64,000 bases of DNA, from assembly GCA_002269645.1 (NCBI GenBank), contig NIVC01000349.1, positions 434,001 through 498,000 of the forward strand. The letters run 5' to 3'. Below, piece by piece: positions 1 through 64,000 of this stretch (its first letter is position 1; the number at the start of each line of letters is the position of its first letter). The notes below the pieces were generated by a model that ran no database searches, was not told the DNA's origin, and was given only the letters and a program-made list of their open reading frames with translations. The position numbers and the translations under genes were made by a program. This stretch comes from Macrostomum lignano. Lineage: Eukaryota.

Positions 1-135
1 CCGCAATAGAATTGGTAGAATTGGATATTCCAAACAAGCTAAATAGTAAAGTCCTAGCAACACTAATCGCTAATCAACATTGCGCACACATTATCACACA
101 CAGTTGATACTCAACCCCAGACCCAGTCAGCGCAC

Positions 136-3100
136 CTGCAGCACAGCTCGAGTCTGCATCTTGTAGTGCACCAGCGGCGCCAGCAGTCCGTAGGCGGTCA
201 CCACGGCCTGCAGCGCGTAGTTGGCGTCGTTCAGCCACATGGCCGCGTCCATGGCCAGCAGCATCGCCTCGCACTGGCGCAGCCGGTCGGCCTGGCCGAG
301 GAACGCCGGCCCAGCGTCGCAGAGCGAGTCACAGTAGAGCCGCTTCTCCACCGTGGCGATGTCAGTCCCGATCAGCAGGCACTCGATAAACAGGCGCAGT
401 TGAATCGGCGACGTCAGGCTCATGATTCGTCGATTGGCGCGCTGCCGATTCAGCCGGAACTCCGGCCGGCTGGTCAGAGCCAGCTCGTCCGAAGGCGGGA
501 TCGGCTTGGCAACGAAATGACGCCACAGGTGGGCCTCGCAGATTCGCTTGGAAGCCGCGTAGGCTCCGATGCGGTAGGCAGCCTGGGCCAGCAGGGCCCA
601 GCCGGTGATCAGCGGGCTCGGATGACTCGCCAGAATTGGACGAGTCGACGGTCCAACGCTGCTGCCAACGAGACGGCCCTCGGCGTCGTAGGCAGCTACG
701 GCGAACACGTACTTCTGGTTGGGCTGCAGTCCGTATACGCGGAACTGGCAGTTGAATGCCGGCACGGGAACGCCAGCGCCGCACAGTTGATCGTCGCAGA
801 GTCGCACCTTCACGTTGGAGCCGGTGACCGGACGGGCGAACACGCGGTACCAGGCCACGCCTCTAGCGTCGCCGGCCCAGCGCCCCGGCCTCAGTGTCAT
901 CTCCGTGTCCGTACGGCTCAGCAGAATCGGCGCCGGCGGCGCGTCTCCAGTGGTCTCGACCTCCTCGGTATCAGCGTCTCCGATTGCCACCGCGACGTTC
1001 TCGCGGTAGAGAGACTCCTCATCTGCCGCGTGCTTAGCCATCAGGCCGATGGCTTCGTCGATGAGCTCGACAGCTCTAGCGCTGGGCACCGGCGGGAAGG
1101 TGCTGCCCGCCCGGAGCTCCTCCAGACGAAGTGCGCTCTGGGCGCAGAGCAGAGCCCGGCTGAAGCCGTTTCGGTTTGCGCTCTGGTACAGCTGGTCAAA
1201 GCCCGGGTAGGGCGGCGGCTTGACGCCTCGCGGGTAGATCTTGCGCGCCTCAGCCTGGTCGTAGTCGATCTTCTCGAGCTCGGCGAGGCGTAGCGACACT
1301 CTGTGGTAGATGGACAGCAGCTCTACCTGCAGGTCCTTCACCGTGCTCCAGACGGCATTGGAGTCCGGCGGCAAATCCTCCGGTCGCTTCACGGACGCTC
1401 TGGTGAGCTCGAAGTCGGCGTCAGTTTGCGGCTCGAACAGGTGCGGGTTGACCTCCTGTGACCAGACCACGTCGCAGACGGAGCGACCGTCAGCCAGAAC
1501 GGTGGCCGAACGCGCGTCGCTGACGTTTCTCAGGCCAATCTCTAGGATCCGCTTGGCCGACTGCAGCTGCTCCTTCACCGGCTGCTTCAGCATGCTCATC
1601 GTCTCGACGCTGACCCGCTGGGCGACGCTATCCGTCGGGTCCATCGCTCCGGCTGAAGCGTCAAATGTGACTGAGGACACTTGCTGCTGCTGCTGCGGCA
1701 GTTGAGGCGAGGTTACAGCGTGACTCTCAACGATCAGAGCCAGTCGGAGCACTACTTCAGCGGCCATGGCGGCGTCAACGCTGGCCACGTTGAGCCAGGC
1801 GAGGCTGCGGTGCACCGTGGCCAGGATGTGGACCCACTTGTTTGGATTGTCCAGCTTGTGCAGACCGCCGCCTCCGTCAGAGCCAGTCTGGTGCTTCTGC
1901 AGGACCGCCTTGCACCGCTGCCACAGGTAGATGATTGCGTCAAGCAGGATATCGGTCTGGTAGGCCTCCGGTGGACAGTCGCCGTCGATGATGCCGACAA
2001 GAGCGTTAGTTAGGTTCAGCAGGTCGTCGGACTGTTCACTGACGCCGCCGCCACCAGGTTTGTCGGAATCGGCGTTGCCACCACCAGCCTGCTGCTTGTT
2101 GCTGTCATCCTTTGCAGCTTCATCTTTCGCGGTCTTCTTTGCCGCGTCTCCGCCGTCTCCTCCACCGCCGCCGCCCTGCTGACGCACCTGTTCCAGCGCC
2201 TGCTGCTGCATCCGCATCGCCTCCTTCAGCTGGCTGGCCTTCTTCTGCTTGAGATTGGCCGCGATCACCTTCATGGCCTGTAGCAGCTCCAGGGTGCGCG
2301 CCTCGGGTTCCAGCTGCTTGGCGTCCCACCCCGGCGGCGGCTCCTTCAGCACGGGCAGCAGAGAGCCGGACAGCCAGTCGAAGATCTCCCACTGTTCATA
2401 GTGAAAAGCCCACCTGGAAAAGGTGACGGCCGCTCGCAGAGTCACGCCGTCGGCGCCGCGAGTCGCCAAGCTCAGCTGAGTTGCTGCCGGATCCGCCACA
2501 ATTCCTGGCATCCCGCCAATGGCTCCGGTGGCAGCAGCCGCCGCCGCAGCCGCAGCTGCCGCCGCTGCCGCGGCCGCCGCTCCCATGGGTTTGCGCACCA
2601 CCCCGGTGCCGCCCATGAGGATCTCCTTGCCGGCCAGGAACAGCTCAATGAAGACGTCCAGAATCTCCGATTCGTTGTCGGGCGCCGCCGGACCGTGCTG
2701 AAACACTCGACGCTTGGGATCGGACGCGCACTCGAGCACGGCAAGGAACTGCGCGGCCGAGCCGTCAAACATGTCGGCTAGTAGCTTCTCTGTGCCGGTG
2801 CGCGGCCACGACTGATTGCCGATATCCCGGAAGTTGATGCGCTGCTTCGGCTTGAAGACGCCTTTTGGTCGGCGACGCGTCTCGACGGCGGTTCGTTTGA
2901 ACACCATCGTGGCCATCTGTAGAGTCAATGGTGAGATTATCGAATAATCACTCTACAATCAGCACCCAACCTCCTGACAGCGTCAGGACACCACACTAAG
3001 TGCCTTTCAGGACACCCCACTGAGTGCCTATCAGGAAAACACACTAAGTGTCAGTTTTAAAGGTTTAATAGAAATGAATGGTGAAATTTCTCCGACAAGA

Positions 3101-5010
3101 CAGCTCGTTAAAAAAGACAAAACTTACCTTAACAGTGGCCTCCCGAAATGTGAGCTCCACTTTTTCGCTGACCTTCTCAGAACTGCGTTTCTCCAACTCA
3201 CTCAGGTCGTTAATCTTTGCTAGGGCTCGTCTGGCGAAGGCCTGCATAGGAGTTTGGGTTGAGTGTGTCTCAAAAACGAACTGGTACTGTCTTAGTGGTG
3301 TGCTTTAGAGAAGGAAGATCATATAAGTCACCTCAGCGTCAACGCCTCTGTTGCAGTCGTAGAAGCACTGGCACACAGCAGTGTAAACTGTGGCCCTCCA
3401 GCTGAGGTATTTGGCCGTCATGAGCGGGATGCTCACTTCTAGAGCGGCTGAGCACCACACCAGGAATTCGAGCACATGCTCGGAGAAACCCAACGACATG
3501 AGTTGCCTCGAGATGGAGTAGATGTGGATTGTGCCTGCAAGTATACATCGGAATGATTTCAGAAATTTATGTCTTAGAATTGAAAACTACATGTACTTGG
3601 AAAAGAAACGTACCATTATAGATAAGCCAACAGAGTCGTTCACTTTTGAGCACAACCTGAGTGATGAGGCGTAGGAATTTGAGCAGATCGATGCAGCGTC
3701 CTAACGACTCTTGATTCTGAAGTCGGGCATCCGCGATGAGAACCATACGGTAGGTGCAGATCACTTTGCCCATGAGTGCGCGGAACTGTCAAAGCGGAGC
3801 ATTTAAAGTGTGCATCAGATTTGCGACTTTATCTTGTGAAATATATGAGAATTTGCTGTGTCTAAATGAGAAGAGTTAAAAGCATTAGTGTCAGAATCCA
3901 TGACTAGGGATTAAAATCTTTATGACCACTTGTGCTGTGTATTCTACTCCTCTGATCTATATTACCTGTGCAGTCTACTCTTTGTGACTTGTGCATTAGT
4001 TCATGGCTCGTATTCTCTATGAACTTTGAGATCTACTCTGTATTATTTGTGCAATCTACTCTGTATTACCTGTGCAATCTACTCTGTATTACCTGTGCAA
4101 TCTACTCTGTATTACCTGTGCAATCTACTCTGTACTACCTGTGCAATCTACTCTGTATTACCTGTGCAATCTACTCTGTATTACCTGTGCAATCTACTCT
4201 GTATTACCTGTGCAACCTACTCTGTATTACCTGTGCAATCTACTCTGTATTACCTGTGCAATCAACTCTGTATTACCTGTGCAACCTACTCCGTATTACC
4301 TGTGCAAACTACTCTGTATTACCTGTGCAATCTACTCACTATGACCTGCATTGTCTATAGTCTTTTCGCACGACGCGCTATGATAACTTGTGCATATCCG
4401 GTAATGATTGAATGCAAGATCAAACGATGACAAGTAAAATTGAAACTATGAAAAAATGCATCGCAGCAGAAGCTTACCGTGAGTCCAGCATTCTCAGCTC
4501 CCAGTCCGCTGGGGAAAAAGGCCGCTTTGAATTGCTCAATGCTCTGGTCAGGCTGCAGTACCTGGTCACCGCAGGCTCTCAGATATCGATCATAGCAGTT
4601 CCACAGTGCCAGCTGGTACTGACCGCATGATGAGAGAAAGTCGCCCATTTCCACCAGCTGCTCGGTAAACATAAGTGGTGGTAGCAGTGGGTTGTACTTG
4701 TTGAACAGGTCGAATAACATGTTACCACTGTAGTGTAGAAGTTTGTGGTGGGTATAAAAATTAGATATATAGTGACATGGGGCAATGTTGCAAGTTAGAA
4801 GAGTAATAATATTCAGTCAAAACAAACTTACCATTTAGTCTGCTCGGCATCTTTCTTTGCATTCTTTATCACGAATTTTTTCACCTCATTAACTTCTTTG
4901 TTGAATGAAACGAAAACTGGATTTTTTGAATCCTCATAAAATGTGGCATAGTATGAAGATGGGTGAAGTGTTGAAACTTCGTGAAATATTTTTGCTTTAG
5001 ACGATGCCAT
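136..5010 (-). CDS. CFAP54: Cilia- and flagella-associated protein 54, 5' part (6 exons; gene continues beyond window start)
   Basis: Exons 5010-4832, 4727-4478, 3785-3614, 3534-3332, 3241-3128 and 2916-136 have GT-AG boundaries and consistent phases (2,0,1,0,0,0). The translation matches my recollection of vertebrate CFAP54 blocks: LCWLIYNGT, YLSWRATVYTAVCQCFYDC, EAFARRALAKI, FREATVKMATMVFKR, WPRTGTEKLL, PPAPILLSRT, KYVFAVAAYD, YALQAV...YGLLAP. Confidence 0.92.
3940..4345. repeat. 23-bp minisatellite in CFAP54 intron 2
   Basis: Unit CTACTCTGTATTACCTGTGCAAT. Confidence 0.95.
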
Positions 5011-5513
5011 TTTCGATCAGCATCAAAGCTTGCTTTATATAACAGATGGACACAGTTCAGTCCACTCAGTCAAAATTAAAGTTGATTTTCTGAAAATGCT
5101 GTTGGAAAAATCTAAGTCAAATTAAATTGGCATGCCGACAGAAAAGTGCAAGCTTTGCAAATAATTAATATTTTTTATTGTTTATCTATAGTTTTTTTGC
5201 TGCAAAAACAAACAATTTATCTAAGTTAACCTAGGCTTCTAAAACAAGCAAGAAACTTTTGTTATACTTTGTAACTGACAACTTAAATTTTGGTTTTCGA
5301 AGAACGTTAAGACTTGTTAAAGATAAAATGAAATTATCAAATTATATTTTACTTTTTCCTTTCAACCAATATAGATAGGTAGTTGTTTCTATATCAGACT
5401 TTTTGGTGTCACTAAAATATTTTGTCAAAAATACACAGACAAATGTGTTAAAATATTAAAACACAGAGTCGGAAACTCCTGCTAGCAGTTGCGATTTTGG
5501 CCAACAGACGGAA
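5011..5513. promoter_or_regulatory. Shared divergent (bidirectional) promoter region of CFAP54 and ATP13A1
   Basis: ATG of CFAP54 at 5010 (minus) and ATG of ATP13A1 at 5514 (plus) are 503 bp apart. No individual element was identified. Confidence 0.6.
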
Positions 5514-8500
5514 ATGGGAGAGTCTTCGGCAATTTTCCCTAAATCTGAGGGGTCTGGAATTGCTTATGTTTCGTTGTTGCGATCTCACCAAGTTGTTTTC
5601 CATGGATATGTTTTTCCATTTGCAGTCATGTACTTGCTTGCGATGCTAAATCTTGCATTCTTTCGTATTTATGGTTCTATTGAGCTAGGATTTATATTAA
5701 TTGCCCTCATAGCAATTCTTAACATTCTCGTTTGCTTGTCCTGCTATTGGTCTGTTCACATCAAAGCGCTTCTTTGCTTTTCAAAAGTAACTGTAAGTTC
5801 TTAATTATTCTTAGTTTTGTTTATAAAAATCTCATTAACTTTGTCTTTGAAAATATAAAATATGTATGAAATGATTATGAAAGATTTGGCAATGGCATGC
5901 TAAGTCATGACTTTTTGCTACGTGTGCCAAAATTGTAAAATTAGATTTCAATATATTCCAATTGTTATTTTTAAGAATGATATTTTAGTAAGATTCAAGG
6001 AATCAAGCAGCTAAGCTAAACTAGTTATGCTATTTTATATTTTTGATCAAAATAAATAGGTTTCTATTAACAGTAAGTAATGTTTTCTATTTCAAATATT
6101 TAAAAAAAATAAATTACAAATCATAATTTGTATCTAATTTAATGTTTATATATTTTTAATAATTTTTTTTTCATTTAGTGATTATTATTCTATAATGATT
6201 TCAACTTAGGCCTACTAAGATCTATATATAATAAATCTATATTTCATCTTTTTATTTCATAATATCATATTTACAATTAAAATAAAGAGCAAATCATTTT
6301 ATTACCTAATTCTAAAATTGATATATTCTAGCCTATGCTTTGTTGATAGGTTCAAAATCTATTTTTAACATATAAATTTTTATTTTTTAAATTTTTATTA
6401 TCTAGAAATATAGGAATATCTCTAAATACATATATATGATGTTTTTATAACTATTAGCAAATTCTAGTGTCTTTATAGTTTAATATTCTTTAAAGATATT
6501 TAAATTGATAATAAAATTCCAAAGGTTTTAGAAGTATATAGATTTTAAGTTTAAAAACTAAGTTTTTATTTAAAAAATTATATGCTTAATGCATAGATTA
6601 ATTATAGAATATAAACCAATAAGCTTGTAATAGGATATTTTGTGTTTTTTAAAGGAATTTTGATCATTTAAATTGATAAAAATGTTTTTTAATAATTTAT
6701 TTAAATTCTTATTTAAAAATAAGAAAAATTGCAATTTTATCTACATTTATTTGTTAAGCAAAAATTTTGTCAAGCAAACATTTTCTGTCAAGTTCATTCT
6801 GAATCTGTTCATCTCAAACTATTTTTTAGAGTCTCCAATCTGCCGATGTCATTAAAGTGGTTCCAATTGCCAACAATGGTAGCCCAGAAATTGTTAAACT
6901 GGAGAAGCAAGTAAGCAGTGAAACTTTAAAAAATGAATAACATCTTGATAGGAGTCAAATCTAGTGAGACAAAGGTTAAAATAATAAAATATATACCTTT
7001 TTAGACTGTTGATAAAGGCTCCACACCATACTATTGGTTCCTCTTTCAAAAAGAGAAATTCTTTTTGACAAAGGACAGCGTCCAGCCGTTGCAGTTCCCT
7101 GTTGACAAAGACCTGTCTCACTACCTTAGCTCCAAAGGCATGGAGACTGAATCAGAATTGCAACAAGCTGTTCACCAGTTTGGCACCAACAATATGGAAA
7201 TGGTGCCTCCGAAATTTAGCGAGCTGTTTATTGAAAGGGCCACTGCTCCATTCTTTGTCTTCCAGGTTTGTTCTTTGTCCTTGCGTTTTGTTTTTATAAG
7301 TATTCATTCAGTCTTTATTAGATCTACTTATCCCTTAGATCTACTCTCCCTTCAATCTCCCCCGAGATCTCCCTTCAACCTCACCTTTAATCTCCTCTTA
7401 GAACCCTCCCTCCAATTTTCCCTTAGATCTCTGTCTTCCATCCATCCCCCGATAGATCTCTCCCTTCCACTCCCTAAGATCTCTCCCTTCAATCTCCCCT
7501 TAGATTTCTCCCTTCAATCTCCCCTTAGATTTCTCCCTTCAATCTCCCCTTAGATATCTTCCTTCCACTCCCTTAGATCTCTCCCTCCAATCTCCCCTTG
7601 GATCTCTCCCTTCAATCTCCCCTTAGATATCTTTCTTCCACTCCCTTAGATCTCTCCCTCCAATCTCCCCTTGGATCTCTCCCTTAAATCTCCCCTTAGA
7701 TCTCTCCCTTAAATCTCCCCTTAGATCTCTCCCTTCCATCTCCCCTTAGATATCTTCCTTCCACTCCCTTAGATCTCTCCCTCCAATCTCCCCTTAGATC
7801 TCTCCCTTCAATCTCTCTGAGATCTCTCTCTCTCTCTTTAATCTGCCCTGAGATCTCCCTCTTCCATCTTTCTCTGAGAGCTCTTTTAACCATAATCAAG
7901 TTTTCCTGATTAAAGCAATAAATAACCCAACTCGCTAATAAATGCAGGTATTCTGCGTTGGTTTGTGGTGCCTCGATGACTACTGGTACTACAGCCTGTT
8001 CACCCTGGGCATGCTGGTGGTATTCGAGTGCACCCTAGTGCAACAGCAGCTACGCAACATGGCAGAGATTAGGCAGATGGGGAACAAGCCCTATCCCATC
8101 TACACTCTGAGAAACAAGAAATGGAACCTGTTGGACTCCAGTCAGCTGGTACCCGGGGATCTGGTCAGTTTAGGCCGATCAGAAAAGGAACGATTGATCC
8201 CGTGCGATCTGTTGCTGCTGAGAGGCCAGTGCATTGTTGACGAGTCAATGCTGACTGGAGAGTCTGTGCCAGTTACTAAGGAACCAGCTGAGAGTATCCT
8301 GGATGACAGGTCGCTGTGTCTGGACACTGATGCGAAGCATCACGTTCTGAGCGGTGGTACAAAAGTTGTGCAGCATACTCCGCCTCAGAAGGTTTGCTTA
8401 ATTATTTATTCATGTAGCTGTCTGTCTTTAGGGGGTCGATTTTAAACTTAAACGGTTTAGGAGGCAGTTTAGGCCTTAGGGGTGATTTTAGGGTAGCTTA

Positions 8501-11500
8501 GAAGGGCAATTTTAGGTTAGTTTAAGGTGACAATTTAGGTTAGTTTAGGAGCGAAATTTAGGGTAGTTAACAGAGGAATTTAGGGGGCAGTTTAAGGGGG
8601 GGGGGACAATTTGAGGGTAGTTTAGGGGTGAGCTTAGGGTAGTTTAGAGGGGCCATTTTTGTTTAGTTTAGGGGTGATTTAAGGGTAGTTTGGTGGGGGG
8701 CGATTTTATGGTAGTTTAGAAAGGAAATTTAAAGTAGTTTAGAGGAAATGTAGGCTAGTTTAGGAGGACAATTTAGGGTAATATTTAGGTGCAAGTTTAA
8801 GTTAGTTTAGGATGGCAATTCATATTAGTTTAGTTAGTACCATTCGGATTTGCTCAGCGCTTTGTCAAAAATTGCCACAGGTGGGCGCCGGCACCAAAAG
8901 CCCGGACAATGGTTGTATCTGCTACGTGTTGCGCAATGGATTTCAAACATCTCAGGGCCGCCTACTAAAAACTATACTGTTTGGAGTGAAGCGGGTGACG
9001 GCTAATAACTTGGAGACTTTTCTGTTCATCTCGTTTCTGCTGGTGTTCGCTTTGGCCGCTTCAGCCTATGTGTGGCTTGAGGTTGGTTTGCTTTTTTACA
9101 TCCGTTTGATATTGTCTGCTAGACTGCCTGAGCACTCGCTCCTAAACCCTGCACCCAATCTGAAGAATCGCCCCTGAACCCCACCTGAACAATCGCCCCT
9201 AAACCCCATCTGACCAATCGCCCCTGAACCCAACCTGAACAATCGCCCCTGAACCCAACCTGAACAATCGCCCCTGAAACCCACCTAAAGAATCGCCCCG
9301 GATCCCAACCTGAACAATCGCCCCTGAACCCAACCTGAACAATCGCCCCTGAACCCAACCTGAACAATCGCCCCTGAACCCAACCTGAACAATCGCCCCT
9401 GAACCCAACCTGAACAATCGCCCCTGAACCCAACCTGAACAATCGCCCCTGAACCCAACCTGAACAATCGCCCCTGAACCCAACCTGAACAATCGCCCCT
9501 GAACCCAACCTGAACAATCGCCCCTGAACCCAACCTGAACAATCGCCCCTGAACCCAACCTGAAGAATCGCTCCTGAACCCAACCTGAACAATCGCTCCT
9601 GAACCCAACCTGAAGAATCGCTCCTGAAACCAACCTGAAGAATCGCTCCTGAACCCAACCTGAACAATCGCCCCTGAACCCAACCTGAAGAATCGCTCCT
9701 GAACCCAACCTGAAGAATCGCTCCTGAACCCAACCTGAACAATCGCCCCTGAACCCAACCTGAAGAATCGCTCCTGAACCCAACCTGAAGAATCGCCCCG
9801 CACTCAAGCTGCACGATTGAATCCGCAATCCGCAGGGCACCAAGGACCCGAAGCGCAGCAGGTACAAGCTCTTCCTGGAGTGCACCCTCATCATCACCTC
9901 GGTCGTGCCACCGGAACTGCCCATTGAACTGTCCCTGGCAGTCCAGAACTCTCTAGTGGCCCTGCACCGCCTGTTTATCTACTGCACGGAACCGTTCCGT
10001 ATACCATTTGCCGGCAAAGTGGACATCTGCTGTTTCGACAAGACTGGAACCCTGACTAGGGACGAGATGATGGTTGACGGTGTAGCTGGCCTGGACTCTG
10101 ATAATCCTAACGAGATTCAGACAGTACAGAACTGCGGACAAGCGACTGTTCAGGTTTGTACTTTTGTGCTATACAAGTGTACGCATGTCCCAATGTACGT
10201 ATTCTCTGTGTACACGTGTTCCAATGAAGGCATGGCCCAATTTACACATGTCCCACTGTACACATTTCAATGTACAATTTTTGGACAAACCTCTTACATG
10301 CTCGTATCTCAATGTACACATATCCTAACTCCTAATGTACAAATGTCCTACTGTATATATGTACCAATGTACACATGTCCAAATGTACACATGTCCCAAT
10401 GTACACATGTCCCAATGTACTTATGTCCAAATGTACACATGTCCCAATGTACACATGTCCCAATGTACACATGTCCCAATGTACACATGTCCCAATGTAC
10501 ACATGCCCCAATTTACACATGTCCCACTGTACACATCTCAATGTAGAATTTTTGGACAACCCTCGTTCATTCTCGTATCTCAATGTGCACATGTCCAAAT
10601 GTACACAAGTACCAATGTACATATGTCTCAATGTACACAAGTCCTAATGTACAAATGTACTAATGTACACAAGTCCTAATGTACAAATGTACTAATGTAC
10701 ACATGTCCTAATGTACAAATGTACTAATGTACACATGTCCTAATGTACAAATGTACTAATGTACACATGTCCTAATGTACACATGTCCTAATGTACATAT
10801 GTACTAATGTACACATGCCGCCTCCTTCATCGCCACCGCTCCTACAGGTGATGGCCGCCTGTCACTCGCTGGTAATCATGGATAAAACCAACGATTTACT
10901 TGGCGACCCACTGGAGAAGGCGATCCTCAAAGCCACTGGCTGGACCCTGACCAAAGGCGAAGCCGTAATCCCACCAAGTGCTAGTCGAGCCCAGCACCAT
11001 CCCTTGAAGGTGTTCGTCAGATTTCACTTTTCCAGCAGTCTGCAACGCATGGCAACTGTTGCCGGGCACACTCCACTGGGCAGCACCGACACGCACTACA
11101 TGGTCTGTGCCAAAGGCGCTCCGGAGCGACTCAAAGAGATGCTGATTGACCCGCCTCCGTTTTACGATAAAGTCTCCAATCAGTTGGCTAAGGACGGCTT
11201 CAGAGTACTGGCTTTGGCTTACCGGCAGCTGGGGACTCTGAACCATCAGGATGTGAGCGGCTTTATGAGACTTGATAGAGCGTTTTAGGGTCTGGGATTT
11301 CTTATATATGGGGATTTTTCAGTCTAGGAGTTCATAAATTATGGGAATTTTTCATAGTCTGGGATTTCATAAATTATGGGGATTTTTCGTAGTCTGGGAT
11401 TTCATAAATTATAAGGATTTTTCATAGTCTGGGATTTCATAAATTATGGGGATTTTTCATAGTCTGAGACTTCATAAATTATGGGGATTTTTCATAGTCT

Positions 11501-14500
11501 GGGATTTCATAAATTATGGGGATTTTTCAAAGTCTGGGATTTCATAAATTATGGGCATTTTTCATAGTCTGGGATTTCATAAATTATGGGGATTTTTCAA
11601 AGTCTGGGATTTCATAAATTATGGGCATTTTTCATAGTCTGGGATTTCATAAATTATGGGGATTTTTCATAGTCTGGGATTTCATAAATTATGGGGATTT
11701 TTCATAGTCTGGGATTTCATAAATTATGGGGATTTTTCATAGTCTGGGATTTCATAAATTATGGGGATTTTTCATAGTCTGGGATTTCATAAATTATGGG
11801 GATTTTTCATAGTCTGGGAGTTCATAAATTATGGGGATTTTTTATAGTCTGGGATTTCATAAATTATAAGGATTTTTCATAGTCTGGGATTTCATAAATT
11901 ATGGGGATTTTTCATAGTCTGGGAGTTCATAAATTATAAGGATTTTTCATAGTCTGGGATTTCATAAATTATGGGGATTTTTCATAGTCTGGGATTTCAT
12001 AATTATGGGGATTTTTCATAGTCTGGGATTTCATAAATTATGGGGATTTTTCATAGTCTGGGATTTCATAAATTATGGGGATTTTTCATAGTCTGGGATT
12101 TCATAAATTATGGTGATTTTTCATAGTCTGGGATTTCATAAATTATGGGGATTTTTCATAGTCTGGGATTTCATAAATTATAAGGATTTTTCATAGTCTG
12201 GGATTTCATAAATTATGGGGATTTTTCATAGTCTGGGATTTCATAAATTATGGGGATTTTTCATAGTCTGGGATTTCATAAATTATGGGGATTTTTCATA
12301 GTCTGGGATTTCATAAATTATGGGGATTTTTCATAGTCTGGGAGTTCATAAATTATAAGGATTTTTTCATAGCCTGACACTATTAATAAAACGTTTCGCT
12401 CAAATCCCACTCGACAGCTTCGCGCCCTCAAGCGCGCAGACGTGGAGCGCGACCTCACCTTCTGCGGCTTCCTCGCTGTCTCCTGTCCTCTCCGATCAAC
12501 TTCGAAGTCTGTAGTACGCGAGCTGCTCTCCTCATCGCATCACGTGTGCATGATCACCGGTGATAATCCTTACACAGCTTGTCACGTTGCTAAGCAACTG
12601 AAGATCGCCAGGCAACCTCTGCTATCTCTGAGTCAGACTGGACAAGACTGGAGCTGGACTGGCATTGACAATGACTCAGACTGTTTAGAATTGGATTTAA
12701 AACTGGCCGCTAACAAGCCTAAACGAATAGTTGCCGAGCTGCTGAAGCAGCACAGTATCTGTCTGACTGGCGAGGCTCTGGATTATCTCAGACTGTCAAC
12801 TCCGAAACTCCTGCCTCTCCTACTGCCTGCTGTCAGCGTGTTTGCTAGGATGAAGCCGAAACAGAAAGAGCTCATTGTTACTGTGCTCAAGGATCGCGGC
12901 TATGCTACTCTCATGTGCGGAGATGGCACTAACGATGTTGGTGCACTGAAGCATGCTCACGTTGGTGTTGCTATCTTTGCTAATGCCCCGGAAACTCTGC
13001 CATCTTCTTCTGCTGCTAAAACTGAACCTGCGCCTGCTGCAGCACCTGCTAGGCGGCAACCTGTGAGCTGTTAATTTTGAGAATGAGAATTTTTTCTTAG
13101 TTTTAGTAAATATGACTGAAAGTATGGTAATAAATGACCTAAATAAGAATCGCCAAAATTCAGTGCAAATGAAGAAAAGCCAATATCAATTCCCCATGAA
13201 CAATAGCCAATATTAATTCCCCATGAACAATCGCCAATATTAATTCCCCATTAAAAGCCAATATTAATTCCCCATGAACAATCACCAAAATTAATTCCCC
13301 ATGAACAATCGCCAATATTAATTCCCCATGAACAATCGCCAATATTAATTCCCCATGAACAATCGCCAATATTAATTCCCCATAAACAATCGCCAATATT
13401 AATTCCCCATAAACAATCGCCCTCAAGGAGCCGCAGCCGGCGCCGCGCGATCGCGCCGAGGCGCAGCGCCAGCGCTTGGAGAAGGCGCAGCGTGATCTGA
13501 ACGAGATGCTGAAGGAGGCCGACGCTCCCCTGGTCCGCCCTGGCGACGCCACCATCGCCGCCCCCTTCAGCTACAAGCTGGCCTCGGTCACGTGCGTTTG
13601 CAACATTGTGAAGCAGGGCCGCTGCACCCTGGTCACCACTCTGCAGATGTTTAAAATCCTGGCCATCAATGCCCTCATCTACGCCTACTCGCAGTCTGTG
13701 CTCTATTTGGACGGCGTGAAGTTTTCTGACGGCCAGGCCACTCTGCAGGGACTCGTGCTGGCCGCTTGCTTCCTGTTTATTTCGCGGTCTAAGGTAATGC
13801 AGTCGGGGCTTGTGTTTGAGGAACCGGAAGTGAGAAATAATGGCTTGTGTTTGACGAACCGGAAGTGAGAAATAATGGCTTGTGTTTGAGGAACCGGAAG
13901 TGAGAAATAATGGCTTGTGTTTGAGGAACCGGAAGTGAGAAATAATGGCTTGTGTTTGAGGAACCGGAAGTGAGAAATAATGGCTTGTGTTTGAGGAACC
14001 GGAAGTGAGAAATAATGGCTTGTGTTTGAGGAACCGGAAGTGAGAAATAATGGCTTGTGTTTGAGGAACCGGTAGTGTGATATAATGGCTTCTGTTTGGG
14101 GAACCGGAAGTGTGATATAATGGCTTTTGTTTGGCGAATTGGAAGTGTAATATACATGTATTGGCTTCTGTTTGGCGAACCGGAAGTGTAATATATTGGC
14201 TTCTTTTGGCGAACCGGAAGTGTGATATATTGGCTTCTGTTTGGGGACCCGGAAGTGTGATATATTGGCTTTTGTTTGGGGACCCGGAAGTGTGATATAT
14301 TGGCTTCTGTTTGGCGAACCGAAAGTGAAATATAATGGGTTCTTGTTGAAGAACCGGAAGTAAAATATAATGGGTTCTGTTTGAGTAACCGGATGTGATA
14401 CAATTGGTTCTGTTTGAGGAACCGGAAGTGTGATATAATGGGTTCTGTTTGAGGAGCCGGAAGTGTGATACAATTGGTTCTGTTTGAGGAACCGGAAGTG

Positions 14501-16220
14501 TGCTATATTGGCTTCTGTTTGGGAAACTGGGAGTGATATAATAGCTTCTGTTTGAGAAACCGGAAGTGTGATATAATCTGGTTTTGTTCGAGGAACCGAA
14601 AGTGAAATATAATGAGTTCTGTTTGAGGAGCGGAAGTGGGATACAATGGGTTTTTTGATCAGCTGGAAGTGACTAGAATTTATTAACCGTAAATTAAATT
14701 GAAGCGGCTCTGAGCCCTATCATTTCTCATATATTACCCACTTTTTCTTACATTTTAGCCGCTAACAACTCTGTCGGCTCGTCGGCCTCTGCCGAACATA
14801 TTCAACGCGTACACTCTGCTGACTGTGTTCCTGCAATTCGTCATTCACTTTGCTTCGTTGATTTTCCTAACCCGAGAGGCAAAAGCGCTGATGCCACAGC
14901 TGTAAGTAGCCAATTTAGCGCATGCGGTTCGTATTTTGTAATTTTTTGTTTTGAATTCCCACAAAAAATACTTGCCATGTCCCAACTTTTCTACTGTAAG
15001 TAAGCTACTATTATTATGTACTCTATTTTTTGTTTTTTTCTTTAACTTATCAGCAAAGAAGGCGAATTCGTGGATCTGGAAGCAGAATTCAAGCCGAACA
15101 TCCTTAACAGCGTTGTTTATTTGATCTCCATCTCTATGCAAATCAACGCATTCGCTGTTAATTACAAAGGACACCCGTTTATGGAATCGCTAATGGAGAA
15201 TAAGCCGCTGTTGTACAGCATTACCACCGCTACTGGCCTGGTGTTCTCTCTGGCTAGCGGCTACATGCCTGAGCTCTGCGAGCAGTTCAGCCTGGTCGAA
15301 ATTGATAATAATGTAAGTGAGCTGTGTTAGATTCCATCGGATTATTCAACTTTCTGTCAGATCTCAGTCAGATCCCAACCAGATCCCAATCAGATCCCAA
15401 TCAGATCTCAATCAGATCCCAACCAGATCCCACCTAAATCCCAATCAGATGTCACCTTAATCCCAATCAGATCCCAATCAAATCCCAGTCAGATCCCACC
15501 CAGATCCCACCTAAATCCCGGTCAGATCCCAATCAGATCCCACCCAGATCCCACCTAAATCCCAATCAGAGATCCCAAACAGATCCCACCCAGATCCCAA
15601 TCCGATCCCAATCAGAGATCCCAACCAGATCCCAACCAGATCCCAATCAGATCTCAACCAGATCCCAATCAGATCCCAGTCAGATCCCACCCAGATCCCA
15701 ATCAGATCCCACCTAAATCCCAATCAGATCCCACCCAGATCCCACCTAAATCCTAATCAGATATCCCACCCAGATCCCAATCCGATCCCAATCAAAGATC
15801 TCAACCAGATCCCAATCATATCCCAATCCGGTCCCAATCCGATCCCACCCAGATCCCAATCCGATCCCACCCAGATCCCAATCTGATCCCACCAAGATCC
15901 CAATCATATCACACCTAGATCCCAATCCGATCCCACCCAGATCCCAACCAGATCCCAATCAGATCCCACCCAGATCCCACCCAGAACCCAAACTAAATTT
16001 CACCCACATCCCAACCAAGTCCCATCAGATCCAACCCAGCTCCCAGATCCCAATCGAGTCGCACTTTACAACTCCCCATGCCGCATCAACTCCAACACGG
16101 CTCCCGCAGCTTCGCAACACAATCGTGCAAGTCCTGGCGGCAGACTTTGTCGGCTGTTTCGTAGTTGACCGACTCTGCGATCTGATATTTGGCCGGGGCC
16201 GGGCCAAACGGCTGGTTTAA
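5514..16220 (+). CDS. ATP13A1: P5A-type ATPase (ER transmembrane-helix dislocase, Spf1/ATP13A1 orthologue), 12 exons, complete
   Basis: Exons 5514-5792, 6830-6910, 7005-7265, 7948-8391, 8881-9081, 9836-10153, 10848-11252, 12418-13062, 13428-13793, 14759-14901, 15054-15312 and 16110-16220 are all GT-AG and in frame. Motifs: [28 protein letters not shown]5A-specific [40 protein letters not shown]. Confidence 0.96.
7320..7870. repeat. Pyrimidine-rich approximately 25-bp minisatellite, ATP13A1 intron 3
   Basis: Unit like CTCTCCCTTCAATCTCCCCTTAGAT. Confidence 0.9.
8440..8810. repeat. Degenerate TTAGGG-rich repeat, ATP13A1 intron 4
   Basis: Repeated TTTAGGG(T/G)AG-like units; at least 8 TTAGGG hexamers and a long G run near 8600. 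Confidence 0.75.
9140..9800. repeat. 25-bp minisatellite, ATP13A1 intron 5
   Basis: Unit CCCCTGAACCCAACCTGAACAATCG. Confidence 0.95.
10170..10815. repeat. 16-bp-based minisatellite, ATP13A1 intron 6
   Basis: Unit AATGTACACATGTCCC and variants. Confidence 0.92.
11290..12375. repeat. 35-bp minisatellite (about 30 copies), ATP13A1 intron 7
   Basis: Unit GGGATTTCATAAATTATGGGGATTTTTCATAGTCT. Confidence 0.97.
13170..13420. repeat. 27-bp minisatellite, ATP13A1 intron 8
   Basis: Unit AATATTAATTCCCCATGAACAATCGCC; runs up to the 3' splice site. Confidence 0.95.
13800..14670. repeat. 35-bp minisatellite with ACCGGAAGTG core, ATP13A1 intron 9
   Basis: Unit GAGGAACCGGAAGTGAGAAATAATGGCTTGTGTTT, homogeneous 5' and diverging 3'. 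Confidence 0.95.
15355..16060. repeat. 11-bp minisatellite, ATP13A1 intron 11
   Basis: Units CAGATCCCAAT / CAGATCCCACC. Confidence 0.93.
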
Positions 16221-16934
16221 AATCCCGAACTGCGCTTGACAGTTCATTGATTGATTGATTAGTAAAAAAACTTTCAATATCGAAATTAAAATGAAAATGT
16301 GACAAATTTGAATTTACTTACAAAATACGAAAATTTCCATCATAATTATAGTACTGAAAGTAGCGAGTAACACATTTATTTCTTTGTTTAGTTTACATTT
16401 AGCATGTGTTTTGTTCCTTTATTTGATAAATTGTTGGTTCACTTAATAAAATGTTTTTCTAGTTGCTTCAAACGGTTTCTATTGGCAAAAGTACACGTAA
16501 ATTTAATTAAAAAATTAAATTGAAAGTCTACTTATTCGGAAATACTTGTTGAGATTGAAGCAAAAAGTTATTATGTCTATTGCTTGTGCCACACATCTTC
16601 AACTGATATTGATATGCCTCTCTGCTTTTGCATTAGTGCAGTGTTTCAATTCTATATCTATATTGTCAAATTTAATTAGAAAAATGCAATCAAATTTAAT
16701 TTAAAAAACTTCGCTATTTATGTCTGACTTTTTTGCTTGATGTTTTTGGTGAATGGTTCAACACTTTGCCCTGACCCTGAGTATTCTAATGAATAAATTA
16801 ATAAACTGAGCACTGACTTGAGTTCTGTTGGCAATCTGGCTTAGTGAATGTCCCCCACTTTGTTTCCCTTGTTGTTTTGTTGTGACTTCCATGCATTCTG
16901 AATTTATGTTTGTTCTTTATTCTTAGCTTGTTAA

Positions 16935-17255
16935 ATCCAGGGGCCACAGACCCAAAGGCAATTAAATGCAGGGGTCACAGACCCTAAGGCAATTAAATCC
17001 AGGGGTCACAGACCCTAAGGCAATTAAATCCAGGGGCCACAGATCCAAAGGCAATTAAATCCAGGGGCCACAGATCCAAAGGCAATTAAATCCAGGGGCC
17101 ACAGATCCAAAGGCAATTAAATCCAGGGGCCACAGATCCAAAGGCAATTAAATCCAGGGGCCACAGATCCAAATGCAATTAAATCCAGGGGCCGCACAGC
17201 CCATAGGCAATCAAATCCAGGGGCCGCACAGACCCATAGGCAATCAAATCCAGAG
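16935..17255. repeat. 31-bp minisatellite upstream of the hydrolase gene
   Basis: Unit AATTAAATCCAGGGGCCACAGATCCAAAGGC. Confidence 0.93.
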
Positions 17256-17330
17256 ACTAAGCTGAAGTTTCTGCATTAATTTTTATGCTTTCGATTTTTG
17301 CATGCGATTGAGCCCGATATTCTGTTGGCC

Positions 17331-20300
17331 ATGGCAACTGCGAGGGACAGCGATGAGTTCAAACCAAGAGTCACTGTAGAAGGCCACCCACTGTACACCC
17401 ATCGGTGGTCTGTAACTACCGGTTGTGAGCCCAGGTAAGGTACATCTAAATCTGTTCTTATATGAAACTGTCTCCATGCATTCTTGATTATCATTTAATC
17501 TTTGAAACGAATGACAGAATTCAGCATCCTCAGTTGCTGGGCCAGCCTCCCAGATCCTCAGTTGCTGGGCCAGCCTCCCAGATCCTCAGTTGCTGGGCCA
17601 GCCTCCCAGATGCTCAGTTGCTGGGCCAGCCTCCCAGATGCTCAGTTGCTGGGCCAGCCTCCCAGATGCTCAGTTGCTGGGCCAGCCTCCCAGATGCTCA
17701 GTTGCTGGGCCAGCCTCCCAGATCCTCAGTTGCTGGGCCAGCCTCCCAGATCCTCAGTTGCTGGGCCACCAGCCTCCCAGATCCTCAGTTGCTGGGCCAG
17801 CCTCCCAGATCCTCAGTTGCTGGGCCACCAGCCTCCCAGATCCTCATCATTATTAGCGATTTATTTTTCACTGTTGTCTTTGCTTAAACAAACGCATACT
17901 TGGTGTTTTTAATTTTACTTTTGATGATAAGGTATATAGTATAAATTTTATTGGTACCTGATGATTACTAGCCAATGCTACTACTACTGACTATTATCAG
18001 TAGTGCAGCTAGCACATTTATTTATAATAGCTAGCCATCGCTGCATTGATTGCTCCGCAGGGCCCTACTATTCATAGCGCACGGTTTAAGCGAGCATTGC
18101 TCAGCTTATAACCGTCTGGCTGCCAGTCTCAATGAAGCTGGCATTGAGGTCTTCTCGCACGATCACTGTAATCATAATCATATTGGTTGAGTTTTTTTCG
18201 TCTTATCAGTCACTCAATAGTCTACAGTGTCTAATTGCATGTTTTTTTTAACTGAGTGCCTACAGCAGGCAGGGGTCGGCAAGCTTGAGATGAGAGGAGC
18301 GGGAGAGGAGAGGAGAGGAGAGGGAGAGGAGGGGAGAGAGGAGAGGGAGAGGAGGGGAGAGAGGGAGAGAGGAGGAGGGGAGAGGGAGAGGAGGGGAGAG
18401 AGGAGAGGAGGGGAGAGGGAGAGGAGAGGAGAGAGGAGGAGGGGAGAGGGAGAGGAGGGGAGAGAGGGAGAGGGAGGAGAGAGGAGGAGGGGAGAGGGAG
18501 AGGAGGGGAGAGAGGAGAGGAGGGGAGAGGGAGAGGAGGGGAGAGAGGGAGAGGGAGAGGAGAGGAGGGGAGGGGAGAGAAGAGAGGGAGAGGAGGGGAG
18601 AGAGGAGAGGGAGAGGAGAGGGAGAGGAGGGGAGAGAAGAGAGGGAGAGGGGGAGACAGGAGAGGGAGAGGAGGGGAGAGATAAGAGGGAGAGAGAGGAG
18701 AGAGAAGAGCAGGGCGAGATGAGACGACACGGAGAGGAGTAAAAATAAGAGAGCTGAGAAGAGACACCAGCATAATGGGCCGGATTGCTTTTGGGAAGTT
18801 TCACGGACCCGACCCGAGGGTCGGATAGAGAGGCTTCGCGTTCCGGAGTTTTCCAACTCCTTGCCTAAAGCTTTAACTTTATGTTTAACCGGCCGACTTG
18901 CTTAAATTTACGCTCGTAAATCAATTACTGCTTTATTTTTGCGTTTAACTGCGCTTTCAAGTATTCTAGTTCACCTGTGCATGACTGTTTGTATTGGAAG
19001 CCACTAGTTGATACATTGACCTGTTTGTTTAATTTTGCTTTAACTGTCAATAGTTTTCACAATTCCTCTAGTCATAACCTTCATTGTACTCAAACTGATC
19101 AGCCCTCTCTTATCTATCCCCACAATGTACTCAAACTGATCAGCCCTCCCTTATCTATCCCCACAATGTACTCAAACTGAACAGCCCTCCCTTATCTATC
19201 CCCACAATGTACTCAAACTGAACAGCCTCCCTTATCTATCCCCACAATGTACTCAAACTGAACGGTCTCTATCACCAATCCGCCTCCCCGCGCCATCAGA
19301 CGGTCACGGCCGCAGTCCCGGAGTTCGAGCCTACGTGACCCACATGGACCAGATGGTGATGCCGGTACTCAGTCACGTGACGCAGATTCTCACTGCCTTC
19401 CCAGGCAAGCCGCTGTTCATTCTGGGCCACTCAATGGGCGGCCTGGTTGCTGTGCTCTGCGCTAGAGATCTGCCGCACCTGTTCAAGGGGGTGATCCTGG
19501 TTGCCCCGGCGCTGGGGCTGCACGCGCCTGCTTGGAAAATCTGGCTGGGCACCATTGCTAGCTATATCTGTCCTCAGGTGAGTCGCACAGTTTTTGGCTG
19601 TCATTTTTCGAGTAAATTTCTGCTCTGGAAATTGATACAGCTAGGGGGGGGATAAAAAGTTGATCCTTTCACTATGTCCCTCTCGTCACTCTACCCCTCC
19701 CTCCCACTCTACCACCCTCTCTCTACCCCTCTCCCTCTCACTCTACCCATCTCCCTCTCACTCTACCCATCTCCCTCTCACTCTACCCATCTCCCTCTCA
19801 CTCTACCCATCTCCCTCTCACCCTACCCATCTCCCTCTCACCCTACCCATCTCCCTCTCACTTTACCCATCTCCCTCTCACTCTACCCATCTCCCTATCA
19901 CCCTACCCATCTCCCTCTCACCCTACCCATCTCCCTCTCACTTTACCCATCTCCCTCTCACTCTACCCATCTCCCTCTCACTCTACCCATCTCCCTCTCA
20001 CTCTACCCATCTCCCTCTCACTCTACCCATCTCCCTCTCACTCTACCCATCTCCCTCTCACCCTACCCATCTCCCTCTCACCCTACCCATCTCCCTCTCA
20101 CTTTACCCATCTCCCTCTCACTCTACCCATCTCCCTATCACCCTACCCATCTCCCTCTCACCCTACCCATCTCCCTCTCACTTTACCCATCTCCCTCTCA
20201 CTCTACCCATCTCCCTCTCACCCTACCCATCTCCTACTCACTCTACCTCTCTCCCTTTCACTCTACCCACCCCCTCTCTGCAGTCATTAATTTGGGGCTG

Positions 20301-21113
20301 AATTGGAATCTCGTCTTGGGTCCACTTTCTGCCAACCCCCAAGGCACAGTGAAGTGTACATGTCTAGACCTAACGATAAATAAAGTCAGGGCCGCTGTGC
20401 ACTCCTGTGTGAGTGTGTGCCTGTGCGTATGACTGCTCAGGCGAGTCGGCGGAATGGGCAATAATGCCTCTCGCCGACTGTGTAACAATGGCTTTTTATT
20501 GGCACGTAATTGGCTTATGTATTAATAAGAGACTGGGCTGATTTCATAAAGATTATGAAATTATAAAGATAAGAACTGAAAACAGTTTTGACCCGCAAAG
20601 CCTCCGCATTCTATCAGCTGAAACCAGTTACTCCGTTTTTATTTAATTGCATTTTTATTACCTGAGTTTACTTTAATTGTAAAATTAATTTATTTATTGA
20701 TTTCTTATCTTCTCTCATCTCTCCGATTCTAATCTCGCAATTAATAGTTAATCAAAATCAAGCATGTTTTGTTATCAGTATTATATAGCCTTGCCCATTT
20801 CTTAGTCTCAATTATCTTAATTAGTCTGCTCTCAAAAAAGTCATTCCTGCGCCCCCTAAGTTAATCGACAATATCGCTTAAAGTCCGCCAGTGCAGCACC
20901 CCCCCCCCGAATCAGGTAAGTCGGAAGACGGAAGAATTGTTTAATTTAATGAGCGTCGTTGAAATTTAGAAGTTATAACCGGATTTTTCTACTGCGGTTA
21001 GTAGCGCGCAAAGCTTTTTTGATTAGTACTGATTCAAATAGGCAGTTCCAGATTGAACTGTTTTCGATGCGTATCGGCTTTATTTCGGTTCTCGAAAAAG
21101 AAGACAGACAGAC

Positions 21114-21188
<75 letters not shown>

Positions 21189-21316
21189 AGGACAGATAGG
21201 CAGACTGACAGACAGACAGGCAGACAGACAGACGACATACAGACAGACGGACAGACAGAAGGACAGATAGGCAGACAGACAGACAGACAGACAGACACAC
21301 ATACAGACAGACAGGC

Positions 21317-21355
<39 letters not shown>

Positions 21356-21507
21356 AGGACAGATAGGCAGACAGACAGACAGACAGAAGGACAGATAGGC
21401 AGACAGACAGACAGACAGACAGAAGGACAGATAGGCAGACTGACAGACAGACAGGCAGACAGACAGACGACATACAGACAGACGGACAGACAGAAGGACA
21501 GATAGGC

Positions 21508-21548
<41 letters not shown>

Positions 21549-21567
21549 CACATACAGACAGACAGGC

Positions 21568-21602
<35 letters not shown>

Positions 21603-22105
21603 AGGACAGATAGGCAGACAGACAGACAGACAGAAGGACAGATAGGCAGACAGACAGACAGACAGATACACAGACAGATGCCTCTAACTTAATTAAAAAC
21701 CAGCGTACCTGGCCCATCCACACCACCCGCCCCTGCCAGATGCTGGTCCCGGGCACTGGCTGCCAGCCGCAGAACAGCACCTCGGATCTGGCCATCCAAG
21801 AGGAGATCATGACCGACCCGCTGCAGTTTAACTTGGGCGCCAGGCTGGGCTCCGTGCTGACTCTGCTGAACTGCATCAACTCGCTGGCTGATTACTCCGC
21901 TGACTTTCCTATTCTGGCCATGCACTCTGAGCACGACACCATCACAGCCTGCGAGCCTACGAAACAATTCGTACAACGGGCCGTCTCTGCCGATAAAGAG
22001 TTGCAGGTGTTTCAAAATGTGCGCCATCAGTTGCACAACGAGTTCGAACCGTTTCGATTGCAGATTCACAAGAGAATTATCGATTGGCTGCTCAAACGGG
22101 CCTGA
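17331..22105 (+). CDS. Monoglyceride lipase / lysophospholipase-like alpha/beta hydrolase, 4 exons, 284 aa
   Basis: Exons 17331-17434, 18061-18167, 19300-19577 and 21740-22105 join in frame (855 nt). Motifs: LLFIAHGLSEH, FSHDHYGHGRS, nucleophile elbow GHSMGG, catalytic Asp in HSEHD, catalytic His in HQLHNE. MGLL-like; orthology not established. Confidence 0.9.
17520..17850. repeat. 28-bp minisatellite, hydrolase intron 1
   Basis: Unit CAGTTGCTGGGCCAGCCTCCCAGATCCT. Confidence 0.95.
18270..18863. mobile_element. hAT-type MITE with GA-rich core in intron 2 of the hydrolase gene
   Basis: Begins CAGGGGTCGGCAAG (Charlie/hAT-like end). Its right arm 18777-18863 is the reverse complement of the arm at 54453-54537. 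The interior 18295-18740 is a purine tract. Confidence 0.6.
19085..19265. repeat. Approximately 41-bp minisatellite, hydrolase intron 2
   Basis: Unit TGTACTCAAACTGATCAGCCCTCCCTTATCTATCCCCACAA, about 4 copies. Confidence 0.9.
19680..20280. repeat. 20-bp pyrimidine-rich minisatellite, hydrolase intron 3
   Basis: Unit CTCTCACTCTACCCATCTCC. Confidence 0.95.
20331..20488 (+). other. Dispersed structured repeat, copy 1 (candidate ncRNA/SINE-like), in last intron of the hydrolase gene
   Basis: Clearly homologous to 31948-32123; several helices are conserved between the copies. Confidence 0.6.
21105..21680. repeat. (GACA)n microsatellite, hydrolase intron 3
   Basis: Long GACA tract with recurrent GAAG/TAGG variants. 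Confidence 0.97.
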
Positions 22106-22189
22106 GTGCTGTCTCAGCTTATGATTAGATTTGATTTGATGAAGACCTGAAATATTCCATTTTAACTAGCTTATCAGTGATTTATACAA

Positions 22190-22820
22190 TTTATAATTTG
22201 GCGCTAATCCTGACACCCATTATGGCGCCAATCCTGACACTCACTATGGCGCCTATACGAACCAACTTTAGCTCCAATCCTGACATTATGGCGCCAGTCC
22301 TGAAATTCATTGTGGTACCAATACTGACGCTTATTATGGCGCCTATCCTGACATCTATAATGGCGCCAATCCTGATGCATACTATGGCGCCAATTCTGAC
22401 ACCCATTATGGCGCCAATCATCACATTTATAATCGCGATTATCCTGACATATATAATGGCACCAATTCTGACACACATTAGGGCGCCAATCCTGACATCA
22501 ATAATGGCGCCAATTCCTGACATCTATAATGGCGCCAATCCTGACATCTATAAAGGTGCCAATCCTGACTTCCATAATGGCGCCAATCCTGACATCCATA
22601 ATGGCGCCAATCCTGACATTCATAATGGCGCCAATCCTGACATCCATAATGGCGCCAATCCTGACATCCATAATGGCGCCAATCCTGACATCCATAATGG
22701 CGCCAATCCTGACGCATATTATGGCGCCAATTCTGACATTATGGCGCCAATCCTGACACATGTTAGGGTGCTAATCCTCACATTAATTTGGCGCTAATCC
22801 TGACAAATATTCAGCGCTAA
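22190..22820. repeat. 24-bp minisatellite downstream of the hydrolase gene
   Basis: Unit ATGGCGCCAATCCTGACATCCATA. Confidence 0.93.
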
Positions 22821-23559
22821 TCCTGAGACTTATTTTCCATTGCAAACAATCGATTCTTAACATCCGCCACTTCATTTTTTAAAATGCAGCTCAACTACGT
22901 AACCACAGTGAGTCAGACATCGTGAAGTGAAGAGTGTTTTGATCATTCTAAGCACTGGCTGTCTGACTCAAATTTAATTAATTCCAATATGATTTTGTCC
23001 ACGTTTTTACGTTTTGTTTTCAGAAAATGCACAGAATTTTTAATAATATTTTGCATGTATTCCTGCTGCAAGTTCCATAATAAAAATTAATTTATTATTG
23101 TGTTAACATAGTATAGAATAATGCGATTCTTGTTTTTAATGTACTTTTAAAATTTTGACGTTTTATGTAAACAAAATTTATATTTCATTATATAATTACT
23201 TAATTTCCCTCTTTTCTACAAATTTAAATTGGTGCTAAAATTCTGAGTTTGTTATAACGATCGTTAGTTCGTTTTTTGCGTTCTTTGTGTTGCTTCATTA
23301 CAATGTGTTGAAGATTATCTTATAATCCGAGAGCTGTGCTTGTTAGTAATTTTCTATCTTATCAGTGTACGCTTGTGTTCAGATTGCTTATCCATTATAT
23401 TAAATTTTATATAGGCTTTAAATTTTATTTATGTACTTTTATACTTATTGTGTAATCTCTGTTTATTTACAGCTACTCGTATAGCGTGTTTTCATTATAG
23501 CGGTCAAAATATTTTGTGATCTATTCTGCAGACAGTGAGTTGTGTGAATGCCAATGAGT

Positions 23560-23925
23560 GACTGGATTGAATGAATGAATGAGTGACTGATTCAATGAGT
23601 GAATGAGTGACTGATTCAATGAGTGAATGAGTGACTGATTCAATGAGTGAATGAGTGACTGATTCAATGAGTTAATGAGCAAATGAGTGACTGATTCAGT
23701 GAGTAAATGAGTGACTGATTCAATGAGTTAATGAGCAAATGAGTGACTGATTCAATGAGTTAATGAGCAAATGAGTGACTGATTCAATGAGTTAATGAGC
23801 AAATGAGTGACTGATTCAGTGAGCAAATGAGTGACTGATTCAATGAGTGAATGAGTGCCTGATTGAATGAGTTAATGAGCAAATGAGTGACTGATTCAGT
23901 GAGTTAATGAGCAAATGAGTGACTG
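23560..23925. repeat. TGAG/TGAC-rich 24-32 bp minisatellite
   Basis: Unit like TGAGTGACTGATTCAATGAGTGAA. Confidence 0.9.
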
Positions 23926-25165
23926 ATTCAGATTCTCTGGTGGACAGATTCTTTGGTGGACAGATTCTCTGGTGGACAGATTCTTTGGTGGACAGATTCT
24001 CTGGTGGACAGATTCTTTGGTGGACAGATTCTTTGGTGGACAGATTCTCTGGTGGACAGATTCTCTGGTGGACAGATTCTCTGGTGGACAGATTCTCCGG
24101 TGGACAGATTCTTTGGTGGACAGATTCTCTGGTGGACAGATTCTCTGGTGGACAGATTCTTTGGTGGACAGATTCTTTGGTGGACAGATTCTCTGGTGGA
24201 CAGATTCTTTGGTGGACAGATTCTTTGGTGGACAGATTCTCTGGTGGACAGATTCTTTGGTGGACAGATTCTCTGGTGGACAGATTCTCTGGTGGACAGA
24301 TTCTCTGGTGGACAGATTCTCTGGTGGACAGATTCTCTGGTGGACAGATTCTCTGGTGGACAGATTCTTTGGTGGACAGATTCTTTGGTGGACAGATTCT
24401 CTGGTGGACAGATTCTTTGGTGGACAGATTCTTTGGTGGACAGATTCTCTGGTGGACAGATTCTCTGGTGGACAGATTCTCTGGTGGACAGATTCTCTGG
24501 TGGACAGATTCTTTGGTGGACAGATTCTTTGGTGGACAGATTCTCTGGTGGACAGATTCTTTGGTGGACAGATTCTTTGGTGGACAGATTCTTTGGTGGA
24601 CAGATTCTCTGGTGGACAGATTCTTTGGTGGACAGATTCTCTGGTGGACAGATTCTCTGGTGGACAGATTCTTTGGTGGACAGATTCTCTGGTGGACAGA
24701 TTCTCTGGTGGACAGATTCTTTGGTGGACAGATTCTTTGGTGGACAGATTCTCTGGTGGACAGATTCTTTGGTGGACAGATTCTCTGGTGGACAGATTCT
24801 TTGGTGGACAGATTCTCTGGTGGACAGATTCTTTGGTGGACAGATTCTCTGGTGGACAGATTCTTTGGTGGACAGATTCTCTGGTGGACAGATTCTTTGG
24901 TGGACAGATTCTCTGGTGGACAGATTCTCTGGTGGACAGATTCTCTGGTGGACAGATTCTTTGGTGGACAGATTCTCTGGTGGACAGATTCTTTGGTGGA
25001 CAGATTCTTTGGTGGACAGATTCTCTGGTGGACAGATTCTTTGGTGGACAGATTCTCTGGTGGATAGATTCTTTGGTGGACAGATTCTTTGGTGGACAGA
25101 TTCTCTGGTGGACAGATTCTTTGGTGGACAGATTCTTTGGTGGACAGATTCTTTGGTGGATAGAA
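23926..25165. repeat. 16-bp minisatellite with two alternating variants (about 77 copies)
   Basis: Unit GGTGGACAGATTCT(C/T)T. Confidence 0.97.
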
Positions 25166-25364
25166 TTTTCTATTAAAACGTTTTTTACTGAAGGCAATTT
25201 TTTTTATATTTTTGTCTGAGATTTATTTGCCGTTTAGATGATTTTATAATGATGATTTTCCATTGCACTATTTTGTACTGGAGTGACTACTTTATGTGGC
25301 TGCAAATAAATATTTAATTGGATTTATAAACTTGCTGTTCGTGAACTTCTCCTATTTTTAGATT

Positions 25365-25735
25365 CCTATATAAACTGACACCTCAGATTCCATAAACTGG
25401 CACCTCAGATTTCCATAAACTGGCACCCCTGATTTCCATAAACTGGCACCCCAGATTTCCATAAACTGGCACCCCAGATTTCCATAAACTGGCACCCCAG
25501 ATTTCCATAAACTGGCACCTCAGATTTCCATAAACTGGCACCCCAGATTTCCATAAACTGGCACCCCAGATTTCCATAAACTGGCCATCCAGATTTCCAT
25601 AAACTGGCACCTCAGATTTCCATAAACTGGCACCCCAGATTTCCATAAACTGGCACCTCAGATTTCCATAAACTGGCACCCCAGATTTCCATAAACTAGC
25701 ACCCCAGATTCCATAAACTGGCAGTCCAAATCCAT
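25365..25735. repeat. 23-bp minisatellite upstream of the CK1 gene
   Basis: Unit TTCCATAAACTGGCACCCCAGAT. Confidence 0.94.
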
Positions 25736-25916
25736 AAATTTTCTCTAAGCTATAAACCTGTTCATGGCTCCAATATTCGTCTTTACCATATAGTTGACAT
25801 TGCACAAAAACTTGCACAATGCTTTCATGCTGCCCACTTGTCGCCAACTGCTTTGATGTGCATTTCTAATGTCAATTAATTGAATTTGTTTGTGTTGATA
25901 TCAGATTCATAGCTGA

Positions 25917-28664
25917 ATGGAGTACTACGTTGGCGGAGGCAGCGAGGGTGGCAGCAGTGGCTCTCGCTGGCGACTGATGAAGCAGATTGGTTCTGGCAGC
26001 TTTGGGGATATTTACCTGGGCGTCAACTGTGTCTCTGGGGAACCGGTGGCGGTGAAACTCGAACCCGTGACTGCCAGGCACCCCCAGTTGGAGGCGGAGT
26101 TCAAGCTGTACCAGCTGTTGAATAAAACTGGCACTGTTGGCTCTCCCGGAGTTGCCAAGGTGATGCATTTTGCCAAGGAGCTGCGACACAATGTGCTGGT
26201 GATGGAGCTGCTGGGACCGTCTCTTGAGGAGCTGTTTAACTTCTGCTCCCGTCGGTTCAGCGTGAAAACTGTGAGGAAATCCTAACTCGATAGAAATTCA
26301 GGAAAATCCCCGTTTTTCTGGGAATTCCCTGGTTTAAAAAATACTGGGAATTCCCTGATTCTATAAATACTGGGAATTCCTTGATTCTAACAATGCGGGG
26401 AATTCCCTGATTCTATAAATACTGGGAATTTCTTGATTCTAACAATGCGGGGAATTCTCTGATTCTATAAATACTGGTAATTCCTTGATTCTAACAACGC
26501 GAGGAATTCTCTGATTCTATAAATACTGGGAATTCCTTGATTCTAACAACGCGGGGAATTCCCTGATTATATAAATACTGAGAATTTCTTGATTCTAACA
26601 ATGCGGGGAATTCCCTGATTCTATAAATACTGGGAATTCCTTGATTCTAACAATGCGGGGAATTCTCTGATTATATAAATACTTGGAATTCCTTGATTCT
26701 AACAATGCGGGGAATTCTCTGATTATATAAATACTTGGAATTCCTTGATTCTAACAATGCGGGGAATTCTCTGATTATATAAATACTTGGAATTCCTTGA
26801 TTCTAACAACGCGGGGAATTCCCTGATTCTATAAATACTGGGAATCGCTTGATTCTAACAACGCGGGGAATTCCCTGATTCTATAAATACTGAGAATTCC
26901 TTGATTCTAACAACGCGGGGAATTCCCTGATTCTATAAATACTGGGAATTCCTTGATTCTAACAATGCGGGGAATTCTCTGATTATATAAATACTGGGAA
27001 TTCCTTGATTCTAACAATGCGGGGAATTCTCTGATTATATAAATACTTGGAATTCCTTGATTCTAACAATGCGGGGAATTCTCTGATTCTAACAATGCGG
27101 GAAATCCCCTAATTCTAACAATGCGGGAAATCCCCTAATTCTAACAATGCGGGAAATCCCCTAATTCTAACAATGCGGGAAATCCCCTAATTCTAACAAT
27201 GCGGGAAATCCCCTAATTCTAACAATGCGGGAAATCCCCTAATTCTAACAATGCGGGAAATCCCCTAATTCTAACAATGCGGGAAATCCCCTAATTCTAA
27301 CAATGCGGGAAATCCCCTAATTCTAACAATGCGGGAGTTACCTGATTCTAAAAATAACTGCTGAAAAATTCTAGAAACTCCACAGTTCCCTAGTTCCAAA
27401 CCTCAGGGGAAATCCGTGGCTTTATACGTACTAGCCAACTGAAAATACATAAAAATCTCAAATGCCTAAATTACTAATAGATATTGCTTCAGAAGTAGCT
27501 ACAGACAGAATACCTGCATCTCCACAGGTGCTGATGCTTGCCGATCAGATGCTGTCCCGTCTGGAATACCTGCATAGTCAGGGCTGGGTGCATCAGGATG
27601 TCAAGCCCGACAATTTCACTATGGGCCAAGGGGCAGCCATGCAGACTGTTTACCTGATTGACTTCGGCTTGTGCAAGCGGTACCTGGACTTTAAAGGCCG
27701 GCACATCCCCTATAGAGAGGACAGGTGCGCCTGGGGTCTGTCTAACTGATAGTGCGATTTAGTGTGTCTCGGTACATAAGTGAGAGACAGTTAAAATAAG
27801 TGGGAGAGACAGGTGAGACTGGAGAGTGAGACTGGGGAGTGAGACAGGTGAGACTGGGGAGTGAGACAGGTGAGACTGGGGAGTGAGACAGGTGAGACTG
27901 GGGAGTGAGACAGGTGAGATAAGTAAGAGAGACAGGTATGATTAGTGAGAGAGACAGGTGAGATAAGAGAGAGACAGGTGAGATTAGTGAGAGACAGGTG
28001 AGATTATTAGTGAGAAACAGGTGAGATAGGTGAGAGAGACAGGTGAGATTATTAGTGAGAAACAGGTGAGATAGGTGAGAGAGACAGGTGAGATAGGTAA
28101 GAGAGACAGGTGAGATAGGTGAGAGAGACAGGTGAGAGAGAGACGGGTGAGATTAGTGAGAGACAGGTGAGATTAGTGAGAGACAGGTGAGTTTGAACAC
28201 AGCCAAAGCCAGGAATCACAGCTCAATCCATCCCCCGCAGGCACCTGACTGGCACTGCCCGGTACGCCTCGGTGAACGCGCACCTGGGTCTTGAGCAGTC
28301 TCGTCGAGACGATCTGGAGAGCCTTGGCTACTGCCTGGCCTATTTCCTGAGCTCCCAGCTGCCCTGGCAGGGTCTCAAAGCCAATAATAAGCGTCAGAAA
28401 TACGAGCGGATTAGCGAATGCAAAATGCAGACCAGCGTTGAGTCCCTGTGCCAGGGCTTTCCCTGCTCGGAACTGGCTATGCTCATCAATTATTGTCGCA
28501 GTTTGCACTTTGACGAGGCTCCGGATTACGCTTATCTGCGCCAATTGTTGCGCATTGCCATGCGTCAGCTGGGCTACCAGTTTGATTGGGCCTTCGATTG
28601 GATTGTGTTGCGCAATCAGATCTGCTCACAGCCGCCTCAGCAGCCTGTGATGCAGCAGCAGTGA
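25917..28664 (+). CDS. CSNK1A1: Casein kinase 1 alpha-like Ser/Thr kinase, divergent, 3 exons, 324 aa
   Basis: Exons 25917-26270, 27528-27724 and 28241-28664 join in frame. Motifs: [80 protein letters not shown]. The symbol is the closest subfamily; this is probably a lineage-specific paralogue. Confidence 0.9.
26330..27350. repeat. 26-bp-monomer satellite (52-bp dimer, then monomer), CK1 intron 1
   Basis: GGGAATTCCTTGATTCTAACAATGCG alternates with GGGAATTCCCTGATTCTATAAATACT, then ATTCTAACAATGCGGGAAATCCCCTA repeats. Confidence 0.95.
27780..28200. repeat. Purine-rich approximately 20-bp minisatellite, CK1 intron 2
   Basis: Core GAGACAGGTGAGA. Confidence 0.92.
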
Positions 28665-28779
28665 ACTGCTCCCTGATGCTGGGGGATTTTGTAGTCAGCT
28701 CTCCGATATAATTGACCTATCTGTCTTGATTTTCTCATGCTGTTGTTTTGGATTATCGGTTCACATTCGGTATCTCCAT

Positions 28780-29345
28780 TCACCGATTCTTCCCCTGTTC
28801 ACTGATTCTTCCCCTGTTCACTGATTCTTCCCCTGGTCACCGATTCTTCCCCTGTTCACCGATTCTTCCCCCATTCACCAATTATTCCCCTGTTCACCGA
28901 TTCTTCCCCTGTTCACCGATTCTTCCCCTGGTCACCGATTCTTCCCCTGTTCACCGATTCTTCCCCTGTTCACCGATTCTTCCCCTGTTCACTGATTCTT
29001 CCCCTGTTCACTGATTCTTCCCCTGTTCACCGATTCTTCCCCTGTTCACCGATTCTTCCCCCATTCACAGATTCTTACCCCCCCATTCACAGATTCCTAC
29101 CCCCCTTCACAGATTCTTACCCCCATTCACAGATACTTACCCCCCATTCACAGATACTTACCCCCCATTTACAGATTCTTACCCCCCATTCACAGATTCC
29201 TACCCCCTTCACAGATTCTTACTCCCATTCACAGATTCTTACCCCCCATTCACAGATACTTACCCCCCATTCACAGATTCTTCCCCTCCCCCATTCACAG
29301 ATTCTTCCCCTGTTCACCAATTCTTCCCCCATTCACAAATTATTC
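28780..29345. repeat. 19-22 bp minisatellite downstream of CK1
   Basis: TTCTTCCCCTGTTCACCGA grading into TTCACAGATTCTTACCCCCCA. Confidence 0.92.
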
Positions 29346-30059
29346 TTCTCTGTTCACAGGTTCTTTCCCTCATTCAAAGGTACTTCCTAAGTTCACGGAA
29401 TATTTCCCTATTTTCCCTATTCAGGCATTTTCCCTTCAACCATTTTTTCTTAATTTACCAACTTTCACCATTCACAAATTTCTCAGTTTTTCTAACTATT
29501 CCAAATTATCCAATTCCAATGTTGATTTTTTCAGTTCCTAGTTGCGCGTCAAGAAAAAACGCTTTGTTTACTACTGTTATTCAGCGATTAGCAAATTGAG
29601 CCTATATTTAAGTACCTGACTTATTTTAGTAGATGTCTGACTTCAAGATTTATTGCTTCCATATATAATTTTATTGCGAATAGATATTTTTATTGATGGT
29701 TAACACCCGATTATGATCTTCCATATGCCGTTATTAAAATATGATACTACGAGTACTACGGCAGGTAGTTAAGATTGCGAATAATTTATTTTATGGAGAT
29801 AATTTTTATTGATATAAACTATTGATTAGTTTTTTATTGTTCATGTTGTACGAGTACCAAATATATTTTTATAGAATATAATCTTTAGCAAGACTATAAA
29901 GAGCAACTTCCTGGGTTAAAGCAATTCATATTTGCTCTGAAAATTTGCTATTTGCTGCTTTGTCAGCTCTGGTTTGTCTGCTTTGCTTGACTGAAGGTTG
30001 ACAAGACGGAGATTCGATCCCAAGACTTTAAGACTCGTCTGTCTATGCTTTGTTTATGT

Positions 30060-30105
30060 ATCTGTCTTCTATCTGTCTATCTGTCTATCTATCTATCTAT
30101 ACTAT

Positions 30106-30153
<48 letters not shown>

Positions 30154-30158
30154 ACTAT

Positions 30159-30190
<32 letters not shown>

Positions 30191-30250
30191 ACTATTTATC
30201 TATCTATCTATCTATCTATCTATCTGTCTATCTGTCTATCTATCTATCTG

Positions 30251-30299
<49 letters not shown>

Positions 30300-30304
30300 A
30301 CTAT

Positions 30305-30356
<52 letters not shown>

Positions 30357-30361
30357 ACTAT

Positions 30362-30396
<35 letters not shown>

Positions 30397-30458
30397 ACTA
30401 TCTATCTATCTATCTATCTGTCTATCTATCTATCTGTCTATCTATCTATCTATACTAT

Positions 30459-30511
<53 letters not shown>

Positions 30512-30512
30512 A
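30060..30512. repeat. (TCTA)n microsatellite
   Basis: Long TCTA tract upstream of the PP1-like gene. Confidence 0.97.
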
Positions 30513-30735
30513 GACACTGAGACATGCACATGTAGTTCATGAGCAATATTGGGTGTACTTAGCCATAGCAATCAGAGCGCATGCTACAGTCGTGTATTTC
30601 CCAGCCAGTTGGGCCACAGACTGCAAATAAAACTGAGCGCTCGATCGGTGCAAACGTATTTATCTCTCTGCTCAACAGCTGCAGCCAAGGCGTAAAGCTG
30701 TTTCATTAAGAACTTCTGAGTTCACTGATCCAACC

Positions 30736-31604
30736 ATGCCGATCACAGCTGAGATGAACCTCAACGAGCTCATCATCCGGCTGATGAGCTTCCCAGCCGA
30801 TGAGTACTCCAGCCACCCGAACCTGACCGCGGACGAGTGTCTGACAGTCTGCCAGCTGGCCATCAACTTCCTCAGCAGCGATACGGCCATCTGTCTTCGA
30901 GTACAATCTCCAGTGAACATTGTGGGCGACATTCACGGCCAGTTTCACGATCTGCTCAGGATTTTTGATCGGCTGGGCCAGCCGCCCAAGTCCAAGTACC
31001 TATTCCTCGGCGACTATATCGATCGGGGAAAATACTCACTGGAGGTGATCGTGCTGCTGCTGACTCTCATGCTGGTCTATCCAAACAGTGTCTACCTTCT
31101 GCGTGGCAACCACGAGGCTGCAAACGTCTGCTGTCGCTACGGTTTCAAGGACGAGGTGATGCAGCGGTTTGGAAACGAAACTGGCACCAGCGTGCTGATG
31201 GGCTTCCTGCGCTGCTTCCAGTGGCTGCCGCTGGCCGGCCTCATCAATCAGCAGATTTTCTGCTGTCACGGCGGCATATCGCCGACATTCGAGCTGGAGC
31301 CCTACCGCTCCAGCAAGCCGGTCTCCGCTATTACGTCGCTAAATTCAATGCGACGCCCATTTGAGCCGCCTCAGTTTGGCGCCGCCTGCGACCTGCTGTG
31401 GGCGGACCCGATGCCGTATCCGCAGTTCTGCCTGTTCAAAGCCGGAGACCAGCCCGCAAAGGTGCACTGGACACCCAGCAAGCGCGGCTGCTCGTACATG
31501 TTCTCGCTGGAGGCGCTGGAGTCGGCGCTGCACAGCTTCGGAGCTGGACTGCTTGTTCGGGGCCATCAGGTGGCGCAGGAAGGGTTCATGTCCCACCTTA
31601 ACAG

Positions 31605-31646
<42 letters not shown>

Positions 31647-31697
31647 CAGTCAGTCAGTCAGTCAGTCAGTTGGTTAGTTTGTTTGTCAGTTTGTTTA

Positions 31698-31783
<86 letters not shown>

Positions 31784-32366
31784 GGTCAGTCAGTCAGTCA
31801 GTTAGTCAGTCAGTCAGTCAGTCAGTCAGTCAGTCAGTCAGTCAGTTAGTCAGTCAGTCAGTCAGTCAGTCAGTTAGTTAGTTGCTCAGTCAGTTTGTTT
31901 GTTTGTTAGTTTGATAGTCAGTTTGTTAGTTTGTTAGTTTGGGTTTGGCCAGCCCCCAAGGCGCAGTGAAGTGTACATGCCTAACGATAAAGTTAGGGCC
32001 GCTGTACACTCCTGTGTGAGTGTGTGCCTGTGCGTATGACTGCGTACGTATCCGCGCGCTTGTGTGCCTGCCCAGGGGAGTCGGCGGAATGGGCAGCAAT
32101 GCCTCTCGCCGGTTGTGCGACAAGTCGCCTAAAGTGCGCCAGGGTGCACACAGCCATGGGAGATCATTATCAATACTTTTATGGCTTTTCCCAGACGCTG
32201 CATCACAGTGTTCAGCGCCCCCGGCTACAGCGGCACGCACACGAACGCAGGCGCGGTGCTGCAGATCGACAAGGACAAGATCAACATGCGCAAGCCCGGC
32301 AGCTTCTTCGTCCTGCGACCAGTTGAGAACAAACCAGTCACCGGCCTGTTCTGGGTCGGAGGCTGA
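30736..32366 (+). CDS. PPP-family Ser/Thr phosphatase, divergent PP1-like, 2 exons, 346 aa
   Basis: Exons 30736-31604 and 32195-32366 join in frame. Motifs: GDIHGQ, GDYIDRG, LRGNHE, CCHGG, DLLWADP, VRGHQV, ITVFSAPGY. Confidence 0.92.
31605..31940. repeat. Compound (GTTA)n/(GTCA)n microsatellite starting at the PP1-like splice donor
   Basis: The donor GT is itself the first GTTA unit. Confidence 0.95.
31948..32123 (+). other. Dispersed structured repeat, copy 2, in the intron of the PP1-like gene
   Basis: Homologous to 20331-20488, with an approximately 30-nt insertion. Confidence 0.6.
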
Positions 32367-32892
32367 GCATTGATGAAGCCAGTGCGTCAAATAACAGTTA
32401 TTTTTCAAATCGCCTGTTTTGGTGAATATCCTTGATTTTTTGTTTCAAGCATCTCCGTCTTTGCAGCATGTTTAAATTGCTTCATTAAATAAATATTTTC
32501 GTTGGCATTCAATTCGATTGCATGCTCGTATAATAGTCTTGGTCGACAAAGAATCTTGGCGCAGACAGGAGCGTGGCTCTGAGTTGGGGTACCGGAATCG
32601 ATGGCATCAAAGCTACAACAAGAGGGCTCCAAAGCTACCCAAGTGGCAGGAGCGGAGGGGATAGGAAGAAGAGAAGCAAAGACGTAACGGTCAGCGGGAG
32701 ACGGGAGGACGGCGCGCACGCCACTAAATACAAGTCAGCACAAAATGGGGTGGAGTTAAAGTTGCAGGGTAAGAGAAACGGCGGGATGTAGCTGAGGGAG
32801 AGAGGGGATTGGTTGTATAAGCCACGCTGACACCCAATGGGGTTAGAAAACTAGGGGTGACAGATGACAGGGGAGAGACAGCCAATGAGAGG

Positions 32893-32963
<71 letters not shown>

Positions 32964-32994
32964 CTAACGTACAGTACATGCCAATACATGGGAT

Positions 32995-33480
32995 CACAAC
33001 AGGATTATTGCACTAGATAAGACATAAATTATTGCACTAGATAAGACATGAATTATTGCACTAGATAAGACATGGATTATTGCACTAGATAAGACATGGA
33101 TTATTGCACTAGATAAGACATAAATTATTGCACTAGATAAGACATGAATTATTGCACTAGATAAGACATGGATTATTGCACTAGATAAGACATGGATTAT
33201 TGCACTAGATAAGACATGGATTATTGCACTAGATAAGACATGGATTATTGCATTAGATAAGACTTTGATTATTGCACTAGCTGAGACATGCATTGCATTA
33301 TTGCACTAGATAAGACATGGATTATTGCACTAGCTGAGACATGGATTATAGCACTAGCTGAGACATGAATTATTGCAATAGCTGAGACATGCATTGCATT
33401 ATTGCACTAGATAAGACATGGATTATTGCACTAGCTGAGAGATGGATTATTGCACTAGATAAGGAAATTGTTGCACTAGC
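32995..33480. repeat. 24-bp minisatellite
   Basis: Unit GGATTATTGCACTAGATAAGACAT; preceded by (GA)n at about 32898-32958. Confidence 0.94.
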
Positions 33481-34159
33481 TACATGCTAATCTAGGCGGT
33501 GCTTGCTTTTTGAGGGCTGCTTGCTAGGGGAATTGCTGAGATGTCAAGACTTACAGGGGGGTTTGAGATATCAACGCTTGTGGAGAATTGCTGAGATGGC
33601 AAGGCAAATAGGATTCACGTGAATAGTTTTCGTCCCTTGCTTTTTGGGTAATTCGGACAGGACAAGCTATTTATACAAGTGGCTACTCAACCAGAAAATA
33701 ACTGTTGAAAACTACATGTAGGAGTATCTATACTCGCATGTCCGTCTGTTATCTGTCTGTCATATCATTCAATTTTGTTTTAATTCTCTGGTTTTAAACA
33801 AGTGGCCAAGTGTAAAACATCCTTCTAGTTTTTGTTAACAATGAATGCCGACTTTGTTAAAATGAATTGTTGTGTTTTTAGACAATTTCAACTGAAAAAA
33901 GATACAAGCAAAAAAGAATATATTCAAGCAGAAAAATGCTGAAAATAAAACAAATCATCAAAACTTCGTAGGCATTGAAGTCTTCGAATAGACAGACTAA
34001 AAAGTCAAACACAGATTTCTTTTGTATGCATCTCTGCTATCGAAGGCTTGCTAAATTTTTTCAAAGGCAAGCTTTCAAACAAATGAAATGGTTCTGAGAT
34101 TGGTGACCGTTTTAAATGTTTAAACATTGGTCACCAGCAAAAGTTTGAGTGGCTTCACA

Positions 34160-34173
34160 GTTGCCATAGAAAC
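34160..34173. promoter_or_regulatory. RFX X-box-like motif downstream of the ENaC-A stop
   Basis: GTTGCCATAGAAAC (reverse complement GTTTCTATGGCAAC), at the position homologous to 54163-54176. Confidence 0.4.
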
Positions 34174-34187
34174 GGACAATTTTTGCT

Positions 34188-36653
34188 TCAGTCTGGAGAC
34201 CCCTCGGACTCCGAGCCGGTCGTTCCGCCGCGACATCGCTGCGCCAGAATGTAGAAATACTCGAGCAGCTCGAACGTGCTGACAACGCTGATTCCCAGCC
34301 AGAGCCCCAGAGTTCCTCCAACCTGCGGGATATACGTAGAATAAAAAATTAACATCGAATCTTAATTTTCTGAACGAAAATCTTTATGAATATCAATAGA
34401 GCTATAAGAAAGGCACAGCATATCAATAGATAAACACTGGATCTGCCTCCTATCGAAAGCAATAACAATTATTGTGCTGAAAAATGAAAACTTGTTACCT
34501 CCGGTAGTGCATTTTCGGCGAAAAGTGGCCTTCAAAACATTTTCCATAGATTTCGAGTGTCAAGTCCTGTATATTACGTTGCTTTAATTGTCCTTGGTTA
34601 ATATATTTTAGTTATTAAAGTATTATTTAACACTACGGAATTCTAACCTTGATACATTTTAGACCAAATATCTCAAATCACTTAAAAAAAGAATGCTGCT
34701 CAAAAGTGCCATATATCAAATGTTAAAACAGGATTTACAGAATGTTTTTAGTCCGATTTGAACGGACTTTCGTTAGCTGGATGAATGTCTCGATCAGACA
34801 ACTGTATATATACTTCGACTGAAATGTTGACAGGTGGCAACACTCTCCGCATTTCTAAGGCCAATATGTGTGAAATGTCTCACCTCGGACAGAGCTTCAG
34901 TCCAGTGGTAGCCGGCCTTCTCTTTGTAAACGTCAGCTGCCGGGCTCTGCAAGCTGATGCTGACTGACGCCAGGCTGCGAGACAAAGTGTACCGCTCGAT
35001 GCAACCCGACGCTTGCTTCAAATACAGCTGAATCAGTAAAGTATCGCAATAATAGTAATCCTTATCGCTGTGATTGCAAAAGAAACTCATGCAGTCATCG
35101 TCGTTTAGAAATGGTAAAATTTGGCTGTATTGTCGAGATTGATTCATATTCCTATAGATATGATGCACTTTGCCATCCTCGGGCAGGAACTCGACTCCAT
35201 GTCTCACTTGCGGCACCATCAGGTTCTCCCAGATCTCTTGAATGGCGCTGAACGGGGGCCACCTGCGGCTCTGCTGCCAAGGCCGTTGCTGAGTGAATTG
35301 GCACCACATCCGGTGCTGGAACTCCTTCGCCAGCTCATCGCTTTGCCTCTGTGCGTGCTCAAACCAGTGATCATGGCAGTCAATTCTCTTGAGCACAGCA
35401 TCCGATGGGGTGATCCACTCCTGCGGTGGAGCGAAGTAGCACAGGTCGCTCGTATTCACCGAGAACGGGAGCAGGTGCGAATAGCAGCCGCAGTTGCTGT
35501 GCAGGATGCTCTGCTGTGCCTCGACTACGAAATCGGAGACGGACTTTGAGTAGGCCTTGGTGACCACGTTCAGCGAGGCGTTGGAGAAGTGCTTGACATA
35601 GTTGATGGTTTCGATTGGAGGCTCGGAGCATCTGCGGCTGGGCTTCGACATGAGTCGGTTGTGGATCGGCCTGAGTTTGATGGAGGTGCTGGTGGCTGAG
35701 GCCACGTCCACGAACTCCGTCTCTGCGGTTTGACATGGATTCTCTTGTGTCCGTGATCATGGAACTATTTTCTGTAAATTCTCAAATGAATAAAACTCAA
35801 AAAAGACCTCAATGAAATGATACGTACGGCTCATTGGATAGCTGCGCGCCTCGTGAATAAAAAGTCGCAGTCCTTCTGACTGAGGATCACTGCCTCTCAG
35901 CAACCTGTTCGTCGCATCCTGACCCAAAATTATTCGATTGACGCAGACTCCCGCAGATTCGGAATTTAGGAATTCATAATGATGGATAGACGGTTCGGCA
36001 TAACCATCGGTGAAGAGCACCATGTCGAGCTCGGCTCCCCTGCCCCCAGAACCGCTGGACGACTGCCCCGGGTCCGGGTGGAACGTGTAGCAGCTCCAGA
36101 ACCGGCTGGTCTGGACAAGCGAGAAGTTCCTGTGACTGCAGGGCTCGCTGTTGTAGCGGCAGCTCAGCAGCATGGTCTTATCGAGGTGGGAGATGTCTCT
36201 GGTGTCGCCCGACACCCACATCACGTCCAGGAGCTTCTTGCACACCTTCTCAAGTCGGTATTCGTAGCTTTCATCCGATTCTTGCGGGCGCTTCTTGGTG
36301 TCCTCTTTGAACCAGTGGTCGAAGTTGCCCCAGGATTTATTCAGGTAGTCGTGATAAATATTCCACCTTATTAAGCTAGCAGAAGCGGGCTTAAAGTTGC
36401 AAATTGTGATGTCGGGAAACTGGGCTCGTTCGCTCCCCAGCTTCAGCTGCGACTCAACGGAGTGCTCGGTGAACTTCTGCACCAACTTTGCCAGGTGGAC
36501 GGTGCAGCCGATCAGAGCAGCTACGAACAGAAGCAGCCAGAAGAGCCGTCGAGCTGAGCCTCTGGACAGGAAGATGTGCAGCAAGCCGTGGGTTCTCGTG
36601 ATGCCAGCCACCTCCTGGGCGGCACCGGTCACCGTGCGGAGTCGGTCTTGCAT
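34188..36653 (-). CDS. DEG/ENaC (amiloride-sensitive) channel subunit, paralogue A, 3 exons, 599 aa
   Basis: Exons 36653-35828, 35722-34884 and 34322-34188 join in frame (1800 nt). Motifs: N-terminal THG, TM1 (LFWLLLFVAALIGC), FPDITICN, CRYN..PC, CYTF, GLRLFIH, Cys-rich thumb, TM2 SEVGGTLGLWLGISVVSTFE. Confidence 0.93.
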
Positions 36654-36752
36654 TTTTTACTTTGTGAAGTTTTTGTATACGCGCGTCTAGTTATAGAAAG
36701 AGTACGAATACTGCGATGTTTGCATTTTAATCAGGATGGCTCGTACCAGAAG

Positions 36753-37641
36753 TGCACAATTATGACCATAGACCGATTGCCGCCATCACAGTGTTCAACA
36801 TATAGCTATATGGGTGAATGTCACAAGCACATTGTATCACGCTGGCGCGCGTTAGATGCACGATTTACTGTGCGTCTAATGTAGGTGTCTATGGCAATTT
36901 TCTATCTGAGTAAAGGCAACAAGCGTGCGTCTAACGCGTCAGTTAGAATATTGATTCGCCTTGTCGACATGAAATGCCGGTAGAGCGCAGCTCGGATACA
37001 AATCAACGTGGCTGGAGCAAAGTATTCGCCATTCCTCTTGCGAAGTGAGCCATAGAAGTATCGCAATAGACTGTCGATCTCGCGCGGTGTAGAAGTCGCC
37101 AAATCACGCTGAACTGACGGATGGTTCTCCATGAAGCTCTGCAACTTACCGACATAATATTCGGTAGCCTTTGTCACACTTTTACTAGCAGCGGTGTCCT
37201 CGATTTCGGAAACGAGCTGTTCCAATTCAAGTAGTTCAGCTTCTTCGTCAGGTATCTTCTTGAAAAGTGCCTCCAGAAGATCCTCCTCTTCTCGATCAAT
37301 TGCCGACTCCGGTAGATTATCAGGCTCGTTCAGAATGTCGTCAATCTCATTGGTGGACAAGCCGGAAATCATTTCGTTTGGAAATTTGCTCAGATTCAGA
37401 AGTCTGACTTTAGTTGGTGGCTCAGCCATATTCTCTCACAAGTGATTTTAATTTAACAGCTTCTTATTCCCTTCTTCGCAACACTCAATCAACTTGCGTG
37501 CCTTTCACGCATTTTTGTCTATGGTTAAGACAAATTAACTGAGCGTGCATCTAACGCGCCATCTAAAGTATTAAGCCAACGTAATACAATGCAACTCATA
37601 CATCGATTTTTTGTGCTTAAATGGTCTATGGCACTCGTGCA
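36753..37641 (-). mobile_element. Internally deleted Crypton-like (tyrosine-recombinase transposon) element
   Basis: ORF 37429-36902 encodes SVTKATEYYVGKLQSF...EIDSLLRYFYGSLRKRNGEYFAPATLICIRAALYRHF...INI, the pattern of the Crypton/KCTD1/ZMYM-type N-terminal domain that precedes DUF3504. It has no catalytic domain. Flanking inverted motifs: GCGCGTTAGATGCACG (36846-36862) and CGTGCATCTAACGCGC (37544-37559); CCATAGAC (36766) and GTCTATGG (37624). Confidence 0.72.
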
Positions 37642-37994
37642 AATCGATGTATGAATCCTACAATGAAATAGAAAAAAAAATTATTATTGTTTACTTTTGT
37701 GCCCTTGGGTACACTTGCACCGATAACTACGAGTATATACCAATACCACAGACTTTCTGAGCGCAAGAAAGAGACAGGGACTACTCAATACCAAGTTGTC
37801 CTTGGAAAGAAAGGAAATCCGAGGGAAGCAAAGCAAAGAATGCCACACTACCTATCCTGTAGGCCTGTCTCAGGTCCACCTTGCACATGCATGTACATGC
37901 TCTGGCGCAGCGTCCTACCAAAAGCTGCTTTTGCATGCTTTTCCTGAATCTAAAATAGACAGGTCTGAATCCAATGAGAGCTGCTCTGAGTTGC

Positions 37995-38180
37995 GCGAAG
38001 AAGACTGGTCTGAGTCGGATGAAGACTGGTCTGAGTCGGATGAAGACTGGTCTGAGTCGGATGAAGACTGGTCTGAGTCGGATGAAGACTGGTCTGAGTC
38101 GGATGAAGACTGGTCTGAGTCGGATGAAGACTGGTCTGAGTCGGATGAAGACTGATCTGAGTCGGATGAAGACTGGTCTG
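37995..38180. repeat. 21-bp minisatellite
   Basis: Unit GAAGACTGGTCTGAGTCGGAT, about 8 copies. Confidence 0.95.
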
Positions 38181-38284
38181 GTACAGTACGGGCCTATACA
38201 TTTAAGTCACAGCGCAAAGCTTGACTACTGAGAAGTGGATGGTCTAAAGTTTGGCGTGAAAAACATGAATGGCGGGCAAAGAAA

Positions 38285-38705
38285 TGTGCTGTCCTGAGCT
38301 GTCCTGTGCTGTGCTCTCCTATGCTGTGCTGTGCTGTCTTGTCCTTGCTGTGCTGTCCTATGCTCTCCTATGCTGTCCTATGCTGTGCTGTCCTATGCTG
38401 TGCTGTCCTGCCCTGTCCTGTCCTGTCATATCCTGTCCTGTCCTGTCATGTCCTGTCCTGTCCTGTTCTGTCCAGTCATGTCCTGTCATGTCCTGTCCTG
38501 TCCTGTCATGTCCTGTCATGTCCTGTCATGTCCTGTCATGTCCAGCTGTCATGTCCTGTCATGTCCTGTCATATCCTGTCCTGTCCTGTCATGTCCTGTC
38601 ATGTCCTGTCATGTCCTGTCCTGTCCTGTCATGTCCTGTCCTGTCATATCCTGTCCTGTCCTGTCATGTCCTGTCCTGTCCTGTTCTGTCCAGTCATGTC
38701 GTGAC
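38285..38705. repeat. (TGTCC)/(TGTCA) pentamer microsatellite
   Basis: Compound pentanucleotide tract. Confidence 0.93.
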
Positions 38706-39467
38706 ATGTCCCTTCAGTTCTAGTCAGCTTCAATAACTAAATGCTCAGTAGTTTTTCCGCAGAGTTTTGATTCTAGTAGCAGTACGAAGGGTTCCTCATG
38801 CTACCATCGTACGCTGTTACATTTGTCTAGGGTCGATAACTCTCCTTCTGAGAGCAAACCAAAGTAAGTCATCCAAGGACTACTGTTTTGTTAAGTATCA
38901 GTATTATATCAGTAGAATCTTGACAATTATTTATCATTGAATAAAATGAGTAAAAAATGCAAACAGCCTACTGCTAGTAGTGTATACGAGATTTTTGTGA
39001 ATTTAAGAGTTCTTAATTAATTAGTGTTTAAACAGATGAAACACAGAGTCAGAAATGTATTTTGATAGATAATTGTTGTCAGCCAAATAGGAGTCCAATT
39101 CAGTCACATACTAAAAGCAGTGGCCTACATTTAAATATCGATATGTTAAATATCAATATACGACATGTTTCGCTCAGCGCACAGCATTCTCAGATAGATT
39201 AAAAAGTATTTGCGAGAAACAACAAAGGTTAAAGGGACGAAAATATAAATTAGACTATAGTATACAGTATCCACAAATATTCGAAATAAACCGAATGTTT
39301 CTTGATGGCTTTGTTTTTTCAATTCTATTTAAAAGAAAAGTAGTCTTAAACTCTGTTTTTCGCTATGGATACGGATTTACCACGTGATAAAAAACATGTA
39401 CAGAGAATTAATCAAACACCAAGTCTAAATTACTTCAATTGGAACCTTCATACCAATTGCGCATGCT

Positions 39468-39884
39468 TCAAATGTCTCCTTTGCCAGCCGCAGGATTTGT
39501 GTTTCTTTGACAAATAGCAACGTTTTGTCGCCTTCTTTTGCTATCATCGTTGGTTTCCACTTGAAATAAGTGATTCAAACAAAAATCCGGGTCCCTGCTC
39601 CACTTTAAAGTAATCAGGCCGGGCTGTGGGTTGTCCAACGTCCACGTGCCTTTGGTGATGCCATTGCACCACGATCTTATACTGGGGTTTCTTCTTGTTT
39701 CCTCTGCTGTGTGATTTCCGCGTTTAAAATAAACATCCAGGGCCAGCTCGCGGCAATCAAACCATACATAGCCATATGGGCGAATATGCACCGCATTGGC
39801 ATAACCGAATGTCCGATCGTGATACTTTCCTGTCACAGTCCACTCTTCTTTTGTATTGTTCTGCACTCCGAAAGCGCCTCCCAT
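39468..39884 (-). CDS. Orphan 138-aa ORF of unknown function
   Basis: ATG-initiated, non-repetitive ORF (MGGAFGVQNNTKEEW...) followed by AT-rich, UTR-like sequence. No family recognised. Confidence 0.45.
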   Translation of the reverse strand: MGGAFGVQNNTKEEWTVTGKYHDRTFGYANAVHIRPYGYVWFDCRELALDVYFKRGNHTAEETRRNPSIRSWCNGITKGTWTLDNPQPGLITLKWSRDPDFCLNHLFQVETNDDSKRRRQNVAICQRNTNPAAGKGDI

Positions 39885-40494
39885 GCTTCGTCAGGACCGG
39901 TCGGTTAAAATTGAAAAAAATATGAGCAGTCCAGTGCTGATCCAACGCGTTTCAGAGGATTTTCGAAGGTGCGGGCGTTCCACCGCCTAAATATAATCTT
40001 CCAGCGGCTTGTTGAAGTTCGACTGTACTTGGCTTATCTTTATTCGACTCTTTCGATGTTACACTTTGCACGGTACTTGGCTCCTATCTATTTAAACTTG
40101 CACTTACGGTGCGATGTCATATCTGAATTTGTTAGCTCGATTATGTACTACTCTACCTATGCTTTTTACTCATGCCTTGAGATGTCGGGAAGCTTTAACT
40201 CCCCAGCGCAGTCGGTTCATAATATCTGTGGCCAGAACACGAATTCTCTACCCACCGTTCCAGTCAGGTTATGGCTAGAACTCCACCAATAATAGAAGTA
40301 AAAAGCAAACAAATTAACAAACTTCGCAAAAATAACTGTACATTGCAATACCAAACTTAAACTTTTCATTTTTAGGCTCCGCATAGTTTCTCTAGAGTCC
40401 AATTCAAAAGCTAACATCCATTTTGTGCCAATGTGTTCAATCAATGATGGGTTGGTCAAAAAGATGGGTCGTGCATGGATTCAAAAGCCCCACC

Positions 40495-41050
40495 AAGACG
40501 GCCCCCAAGACAGCCCCCCCCCCTTGACAGCCGCCATGACAGCCAGCCCAAGACAGCCCCCCCCCTACACAGCCGCCATGACAGCCAGCCCAAGACAGCC
40601 ACCTCCTAGACAGCCGCCATGACAGCCAGCCCAAGACAGCCACCTCCTAGACAGCCGCCATGACAGCCAGCCCAAGACAGCCACCTCCTAGACAGCCGCC
40701 ATGACAGCCAGCCCAAGACAGCCACCTCCTAGACAGCCGCCATGACAGCCAGCCCAAGACAGCCACCTCCTAGACAGCCGCCATGACAGCCAGCCCAAGA
40801 CAGCCCCCCCCCCTACACAGCCGCCATGACAGCCAGCCCAAGACAGCCACCACCTAGACAGCCGCCATGACAGCCAGCCCAAGACAGCCACCCCTAGACA
40901 GCCGCCAAGACAGCCACCCCTAGACAGCCGCCATGACAGCCAGCCCCTAGACAGCCGCCATGACAGCCAGCCCCCTACACAGCCGCCATGACAGCCAGCC
41001 CAAGACAGCCACCCCCTAGACAGCCGCCATGACAGCCAGCCCAAGACAGC
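40495..41050. repeat. Approximately 41-bp GC-rich minisatellite
   Basis: Unit GACAGCCGCCATGACAGCCAGCCCAAGACAGCCACCTCCTA. Confidence 0.93.
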
Positions 41051-41676
41051 CCAATATTCTCTGGTGAGCGTGTGCATGAGTGCGTGCCTTTGTACTCATT
41101 AGTGCGCTTGTGTGTGCTCAAGAGCCAGTGAAATGGGCAGAATTGCCTCAGCCCTGGTTGTTGCGTTACCGAAGGCGTTTCGTTGGAGTTCCCACAGTCC
41201 TACTGAGAATATTGATTCTTTCAACAAGGCTAGAAGTATACTCAGCAACATTGAAAAGTCGCCACTCTATGCGCCAGTGAGCAATTTTTTCTGGGACTAT
41301 TCTGGGACAAAAGATACTAGAAAACCGATCGGGGTAGCTTTAATCCGTCCAACCCTCGCACACCGCTGCCCCCACTTCAATCCTCAACTCATGTCTGCCG
41401 CGAAAGTATAGTACCTGAGTTGCGTCACTCGCAAAGATTGAGAGACTGCCTGCACTCTCAAAAGTGGCGACAACAGACGGAATCTTTTGTGATGCCAACT
41501 TTTCGATGCTACTGATAGTAGTTAAAAAGCGTTAAAAAGAGTAGAGTAAGGTTTTGTACGAGCGTAACTTCACGCACTTAAATAATCACTAAAATTGCCT
41601 TCAATACTTAAGCGAGTGGTGAATTTTATTGCCAAGAGCAACTAAACAATTTCTTTGTCTATTTGAATTGACTTTT

Positions 41677-43896
41677 TGATGTAACCACGCTCTGGTCGCG
41701 GGATAGGGCATGGGAACTTTTTCGAAAGTGCCTTCTATCCCGTGCACCCTCTGCACAGAGCTGTCGAGACTCGGCCAGGTCTCCGACCGGGCCTGGAGAC
41801 TCCCGCTCTGCTGCACCCCTCCTGCTGCCTTGGTCCCGTCTCCCCTGCCGCCACACCTGCCTTTCCGGAGCCCCCTACCCCTTTCTGTACCTCCCCCTCT
41901 ACCTTATCTCTTCTGTTTTCCGCCCTATTCTTCCTGTACTTTTCCTATCTCCCCTCTTTTTGTCTCCCTCTGCACTCTTTTCCTGCGCTGTCCCCTCTTT
42001 CCCTGTGTCTACTTACAGTATTTTGTGTGCTCACCGTCTCCCCATCCCCTCTCAAACTCCCAAACGGTGACACAAGTCGTGTGACCCCCTCTCCCCCTCG
42101 GTGACTCATCGATGACTCATCCCCCTCTCTTGCGCAACCTTTTCTCACGCCATTGTTCTCTTCCCCAAATTTCTCATGCGACACCCACCCCACCTCCGCT
42201 TCTATTGTTCTCGTTTTTGCTTCTATTGTTCTCTCGACCCCCACCAATTATCACATTTTCTCCGATTTTCTCCTTCTTTTGTTCTCGTTTTCGCACCTAA
42301 TTATCACCTTTTCCCCAATGTTTACTTTTCCATTGTTCTTGATTCTCCTCAATTATCCCCGATTTCCAATTCCTTTGTTCTCGACCCCGGCCCCATTGTT
42401 CTCAATGTTTGCTTGCGCAACACTTTCGCGACCACCCGCTGCGCCAATTATCCCCCCACCCCACCTCCGGATTGCGCAATTTCCCTATTTCTCATGTTGC
42501 TATGCCGGTCTCATGTTTCTCATCATGACTCATTCTGACGTCATTCGGCCGGCAGCCAATCAGAGAGAGGGAGCCATGGTAACGACCTTGGAGCGGCGGC
42601 TGGGAAGGCTATAAAAGGAGGCGGTTTTCGGCATGAGAAGACTCAACTTTTGCCCACCTTCGGGCTCCTTGTCTTTCTTTAGACTTGCCGTCAGACTGAG
42701 TTCTGACCCATTCGTCTATAAGACGAATCCCTGCCGGTCCGCGGTCTGTTACCGCCAAGTTATCTTCAGCTCCCCAAGTGAGCTCGCCTATCGGCCAGCG
42801 GTCTGACACCGCCCAGCATCATCAGCTTCGCCTGATCTACACCAGCGCCTCGTCGCTTCAGCGCACCGCCGCTTCACTGTCTGCCTGACTGCAGCCTACA
42901 GCCGCCCTCGGTCACTCCGCCTCTCTCTCTCTCTGTGCAGCTGCCGGTAAGTTCCTGTTACTAATTTGTGCTCTAATTGCCTTTGCTTATCCGGGGTTTG
43001 CCTATTTTCCATTGCTTGATTAGAGAGCTGAGCCAATTGTGATACCGTATCTTTTGCTGTATTTTACTCAATAGTGAAGGTGCCTAATTGCCTGACTATT
43101 CGCCTAAAGGCCTAATTATTAACTATTAACTAACTTCATCATTATTCAATCTTTCACCATCATTTAACTCATGGCTTGCTAAGCCTTTCTCCCGGGGTGG
43201 CAAAGCATAAGGAAGTTTGGGTAAGCTAATGGCCTCTCCCCGTGCAAAGCCCGCCTGTGAGTGCGTGCGGCGGGTTCGTGAGTGCGTGCCGTGGAAGGTG
43301 ATTAGCGAGTTTTGGCACAGAATGGCAGTAGGAAGGTTGCAACCCCATGCTAACGCGTCCCTTCGCCCTGAGCAATCTAAACTAGAGACAGTACATGTTC
43401 GCCTCATACTACTCTTAGTAATCAAAGTCGCAAGTCAGCCTAGCTCACAGCCACAAAGGATCCCCTGCTGAGAAATCCTCCAGGATTGAGCCCAGAGTTC
43501 CCGATCATGCCCCAAGCAGAGTCCCTGTACTCGGCTGCATGCGTCTCCCCTGTTAGCCTAAATCCCCTGGTAACCAATCCAGGCGGGGCTCTAGCCTCGA
43601 GAGGTCTGGTAGAAAGATCCAGGTGCGCCAGGTCACATAGAGTGGTGGCAGCCACTCGGTCATATCATGACCGAGTGACCAACTATTGCACCTTGGCTAC
43701 AGGTGGGGTCCATGTGGGTCCTTGGCCCTCTGGTCACGAAGCGCTACCAAAGCTACTAATCATGTGGGCGGGACAGTCTGGTGCTGGAGGTCCGTCAGGT
43801 CATTGCCCGGTCATAGGCAGCCTACGGTCATTGCCCCCTCTAGCCAAGCGTTCGTCTCTCAATAGGAGCGGACAGGCGACAAGGGCGGTTACATCA
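41677..43896 (+). mobile_element. TG..CA-bounded LTR-like element (probable long solo LTR)
   Basis: Perfect 10-bp terminal inverted repeat TGATGTAACC / GGTTACATCA with TTTT on both flanks (possible 4-bp TSD, weak because it is a homopolymer). Internal CCAAT (42556), TATAAAA (42610) and a GTAAGT donor (about 42946). No coding capacity recognised. Confidence 0.6.
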
Positions 43897-44076
43897 TTTT
43901 ATTGTAATAAGCTCTTCAAAAAGTGCACCTAGACATATTCAATATTTGAAGCGGTCTCAGGGGCAGAAGGCCGACATCGCCTGCCGCACCTCATCGGTGC
44001 TCAGCTGCCTGCGAGCGACCCCGAAACACCTCATGCAGAGTCGCTGAGATGTGGCATGATGGGGATTGAAAATCCC

Positions 44077-45801
44077 CTAATCCCCTAATCGAAGTTGCTG
44101 CAGTCCCAGTTCATGACCCCCAGAAGTCCAGTTCCGATATTCAACTCTCAGCGGCTCTCCTATGGAAGGAGAATCCAAAATGCTGTTTTTCATTGCCAGC
44201 CGAATGTCGCACCAGCTGCCAGCACAGCCCGATCCTCTATAAACATGGTCATTTCTGTGTCTAATATTTCCAGGATGTATACCTTGAAAGCTAGTTAAAT
44301 AGAAGATGTCAGCGCTAAAAGAATAAAGCCAGGCAAAAAAGCTGAAATATGAAAATGGGTTTGAATAATCACTGAGGACTGATACAAACTCAGCATTGAT
44401 GCCGCTGCTCCGACTCAGCCTGAAGTACATGGTCCACTCTGCTGCGTTCCAGATCGACTCATTGAATGCCACGGGAGCTCCGACATTGTAGAACTCGCTG
44501 TGATTGAATGGATAAGTTGAGTTCCACTTAAAGCAGGCCCCGTCCTCTGCCGACCTCTCCACGCCGAACTGGTCCTCGATGGCGAAGGTGCGCGGGTCCA
44601 CCAGGTTGTCGAGGCCCCTCCTGAAGTCGAACGCAGCCACGAGGCCGTCCACAGGTGGAGTGACGCCTCCGTCAGGTGCAGAGGTGACGCCTCCGTCAGG
44701 TGCAGAGGTGACGCCTCCGTCAGGTGCAGAGGTGACGCCTCCGTCAGGTGTGGAGGTGACGCCTCCGTCAGGTGCAGAGGTGACGCCTCCGTCAGGTGCA
44801 GAGGTAACGCCTCCGTCAGGTGCAGAGGTGACGCCTCCGTCAGGTGTGGAGGTGCCGTCCGACGCCTCCGTCTTGCACACGAACCTGTGCCTGCTGTGGC
44901 ACCTGTCGCTGCGCAGTCGACCAGCTGACAGCGTGACGCAGTTCACAGTCCAGTCCGCACTGTCCGGGTGTCCAGTCTCCCATGCGGGCAGTTTGTTGTC
45001 GTGTTTCCCTGAGAAATCCGTCCACTGGTAGCAGAGCTCGCGACCCGCACTGTCAGGGAAGCAGGGGTTCAGCTTGATGAGGCCGAGCCACACCGAGTCG
45101 AGCAGCTCTGCCGACTCGCAGCTGTCGATTCCGAAGCTGAGCTTGTTCACAAAGTCCAGCTCAGACTGGGTGAGCACCGACGCCAGCTGCGACGAGTTTC
45201 GCTGGCAGTAGAAGTTGGCCTCGTTGAAGTTGGCCTCAAACTGCGGCATCACGTAGCACTGCTTGTCGTGCAGCCACCAGCCGCTGGGACATCGGCCCTT
45301 CGACCGCCACCACCAGTCGACGAGACTGCTGGAGTTGGCGCTCAACTTGCACACAAACGGGTGCCGCTCGTGATACAGCGAGTTGAGCCACCACTCACCG
45401 TCACTTTGGATCAGAGGCTTGTGAACGCTGTCCAGCTTAGAGAAGTTGTGTCTGTCGAAGCTCCCTACTCCGCCTACGCCGTCCGTCCACCTGTAGCTTG
45501 TAGGGTCGGTCAGACGGTCGAGGTCGGTGCCGAACAAACCGATCCAGGCGTCTCTGCAGTGAGACAGTCGGCCTACCAGTCGGTTCTCTTGCTCACTTTG
45601 GATGGACGCGAGGTGAGCCCGGTGAGACAGACACGTCTGCTCGGCCTGAAACCAGTAGTTCGGCTCGCTGAACCACTTGTAGCATGAGTGAGCTCGGTGT
45701 GTCCAGCCGTGTCCGGGACACTGAGTAGAGGCGGCGCCGGTGAGCAGCAGAGCTGCAGTGGCTGCGGCGAGGCAGGCAGCGAGTAGCTGGCGGTGCTGCA
45801 T
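44077..45801 (-). CDS. Secreted C-type lectin: signal peptide, two CTLDs, 8-aa Thr/Pro repeat linker and a LamG/ConA-like C-terminal domain
   Basis: Single long ORF with a hydrophobic N-terminus (MQHRQLLAACLAAATAALLLTG). CTLD1: CPGHGW..SCYKW..W..AEQTC..HLASI..WIGL..WTDG..FVCK. CTLD2: CPSGWW..CY..ANFYC..LASV..VWLGL..CV..C..FVCK. The linker is (TSAPDGGV)n, encoded by a 24-bp repeat at about 44655-44860. The C-terminal domain call is inference. Confidence 0.85.
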   Translation of the reverse strand: MQHRQLLAACLAAATAALLLTGAASTQCPGHGWTHRAHSCYKWFSEPNYWFQAEQTCLSHRAHLASIQSEQENRLVGRLSHCRDAWIGLFGTDLDRLTDPTSYRWTDGVGGVGSFDRHNFSKLDSVHKPLIQSDGEWWLNSLYHERHPFVCKLSANSSSLVDWWWRSKGRCPSGWWLHDKQCYVMPQFEANFNEANFYCQRNSSQLASVLTQSELDFVNKLSFGIDSCESAELLDSVWLGLIKLNPCFPDSAGRELCYQWTDFSGKHDNKLPAWETGHPDSADWTVNCVTLSAGRLRSDRCHSRHRFVCKTEASDGTSTPDGGVTSAPDGGVTSAPDGGVTSAPDGGVTSTPDGGVTSAPDGGVTSAPDGGVTSAPDGGVTPPVDGLVAAFDFRRGLDNLVDPRTFAIEDQFGVERSAEDGACFKWNSTYPFNHSEFYNVGAPVAFNESIWNAAEWTMYFRLSRSSGINAEFVSVLSDYSNPFSYFSFFAWLYSFSADIFYLTSFQGIHPGNIRHRNDHVYRGSGCAGSWCDIRLAMKNSILDSPSIGEPLRVEYRNWTSGGHELGLQQLRLGD

Positions 45802-46149
45802 TTGCTGAGTCGCCAATGGGAGTCGCTGATTGGAGCGGCCACTTTGAGTTGCAAATTTGAGCAGGCATTGCGAGTCGGCATTTATCCACTCGAGCTGGTG
45901 GGAACTCGGCGCCTGCTACAGCTGCTGGTGAGCCCAAGTTAATTGCCGACAAAGGCGCAGCTTTGGCTACTACGGCGGCGGATGTCAGTAGCAGATCTGA
46001 GGAAAAATATTTTTTATCAGTTTTTGTAAGTAATTGTTTTTTTCGAATGTTAATTTACGACCTCAAGTTGCTTTTTGAGTTTTTTTACTTTTAGATTATA
46101 CCATCTGGCTGCAATCCACGAAGTAATTGCACGATATTATAAAAACAGT

Positions 46150-46813
46150 AATATACTTTTTTGCGATTGAATTCGTCCAAACTGCAAAACCTTTCGTCCA
46201 CAAATGCTTTCTTAATGGGAGCTAAACTTAGATTATACCATAGACAACTGAGTTCACGCAAAACGGTTCATCCAGTTTGTAAAACATTTCGTCCCCTAGA
46301 CTAGAGACCGACCGAGTGTACTGTTCCTACCATAGTTAACACCCAATTGACAGTTCGCTTTTGCTACCACTACAGCTACAGCAACGCATATCTTCCATTC
46401 TGAACCCGGCAAAACAGTCGAAGATGAACCGAGGCCTGGCGGATGCACATTTTGAAGAGAGAGGTCGAAGCTGCACTGCACGTGATTACACAGGAGAAGT
46501 GCCAGCAATGGACCAATCACACGGTGGGTTACTACGCCCGCTGTTTGGACTACGAAGACATTTTGAACTAACATTCTAACAAGAGACACTGTTTTTGCTT
46601 TGTTCAATATCTCGTGATATCAAATAAGGTCGCTCCGTTTAGCTGTTAGCTGTTTGGACGTAGGGTATAGACGAAATGTTTTACAGGCTGGATGAACCGT
46701 TTTGCGTGAACTCAGTTGTCTATGGTATGATCTAAATTTAGCTCCCATTAAGAAAGCATTTGTGGACGAAAGGTTTTGCAGTTTGGACGAATTCAATCGC
46801 AAAAAAGTATATT
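46150..46813 (+). mobile_element. Non-autonomous Tc1/IS630-like DNA transposon
   Basis: Near-perfect TIRs of about 150 bp (46150-46300 vs 46660-46813) ending in TA. The interior encodes WRMHILKREVEAALHVITQEKCQQWTNHTVGYYARCLDYEDIL stop, resembling Tc1/IS630 transposase C-termini, preceded by a degenerate LNP motif. Confidence 0.75.
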
Positions 46814-48222
46814 ATAAATCACTAAACATCTGACCTTGTTTAGCATTTTGTTATGTACGTCTTATGCTACATTGTGGATTGCAGTCCTAACTCGTTGAAA
46901 GTGGTCAAAACCATAGATAGAATAGATTGACTCGAGGCAAGTCAGACTTTATAGGGCTTTGCATTGCGTTGTGTACGCTCGTATGTGCGTTCTGGGAGTA
47001 ACTTACAAGTACAACATTGCCATTGAAATATTTATTTACCTCTCGCTTCGTGTACTCTTGAGTCTCTTCAGCTTTCATTCTCCAACTTGAGCACAGGATC
47101 AGGCCTCCAAAACAGCAGCATCATTAAAAAAATCAGCAAAGAGATTGACTTCTAACGAAAATGAAATCCAGGAAGATGATGCGGTGATGGGGCTCAAGGG
47201 CTCGGTCCTTTCGTGCCCCTTTCCCAGACCCGGGTTCGCGTGCTGACCCTGGCTGCGGTCCTCCACCGACACGCGTACGACGCAGTGTCCGTCGGGACTA
47301 GGCTGCTCGAGCGTACGACGCAGAGCTGCTTGGGGTGGGACCGGCGTACAACGCACTTAATCCCCCTAAGGTGCCTAGTACAGAGGCAGACCCAAATGAC
47401 TTGCAAATTGGAAGGCTTACCAGCCGCGATTTCGGTCGTACAACAAGACACAGCGCCGTCAGAGCAGTGGTACTCGTAGGATTGATCGATATTCTTTTAA
47501 TTGTATTTGTATCGCAATTAACGCTGGCACAATCCCCGGGGAGCCACGAAGACGACGAGAATGGGCTCTCAAGGGGGTCCGAATAAATAGGCAGCAAACT
47601 GGGGGTTGAGGGTGCGGGATAAAGGCAGAAAAGGGGGCTTAGACATCAGCATAGGAAAAACATGAGCCGTACCAGCCAATCGCCGGGGCGCAGCACGGCA
47701 GACTGGGACTGGCAGCCAATCACAAACAGGGGTGGGGCAGCAAAGCTAACAAAAGAATGGGGCGGGGTCACACGGGGCGCACACAGAGCAAGGGGGGGGG
47801 GGTTGACTAAACGGAAAAGGCCTAGGCAGGGAGGGGGGGTACGCACGCGCAGAAGTGCAGGTGGGTGAGTCAGAAAATATCTAAGGAGGGGGAGAGGACG
47901 GCCAACTGGCCCGGCGTAGCAAACTAGCAAAGTACACACAGTCATAATAACACATTCATGACAATCAACTAGACGTCGACTGAAATGGGGTGTCCTGCAT
48001 GTAAACAACGTGCCAGAGCAGCTGATTTCGCCATCATGCCGTTGTACTCGGGCAAGAAAACTTCTGTGTCAATTCCAGATGGCCTCAATCGGCCTCGAGA
48101 CATTCTGTTGTGCTCCAGAGAGATACGTTCTCGCTGTTCGTGTTTGTTCTGGTGCTAAACTCGGTGCTGCAAACTGCATGCTTTGCTTACGATCGCGATG
48201 AATGAATCACCGTGCCAGGCCG

Positions 48223-50818
48223 GGCTACCGGACATTTGCCCTCCGGCATTTGCCCTCCGGACATTTGCCCTCCGGCATTTCCCCTCCGGACATTTGCCCT
48301 CGAGGACATTTGCCCTCGGGGACATTTGCCCTCCGGACATTTGCCCTCCGGACATTTGCCCTCGGGGACATTTGCCCTCCGGACATTTGCCCTCCGGACA
48401 TTTGCCCTCCGGACGTTTGCCCTCAAGACATTTCCCCTCTGGAAATGAAATTTCTCCACAATCATGAAACAAAAAAATTTCCCTTCAGTGTGTGTCCAAA
48501 CAAGTAAGTACATGTACACAAATGTACAAGAATTGCGAGAGAAAAGTCTAAAGTCTTAAGCTTTTGAGACACTTAAGTTTTTCTTAACGGTATTATTGTT
48601 TTATTTATTAATATAACGGTTTTCATCAACTTTTTAACAGCAAAGTTTTAAAACAAAGTTTTGAGTTTTTAGGAAACGGTTAAGTTTTTTTGAACGATAT
48701 TATTGTTTTTGTTATCAAGCGCGTCTAGTAAGTATTATCTTGATAATTATTGCGCAGGTTCAGCGAGTGAGTGAGGTGGGAGAAAGTGATAACAGGTCAG
48801 CGGGTCAGCAAAAATAAAAGTAAATCACGATTGAAAAAAAATGCATGTTATGTGCAATATGCGTGAGCGAAGCCTCTTAGGTAGCACAGCAGTGGATGGT
48901 CCGCATGCTCGACAGGCACCTCCAGCCAGGCGTGCTGGTACGTCGCCGCCAATCGCTGCAGCCGCTGGTCGCGCGCCTTCCATACCTGGCGCTGGGCGTC
49001 GGTGCAGCACCGGCTAGCAGGCCATTAATTGAGGTGTTGGTCAGGCCCAGCTGCTTTTTTATCCAATCGGTGTGGCGCCAGATGGTTGGATTGGATGCGG
49101 CTAGCGAGGACGACATGCCCTGGTGGAAGCCTTCGACCTTGTTATTGGTGCGGGGACGAACGGCCATAACGCGCTCATACATATTCCACTTCTCGTGGCC
49201 AAAGCGTGGCGGGCGACGCTGCTGATTACGACGGCGAGGCCGGGCTCCGATGTAAGTCGACTCGAAGTAGGTATCAATTAAATCGCTAAGCCAGTCGTGA
49301 TTGTCGGCTAGCCATTGTGCCAGCAGCTCAAATGCAGCAATGATGTCGGGCAGGGGCACATAAGCCAGTGCTGTGAGCATCTTAGCCAGCACCCTGTTGT
49401 CTTGGCTGGCCTGGTACTGCTGTAGCGCCCGCTGGTCTTGCTGAATGTGCCGGAAAACGGCCTGGCTGAAGTGAAAATAGCACCCACTAGTCTCTACATT
49501 GGGGTACACCTCATGAGCTGCATTCATCGCTGCCATTTCAAAGTCTGTGAGTAGCCTTTGTGGACCCTCTGACTGCGCCAGCTGGCCCACCTTGCGGTAC
49601 AACCGCTCCATCGTGACTTGCGTCTTGTCGGGCAGCAGCGCCAGCACCAGCGGCTCAAGCGACCCGTTTACGTCGCCGTGCAGGCTGTAAAGCTGGGCGA
49701 AGAGCGCCGGCGCCGCGTCAAAGGTTCCATCACCCTGCCACTCCTCACTTCGGCCCAGCAGACGGATGGAGCGATCAGTCGCAAAAATCAAGATGCGCTC
49801 ATTGCCTGGCTCTTCTAGAATGCTGTCCCACTTGAGCACATCTTCTGCCCGGCCATTCAGCTCCATCACCGTGAAGCGCTCTGGGAAGACGATCTCGCCT
49901 CGGCTGGCTGGCTGTACCAGATGCTCGCCTTCGCGCTGGCGACGGATAGTCCGCTTGGCATTTTCAACAGAGAAAAGTGCCTCTGCAGCTTCGGACATGC
50001 CACCCGCTGCCTCCTGCAGCACTTGCACAGTCGTCTCCACTGTCTCACCGGCACGTGTCCTAATTCGGTCGTAAACTTGCAGGCGCTCGATCTTACCATC
50101 GTCGCCTTCATGCGTGTGTTCACCTAGGCGCCGGCGAATGACAGCTGGCTGCGTCGTGTCCGGGAAAGAGAGCGTATACACAGCGGCCCGGCAGCGGCCG
50201 CCTCTGTACAACTCGCAGACCCAGCGCCACTCGCCTTCGCCTGTAACTCGCTTGTCGGTGTAAAACCTGCGGCCATTTTCAACCAAAACATCTTTGCCTT
50301 TAGAGCTCTTAATGTAAAAAGCCATGATTTCTTTCGGAGGAATCTTGTATTCTTTAAGAGCCAAGATCAATCACTTATATAGTAAAATGGTCAGACTTTC
50401 GGCCATAGACTGTTGACAGTACAGGTAAGGCTGGGGATAGGGTAGGGCGCGGGTATATATTGCTTACTAGAAAAGGATGAGTTGTTGGCTGGAGAAGAAC
50501 CTGATGGATGCAAGAGGCGGGAGGATGAGGTTGGTGCTGGAGGAACGACGGGTGGGTACAGGAGGAGGTGAGGTGAGTAATGTGCGAGGGGGTAAATTTG
50601 CAGAGGGCAAATGTGCGGAGGGGAAATGTCCGGAGGGCAAATGTCCGGAGGGCAAATGTCCCCGAGGGCAAATGTCCCCGAGGGAAATGTCCGGAGGGCA
50701 AATGTCCGGAGGGGAAATGTCCCGGAGGGCAAATGTCCGGAGGGCAAACGCCGCCGAGGGGAAGTGCCGGAGGGCAAGTGCCGGAGGGGAAGTGCCGGAG
50801 GGCAAATGTCCGGAAGCG
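48223..50818 (-). mobile_element. Full-length Mutator-like (MULE) DNA transposon with tandem-repeat TIRs and 9-bp TSD
   Basis: GCCAGGCCG is duplicated at 48214-48222 and 50819-50827. The ends are inverted arrays of an approximately 15-bp GGACATTTGCCCTCC unit (about 48223-48440 and 50600-50818). Contains a transposase ORF. Confidence 0.93.
48848..50325 (-). CDS. FLYWCH-MULE transposase with a frameshift near the C-terminus
   Basis: FLYWCH-like N-terminus (KGKDVLVENG.RF...WRWVC...C...H.H), WQGDGTF, LTDFE, GCYFHF, PRTNNKVEGFH. The expected tail (ARDQRLQRL...LLCYLRGFAH, stop at 48848) is in a shifted frame from about 48995-49002. Confidence 0.88.
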
Positions 50819-51992
50819 GCCAGGCCGGCTAGTCCAATCAACCTGTCACGCCGTAGGCGACTTCACCTGGCAGGGCACTTTGCTAAACTGGCTGAGCTTG
50901 CAGATGACACCATCTGCTGAAACGACAGTCTGCTGGTTTATAAAGTAATAAATCCTATTAAGTATTAACGTTTATCAAATAAAGCTGATGGTTGTAAACA
51001 GTTAGTCATTTCATTTCAATAAATGCATCTTTGTTTAAATATTGTTTCAGTACTTCAGTTGATTATTTTTTTTGGTCTCACTAAAAAGCACAGTTTTTTG
51101 TTTTTGTTACTATTGTAAGTTCAAAAGTAACATGTAGTTTATTCAAAAAAATTACATTCTTTTTTCCTCCCAGCAAGGGTGGCGCAGATTGCTAGTTGGC
51201 GCTAAAATCTTTCCACGGGGTTTTCGTGACCCTCAAATATTTGGCTTAGCGACTGGAAACTGCCTGGGAATGGGACTGCTACCCCAACCTTTTTCCGAAT
51301 CTTTTCGGGATTATGCGACAATGTCATTGATCATGCAGGGTGTTGTGGCTCCGACACAAGACGCCTCCCTCCGGAAGAAAATGCTGGCTACGTCACCAGC
51401 TGGAGCGCACTCGGCGTTTCTGTTGGGGCACAATGTGACGCAGTTTTTACGCTCGAATAATTTAATAAATTTGTCAGCCTGCATTGTTGTAGTTGTTGAC
51501 TGCACATACAGTCAGAAGATCGGTGTCGCAGGAATGCCGAGTTGGCTCAGACTCTTCTCGACTCTCAGACCCTGAGAAAAGAGTCAAGAGTCAGTGAGCA
51601 GAGATATCAAGTCGACCAGCCATTGCTGTTAAAAGCAACAAGACGAAACCAGCCCGACATGTCAAGAACTCTTAGACAAATAATCAGTCAGCACCACTTG
51701 AATTGGACCTGAACTAAGTCAGGAAACTTTAGACCAAAGACATCCTCAGCGCTGCCGCCAGAGAGAAGCAGAGAGGCACAGGAGGAAATTTATTGACTCG
51801 ATTGACTATGCAACATGTCTATGGCTACCGCCAGTTCTTTTTACCCCGATGCATTTAAAGAAAACGGTCCATACACTTTAGCTCGCGCCACGCGTAGACT
51901 AAGCTAACTACAAACAAGTTTGATCTTATCAGTACTAATTGCTACGAACATCTGGGTTTTTGAGCAGGATGCTTGAAAAACCAAAGAGAAAA

Positions 51993-54148
51993 ATGCGAGC
52001 CCGACTCCGCACGGTGACCGGTGCCGCCCAGGAGGTGGCTGGCATCACGAGAACCCACGGCTTGCTGCACATATTCCTGTCCAGAAGCACAGCTCGACGG
52101 CTCTTCTGGCTGCTTCTGTTCGTAGCTGCCCTGATCGGCTGCACCGTCCACCTGGCCAAGTTGGTGCAGAAATTCACCGAGCACTCCATTGAGTCGCAGC
52201 TGAAGCTGAGGAGCAAACGAGCCCAGTTTCCCGACGTCACAATTTGCAACTTTAAGCCCGCTTCTTCATCTTTGACTCGGTTTGATGTTTATCACGACTA
52301 CTTGAAAAAATATTGGGGTAAATTCGACAACTGGTTCCAGGAGGACACCAAGAAGCGCCCGCAAGAATCGGATGAAAGCTACGAAGACCGACTTGAGACG
52401 GTGTGCAAGAAGCTCCTGGACGTGATGTGGGTGTCGGGCGACACCAGAGACATCTCCCACCTCGATAAGACCATGCTGCTGAGCTGCCGCTACAACAACG
52501 AGCCCTGCAGTCACAAGAACTTCTCGCTTGTCCAGACCAGCCGGTTCTGGAGCTGCTACACGTTCCACCCGGACCCGGGGCAGTCGTACAGCGGTCCTGG
52601 GGGCAGGGGAGCCGAGCTGGACATGGTGCTCTTCACCGATGGCTACACTGTGTCCTCTGAGCCTCATAATGACTTCCTAAATTCCGATTCTGTGGGAGTC
52701 TGCTTCAAGCGACTAATTGCGCGTCAAGGTGCGACGAACAGGTTGCTGAAAAGCAGTGATCCTCAGTCGAAAGGACTGCGACTTTTTATTCACGAGGCGC
52801 ACAGCTACCCGATGAGCCGTACGTATCATTTAATGGAGATCTTATTTGAGTTATTTTAACATTTATTGGAACATTTATAGAAAATAGTTACGTGATAACG
52901 GACACTGGAAAATCCATGCCAAACTGCAGAGACGGAGTTTGTGGACGTGGCCTCAGCCACCAGCACCTCCATCAAACTCAGGCCGGTCCACAACCGACTC
53001 ATATCGACGCCGAGCCGCAGATGCTCCGAGCCTCCAATCGAAACCATCAACTATGTCAGGCACTTCTCCAACGCCTCGCTGAACGTGGTCACCAAGGCCT
53101 ACTCAAAGTCCGTCTCCGATTTCGTAGTCGAGGCACAGCAGAGCATCCTGCACAGCAACTGCGGCTGCTATTCGCACCTGCTCCCGTTCTCGGTAAATAC
53201 GAGCGACCTGTGCTACTTCGCTCCACCGCAGGAGTGGATCACCCCATCGGATGCTGTGCTCAAGAGAATTGACTGCCATGACATCTGGCTCGAGCACGCA
53301 CAGAGGAAAAGCGAGGAGCTGGCGAAGGAGTTCCAGCACCGGATGTGGTGCCAGTTCACTCAGCAACGGCCTTGGCAGCAGAGCCGCAGGTGGCCCCCGT
53401 TCAGCGCCGTTCAAGAGATCTGGGAGAACCTGATGATGCCCCCGCAATACAGACATGGAGTCGAGTTCCTGCCCGAGGATGGCAAAGAGCATCACATATT
53501 CAGGAATATGAATGAATCTCGACAATTAGGGCAAATTTTGGTGTTTCTTACGCAAGACTATAACTGCTTTAGCTTCTTCTGCAGAAATTCGACCAGGAGT
53601 TATTATTACGAATGCAACATTTCTTTGATGCTGCAGCATCTGAAAAACATGTCCTACTGCATCTACCAAAAAACTTTGGCTGACACCCTGGCATCAGTCA
53701 GCATCAGCTTGCAGAGCCCGGGAGCTGACGTTTACAAAGAGAAGGCCGGCTACCACTGGACTGAAGCTCTGTCCGAGGTGAGGCATTTCACACATTGGCC
53801 TTAGAAATGCGGAGAGTGTTCCTGCTAATCAACATTGCAGTCGAAGTAGTTGTCTCGGGAGCTTATCAAACCAACTAATTCTCAAGTAACTTTAATGTTT
53901 TAGCAAAGAATACTGCATCAAGGACTGTCTATTTATCAAACGCGATGTTTGACGCTATTTCGAGTTTCGCATGCTCGATCAATGATTGGTTGGTGCCGTT
54001 TGAAATCCCACAGGTTGGAGGAACTCTGGGGCTCTGGCTGGGAATCAGCGTTGTCAGCACGTTCGAGCTGCTCGAGTTTTTCTACATCCTGGCGCAGCGC
54101 TGCCGCGGCGGAACGACCGGCTCGGAGTCCGAGGGGTCTCCAGACTGA
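51993..54148 (+). CDS. DEG/ENaC channel subunit, paralogue B, 3 exons, 602 aa
   Basis: Exons 51993-52818, 52930-53777 and 54014-54148 join in frame, with the same intron positions and motifs as copy A (FPDVTICN, GGTLGLWLGIS). An in-frame upstream ATG at 51969 is possible. Confidence 0.93.
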
Positions 54149-54162
54149 AGCAAAAACTGTCC

Positions 54163-54176
54163 GTTGCTATGGCAAC
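54163..54176. promoter_or_regulatory. RFX X-box-like motif GTTGCTATGGCAAC just downstream of the ENaC-B stop
   Basis: Matches the RFX X-box consensus. The equivalent site in copy A is GTTGCCATAGAAAC (34160-34173). Function is not shown. Confidence 0.4.
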
Positions 54177-54452
54177 TGTGAAGCCCCTCAAACTTTTGCT
54201 GGTGACCAATGTTTAAACATTTTAAAGGGTCGCCAATCTCAGAAACGTTTCATTTTTTCGAAAGCTTGTTTTTGAAAATATAAAAGTCTGGAAAGCTTCG
54301 ATTCCTTCTCAGTAGAAAGGCTGGCAAGCCATGCAACAGTTTATTTGCGTTCTTAACCACACAAAAGGAATTGTCAATAAGAACAATGCAGCCTTGCCTG
54401 CTCTCTTCTGCGTTGAGCTTTGATTGTTTCTATTTAATACTAGCGCGTATAT

Positions 54453-54700
54453 CAGGGGTCTGCAAACTACGGCCCCGAAGCCTCTCAATCCGGCCCTCGG
54501 GTCTTTGAGACTTTACAAAAGCAATCCGGCCCGCTCAAGGCAAGTTCTCTCCTCTCTCCTCTCTCGTCTCCTCTCCTCTCTCGTCTCCTCTCCTTTCTCG
54601 CCTCCTCTCCTCTCTCGTCTCCTCTCCTCTCTCTTGTTTTCTCTCCTCGCTCTTCTCTTCTCTCCCTCTCTTATCTTATTTTCTATCTCATCTCTTTTCT
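54453..54700. mobile_element. Second copy of the hAT-type MITE, opposite orientation, one clear end
   Basis: CAGGGGTCTGCAAACTACGGCCC...CAAAAGCAATCCGGCCC followed by a CT-rich tract (54540-54700). The other terminus was not recognised. Confidence 0.55.
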
Positions 54701-55149
54701 CGCATATTTTTGTACTGTAATAACTCGTAATATAAGAAAGAATCGCGGTCTTGTCGCCGATGCGTGTCGCCTCGGCGCTTTGATCGCTGCTTAATTTGCC
54801 GCGCCGACCCGGTCATGAGCCGACATATCGGCTGCTTGGCTTACGAGTCAGGTCGGAATGCGAGCCGGGTTGAGTTTCGGTCACCCTGTAGACCACGACA
54901 ATTCTGTTCGGATCACCTTGCAGAAGCTCCATCCGGTGACCGCGAGTGCATCGTCTCGTCCTCGTTGAGAGTGCAGTTTGGATCGACAGTTGCTTGTGAT
55001 GGATCTCCCGGCTCGCCAGGCAGTCATCAAACTCGTGGCCAACTGCAGGGGTCCATTTTCGGTTTTAAGGCTCTTCAAGATGCCCCAACTTGACCAGATG
55101 ACATCGAGCAAGTCGACGACTAATCTTAGTTAGGACTGATTAGAGAAGC

Positions 55150-56790
55150 GCTGTGTCACACCCTCTGTCTGCTGTGTCTCAACCTCTATCCGCTGTGTCT
55201 CACCCTCAATCCGCTGTGTCTCACCCTCAATCCGCTGTGTCTCACCCTCAATCCGCTGTGTCTGACCCTCAATCCGCTGTGTCTCACCCTCAATCCGCTG
55301 TGTCTGACCCTCAATCCGCTGTGTCTCACCCTCAATCCGCTGTGTCTCACCCTCAATCCGCTGTGTCTGACCCTCAATCCGCTGTGTCTGACCCTCAATC
55401 CGCTGTGTCTGACCCTCAATCCACTGTGTCTGACCCTCAATCCGCTGTGTCTCACCCTCAATCCGCTGTGTCTGACCCTCAATCCGCTGTGTCTGACCCT
55501 CAATCCGCTGTGTCTGACCCTCAATCCACTGTGTCTGACCCTCAATCCGCTGTGTCTCACCCTCAATCCGCTGTGTCTGACCCTCAATCCGCTGTGTCTC
55601 ACCCTCAATCCGCTGTGTCTGACCCTCAATCCGCTGTGTCTGACCCTCAATCCGCTGTGTCTCACCCTCAATCCGCTGTGTCTCACCCTCAATCCGCTGT
55701 GTCTGACCCTCAATCCGCTGTGTCTGACCCTCAATCCGCTGTGTCTGACCCTCAATCCACTGTGTCTGACCCTCAATCCGCTGTGTCTCACCCTCAATCC
55801 GCTGTGTCTGACCCTCAATCCGCTGTGTCTCACCCTCAATCCGCTGTGTCTCACCCTCAATCCGCTGTGTCTCACACTCAATCCGCTGTGTCTGACCCTC
55901 AATCCGCTGTGTCTGACCCTCAATCCGCTGTGTCTGAACCTCTATCTGCTGTGTCTCACCCTCAATCCGCTGTGTCTCACCCTCAATCCGCTGTGTCTCA
56001 CCCTCAATCCGCTGTGTCTCACCCTCAATCCGCTGTGTCTCACCCTCAATCCGCTGTGTCTCACCCTCAATCCGCTGTGTCTCAATCCCTCACCCTCAAT
56101 CCGCTGTGTCTCACCCTCAATCCGCTGTGTCTGACCCTCAATCCGCTGTGTCTGACCCTCAATCCGCTGTGTCTCACCCTCAATCCGCTGTGTCTGACCC
56201 TCAATCCGCTGTGTCTCACCCTCAATCCGCTGTGTCTCACCCTCAATCCGCTGTGTCTCACCCTCAATCCGCTGTGTCTCACCCTCAATCCGCTGTGTCT
56301 CACCCTCAATCCGCTGTGTCTCACCCTCAATCCGCTGTGTCTCACCCTCAATCCGCTGTGTCTCACCCTCAATCCGCTGTGTCTCACCCTCAATCCGCTG
56401 TGTCTCACCCTCAATCCGCTGTGTCTCACCCTCAATCCGCTGTGTCTCACCCTCAATCCGCTGTGTCTCACCCTCAATCCGCTGTGTCTCACCCTCAATC
56501 CGCTGTGTCTCACCCTCAATCCGCTGTGTCTGACCCTCAATCCGCTGTGTCTCACCCTCAATCCGCTGTGTCTCACCCTCAATCCGCTGTGTCTCACCCT
56601 CAATCCGCTGTGTCTCACCCTCAATCCGCTGTGTCTCACCCTCAATCCGCTGTGTCTCACCCCCAATCCGCTGTGTCTCACCCTCAATCCGCTGTGTCTC
56701 ACCCTCAATCCGCTGTGTCTCACCCTCTATCTGCTGTGTCTCACCCTCAATCCGCTGTATTTAACCCTCTATCTGCTGTTTCTCAGGAGA
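55150..56790 (+). repeat. 21-bp minisatellite (about 78 copies), left arm of an inverted pair
   Basis: Unit T(C/G)ACCCTCAATCCGCTGTGTC. Confidence 0.97.
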
Positions 56791-56879
56791 GAGGAGAGAG
56801 AAGAAAGAGGAGATAAGGGAGAGACGTGAGATGGGAGAGAAGCGAGAGGAGAGAAGAGGGCTGAGCAGAGAAACAAACC

Positions 56880-57070
56880 CTGAGCAGGCCGGATTAGAAT
56901 CGGCCTCAGCAACCCATCTGGTGCATGAGAATCGGCCTCAGCAACCCATCTGGTGCATGAGAATCGGCCTCAGCACTCATCTGGTGCATGAGAATCGGCC
57001 TCAGCAACCCATCTGGTGCATGAGAATCGGCCTCAGCTTTCATGTCAGTTCATGTCAGTTCATGTCAGTT
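56880..57070. repeat. 32-bp minisatellite plus short (CATGTCAGTT)n
   Basis: Unit GAGAATCGGCCTCAGCAACCCATCTGGTGCAT, about 4 copies. Confidence 0.88.
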
Positions 57071-57120
57071 CATATCAGTTTTCATGTACATCAACGCATT
57101 TTGAATGGTCCATGCCTCAC

Positions 57121-57649
57121 TCAGTATTCGAGTTGCTGGTGGAAAAGCATCAGGATCTGATCCTCAGTCAGAACCCGGTTGGTCACGGCGACAGCCTTGA
57201 TGACTCCGCTGGGCCAGAGTTTGCCAGCCCATCTTCAAGCAGAAACTCTTTCCACTGTTTGCAGTCGTATTTGAAGCAGAAAAACTTTCTGCCTCGGGAA
57301 AAAAATCCGATTTGACAAAGAATTGAGTCCTGCCTGCGGTCGTGTCCCGAACCACACCGACAGTGAAGAATTGGTCAGAGTTGGCGGGCAGGACAGATCC
57401 GTAGATAATTTTCATTAGTGGAATCAACTTTAAGCATAGGCTTATATTCTTCCCAAAAAATCGAATGTCCTCTTTGCTAGCGTTGCAGCAACTGCCCCAT
57501 GACATGTAGCTCTGCTTTCCTGGAGTTCTCTTCAGGTGCAGCACCCAGGTGTAGGACGCCGTGAAGTCCAGACCTGCGGTGTTTTCTAACCCGAGACTAT
57601 GCATCGCCATGAATTTTATGATGGTTGGACAGAGGCGAGAAGTCTGCAT
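57121..57649 (-). pseudogene. Truncated and frameshifted paralogue of the 59149-60159 LamG-like domain
   Basis: Shares GLDFT[AV]SYTWVLHLKRTPG and SVLPA...FF..GV with the 59-60 kb gene. After MGW the homologous tail (GVIKAVAVTNRVLTEDQILMLFHQQLEY stop, ending at 57121) is in another frame, so there is a frameshift near 57220. No signal-peptide region is seen. An assembly indel cannot be excluded. Confidence 0.65.
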
Positions 57650-59148
57650 TATTAAATTCCTACATTATTTTAAGAATCGGTGTTGATTGCTCATTTTGGG
57701 GCCCTGAGGCAAAATTATTGACTTACAAAACGGTACACAAAGTGGGTGGGGCGGGGAGACAAAGCATTATGGGAAGCCCCCCATAGCTTTCTGGGCGGGG
57801 GCATGGACAGGCCGACGGGGCGATAGCTGTAAACATCTTCATGGCCAAGAGCTGTTTTTCATATCCTAATTATCATTTTTGAATTTATATAAATCGGCCA
57901 ATTTGCAAATTTGACGACATTATCGTTTTCAACGAGATGGACTTTTTGCTTCCCCGTCCCCCATTTGTTTATACGGCCTTTAAATGAATGCGTACAAGCT
58001 TTCAGCAAAATTAGGTTCTTTCTTGCTTCAGGAGAAGCAAGTCAACAATTAAATTAGTGAACTAAAAGGGCCCCATTTATTTGGGAACTTCGATTTAAAT
58101 TTCGTTGCTCTTTTATTTGGAGCAGTGGTTACAAGCCTCTTAATAGAATTATTGTTTATTCAGCAGTTAAATTACGTAGTTTGGACGAAGCAACTAAAGA
58201 CAATAGTATAGGAATATAGGAATATTTTGTATTACTGTAGCTCAATGTTAGGTCGTGAAATAATAACAATGGCATGTGTGAGCACTAAATTTAAGAATAG
58301 TTTAATTACATGCTTTTTGGGACTGTGCATCCGGTTATAGAGTATCCTGTACAGCAATCTGATTTAAATCATGCGACAATCAGCCGACGGATGGCGTCGT
58401 TATTGTTCGTTGTAAGATAGAAGTATCATTTTGCCAACAATGTCCATTGACGTCGGGTTGTAGGCGGACGTCCTGTTGCTGCACGGGTATGCGAAAATTT
58501 GTGCTTGCTGTTCCAGCCTGCGGCGCCCTAATCCGAATTCCTTTTCGACAGCTACCTGTTCTATCGTTTGACTCTATTGTGGAATGAAAGCAATTTGAAA
58601 CTCCTCCATTAAAGCACAGCTGATTTAGGCCCCAATCACCCTGACAACAAGATGATAGAATGCATATTTTAATTTTGACTCTGAAAAGCCTCTTTGAAGC
58701 TTCCATCCTGAAAATATAATTTCGGATTATGCTTGCTTGAAGTCTAGAAAAAATAAACCGGTTCTTCAATAAGGCAGTCAAACAATAAACCTGATTTTGA
58801 AGAAGTTATTTATAGGTCTAAGAGCGTACCAATAACAGAGAGTGCACTGAAGTACTCAAAAAAGTTTAATTAACAGCATCCAGGGACGAGTAGCCATTTT
58901 TTTGCACGGAACGGTCTCGATCGTTTGATGTTAAAATGTGTAGAAAATTCATATCGATACTTGTAAAAGCACAGATAAAAAAGCGTTCCTGGGCTCATGA
59001 AAAATTCAAAAATATCGGGAAAACTTAAACAAAATTAACTATAGATCTTTCCAGAGGGAGTTGGTATAACTGATATTTATTTCAAAAAATAGTTGTTCAT
59101 AACCTTTTGTTAATTCCTGACGTTTTACAATCAATTTAAAAAGACGTT

Positions 59149-60159
59149 TTACAAGAAAATTTTATTGATGGTTTCTTCCGGCAGATTCGTATTAGAAACC
59201 GCCACGGCTCTGACCACACCATAAAGCATGCAGGTGCCGTCATACCGCCAGCCCACATAGATGCAGGCTCCGGCTTGGTTGAAGCTGTTCGTCCGAGCGA
59301 AGACGCCGGCAGTCGGTAGAAACTTTGCTCCATAGAAGAAGCGAGTCAGGTTCTGCTGCCTCCTGAATGAGACGCCAGCGATGAAGAACTCGTTCGGGTC
59401 CGCAGGTAGCACCGAGCTGGTCTGGAATCTGGCGAAGTAACCTGGGTTCAGGAAGAGGGCGCGACTCACTCCGGTCATCACTGAGTACTCTTGCAGGTGG
59501 TCGAGCTTGCTGCCGGATCCGATGCAGCTGCTCAGTTCTAGAAAGCTAGCTAAACCTGGCGTTCTCTTCAGGTGCAGCACCCAGGTGTAGGACACCGTGA
59601 AGTCCAGACCTGTGGGGTCGTCCACCCACAGCCGAGACGAGACTCCGTCCATGCGAGCGCCTTCGTTCGTCCACGAGACACCGCTGGACTTCATGGGGTT
59701 CCTCTGTCCCTCGGAGCCGCACACCAGGTTCTCCAGCGCCGGTCCCCTGTCTCCGACCCACACAGCGCTGAAGTGCTCGTTCGCAGCGATCGCGTCGTAC
59801 TCCGAGTCCACCACGGTCTCGCAGGTGCTCTCAGCGGCCACTCCCTCAGACGGTGTCGTGGAGGTCATGTTGAGCAGGCGGCACACCTCACCGAAGCGGA
59901 ACAGCGCACACGAGGCGTCTCGCTTGCTCCGCTGCACCAGGCCGACGCTGCCGAGACGGAACGACCGACTCGACACGAAGCAGTCGAGCATTGAAGAGGA
60001 GCGCCCGGAGCTAAGCTGCCACACGGACTTTGACTTGTTCAGGCAGTGGTTAGTGCTGAGCACAGTGTATTTGGTGATGGCGGAGCGGCATTCAGCGTGA
60101 GCTAGCGGCAGGCTCCCGAGAAGCAGGAACAGCAGCATCTGCTGATGCGGTTCGGCCAT
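59149..60159 (-). CDS. Secreted protein with a Cys-containing (PAN-like?) N-terminal part and a LamG/ConA-like domain, 336 aa
   Basis: ATG with signal peptide (MLLFLLLGSLPLAHA), GC-rich codon usage and an intact ORF. C-terminal pattern LDFTVSYTWVLHLKR...FFIAGV...IYVGW...GVVRAVAVSNTNLPEETI resembles LamG-like folds (inference). Confidence 0.7.
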   Translation of the reverse strand: MAEPHQQMLLFLLLGSLPLAHAECRSAITKYTVLSTNHCLNKSKSVWQLSSGRSSSMLDCFVSSRSFRLGSVGLVQRSKRDASCALFRFGEVCRLLNMTSTTPSEGVAAESTCETVVDSEYDAIAANEHFSAVWVGDRGPALENLVCGSEGQRNPMKSSGVSWTNEGARMDGVSSRLWVDDPTGLDFTVSYTWVLHLKRTPGLASFLELSSCIGSGSKLDHLQEYSVMTGVSRALFLNPGYFARFQTSSVLPADPNEFFIAGVSFRRQQNLTRFFYGAKFLPTAGVFARTNSFNQAGACIYVGWRYDGTCMLYGVVRAVAVSNTNLPEETINKIFL

Positions 60160-60589
60160 CTCGATGCGGTGAAGATTTGGAGTTTGAAGAGCGGCTCTAT
60201 GCTACATACTTATTTGAATATTTGGCGTGTTTTTGCATTAGCGATAAATTGAAAATCGTCATGAAACCTCTGATTGAGTGCTCTTGATCCAATTTTCCTA
60301 AACTTGAATGGTGATTGATTGACTGATTGAAAACCATGCACTTGAACCCACCATTTATTTCGTTTCATTTCCCAACAACGCACCAATTCAAGATGTGCAT
60401 AAATTTGTGAGTGTCAAATTTGCCTATTGCCTAAGTGGCAATTGATGGCATTATCTAGTTTCCCACTGATCTCAGATGAGATGGATTAAATTAATTTCTA
60501 ACATTTTTTACCTAAAAAAACATCTTATTTAGCCATAGAACTTTTAAGTGTCGCTTTAGTGATCACGAGGTGTTGTTGCTGGGTTGAAG

Positions 60590-61200
60590 TTCAGAAACAG
60601 CGGGTGGAGGGTCAGACACAGCGGGTGGAGGGTCAGACAGCGGATTGAGGGTCAGACACAGCGGGTGGAGGGTCAGACACAGTTGATTGGGGGTCAGACA
60701 CAGCGGATTGGGGGTCAGACACAGCGGATTGGGGGTCAGACACAGCGGATTGGGGGTCAGACACAGCGGATTGGGGGTCAGACAGCGGATTGGGGTCAGA
60801 CAGCGGATTGGGGGTCAGACACAGTGGATTGGGGGTCAGACACAGCGGATTGGGGGTCAGACACAGCGGGTGGAGGGTCAGACACAGTTGATTGGGTGTC
60901 AGACACAGCGGGTGGAGGGTCAGACACAGTGGATTGAGGGTCAGACACAGCGGATTGGGTGTCAGACACAGCGGATTGGGTGTCAGACACAGCGGGTGGA
61001 GGGTCAGACACAGTGGATTGAGGGTCAGACACAGCGGATTGGGTGTCAGACACAGCGGATTGGGTGTCAGACACAGCGGGTGGAGGGTCAGACACAGTGG
61101 ATTGAGGGTCAGACACAGCGGATTGGGTGTCAGACACAGCGGGTGGAGGGTCAGACACAGTTGATTGGGGGTCAGACACAGCGGATCGAGGGTCAATTGA
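60590..61200 (-). repeat. Same 21-bp minisatellite family in inverted orientation (about 29 copies)
   Basis: Unit GAGGGTCAGACACAGCGGATT is the reverse complement of the 55-57 kb unit. Confidence 0.95.
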
Positions 61201-61489
61201 GGGTCAAGCTGACAATTAAGTAACCCACTGTAACACGCTTATGCAGTTTGAATTTATGTCGAATTTGTTAAAAATTGTAAAACAAAATGGTGTACTAAAT
61301 CCAGCAAAAGAATTTTGACAAAGATAAATTTTTAAATATTCAAAACAAAGGATGTAGGAAAAGTATTTAGCTGTGAGTTGGTGTATTTTGGCGATAGGAA
61401 CACATTGGTTCGTAGTTTTTAGGTACATAAAAGGTCAAACAAATTGCGCACTTGTTAATATTCGAAAAACTGAATCCCATATTGAAGAC

Positions 61490-62940
61490 ACTGTCATGCT
61501 GTGACAGTAAAATACAGAGATTGATCATGCTGTGGCAGTAAATTACAGAGATTGATCATGCTGTGGCAGTAAATTACAGAGATTGATCATGCTGTGACAG
61601 TAAAATACAGAGATTGATCATGCTGTGGCAGTAAATTACAGAGATTGATCATGCTGTGACAGTAAAATACAGAGATTGATCATGCTGTGACAGTAAATTG
61701 CAGAGATTGATCATGCTGTGACAGTAAATTACAGAGATTGATCATGCTGTGACAGTAAAATACAGAGATTGATCATGCTGTGACAGTAAATTACAGAGAT
61801 TGATCATGCTGTGACAGTAAATTACAGAGATTGATCATGCTGTGACAGTAAAATACAGAGATTGATCATGCTGTGGCAGTAAATTACAGAGATTGATCAT
61901 GCTGTGACAGTAAAATACAGAGATTGATCATGCTGTGACAGTAAATTACAGAGATTGATCATGCTGTGACAGTAAATTACAGAGATTGATCATGCTGTGA
62001 CAGTAAAATACAGAGATTGATCATGCTGTGACAGTAAATTACAGAGATTGATCATGCTGTGACAGTAAATTACAGAGATTGATCATGCTGTGGCAGTAAA
62101 TTACAGAGATTGATCATGCTGTGACAGTAAATTACAGGGATTTATCCTTCTGTGACAGTAAATACAGAGATTGATCATGCTGTGACAGTAAATTACAGAG
62201 ATTTATCCTTCTGTGACAGTAAATTACAGAGATTGATCATGCTGTGACAGTAAATTACAGAGATTGATCATGCTGTGGCAGTAAATTACAGAGATTGATC
62301 ATGCTGTGGCAGTAAATTACAGAGATTGATCATGCTGTGGCAGTAAATTACAGAGATTGATCATGCTGTGACAGTAAATTACAGAGATTGATCATGCTGT
62401 GGCAGTAAATTACAGAGATTTATCCTTCTGTGACAGTAAATTACAGGGATTTATCCTTCTGTGACAGTAAATTACAGAGATTTATCCTTCTGTGACAGTA
62501 AATACAGAGATTGATCATGCTGTGACAGTAAATTACAGAGATTTATCCTTCTGTGACAGTAAATTACAGAGATTGATCATGCTGTGGCAGTAAATTACAG
62601 AGATTGATCATGCTGTGGCAGTAAATACAGAGATTGATCATGCTGTGACAGTAAATTACAGAGATTGATCATGCTGTGACAGTAAATTACAGAGATTGAT
62701 CATGCTGTGGCAGTAAATTACAGAGATTTATCCTTCTGTGACAGTAAATTACAGAGATTTATCCTTCTGTGACAGTAAATTACAGAGATTGATCAGGCTG
62801 TGACAGTAAATTACAGGGATTGATCATGCTGTGACAGTAAATTACAGAGATTTATCCTTCTGTGACAGTAAATTACAGGGATTTGTCATGCTGTGACAGT
62901 AAATTACAGAGATTTATCATGCAGTGACAGTAAATTACAG
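61490..62940. repeat. 31-bp minisatellite (about 47 copies) downstream of ENaC-C
   Basis: Unit TGCTGTGACAGTAAATTACAGAGATTGATCA. Confidence 0.97.
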
Positions 62941-63045
62941 GGATTTTCTTGTATTTTTTTGCTGTGCCTGTGATAAAGAAGCAGCCATTGAAACTGAACC
63001 CAGTGACCGATCCAAATCGCTATGCAGAGAGCTGCCGGTTCGAAC

Positions 63046-64000
63046 TCAGGACTCTTCTTCAGTGTCCGAGTCGTCATCATTTCTCCTGCACCTCTGCACC
63101 AGAATATAGATGAACTCAAGCAGCTCAAATGTGCTCACGACGCTGATGCCGAGCCAGAGTCCCAGAGTTCCTCCGACCTGCGGAATATCGAGAAAAAATT
63201 GAAAATTGGTACAGCGCAGCTCAGTATCTCTATGGCAACCAGAGCGAGACAAAGTTGCTGGGGCCGATTTTAAATGAGCATGCAATTTGGTCTGAGCAAC
63301 AGCCTCAAATGCGGGAATATTGCAACCGGAATGCAACTCTCACCTCCGACAGGGCCTCGGTCCAGTGGTATTTGTACTTCTCTTCGTAGACGTCCGCTGC
63401 AGGATTCTGCAAGCTGATGCGGACTGCTGCCAGGTTTTTGGCCAATTCGTCACGCTTAACGCAAATCGTACTCGACATAACCAAATCTTTTAAACTTATT
63501 CCTTTTCTGTCGCACTTTTCTACAAGTCCCAGCAGTATTAGTTGCAATACCTGTCTGGTATAGTTACCTGTATTATTCCTATAGATATGATGCACTTTGC
63601 CATCCTCGGGCAGGAACTCGACTCCATGTCTGACTTGCGGCACCATCAGGTTCTCCCAGATCTCTTGAATGGCGCTGAACGGGGGCCACCTGCGGCTCTG
63701 CTGCCAAGGCCGTTGCTGAGTGAACTGGCACCACATCCGGTGTTGGAACTCCTTCGCCAGCTCTTGGCTTTGCCTCTGTGCGTGCTCAAACCAGTGATCA
63801 TGGCAGTCAATTCTCTTGAGCACAGCATCCGATGGGGTGATCCACTCCTGCGGTGGAGCGAAGTAGCACAGGTCGCTCGTATTCACCGAGAACGGGAGCA
63901 GGTGCGAATAGCAGCCGCAGTTGCTGTGCAGGATGCTCTGCTGTGCCTCGACTACGAAATCGGAGACGGACTTTGAGTAGGCCTTGGTGACCACGTTCAG
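63046..64000 (-). CDS. DEG/ENaC channel subunit, paralogue C, 3' part (gene starts beyond window end)
   Basis: Partial exon 64000-63344 and terminal exon 63177-63046 (VGGTLGLWLGISVVSTFELLEF...EEES stop). The thumb region is nearly identical to copy A. Confidence 0.9.

What the first reader, a model, noticed from the sequence alone, without database searches (positions are those of the whole stretch)
34884..64000. DEG/ENaC paralogues carry a swappable hypervariable knuckle cassette inside near-identical genes; copy A is a C/B mosaic
Seen: A (35150-35580) and C (63575-64000) differ at only about 5 positions in about 420 bp. Immediately after the shared I[YF]RN the proteins diverge: A 34974-35147 (58 aa), B 53508-53687 (60 aa) and C 63434-63574 (47 aa, with a different Cys pattern and not alignable by eye). 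They rejoin at LASVSISLQ / LAAVRISLQ. Upstream of the cassette A shares C-type residues (HWFEHAQRQS, LMVPQVRHG, GKVHHIYRN) where B has IWLEHAQRKS, LMMPPQYRHG, GKEHHIFRN. From the cassette onward A shares the cassette type, start of the last intron, terminal exon and 3' UTR with B. Established: in ASIC/ENaC topology the segment just before the beta11-beta12/TM2 stretch is the knuckle, a surface domain that contacts the neighbouring subunit's finger. Inference: paralogue recombination or gene conversion plus diversifying selection is shuffling a variable extracellular module, as expected for a diversifying chemo-, peptide- or mechanoreceptor repertoire.
Basis: partly seen in the sequence, partly recalled or inferred. 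Interest (0 to 1): 0.82.

Follow-up and report, generated by a model that had tools for sequence, protein, structure and literature searches.

The report
Flatworm sodium-channel paralogues homogenised except variable islands
Three neighbouring flatworm (Macrostomum lignano) DEG/ENaC channel genes are kept almost identical by copying between gene copies, except for three old, divergent surface segments. The reported 'swappable cassette' is one of these segments, so this is an ordinary though clean case of concerted evolution.

Summary
A and C differ at 5 of 427 bases just upstream of the segment. The segment is 58, 60 and 47 codons long in A, B and C. Downstream of it, A matches B and not C. 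The A/B/C site pattern switches exactly at the segment's 5' edge (Fisher p = 6e-13).

The window is M. lignano contig NIVC01000349.1. Five more genomic copies show two old lineages: type I (A, B, D) and type II (C, E, F, G). These differ in HV1, HV2, intron 1, the cassette, the tail and the UTRs, and A is type I in all of them.

The conserved blocks have synonymous divergence of 0.03-0.13 between all copies. The tail has about 1.0 between types, and the A-B cassette also has 1.0. The cassette is therefore old at silent sites too. Its flanks have been homogenised by gene conversion.

dN/dS in the cassette is 0.4-0.6 and does not differ from the flanks. Most 'C-type' residues in A are simply the family majority state. 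Only a patch of about 14-60 bp next to the cassette, plus one other site, is specific to A and C.

The cassette lies inside exon 2 and sits at the knuckle position. The three variable islands fall where FaNaC builds its peptide pocket. That match rests on position alone.

The parts
35828..36653 (-). Gene A exon 1: start codon, HG motif, TM1, FPDITICN, and variable islands HV1 and HV2
   Evidence: Translation and splice sites. The spliced product is 599 aa, intact, and hits PF00858.
36318..36392 (-). HV1 of A (about aa 88-112). Aligns with the alpha1 finger helix of Aplysia FaNaC (Y156 region).
   Evidence: Sliding pS/pN. Exon-1 alignment. HMMER alignment. Y156 lies in alpha1 and is reported to take part in FMRFamide recognition (10.1101/2023.02.01.526556).
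35844..36026 (-). HV2 of A (about aa 210-270). Lies at the position of the beta6-beta7 loop.
   Evidence: A-B 31/179 differences, A-C' 83/179. Alignment to FaNaC and ASIC.
34884..35722 (-). Gene A exon 2: homogenised core, cassette and beta11-beta12
35148..35722 (-). Exon-2 core of A. It differs from C at 9/577 sites, from E at 16, from B at 25 and from D at 26. dS to all paralogues is 0.03-0.12.
35154..35167 (-). Patch GTGCATCATATCTAT (V-H-H-I-Y). Three of its sites are shared only by A and the C-type copies. It is bounded by an A-versus-C difference at 35205 and by the cassette at 35147. Most likely a short C-to-A conversion tract.
   Evidence: The A-like proteins P0001 and P0013 have the type I state KEHHIF here.
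34974..35147 (-). Cassette (HV3) of A: 58 aa, 4 Cys, 2 N-glycosylation sequons, GC 0.41
34188..34322 (-). Gene A last exon (TM2 with GIS filter, type I tail CRGGTTGSESEGSPD, stop codon)
51993..52818 (+). Gene B exon 1
   Evidence: Equals P0003 apart from a longer predicted N-terminus.
52930..53777 (+). Gene B exon 2
53508..53687 (+). Cassette (HV3) of B: 60 aa, 4 Cys, 4 sequons
54014..54148 (+). Gene B last exon
63344..64000 (-). Gene C exon 2, cut by the window end. The remaining 148 bp were read from L002.
63434..63574 (-). Cassette (HV3) of C: 47 aa, 2 Cys, type II
63046..63177 (-). Gene C last exon (type II tail CRRNDDDSDTEEES)

Best explanation
A, B and C belong to a Macrostomum-specific DEG/ENaC subfamily. 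At least 8 genomic copies lie on 6 contigs, and they evolve in concert.

Short-tract interlocus gene conversion keeps the conserved blocks near-identical between all copies, including at silent sites. These blocks are the N-terminus and TM1, the middle of exon 1, and the 577-bp core of exon 2.

Three AT-richer islands escape this homogenisation: HV1, HV2 and the cassette (HV3). Between the two old lineages, the tail, intron 1 and the UTRs escape it as well. All of these keep the old divergence.

Conversion tracts stop at the island edges because homology stops there.

Gene A is a type I gene, sister to B and D. Its exon-2 core has most recently exchanged sequence with its neighbour C, which lies 28 kb away in the same orientation. 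The last exchanged tract ends at the cassette.

Shown: the divergence contrast, the incongruent site patterns, and the type assignment. Inferred: that conversion is the process, that the direction was C to A, and that the islands persist because divergence blocks heteroduplex formation and/or because selection keeps the surface segments different.
For: Identity of the window: 100% identical to NIVC01000349.1. Named family hits are M. lignano.

Synonymous divergence (Nei-Gojobori):
- Exon-2 core: dS 0.034-0.126 for every pair among A, B, C', D and E.
- Tail, type I against type II: dS 0.84-1.16. Within a type: 0.02-0.17.
- Cassette: A-B 1.03, A-D 0.64, B-D 0.49.
- Contrast tests: A-C' core vs tail p = 1e-14; A-B flanks vs cassette p = 2e-9.

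The tail includes TM2, where pN is about 0.02, yet pS there is 0.35-0.68 between types. Protein constraint alone therefore does not suppress silent change in this family.

Old duplicates: intron 1 K is 0.15-0.20 within type I and the intron is not alignable between types. Upstream flanks are not alignable at all.

Reticulation: 232 of 465 informative site pairs in the core are incompatible, and PHI permutation gives p = 0.03 at short range. A shares minority states with E, C', B, D and G in turn.

Composition: GC3 is 0.77-0.79 in the core and 0.39-0.55 in the cassettes, as GC-biased conversion would produce.

Timescale: A and its near-copy A' (P0001, P0013) differ at 16-17 residues, of which only 1 lies in the cassette. 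The cassette is therefore not hypermutating.
Against: - No second species is available, so the classical test could not be run. That test asks whether paralogues group within a species in the conserved blocks while the cassettes group by orthology.
- PHI is only marginal at wider ranges (p = 0.07-0.11).
- High GC3 could reflect codon usage rather than biased conversion.
- The assembly is PacBio-based, from a hidden-polyploid genome. Copies F, G and C' carry frameshifts, so some single-site patchwork could be consensus or polishing error.
- HV1 and HV3 give different trees within type I, so variable blocks were not always immune to exchange.
Confidence: 0.7

Rival explanations
1. The cassette is a mobile module that is swapped between otherwise near-identical genes by recombination or conversion, and it is driven apart by diversifying selection.
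For: There is a sharp breakpoint at the cassette edge. Within type I, HV1 groups A with D (6/54 differences) while the cassette groups B with D (34/173, against 57-62 for A), Fisher p = 0.002. dN/dS is 1.2-2.4 in the E/F/G cassette comparisons.
Against: - The cassette is internal to exon 2 and has no splice or repeat boundaries.
- Cassette type is fully linked to HV1, HV2, intron 1, tail and UTR type across 7 genomic copies.
- Silent sites in the cassette are as diverged as replacement sites predict. omega is 0.39-0.63 in intact pairs, and N:S does not differ from the flanks.
- F and G carry frameshifts, and G lacks an acceptor AG, so omega near or above 1 there fits decay.
- The A and A' cassettes differ at 1 of 58 residues.
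Confidence: 0.15
2. Assembly artefact. Copy A, or the patchwork in the conserved blocks, comes from collapsed or cross-polished paralogues or homeologues in the Mlig_3_7 assembly.
For: The genome holds near-identical duplicated segments. C and C' have identical exons but flanks only 97.6-98.5% identical. Frameshifts occur in C', F and G, one of them in a run of T.
Against: - A has HV1, HV2 and a cassette that match neither B nor C, so it cannot be a B/C chimera.
- A UniRef protein from a different gene-model set, P0014, equals A at every diagnostic residue.
- The tenfold contrast in dS is seen on six contigs and cannot be made by polishing.
Confidence: 0.07
3. Constraint at the nucleotide level, with no conversion. 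The conserved blocks stay identical because silent sites are themselves selected, through codon bias or an embedded RNA or DNA element.
For: GC3 is 0.77-0.79 in the core. Other reading frames are open over long stretches.
Against: Half of the informative site pairs in the core are mutually incompatible, which constraint does not produce. The TM2 exon is just as conserved at the protein level and also GC3-rich (0.65-0.73), yet it has dS near 1 between types. Core distance tracks linkage, with A-C on one contig the closest pair.
Confidence: 0.05

Closest known systems
Concerted evolution of multigene families by interlocus gene conversion, with divergent regions that escape homogenisation
   Same: Abrupt changes in silent divergence along the gene. 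Different trees for different segments. Tract ends that coincide with the loss of homology. Higher GC3 in the homogenised parts.
   Different: I found no description of this for DEG/ENaC channels or for M. lignano in the searchable literature. Here the pattern involves dispersed copies on several contigs of a recently duplicated genome.
FMRFamide-gated sodium channels (FaNaC), the best solved-structure match (7yvb, E = 1.5e-26)
   Same: DEG/ENaC fold markers and a GIS filter. In FaNaC1 the peptide pocket is built from alpha1-alpha3 of the finger, the beta6-beta7 loop, and alpha6 (knuckle) of the neighbouring subunit (PMC11026163). HV1, HV2 and HV3 fall at these three positions in the HMMER alignments.
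   Different: Identity is low. Residues about 320-510 do not align to any solved chain. The cassette is 47-60 aa with 2-4 Cys, where FaNaC and ASIC have a short helical knuckle. No ligand is known. Other M. lignano genes near the FaNaC branch did not respond to the peptides tested (PMC9234716), but those are different genes.
Families with conserved flanks and a hypervariable core, such as the Plasmodium 2TM families (rifin, stevor, Pfmc-2TM) or conotoxin precursors
   Same: A short, exposed hypervariable stretch sits between highly conserved flanks in a large paralogous family.
   Different: In those families the variable part shows excess replacement change. Here silent and replacement divergence rise together and omega stays below 1. 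The comparison comes from the literature list and my own knowledge, not from a test.

Membership tests
DEG/ENaC (Pfam ASC, PF00858) | Significant full-length match to the family profile | tested here: met
   E = 2.8e-53, residues 19-577 on profile positions 5-455 of 455. PDB hits are FaNaC, ASIC and ENaC.
DEG/ENaC (Pfam ASC, PF00858) | Two transmembrane helices, an N-terminal HG motif, a post-TM1 FPxxTxCN motif, and a G/S-x-S filter in TM2 | tested here: met
   Read directly from the translation: THG at residues 21-23, TM1 RRLFWLLLFVAALIGCTVHLAKLV, FPDITICN, and GLWLGISVVSTFELLE with GIS.
DEG/ENaC (Pfam ASC, PF00858) | Trimeric, amiloride-sensitive Na+ channel activity | not testable with these tools
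   Needs expression and electrophysiology.
Knuckle domain of ASIC/ENaC/FaNaC (alpha6-alpha7 between beta10 and beta11) | Segment immediately N-terminal of beta11 | tested here: met
   The profile alignment places LAxVSISLQ...YHW on ASIC1 beta11-beta12. The last third of the cassette falls on the alpha6/alpha7 stretch, with low posterior probability there.
Knuckle domain of ASIC/ENaC/FaNaC (alpha6-alpha7 between beta10 and beta11) | Helical surface domain that contacts the neighbouring subunit's finger | tested here: inconclusive
   The AlphaFold2 model of B built from 8 sequences failed (mean pLDDT 36.4, pTM 0.29). Its helices at residues 479-535 cannot be trusted. Sequons and even Cys counts fit an exposed extracellular segment.
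Interlocus gene conversion / concerted evolution | Silent divergence between paralogues changes abruptly along the gene | tested here: met
   dS is 0.03-0.13 in the core, against 0.5-1.0 in the cassette and 0.84-1.16 in the tail between types.
Interlocus gene conversion / concerted evolution | Segment trees disagree, with an excess of incompatible sites | tested here: met
   Fisher p = 6e-13 for A/B/C. 232 of 465 site pairs are incompatible. PHI p = 0.03 at w = 3 and 0.07-0.11 at wider ranges.
Interlocus gene conversion / concerted evolution | Paralogues within a species are closer than orthologues between species in the converted blocks | not tested
   Only M. lignano sequences were found.
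Exchangeable cassette / module shuffling | Discrete unit with its own boundaries (an exon or flanking repeats) | tested here: not met
   The cassette lies inside the 839-nt exon 2, with no GT/AG or repeat boundaries.
Exchangeable cassette / module shuffling | The same cassette type is found on different gene backbones | tested here: not met
   Cassette type is fully linked to HV1, HV2, intron 1 and tail type across the A, B, D and C, E, F, G groups. There is only a weaker incongruence inside type I.
Diversifying (positive) selection on the cassette | dN/dS above 1, or N:S raised over the flanks | tested here: not met
   omega is 0.39-0.63 for the intact type I pairs A-B, A-D and B-D. N:S against the flanks gives p = 0.16 and 0.46. 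omega above 1 occurs in the E-F, E-G and F-G pairs, each of which includes at least one frameshifted copy. Site models were not run.

The most novel reading that the evidence does not exclude
The three islands that resist homogenisation are HV1 (finger alpha1), HV2 (the beta6-beta7 loop) and HV3 (the knuckle, contributed by the neighbouring subunit). [quoted passage not shown] The family would then be a natural library of pockets on a constant gating and pore scaffold. Heteromeric assembly would combine the HV3 of one paralogue with the HV1 and HV2 of another, multiplying the number of specificities. Gene conversion would keep the scaffold interchangeable, and selection would protect the pocket-forming islands.
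Probability: 0.25. Interest if true: 0.65.

Novelty: new member of a known kind. Interest (0 to 1): 0.38.

Why it matters
For genome annotation, this is a warning about three-sequence comparisons in a homogenised family. They can make an ordinary gene look like a mosaic, because the odd copy (here B) polarises the pattern.

For DEG/ENaC biology, the family gives a natural map of which extracellular segments are free to differ on a fixed scaffold. Those segments coincide in position with the peptide pocket of FaNaC. That suggests concrete chimera experiments for orphan flatworm channels.

For M. lignano, it documents ectopic conversion between dispersed paralogues in a recently duplicated genome. 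This matters for read mapping, for the specificity of RNAi and in-situ probes, and for counting genes.

Tried and rejected
- Structure prediction of B from the 8-sequence family alignment gave pLDDT 36, so no fold search was run.
- A second protein search with a profile that included a nematode homologue added only two partial M. lignano models. No deeper alignment could be built.
- Look-up of the genomic locus of the A-like protein P0001 found nothing on record.
- I considered the cassette being a retained intron and rejected it. All seven cassettes have lengths that are multiples of three and are open in frame. They keep Cys, 'RQ' and sequon positions and lack GT/AG ends. The database model P0008, which splices across C's cassette, runs into a frameshifted last exon.
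- I considered targeted hypermutation of the cassette and rejected it. A and A' differ at 1 of 58 cassette residues, and C and C' at none.
- Literature searches for M. lignano DEG/ENaC conversion or hypervariable DEG/ENaC regions found nothing specific.
Full report
**What the window is.** The window is eukaryotic. Window 41969-64000 is 100% identical over 22,032 bases to GenBank contig NIVC01000349.1 of assembly GCA_002269645.1 (Macrostomum lignano). The window therefore corresponds to record positions 434001-498000. All named homologues are M. lignano proteins.

**The genes.**
- Gene A is on the minus strand, with exons 36653-35828, 35722-34884 and 34322-34188. It encodes an intact 599-aa protein.
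- Gene B is on the plus strand, with exons 51993-52818, 52930-53777 and 54014-54148. It encodes 602 aa and equals database protein P0003 apart from a longer predicted N-terminus.
- Gene C is on the minus strand and is cut by the window end. Exon 2 runs from 63344 to beyond 64000 and the last exon is 63177-63046.
- A matches Pfam ASC (PF00858) at E = 2.8e-53 over residues 19-577. It has the HG motif, FPDITICN after TM1, and a GIS filter in TM2.
- The best solved relatives are Aplysia FaNaC (E = 1.5e-26) and ASIC1.
- A and B are not simple tandem copies. A C-type lectin gene and a FLYWCH-MULE transposase ORF lie between them.

**Check of the observation.**
- A 35147-35573 and C 63574-64000 differ at 5 of 427 bases. 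B differs from C at about 5% over the same stretch.
- After I[YF]RN the three genes carry 174, 180 and 141 in-frame bases that align poorly or not at all. They rejoin at LASVSISLQ / LAAVRISLQ.
- Downstream, A resembles B: 3/92 and 4/135 differences in the two exon segments, a shared intron start, and a 3' UTR 93.5% identical. A differs from C at 19/92 and 40/132.
- Over the whole exon-2 core, which includes 148 bp of C read from L002 beyond the window end, the informative sites are AC|B 20, AB|C 4. Within the window alone the counts are AC|B 17, AB|C 2. After the cassette they are AB|C 54, AC|B 2. Fisher p = 6e-13, and the switch lies between 35154 and 35140.
- The cassette is internal to the 839-nt exon 2. 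It is not a separate exon.

**Adding paralogues changes the reading.** I fetched five more genomic copies from the same assembly:
- C' (L001, another contig). Its exons 2 and 3 are identical to C, while the flanks are 97.6-98.5% identical.
- D (L003), E (L004), F (L005) and G (L006).

Every slowly homogenised marker splits the family into two old lineages.

| Marker | Type I (A, B, D) | Type II (C, E, F, G) |
|---|---|---|
| Intron 1 | about 105-111 nt, alignable within the type | longer, with CCCATGCCAAACCAGTCTCACAA-like repeats |
| Cassette | 4 Cys, starts MN[QE]SRQ | 2 Cys |
| Tail | ...CRGGTTGSESEGSPD | ...CRRNDDDSD... |

HV1 and HV2 are also distinct between the types. A is type I in all of these markers.

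**Three variable islands.** Sliding windows of silent and replacement differences show three islands in A: residues about 88-112 (HV1), 210-270 (HV2) and 462-524 (HV3, the cassette). Between them, silent differences are close to zero, even between type I and type II genes.

**Silent-site divergence decides between the models** (Nei-Gojobori estimates).
- Exon-2 core: dS is 0.034 (A-C') to 0.126 for all pairs, including across types.
- Tail (rest of exon 2 plus last exon): dS is 0.84-1.16 between types and 0.02-0.17 within a type, with omega about 0.2.
- Cassette: A-B dS 1.03 and dN 0.44; A-D 0.64 and 0.40; B-D 0.49 and 0.19. omega is 0.39-0.63.
- The cassette is therefore as old at silent sites as at replacement sites, while both of its flanks are about ten times younger. 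A-B flanks against cassette gives p = 2e-9. A-C' core against tail gives p = 1e-14.
- The N:S ratio in the cassette does not differ from the flanks (p = 0.16 and 0.46).
- omega above 1 appears only among E, F and G. F and G carry frameshifts in exon 2, and G lacks an AG before its last exon. Relaxed constraint explains those values.
- The TM2 exon is the most conserved part of the protein, yet pS there is 0.35-0.68 between types. Protein constraint therefore does not explain the silent identity of the core.
- Intron 1 within type I has K = 0.15-0.20. Upstream flanks, and the 3' UTR of D, cannot be aligned. The duplicates are old.

**Signs of conversion in the conserved blocks.**
- In the exon-2 core, 232 of 465 pairs of informative sites are mutually incompatible. 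The homoplasy index is lower for neighbouring sites than in permutations: p = 0.03 at a range of 3 sites, 0.07-0.11 at wider ranges. This fits many short tracts.
- In exon 1, A shares minority states in turn with E (three sites at the 5' end), C', B, D and G.
- GC3 is 0.77-0.79 in the core and 0.39-0.55 in the cassettes.
- Core distance is smallest for A-C, which lie on the same contig 28 kb apart in the same orientation: 9/577. A-B and A-D are 25-26/577.

**Is A a C/B mosaic?** Only in a narrow sense.
- Of the 20 core sites where A = C and B differs, 13 carry the family majority state in A and C, so B is the deviant copy. At several of these sites B shares its state with G. Three sites are split evenly. 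Only four are specific to A and C: window 35640, 35160, 35157 and 35155.
- Three of those four lie in GTGCATCATATCTAT, 7-20 bases upstream of the cassette. This patch is bounded upstream by an A-versus-C difference at 35205.
- In the conserved blocks of exon 1, A is no closer to C' than to B, D or E.
- The A-C affinity is thus confined to the exon-2 core. That is the one block of A-C homology enclosed by a type-specific intron on one side and a type-specific cassette on the other.
- UniRef holds two A-like proteins, P0001 and P0013. They have the A cassette (1 difference in 58 residues) but the type I states KSTPS and KEHHIFRN. A third protein, P0014, equals A at every aligned residue apart from one junction residue (Q276E) and model gaps.
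- Three C-type copies carry VHHIYRN (C, C', P0020), against one of the A-type copies. I therefore infer short C-to-A conversion tracts.
- P0014 also argues against A being an assembly chimera. So does the fact that A's HV1, HV2 and cassette match neither B nor C.

**What remains of the shuffling idea.** Within type I, HV1 groups A with D (6/54 differences, against 17/54 to B). The cassette groups B with D (34/173, against 57-62 to A). The start of the last intron groups A with D. The last exon and 3' UTR group A with B. The HV1-versus-cassette contrast is significant (p = 0.002). Old exchanges that moved whole variable blocks between close paralogues are therefore likely. None is seen between the two deep types. 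Nothing in A, B or C requires a cassette swap.

**Where the cassette sits.**
- The AlphaFold2 model failed (mean pLDDT 36.4), so there is no structural test.
- A family profile searched against PDB sequences aligns LAxVSISLQ...YHW...GGTLGLWLGIS with beta11, beta12 and TM2 of ASIC1. It aligns the last third of the cassette with the alpha6/alpha7 stretch, at low posterior probability.
- It is 47-60 residues long with 2 or 4 Cys and 1-4 N-x-S/T sequons, and the first sequon is conserved. This fits an exposed extracellular segment.
- HV1 aligns with the alpha1 helix of Aplysia FaNaC, around Y156. That residue is reported to take part in FMRFamide recognition (10.1101/2023.02.01.526556). HV2 aligns with the beta6-beta7 loop.
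- In Malacoceros FaNaC1 the peptide pocket is formed by alpha1-alpha3a, the beta6-beta7 loop, and alpha6 of the adjacent subunit (PMC11026163).
- The three islands thus correspond in position to the three walls of that pocket. This is an inference from low-confidence alignment, not a tested result.
- Three other M. lignano channels near the FaNaC branch gave no response to the peptides tested (PMC9234716). Those are different genes.

**Verdict.** The 'swappable cassette under diversifying selection' reading is not supported. The pattern is concerted evolution of a lineage-specific DEG/ENaC family, with three old divergent islands, plus a short recent C-to-A conversion tract that ends at the cassette. 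The kind of process is well known. Its occurrence in this channel family, and the match between the islands and the FaNaC pocket, give it moderate interest.

**Caveats.** The data come from one species and one strain. The assembly is PacBio-based, from a genome with recent large-scale duplication. The pairwise dN/dS estimates are near saturation in the cassette. No usable structure model was obtained.

Noticed in passing
window 48877-50370 (-): A 497-aa ORF with FLYWCH zinc-finger and MULE transposase domains lies between genes A and B. It is a Mutator-like transposon or a domesticated copy.
   Followed up: partly
window 44077-45816 (-): An ORF with a C-type lectin domain followed by a proline-rich, cornifin-like repeat. 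In the public annotation it is called as a 390-aa gene.
   Followed up: partly
window 36902-37429 (-): A 175-aa ORF directly upstream of gene A with a weak QRICH1-domain hit (E = 1.7e-4, below the curated cut-off). Its nature is unknown.
   Followed up: partly
window 127-2928 (-), 30736-31617 (+), 12442-13074 (+): Other gene fragments in the window: CFAP54 N-terminal domain, a calcineurin-like metallophosphoesterase, and a HAD-hydrolase fragment.
   Followed up: partly
window 9147-9817, 11283-12376, 23550-25164, 26318-27356, 55149-56785, 60580-61195, 61494-62946: Many long tandem-repeat arrays. The array at 55149-56785 has an inverted relative at 60580-61195, so the B-C intergenic region is flanked by inverted satellite blocks.
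   Followed up: no
L001 (NIVC01000038.1) about 6000-6100; proteins P0008 and P0020: The C-type copies on other contigs have a 1-nt frame shift in a run of T inside HV1, so their gene models start at MEIFWGNF and lack TM1. This is either a PacBio indel error or the C-type genes are pseudogenes. The same models also splice across the cassette into a shifted last exon.
   Followed up: partly
L005 (F) and L006 (G), exon 2: Paralogues F and G carry frameshifting indels in the conserved exon-2 core. G also has ACG instead of AG before its last exon. They are probably pseudogenes or carry assembly errors.
   Followed up: partly
L003 13184-13359: A 176-bp fragment of the exon-2 core (82% identical), in reverse orientation, lies about 1 kb downstream of paralogue D. 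It is a gene relic that could act as a conversion donor.
   Followed up: no
window 36653-36664 / 51982-51993: Similarity between A and B begins only about 11 bases upstream of the ATG and ends about 130 bases after the stop codon. Homogenisation or duplication covers essentially the transcribed unit only.
   Followed up: partly
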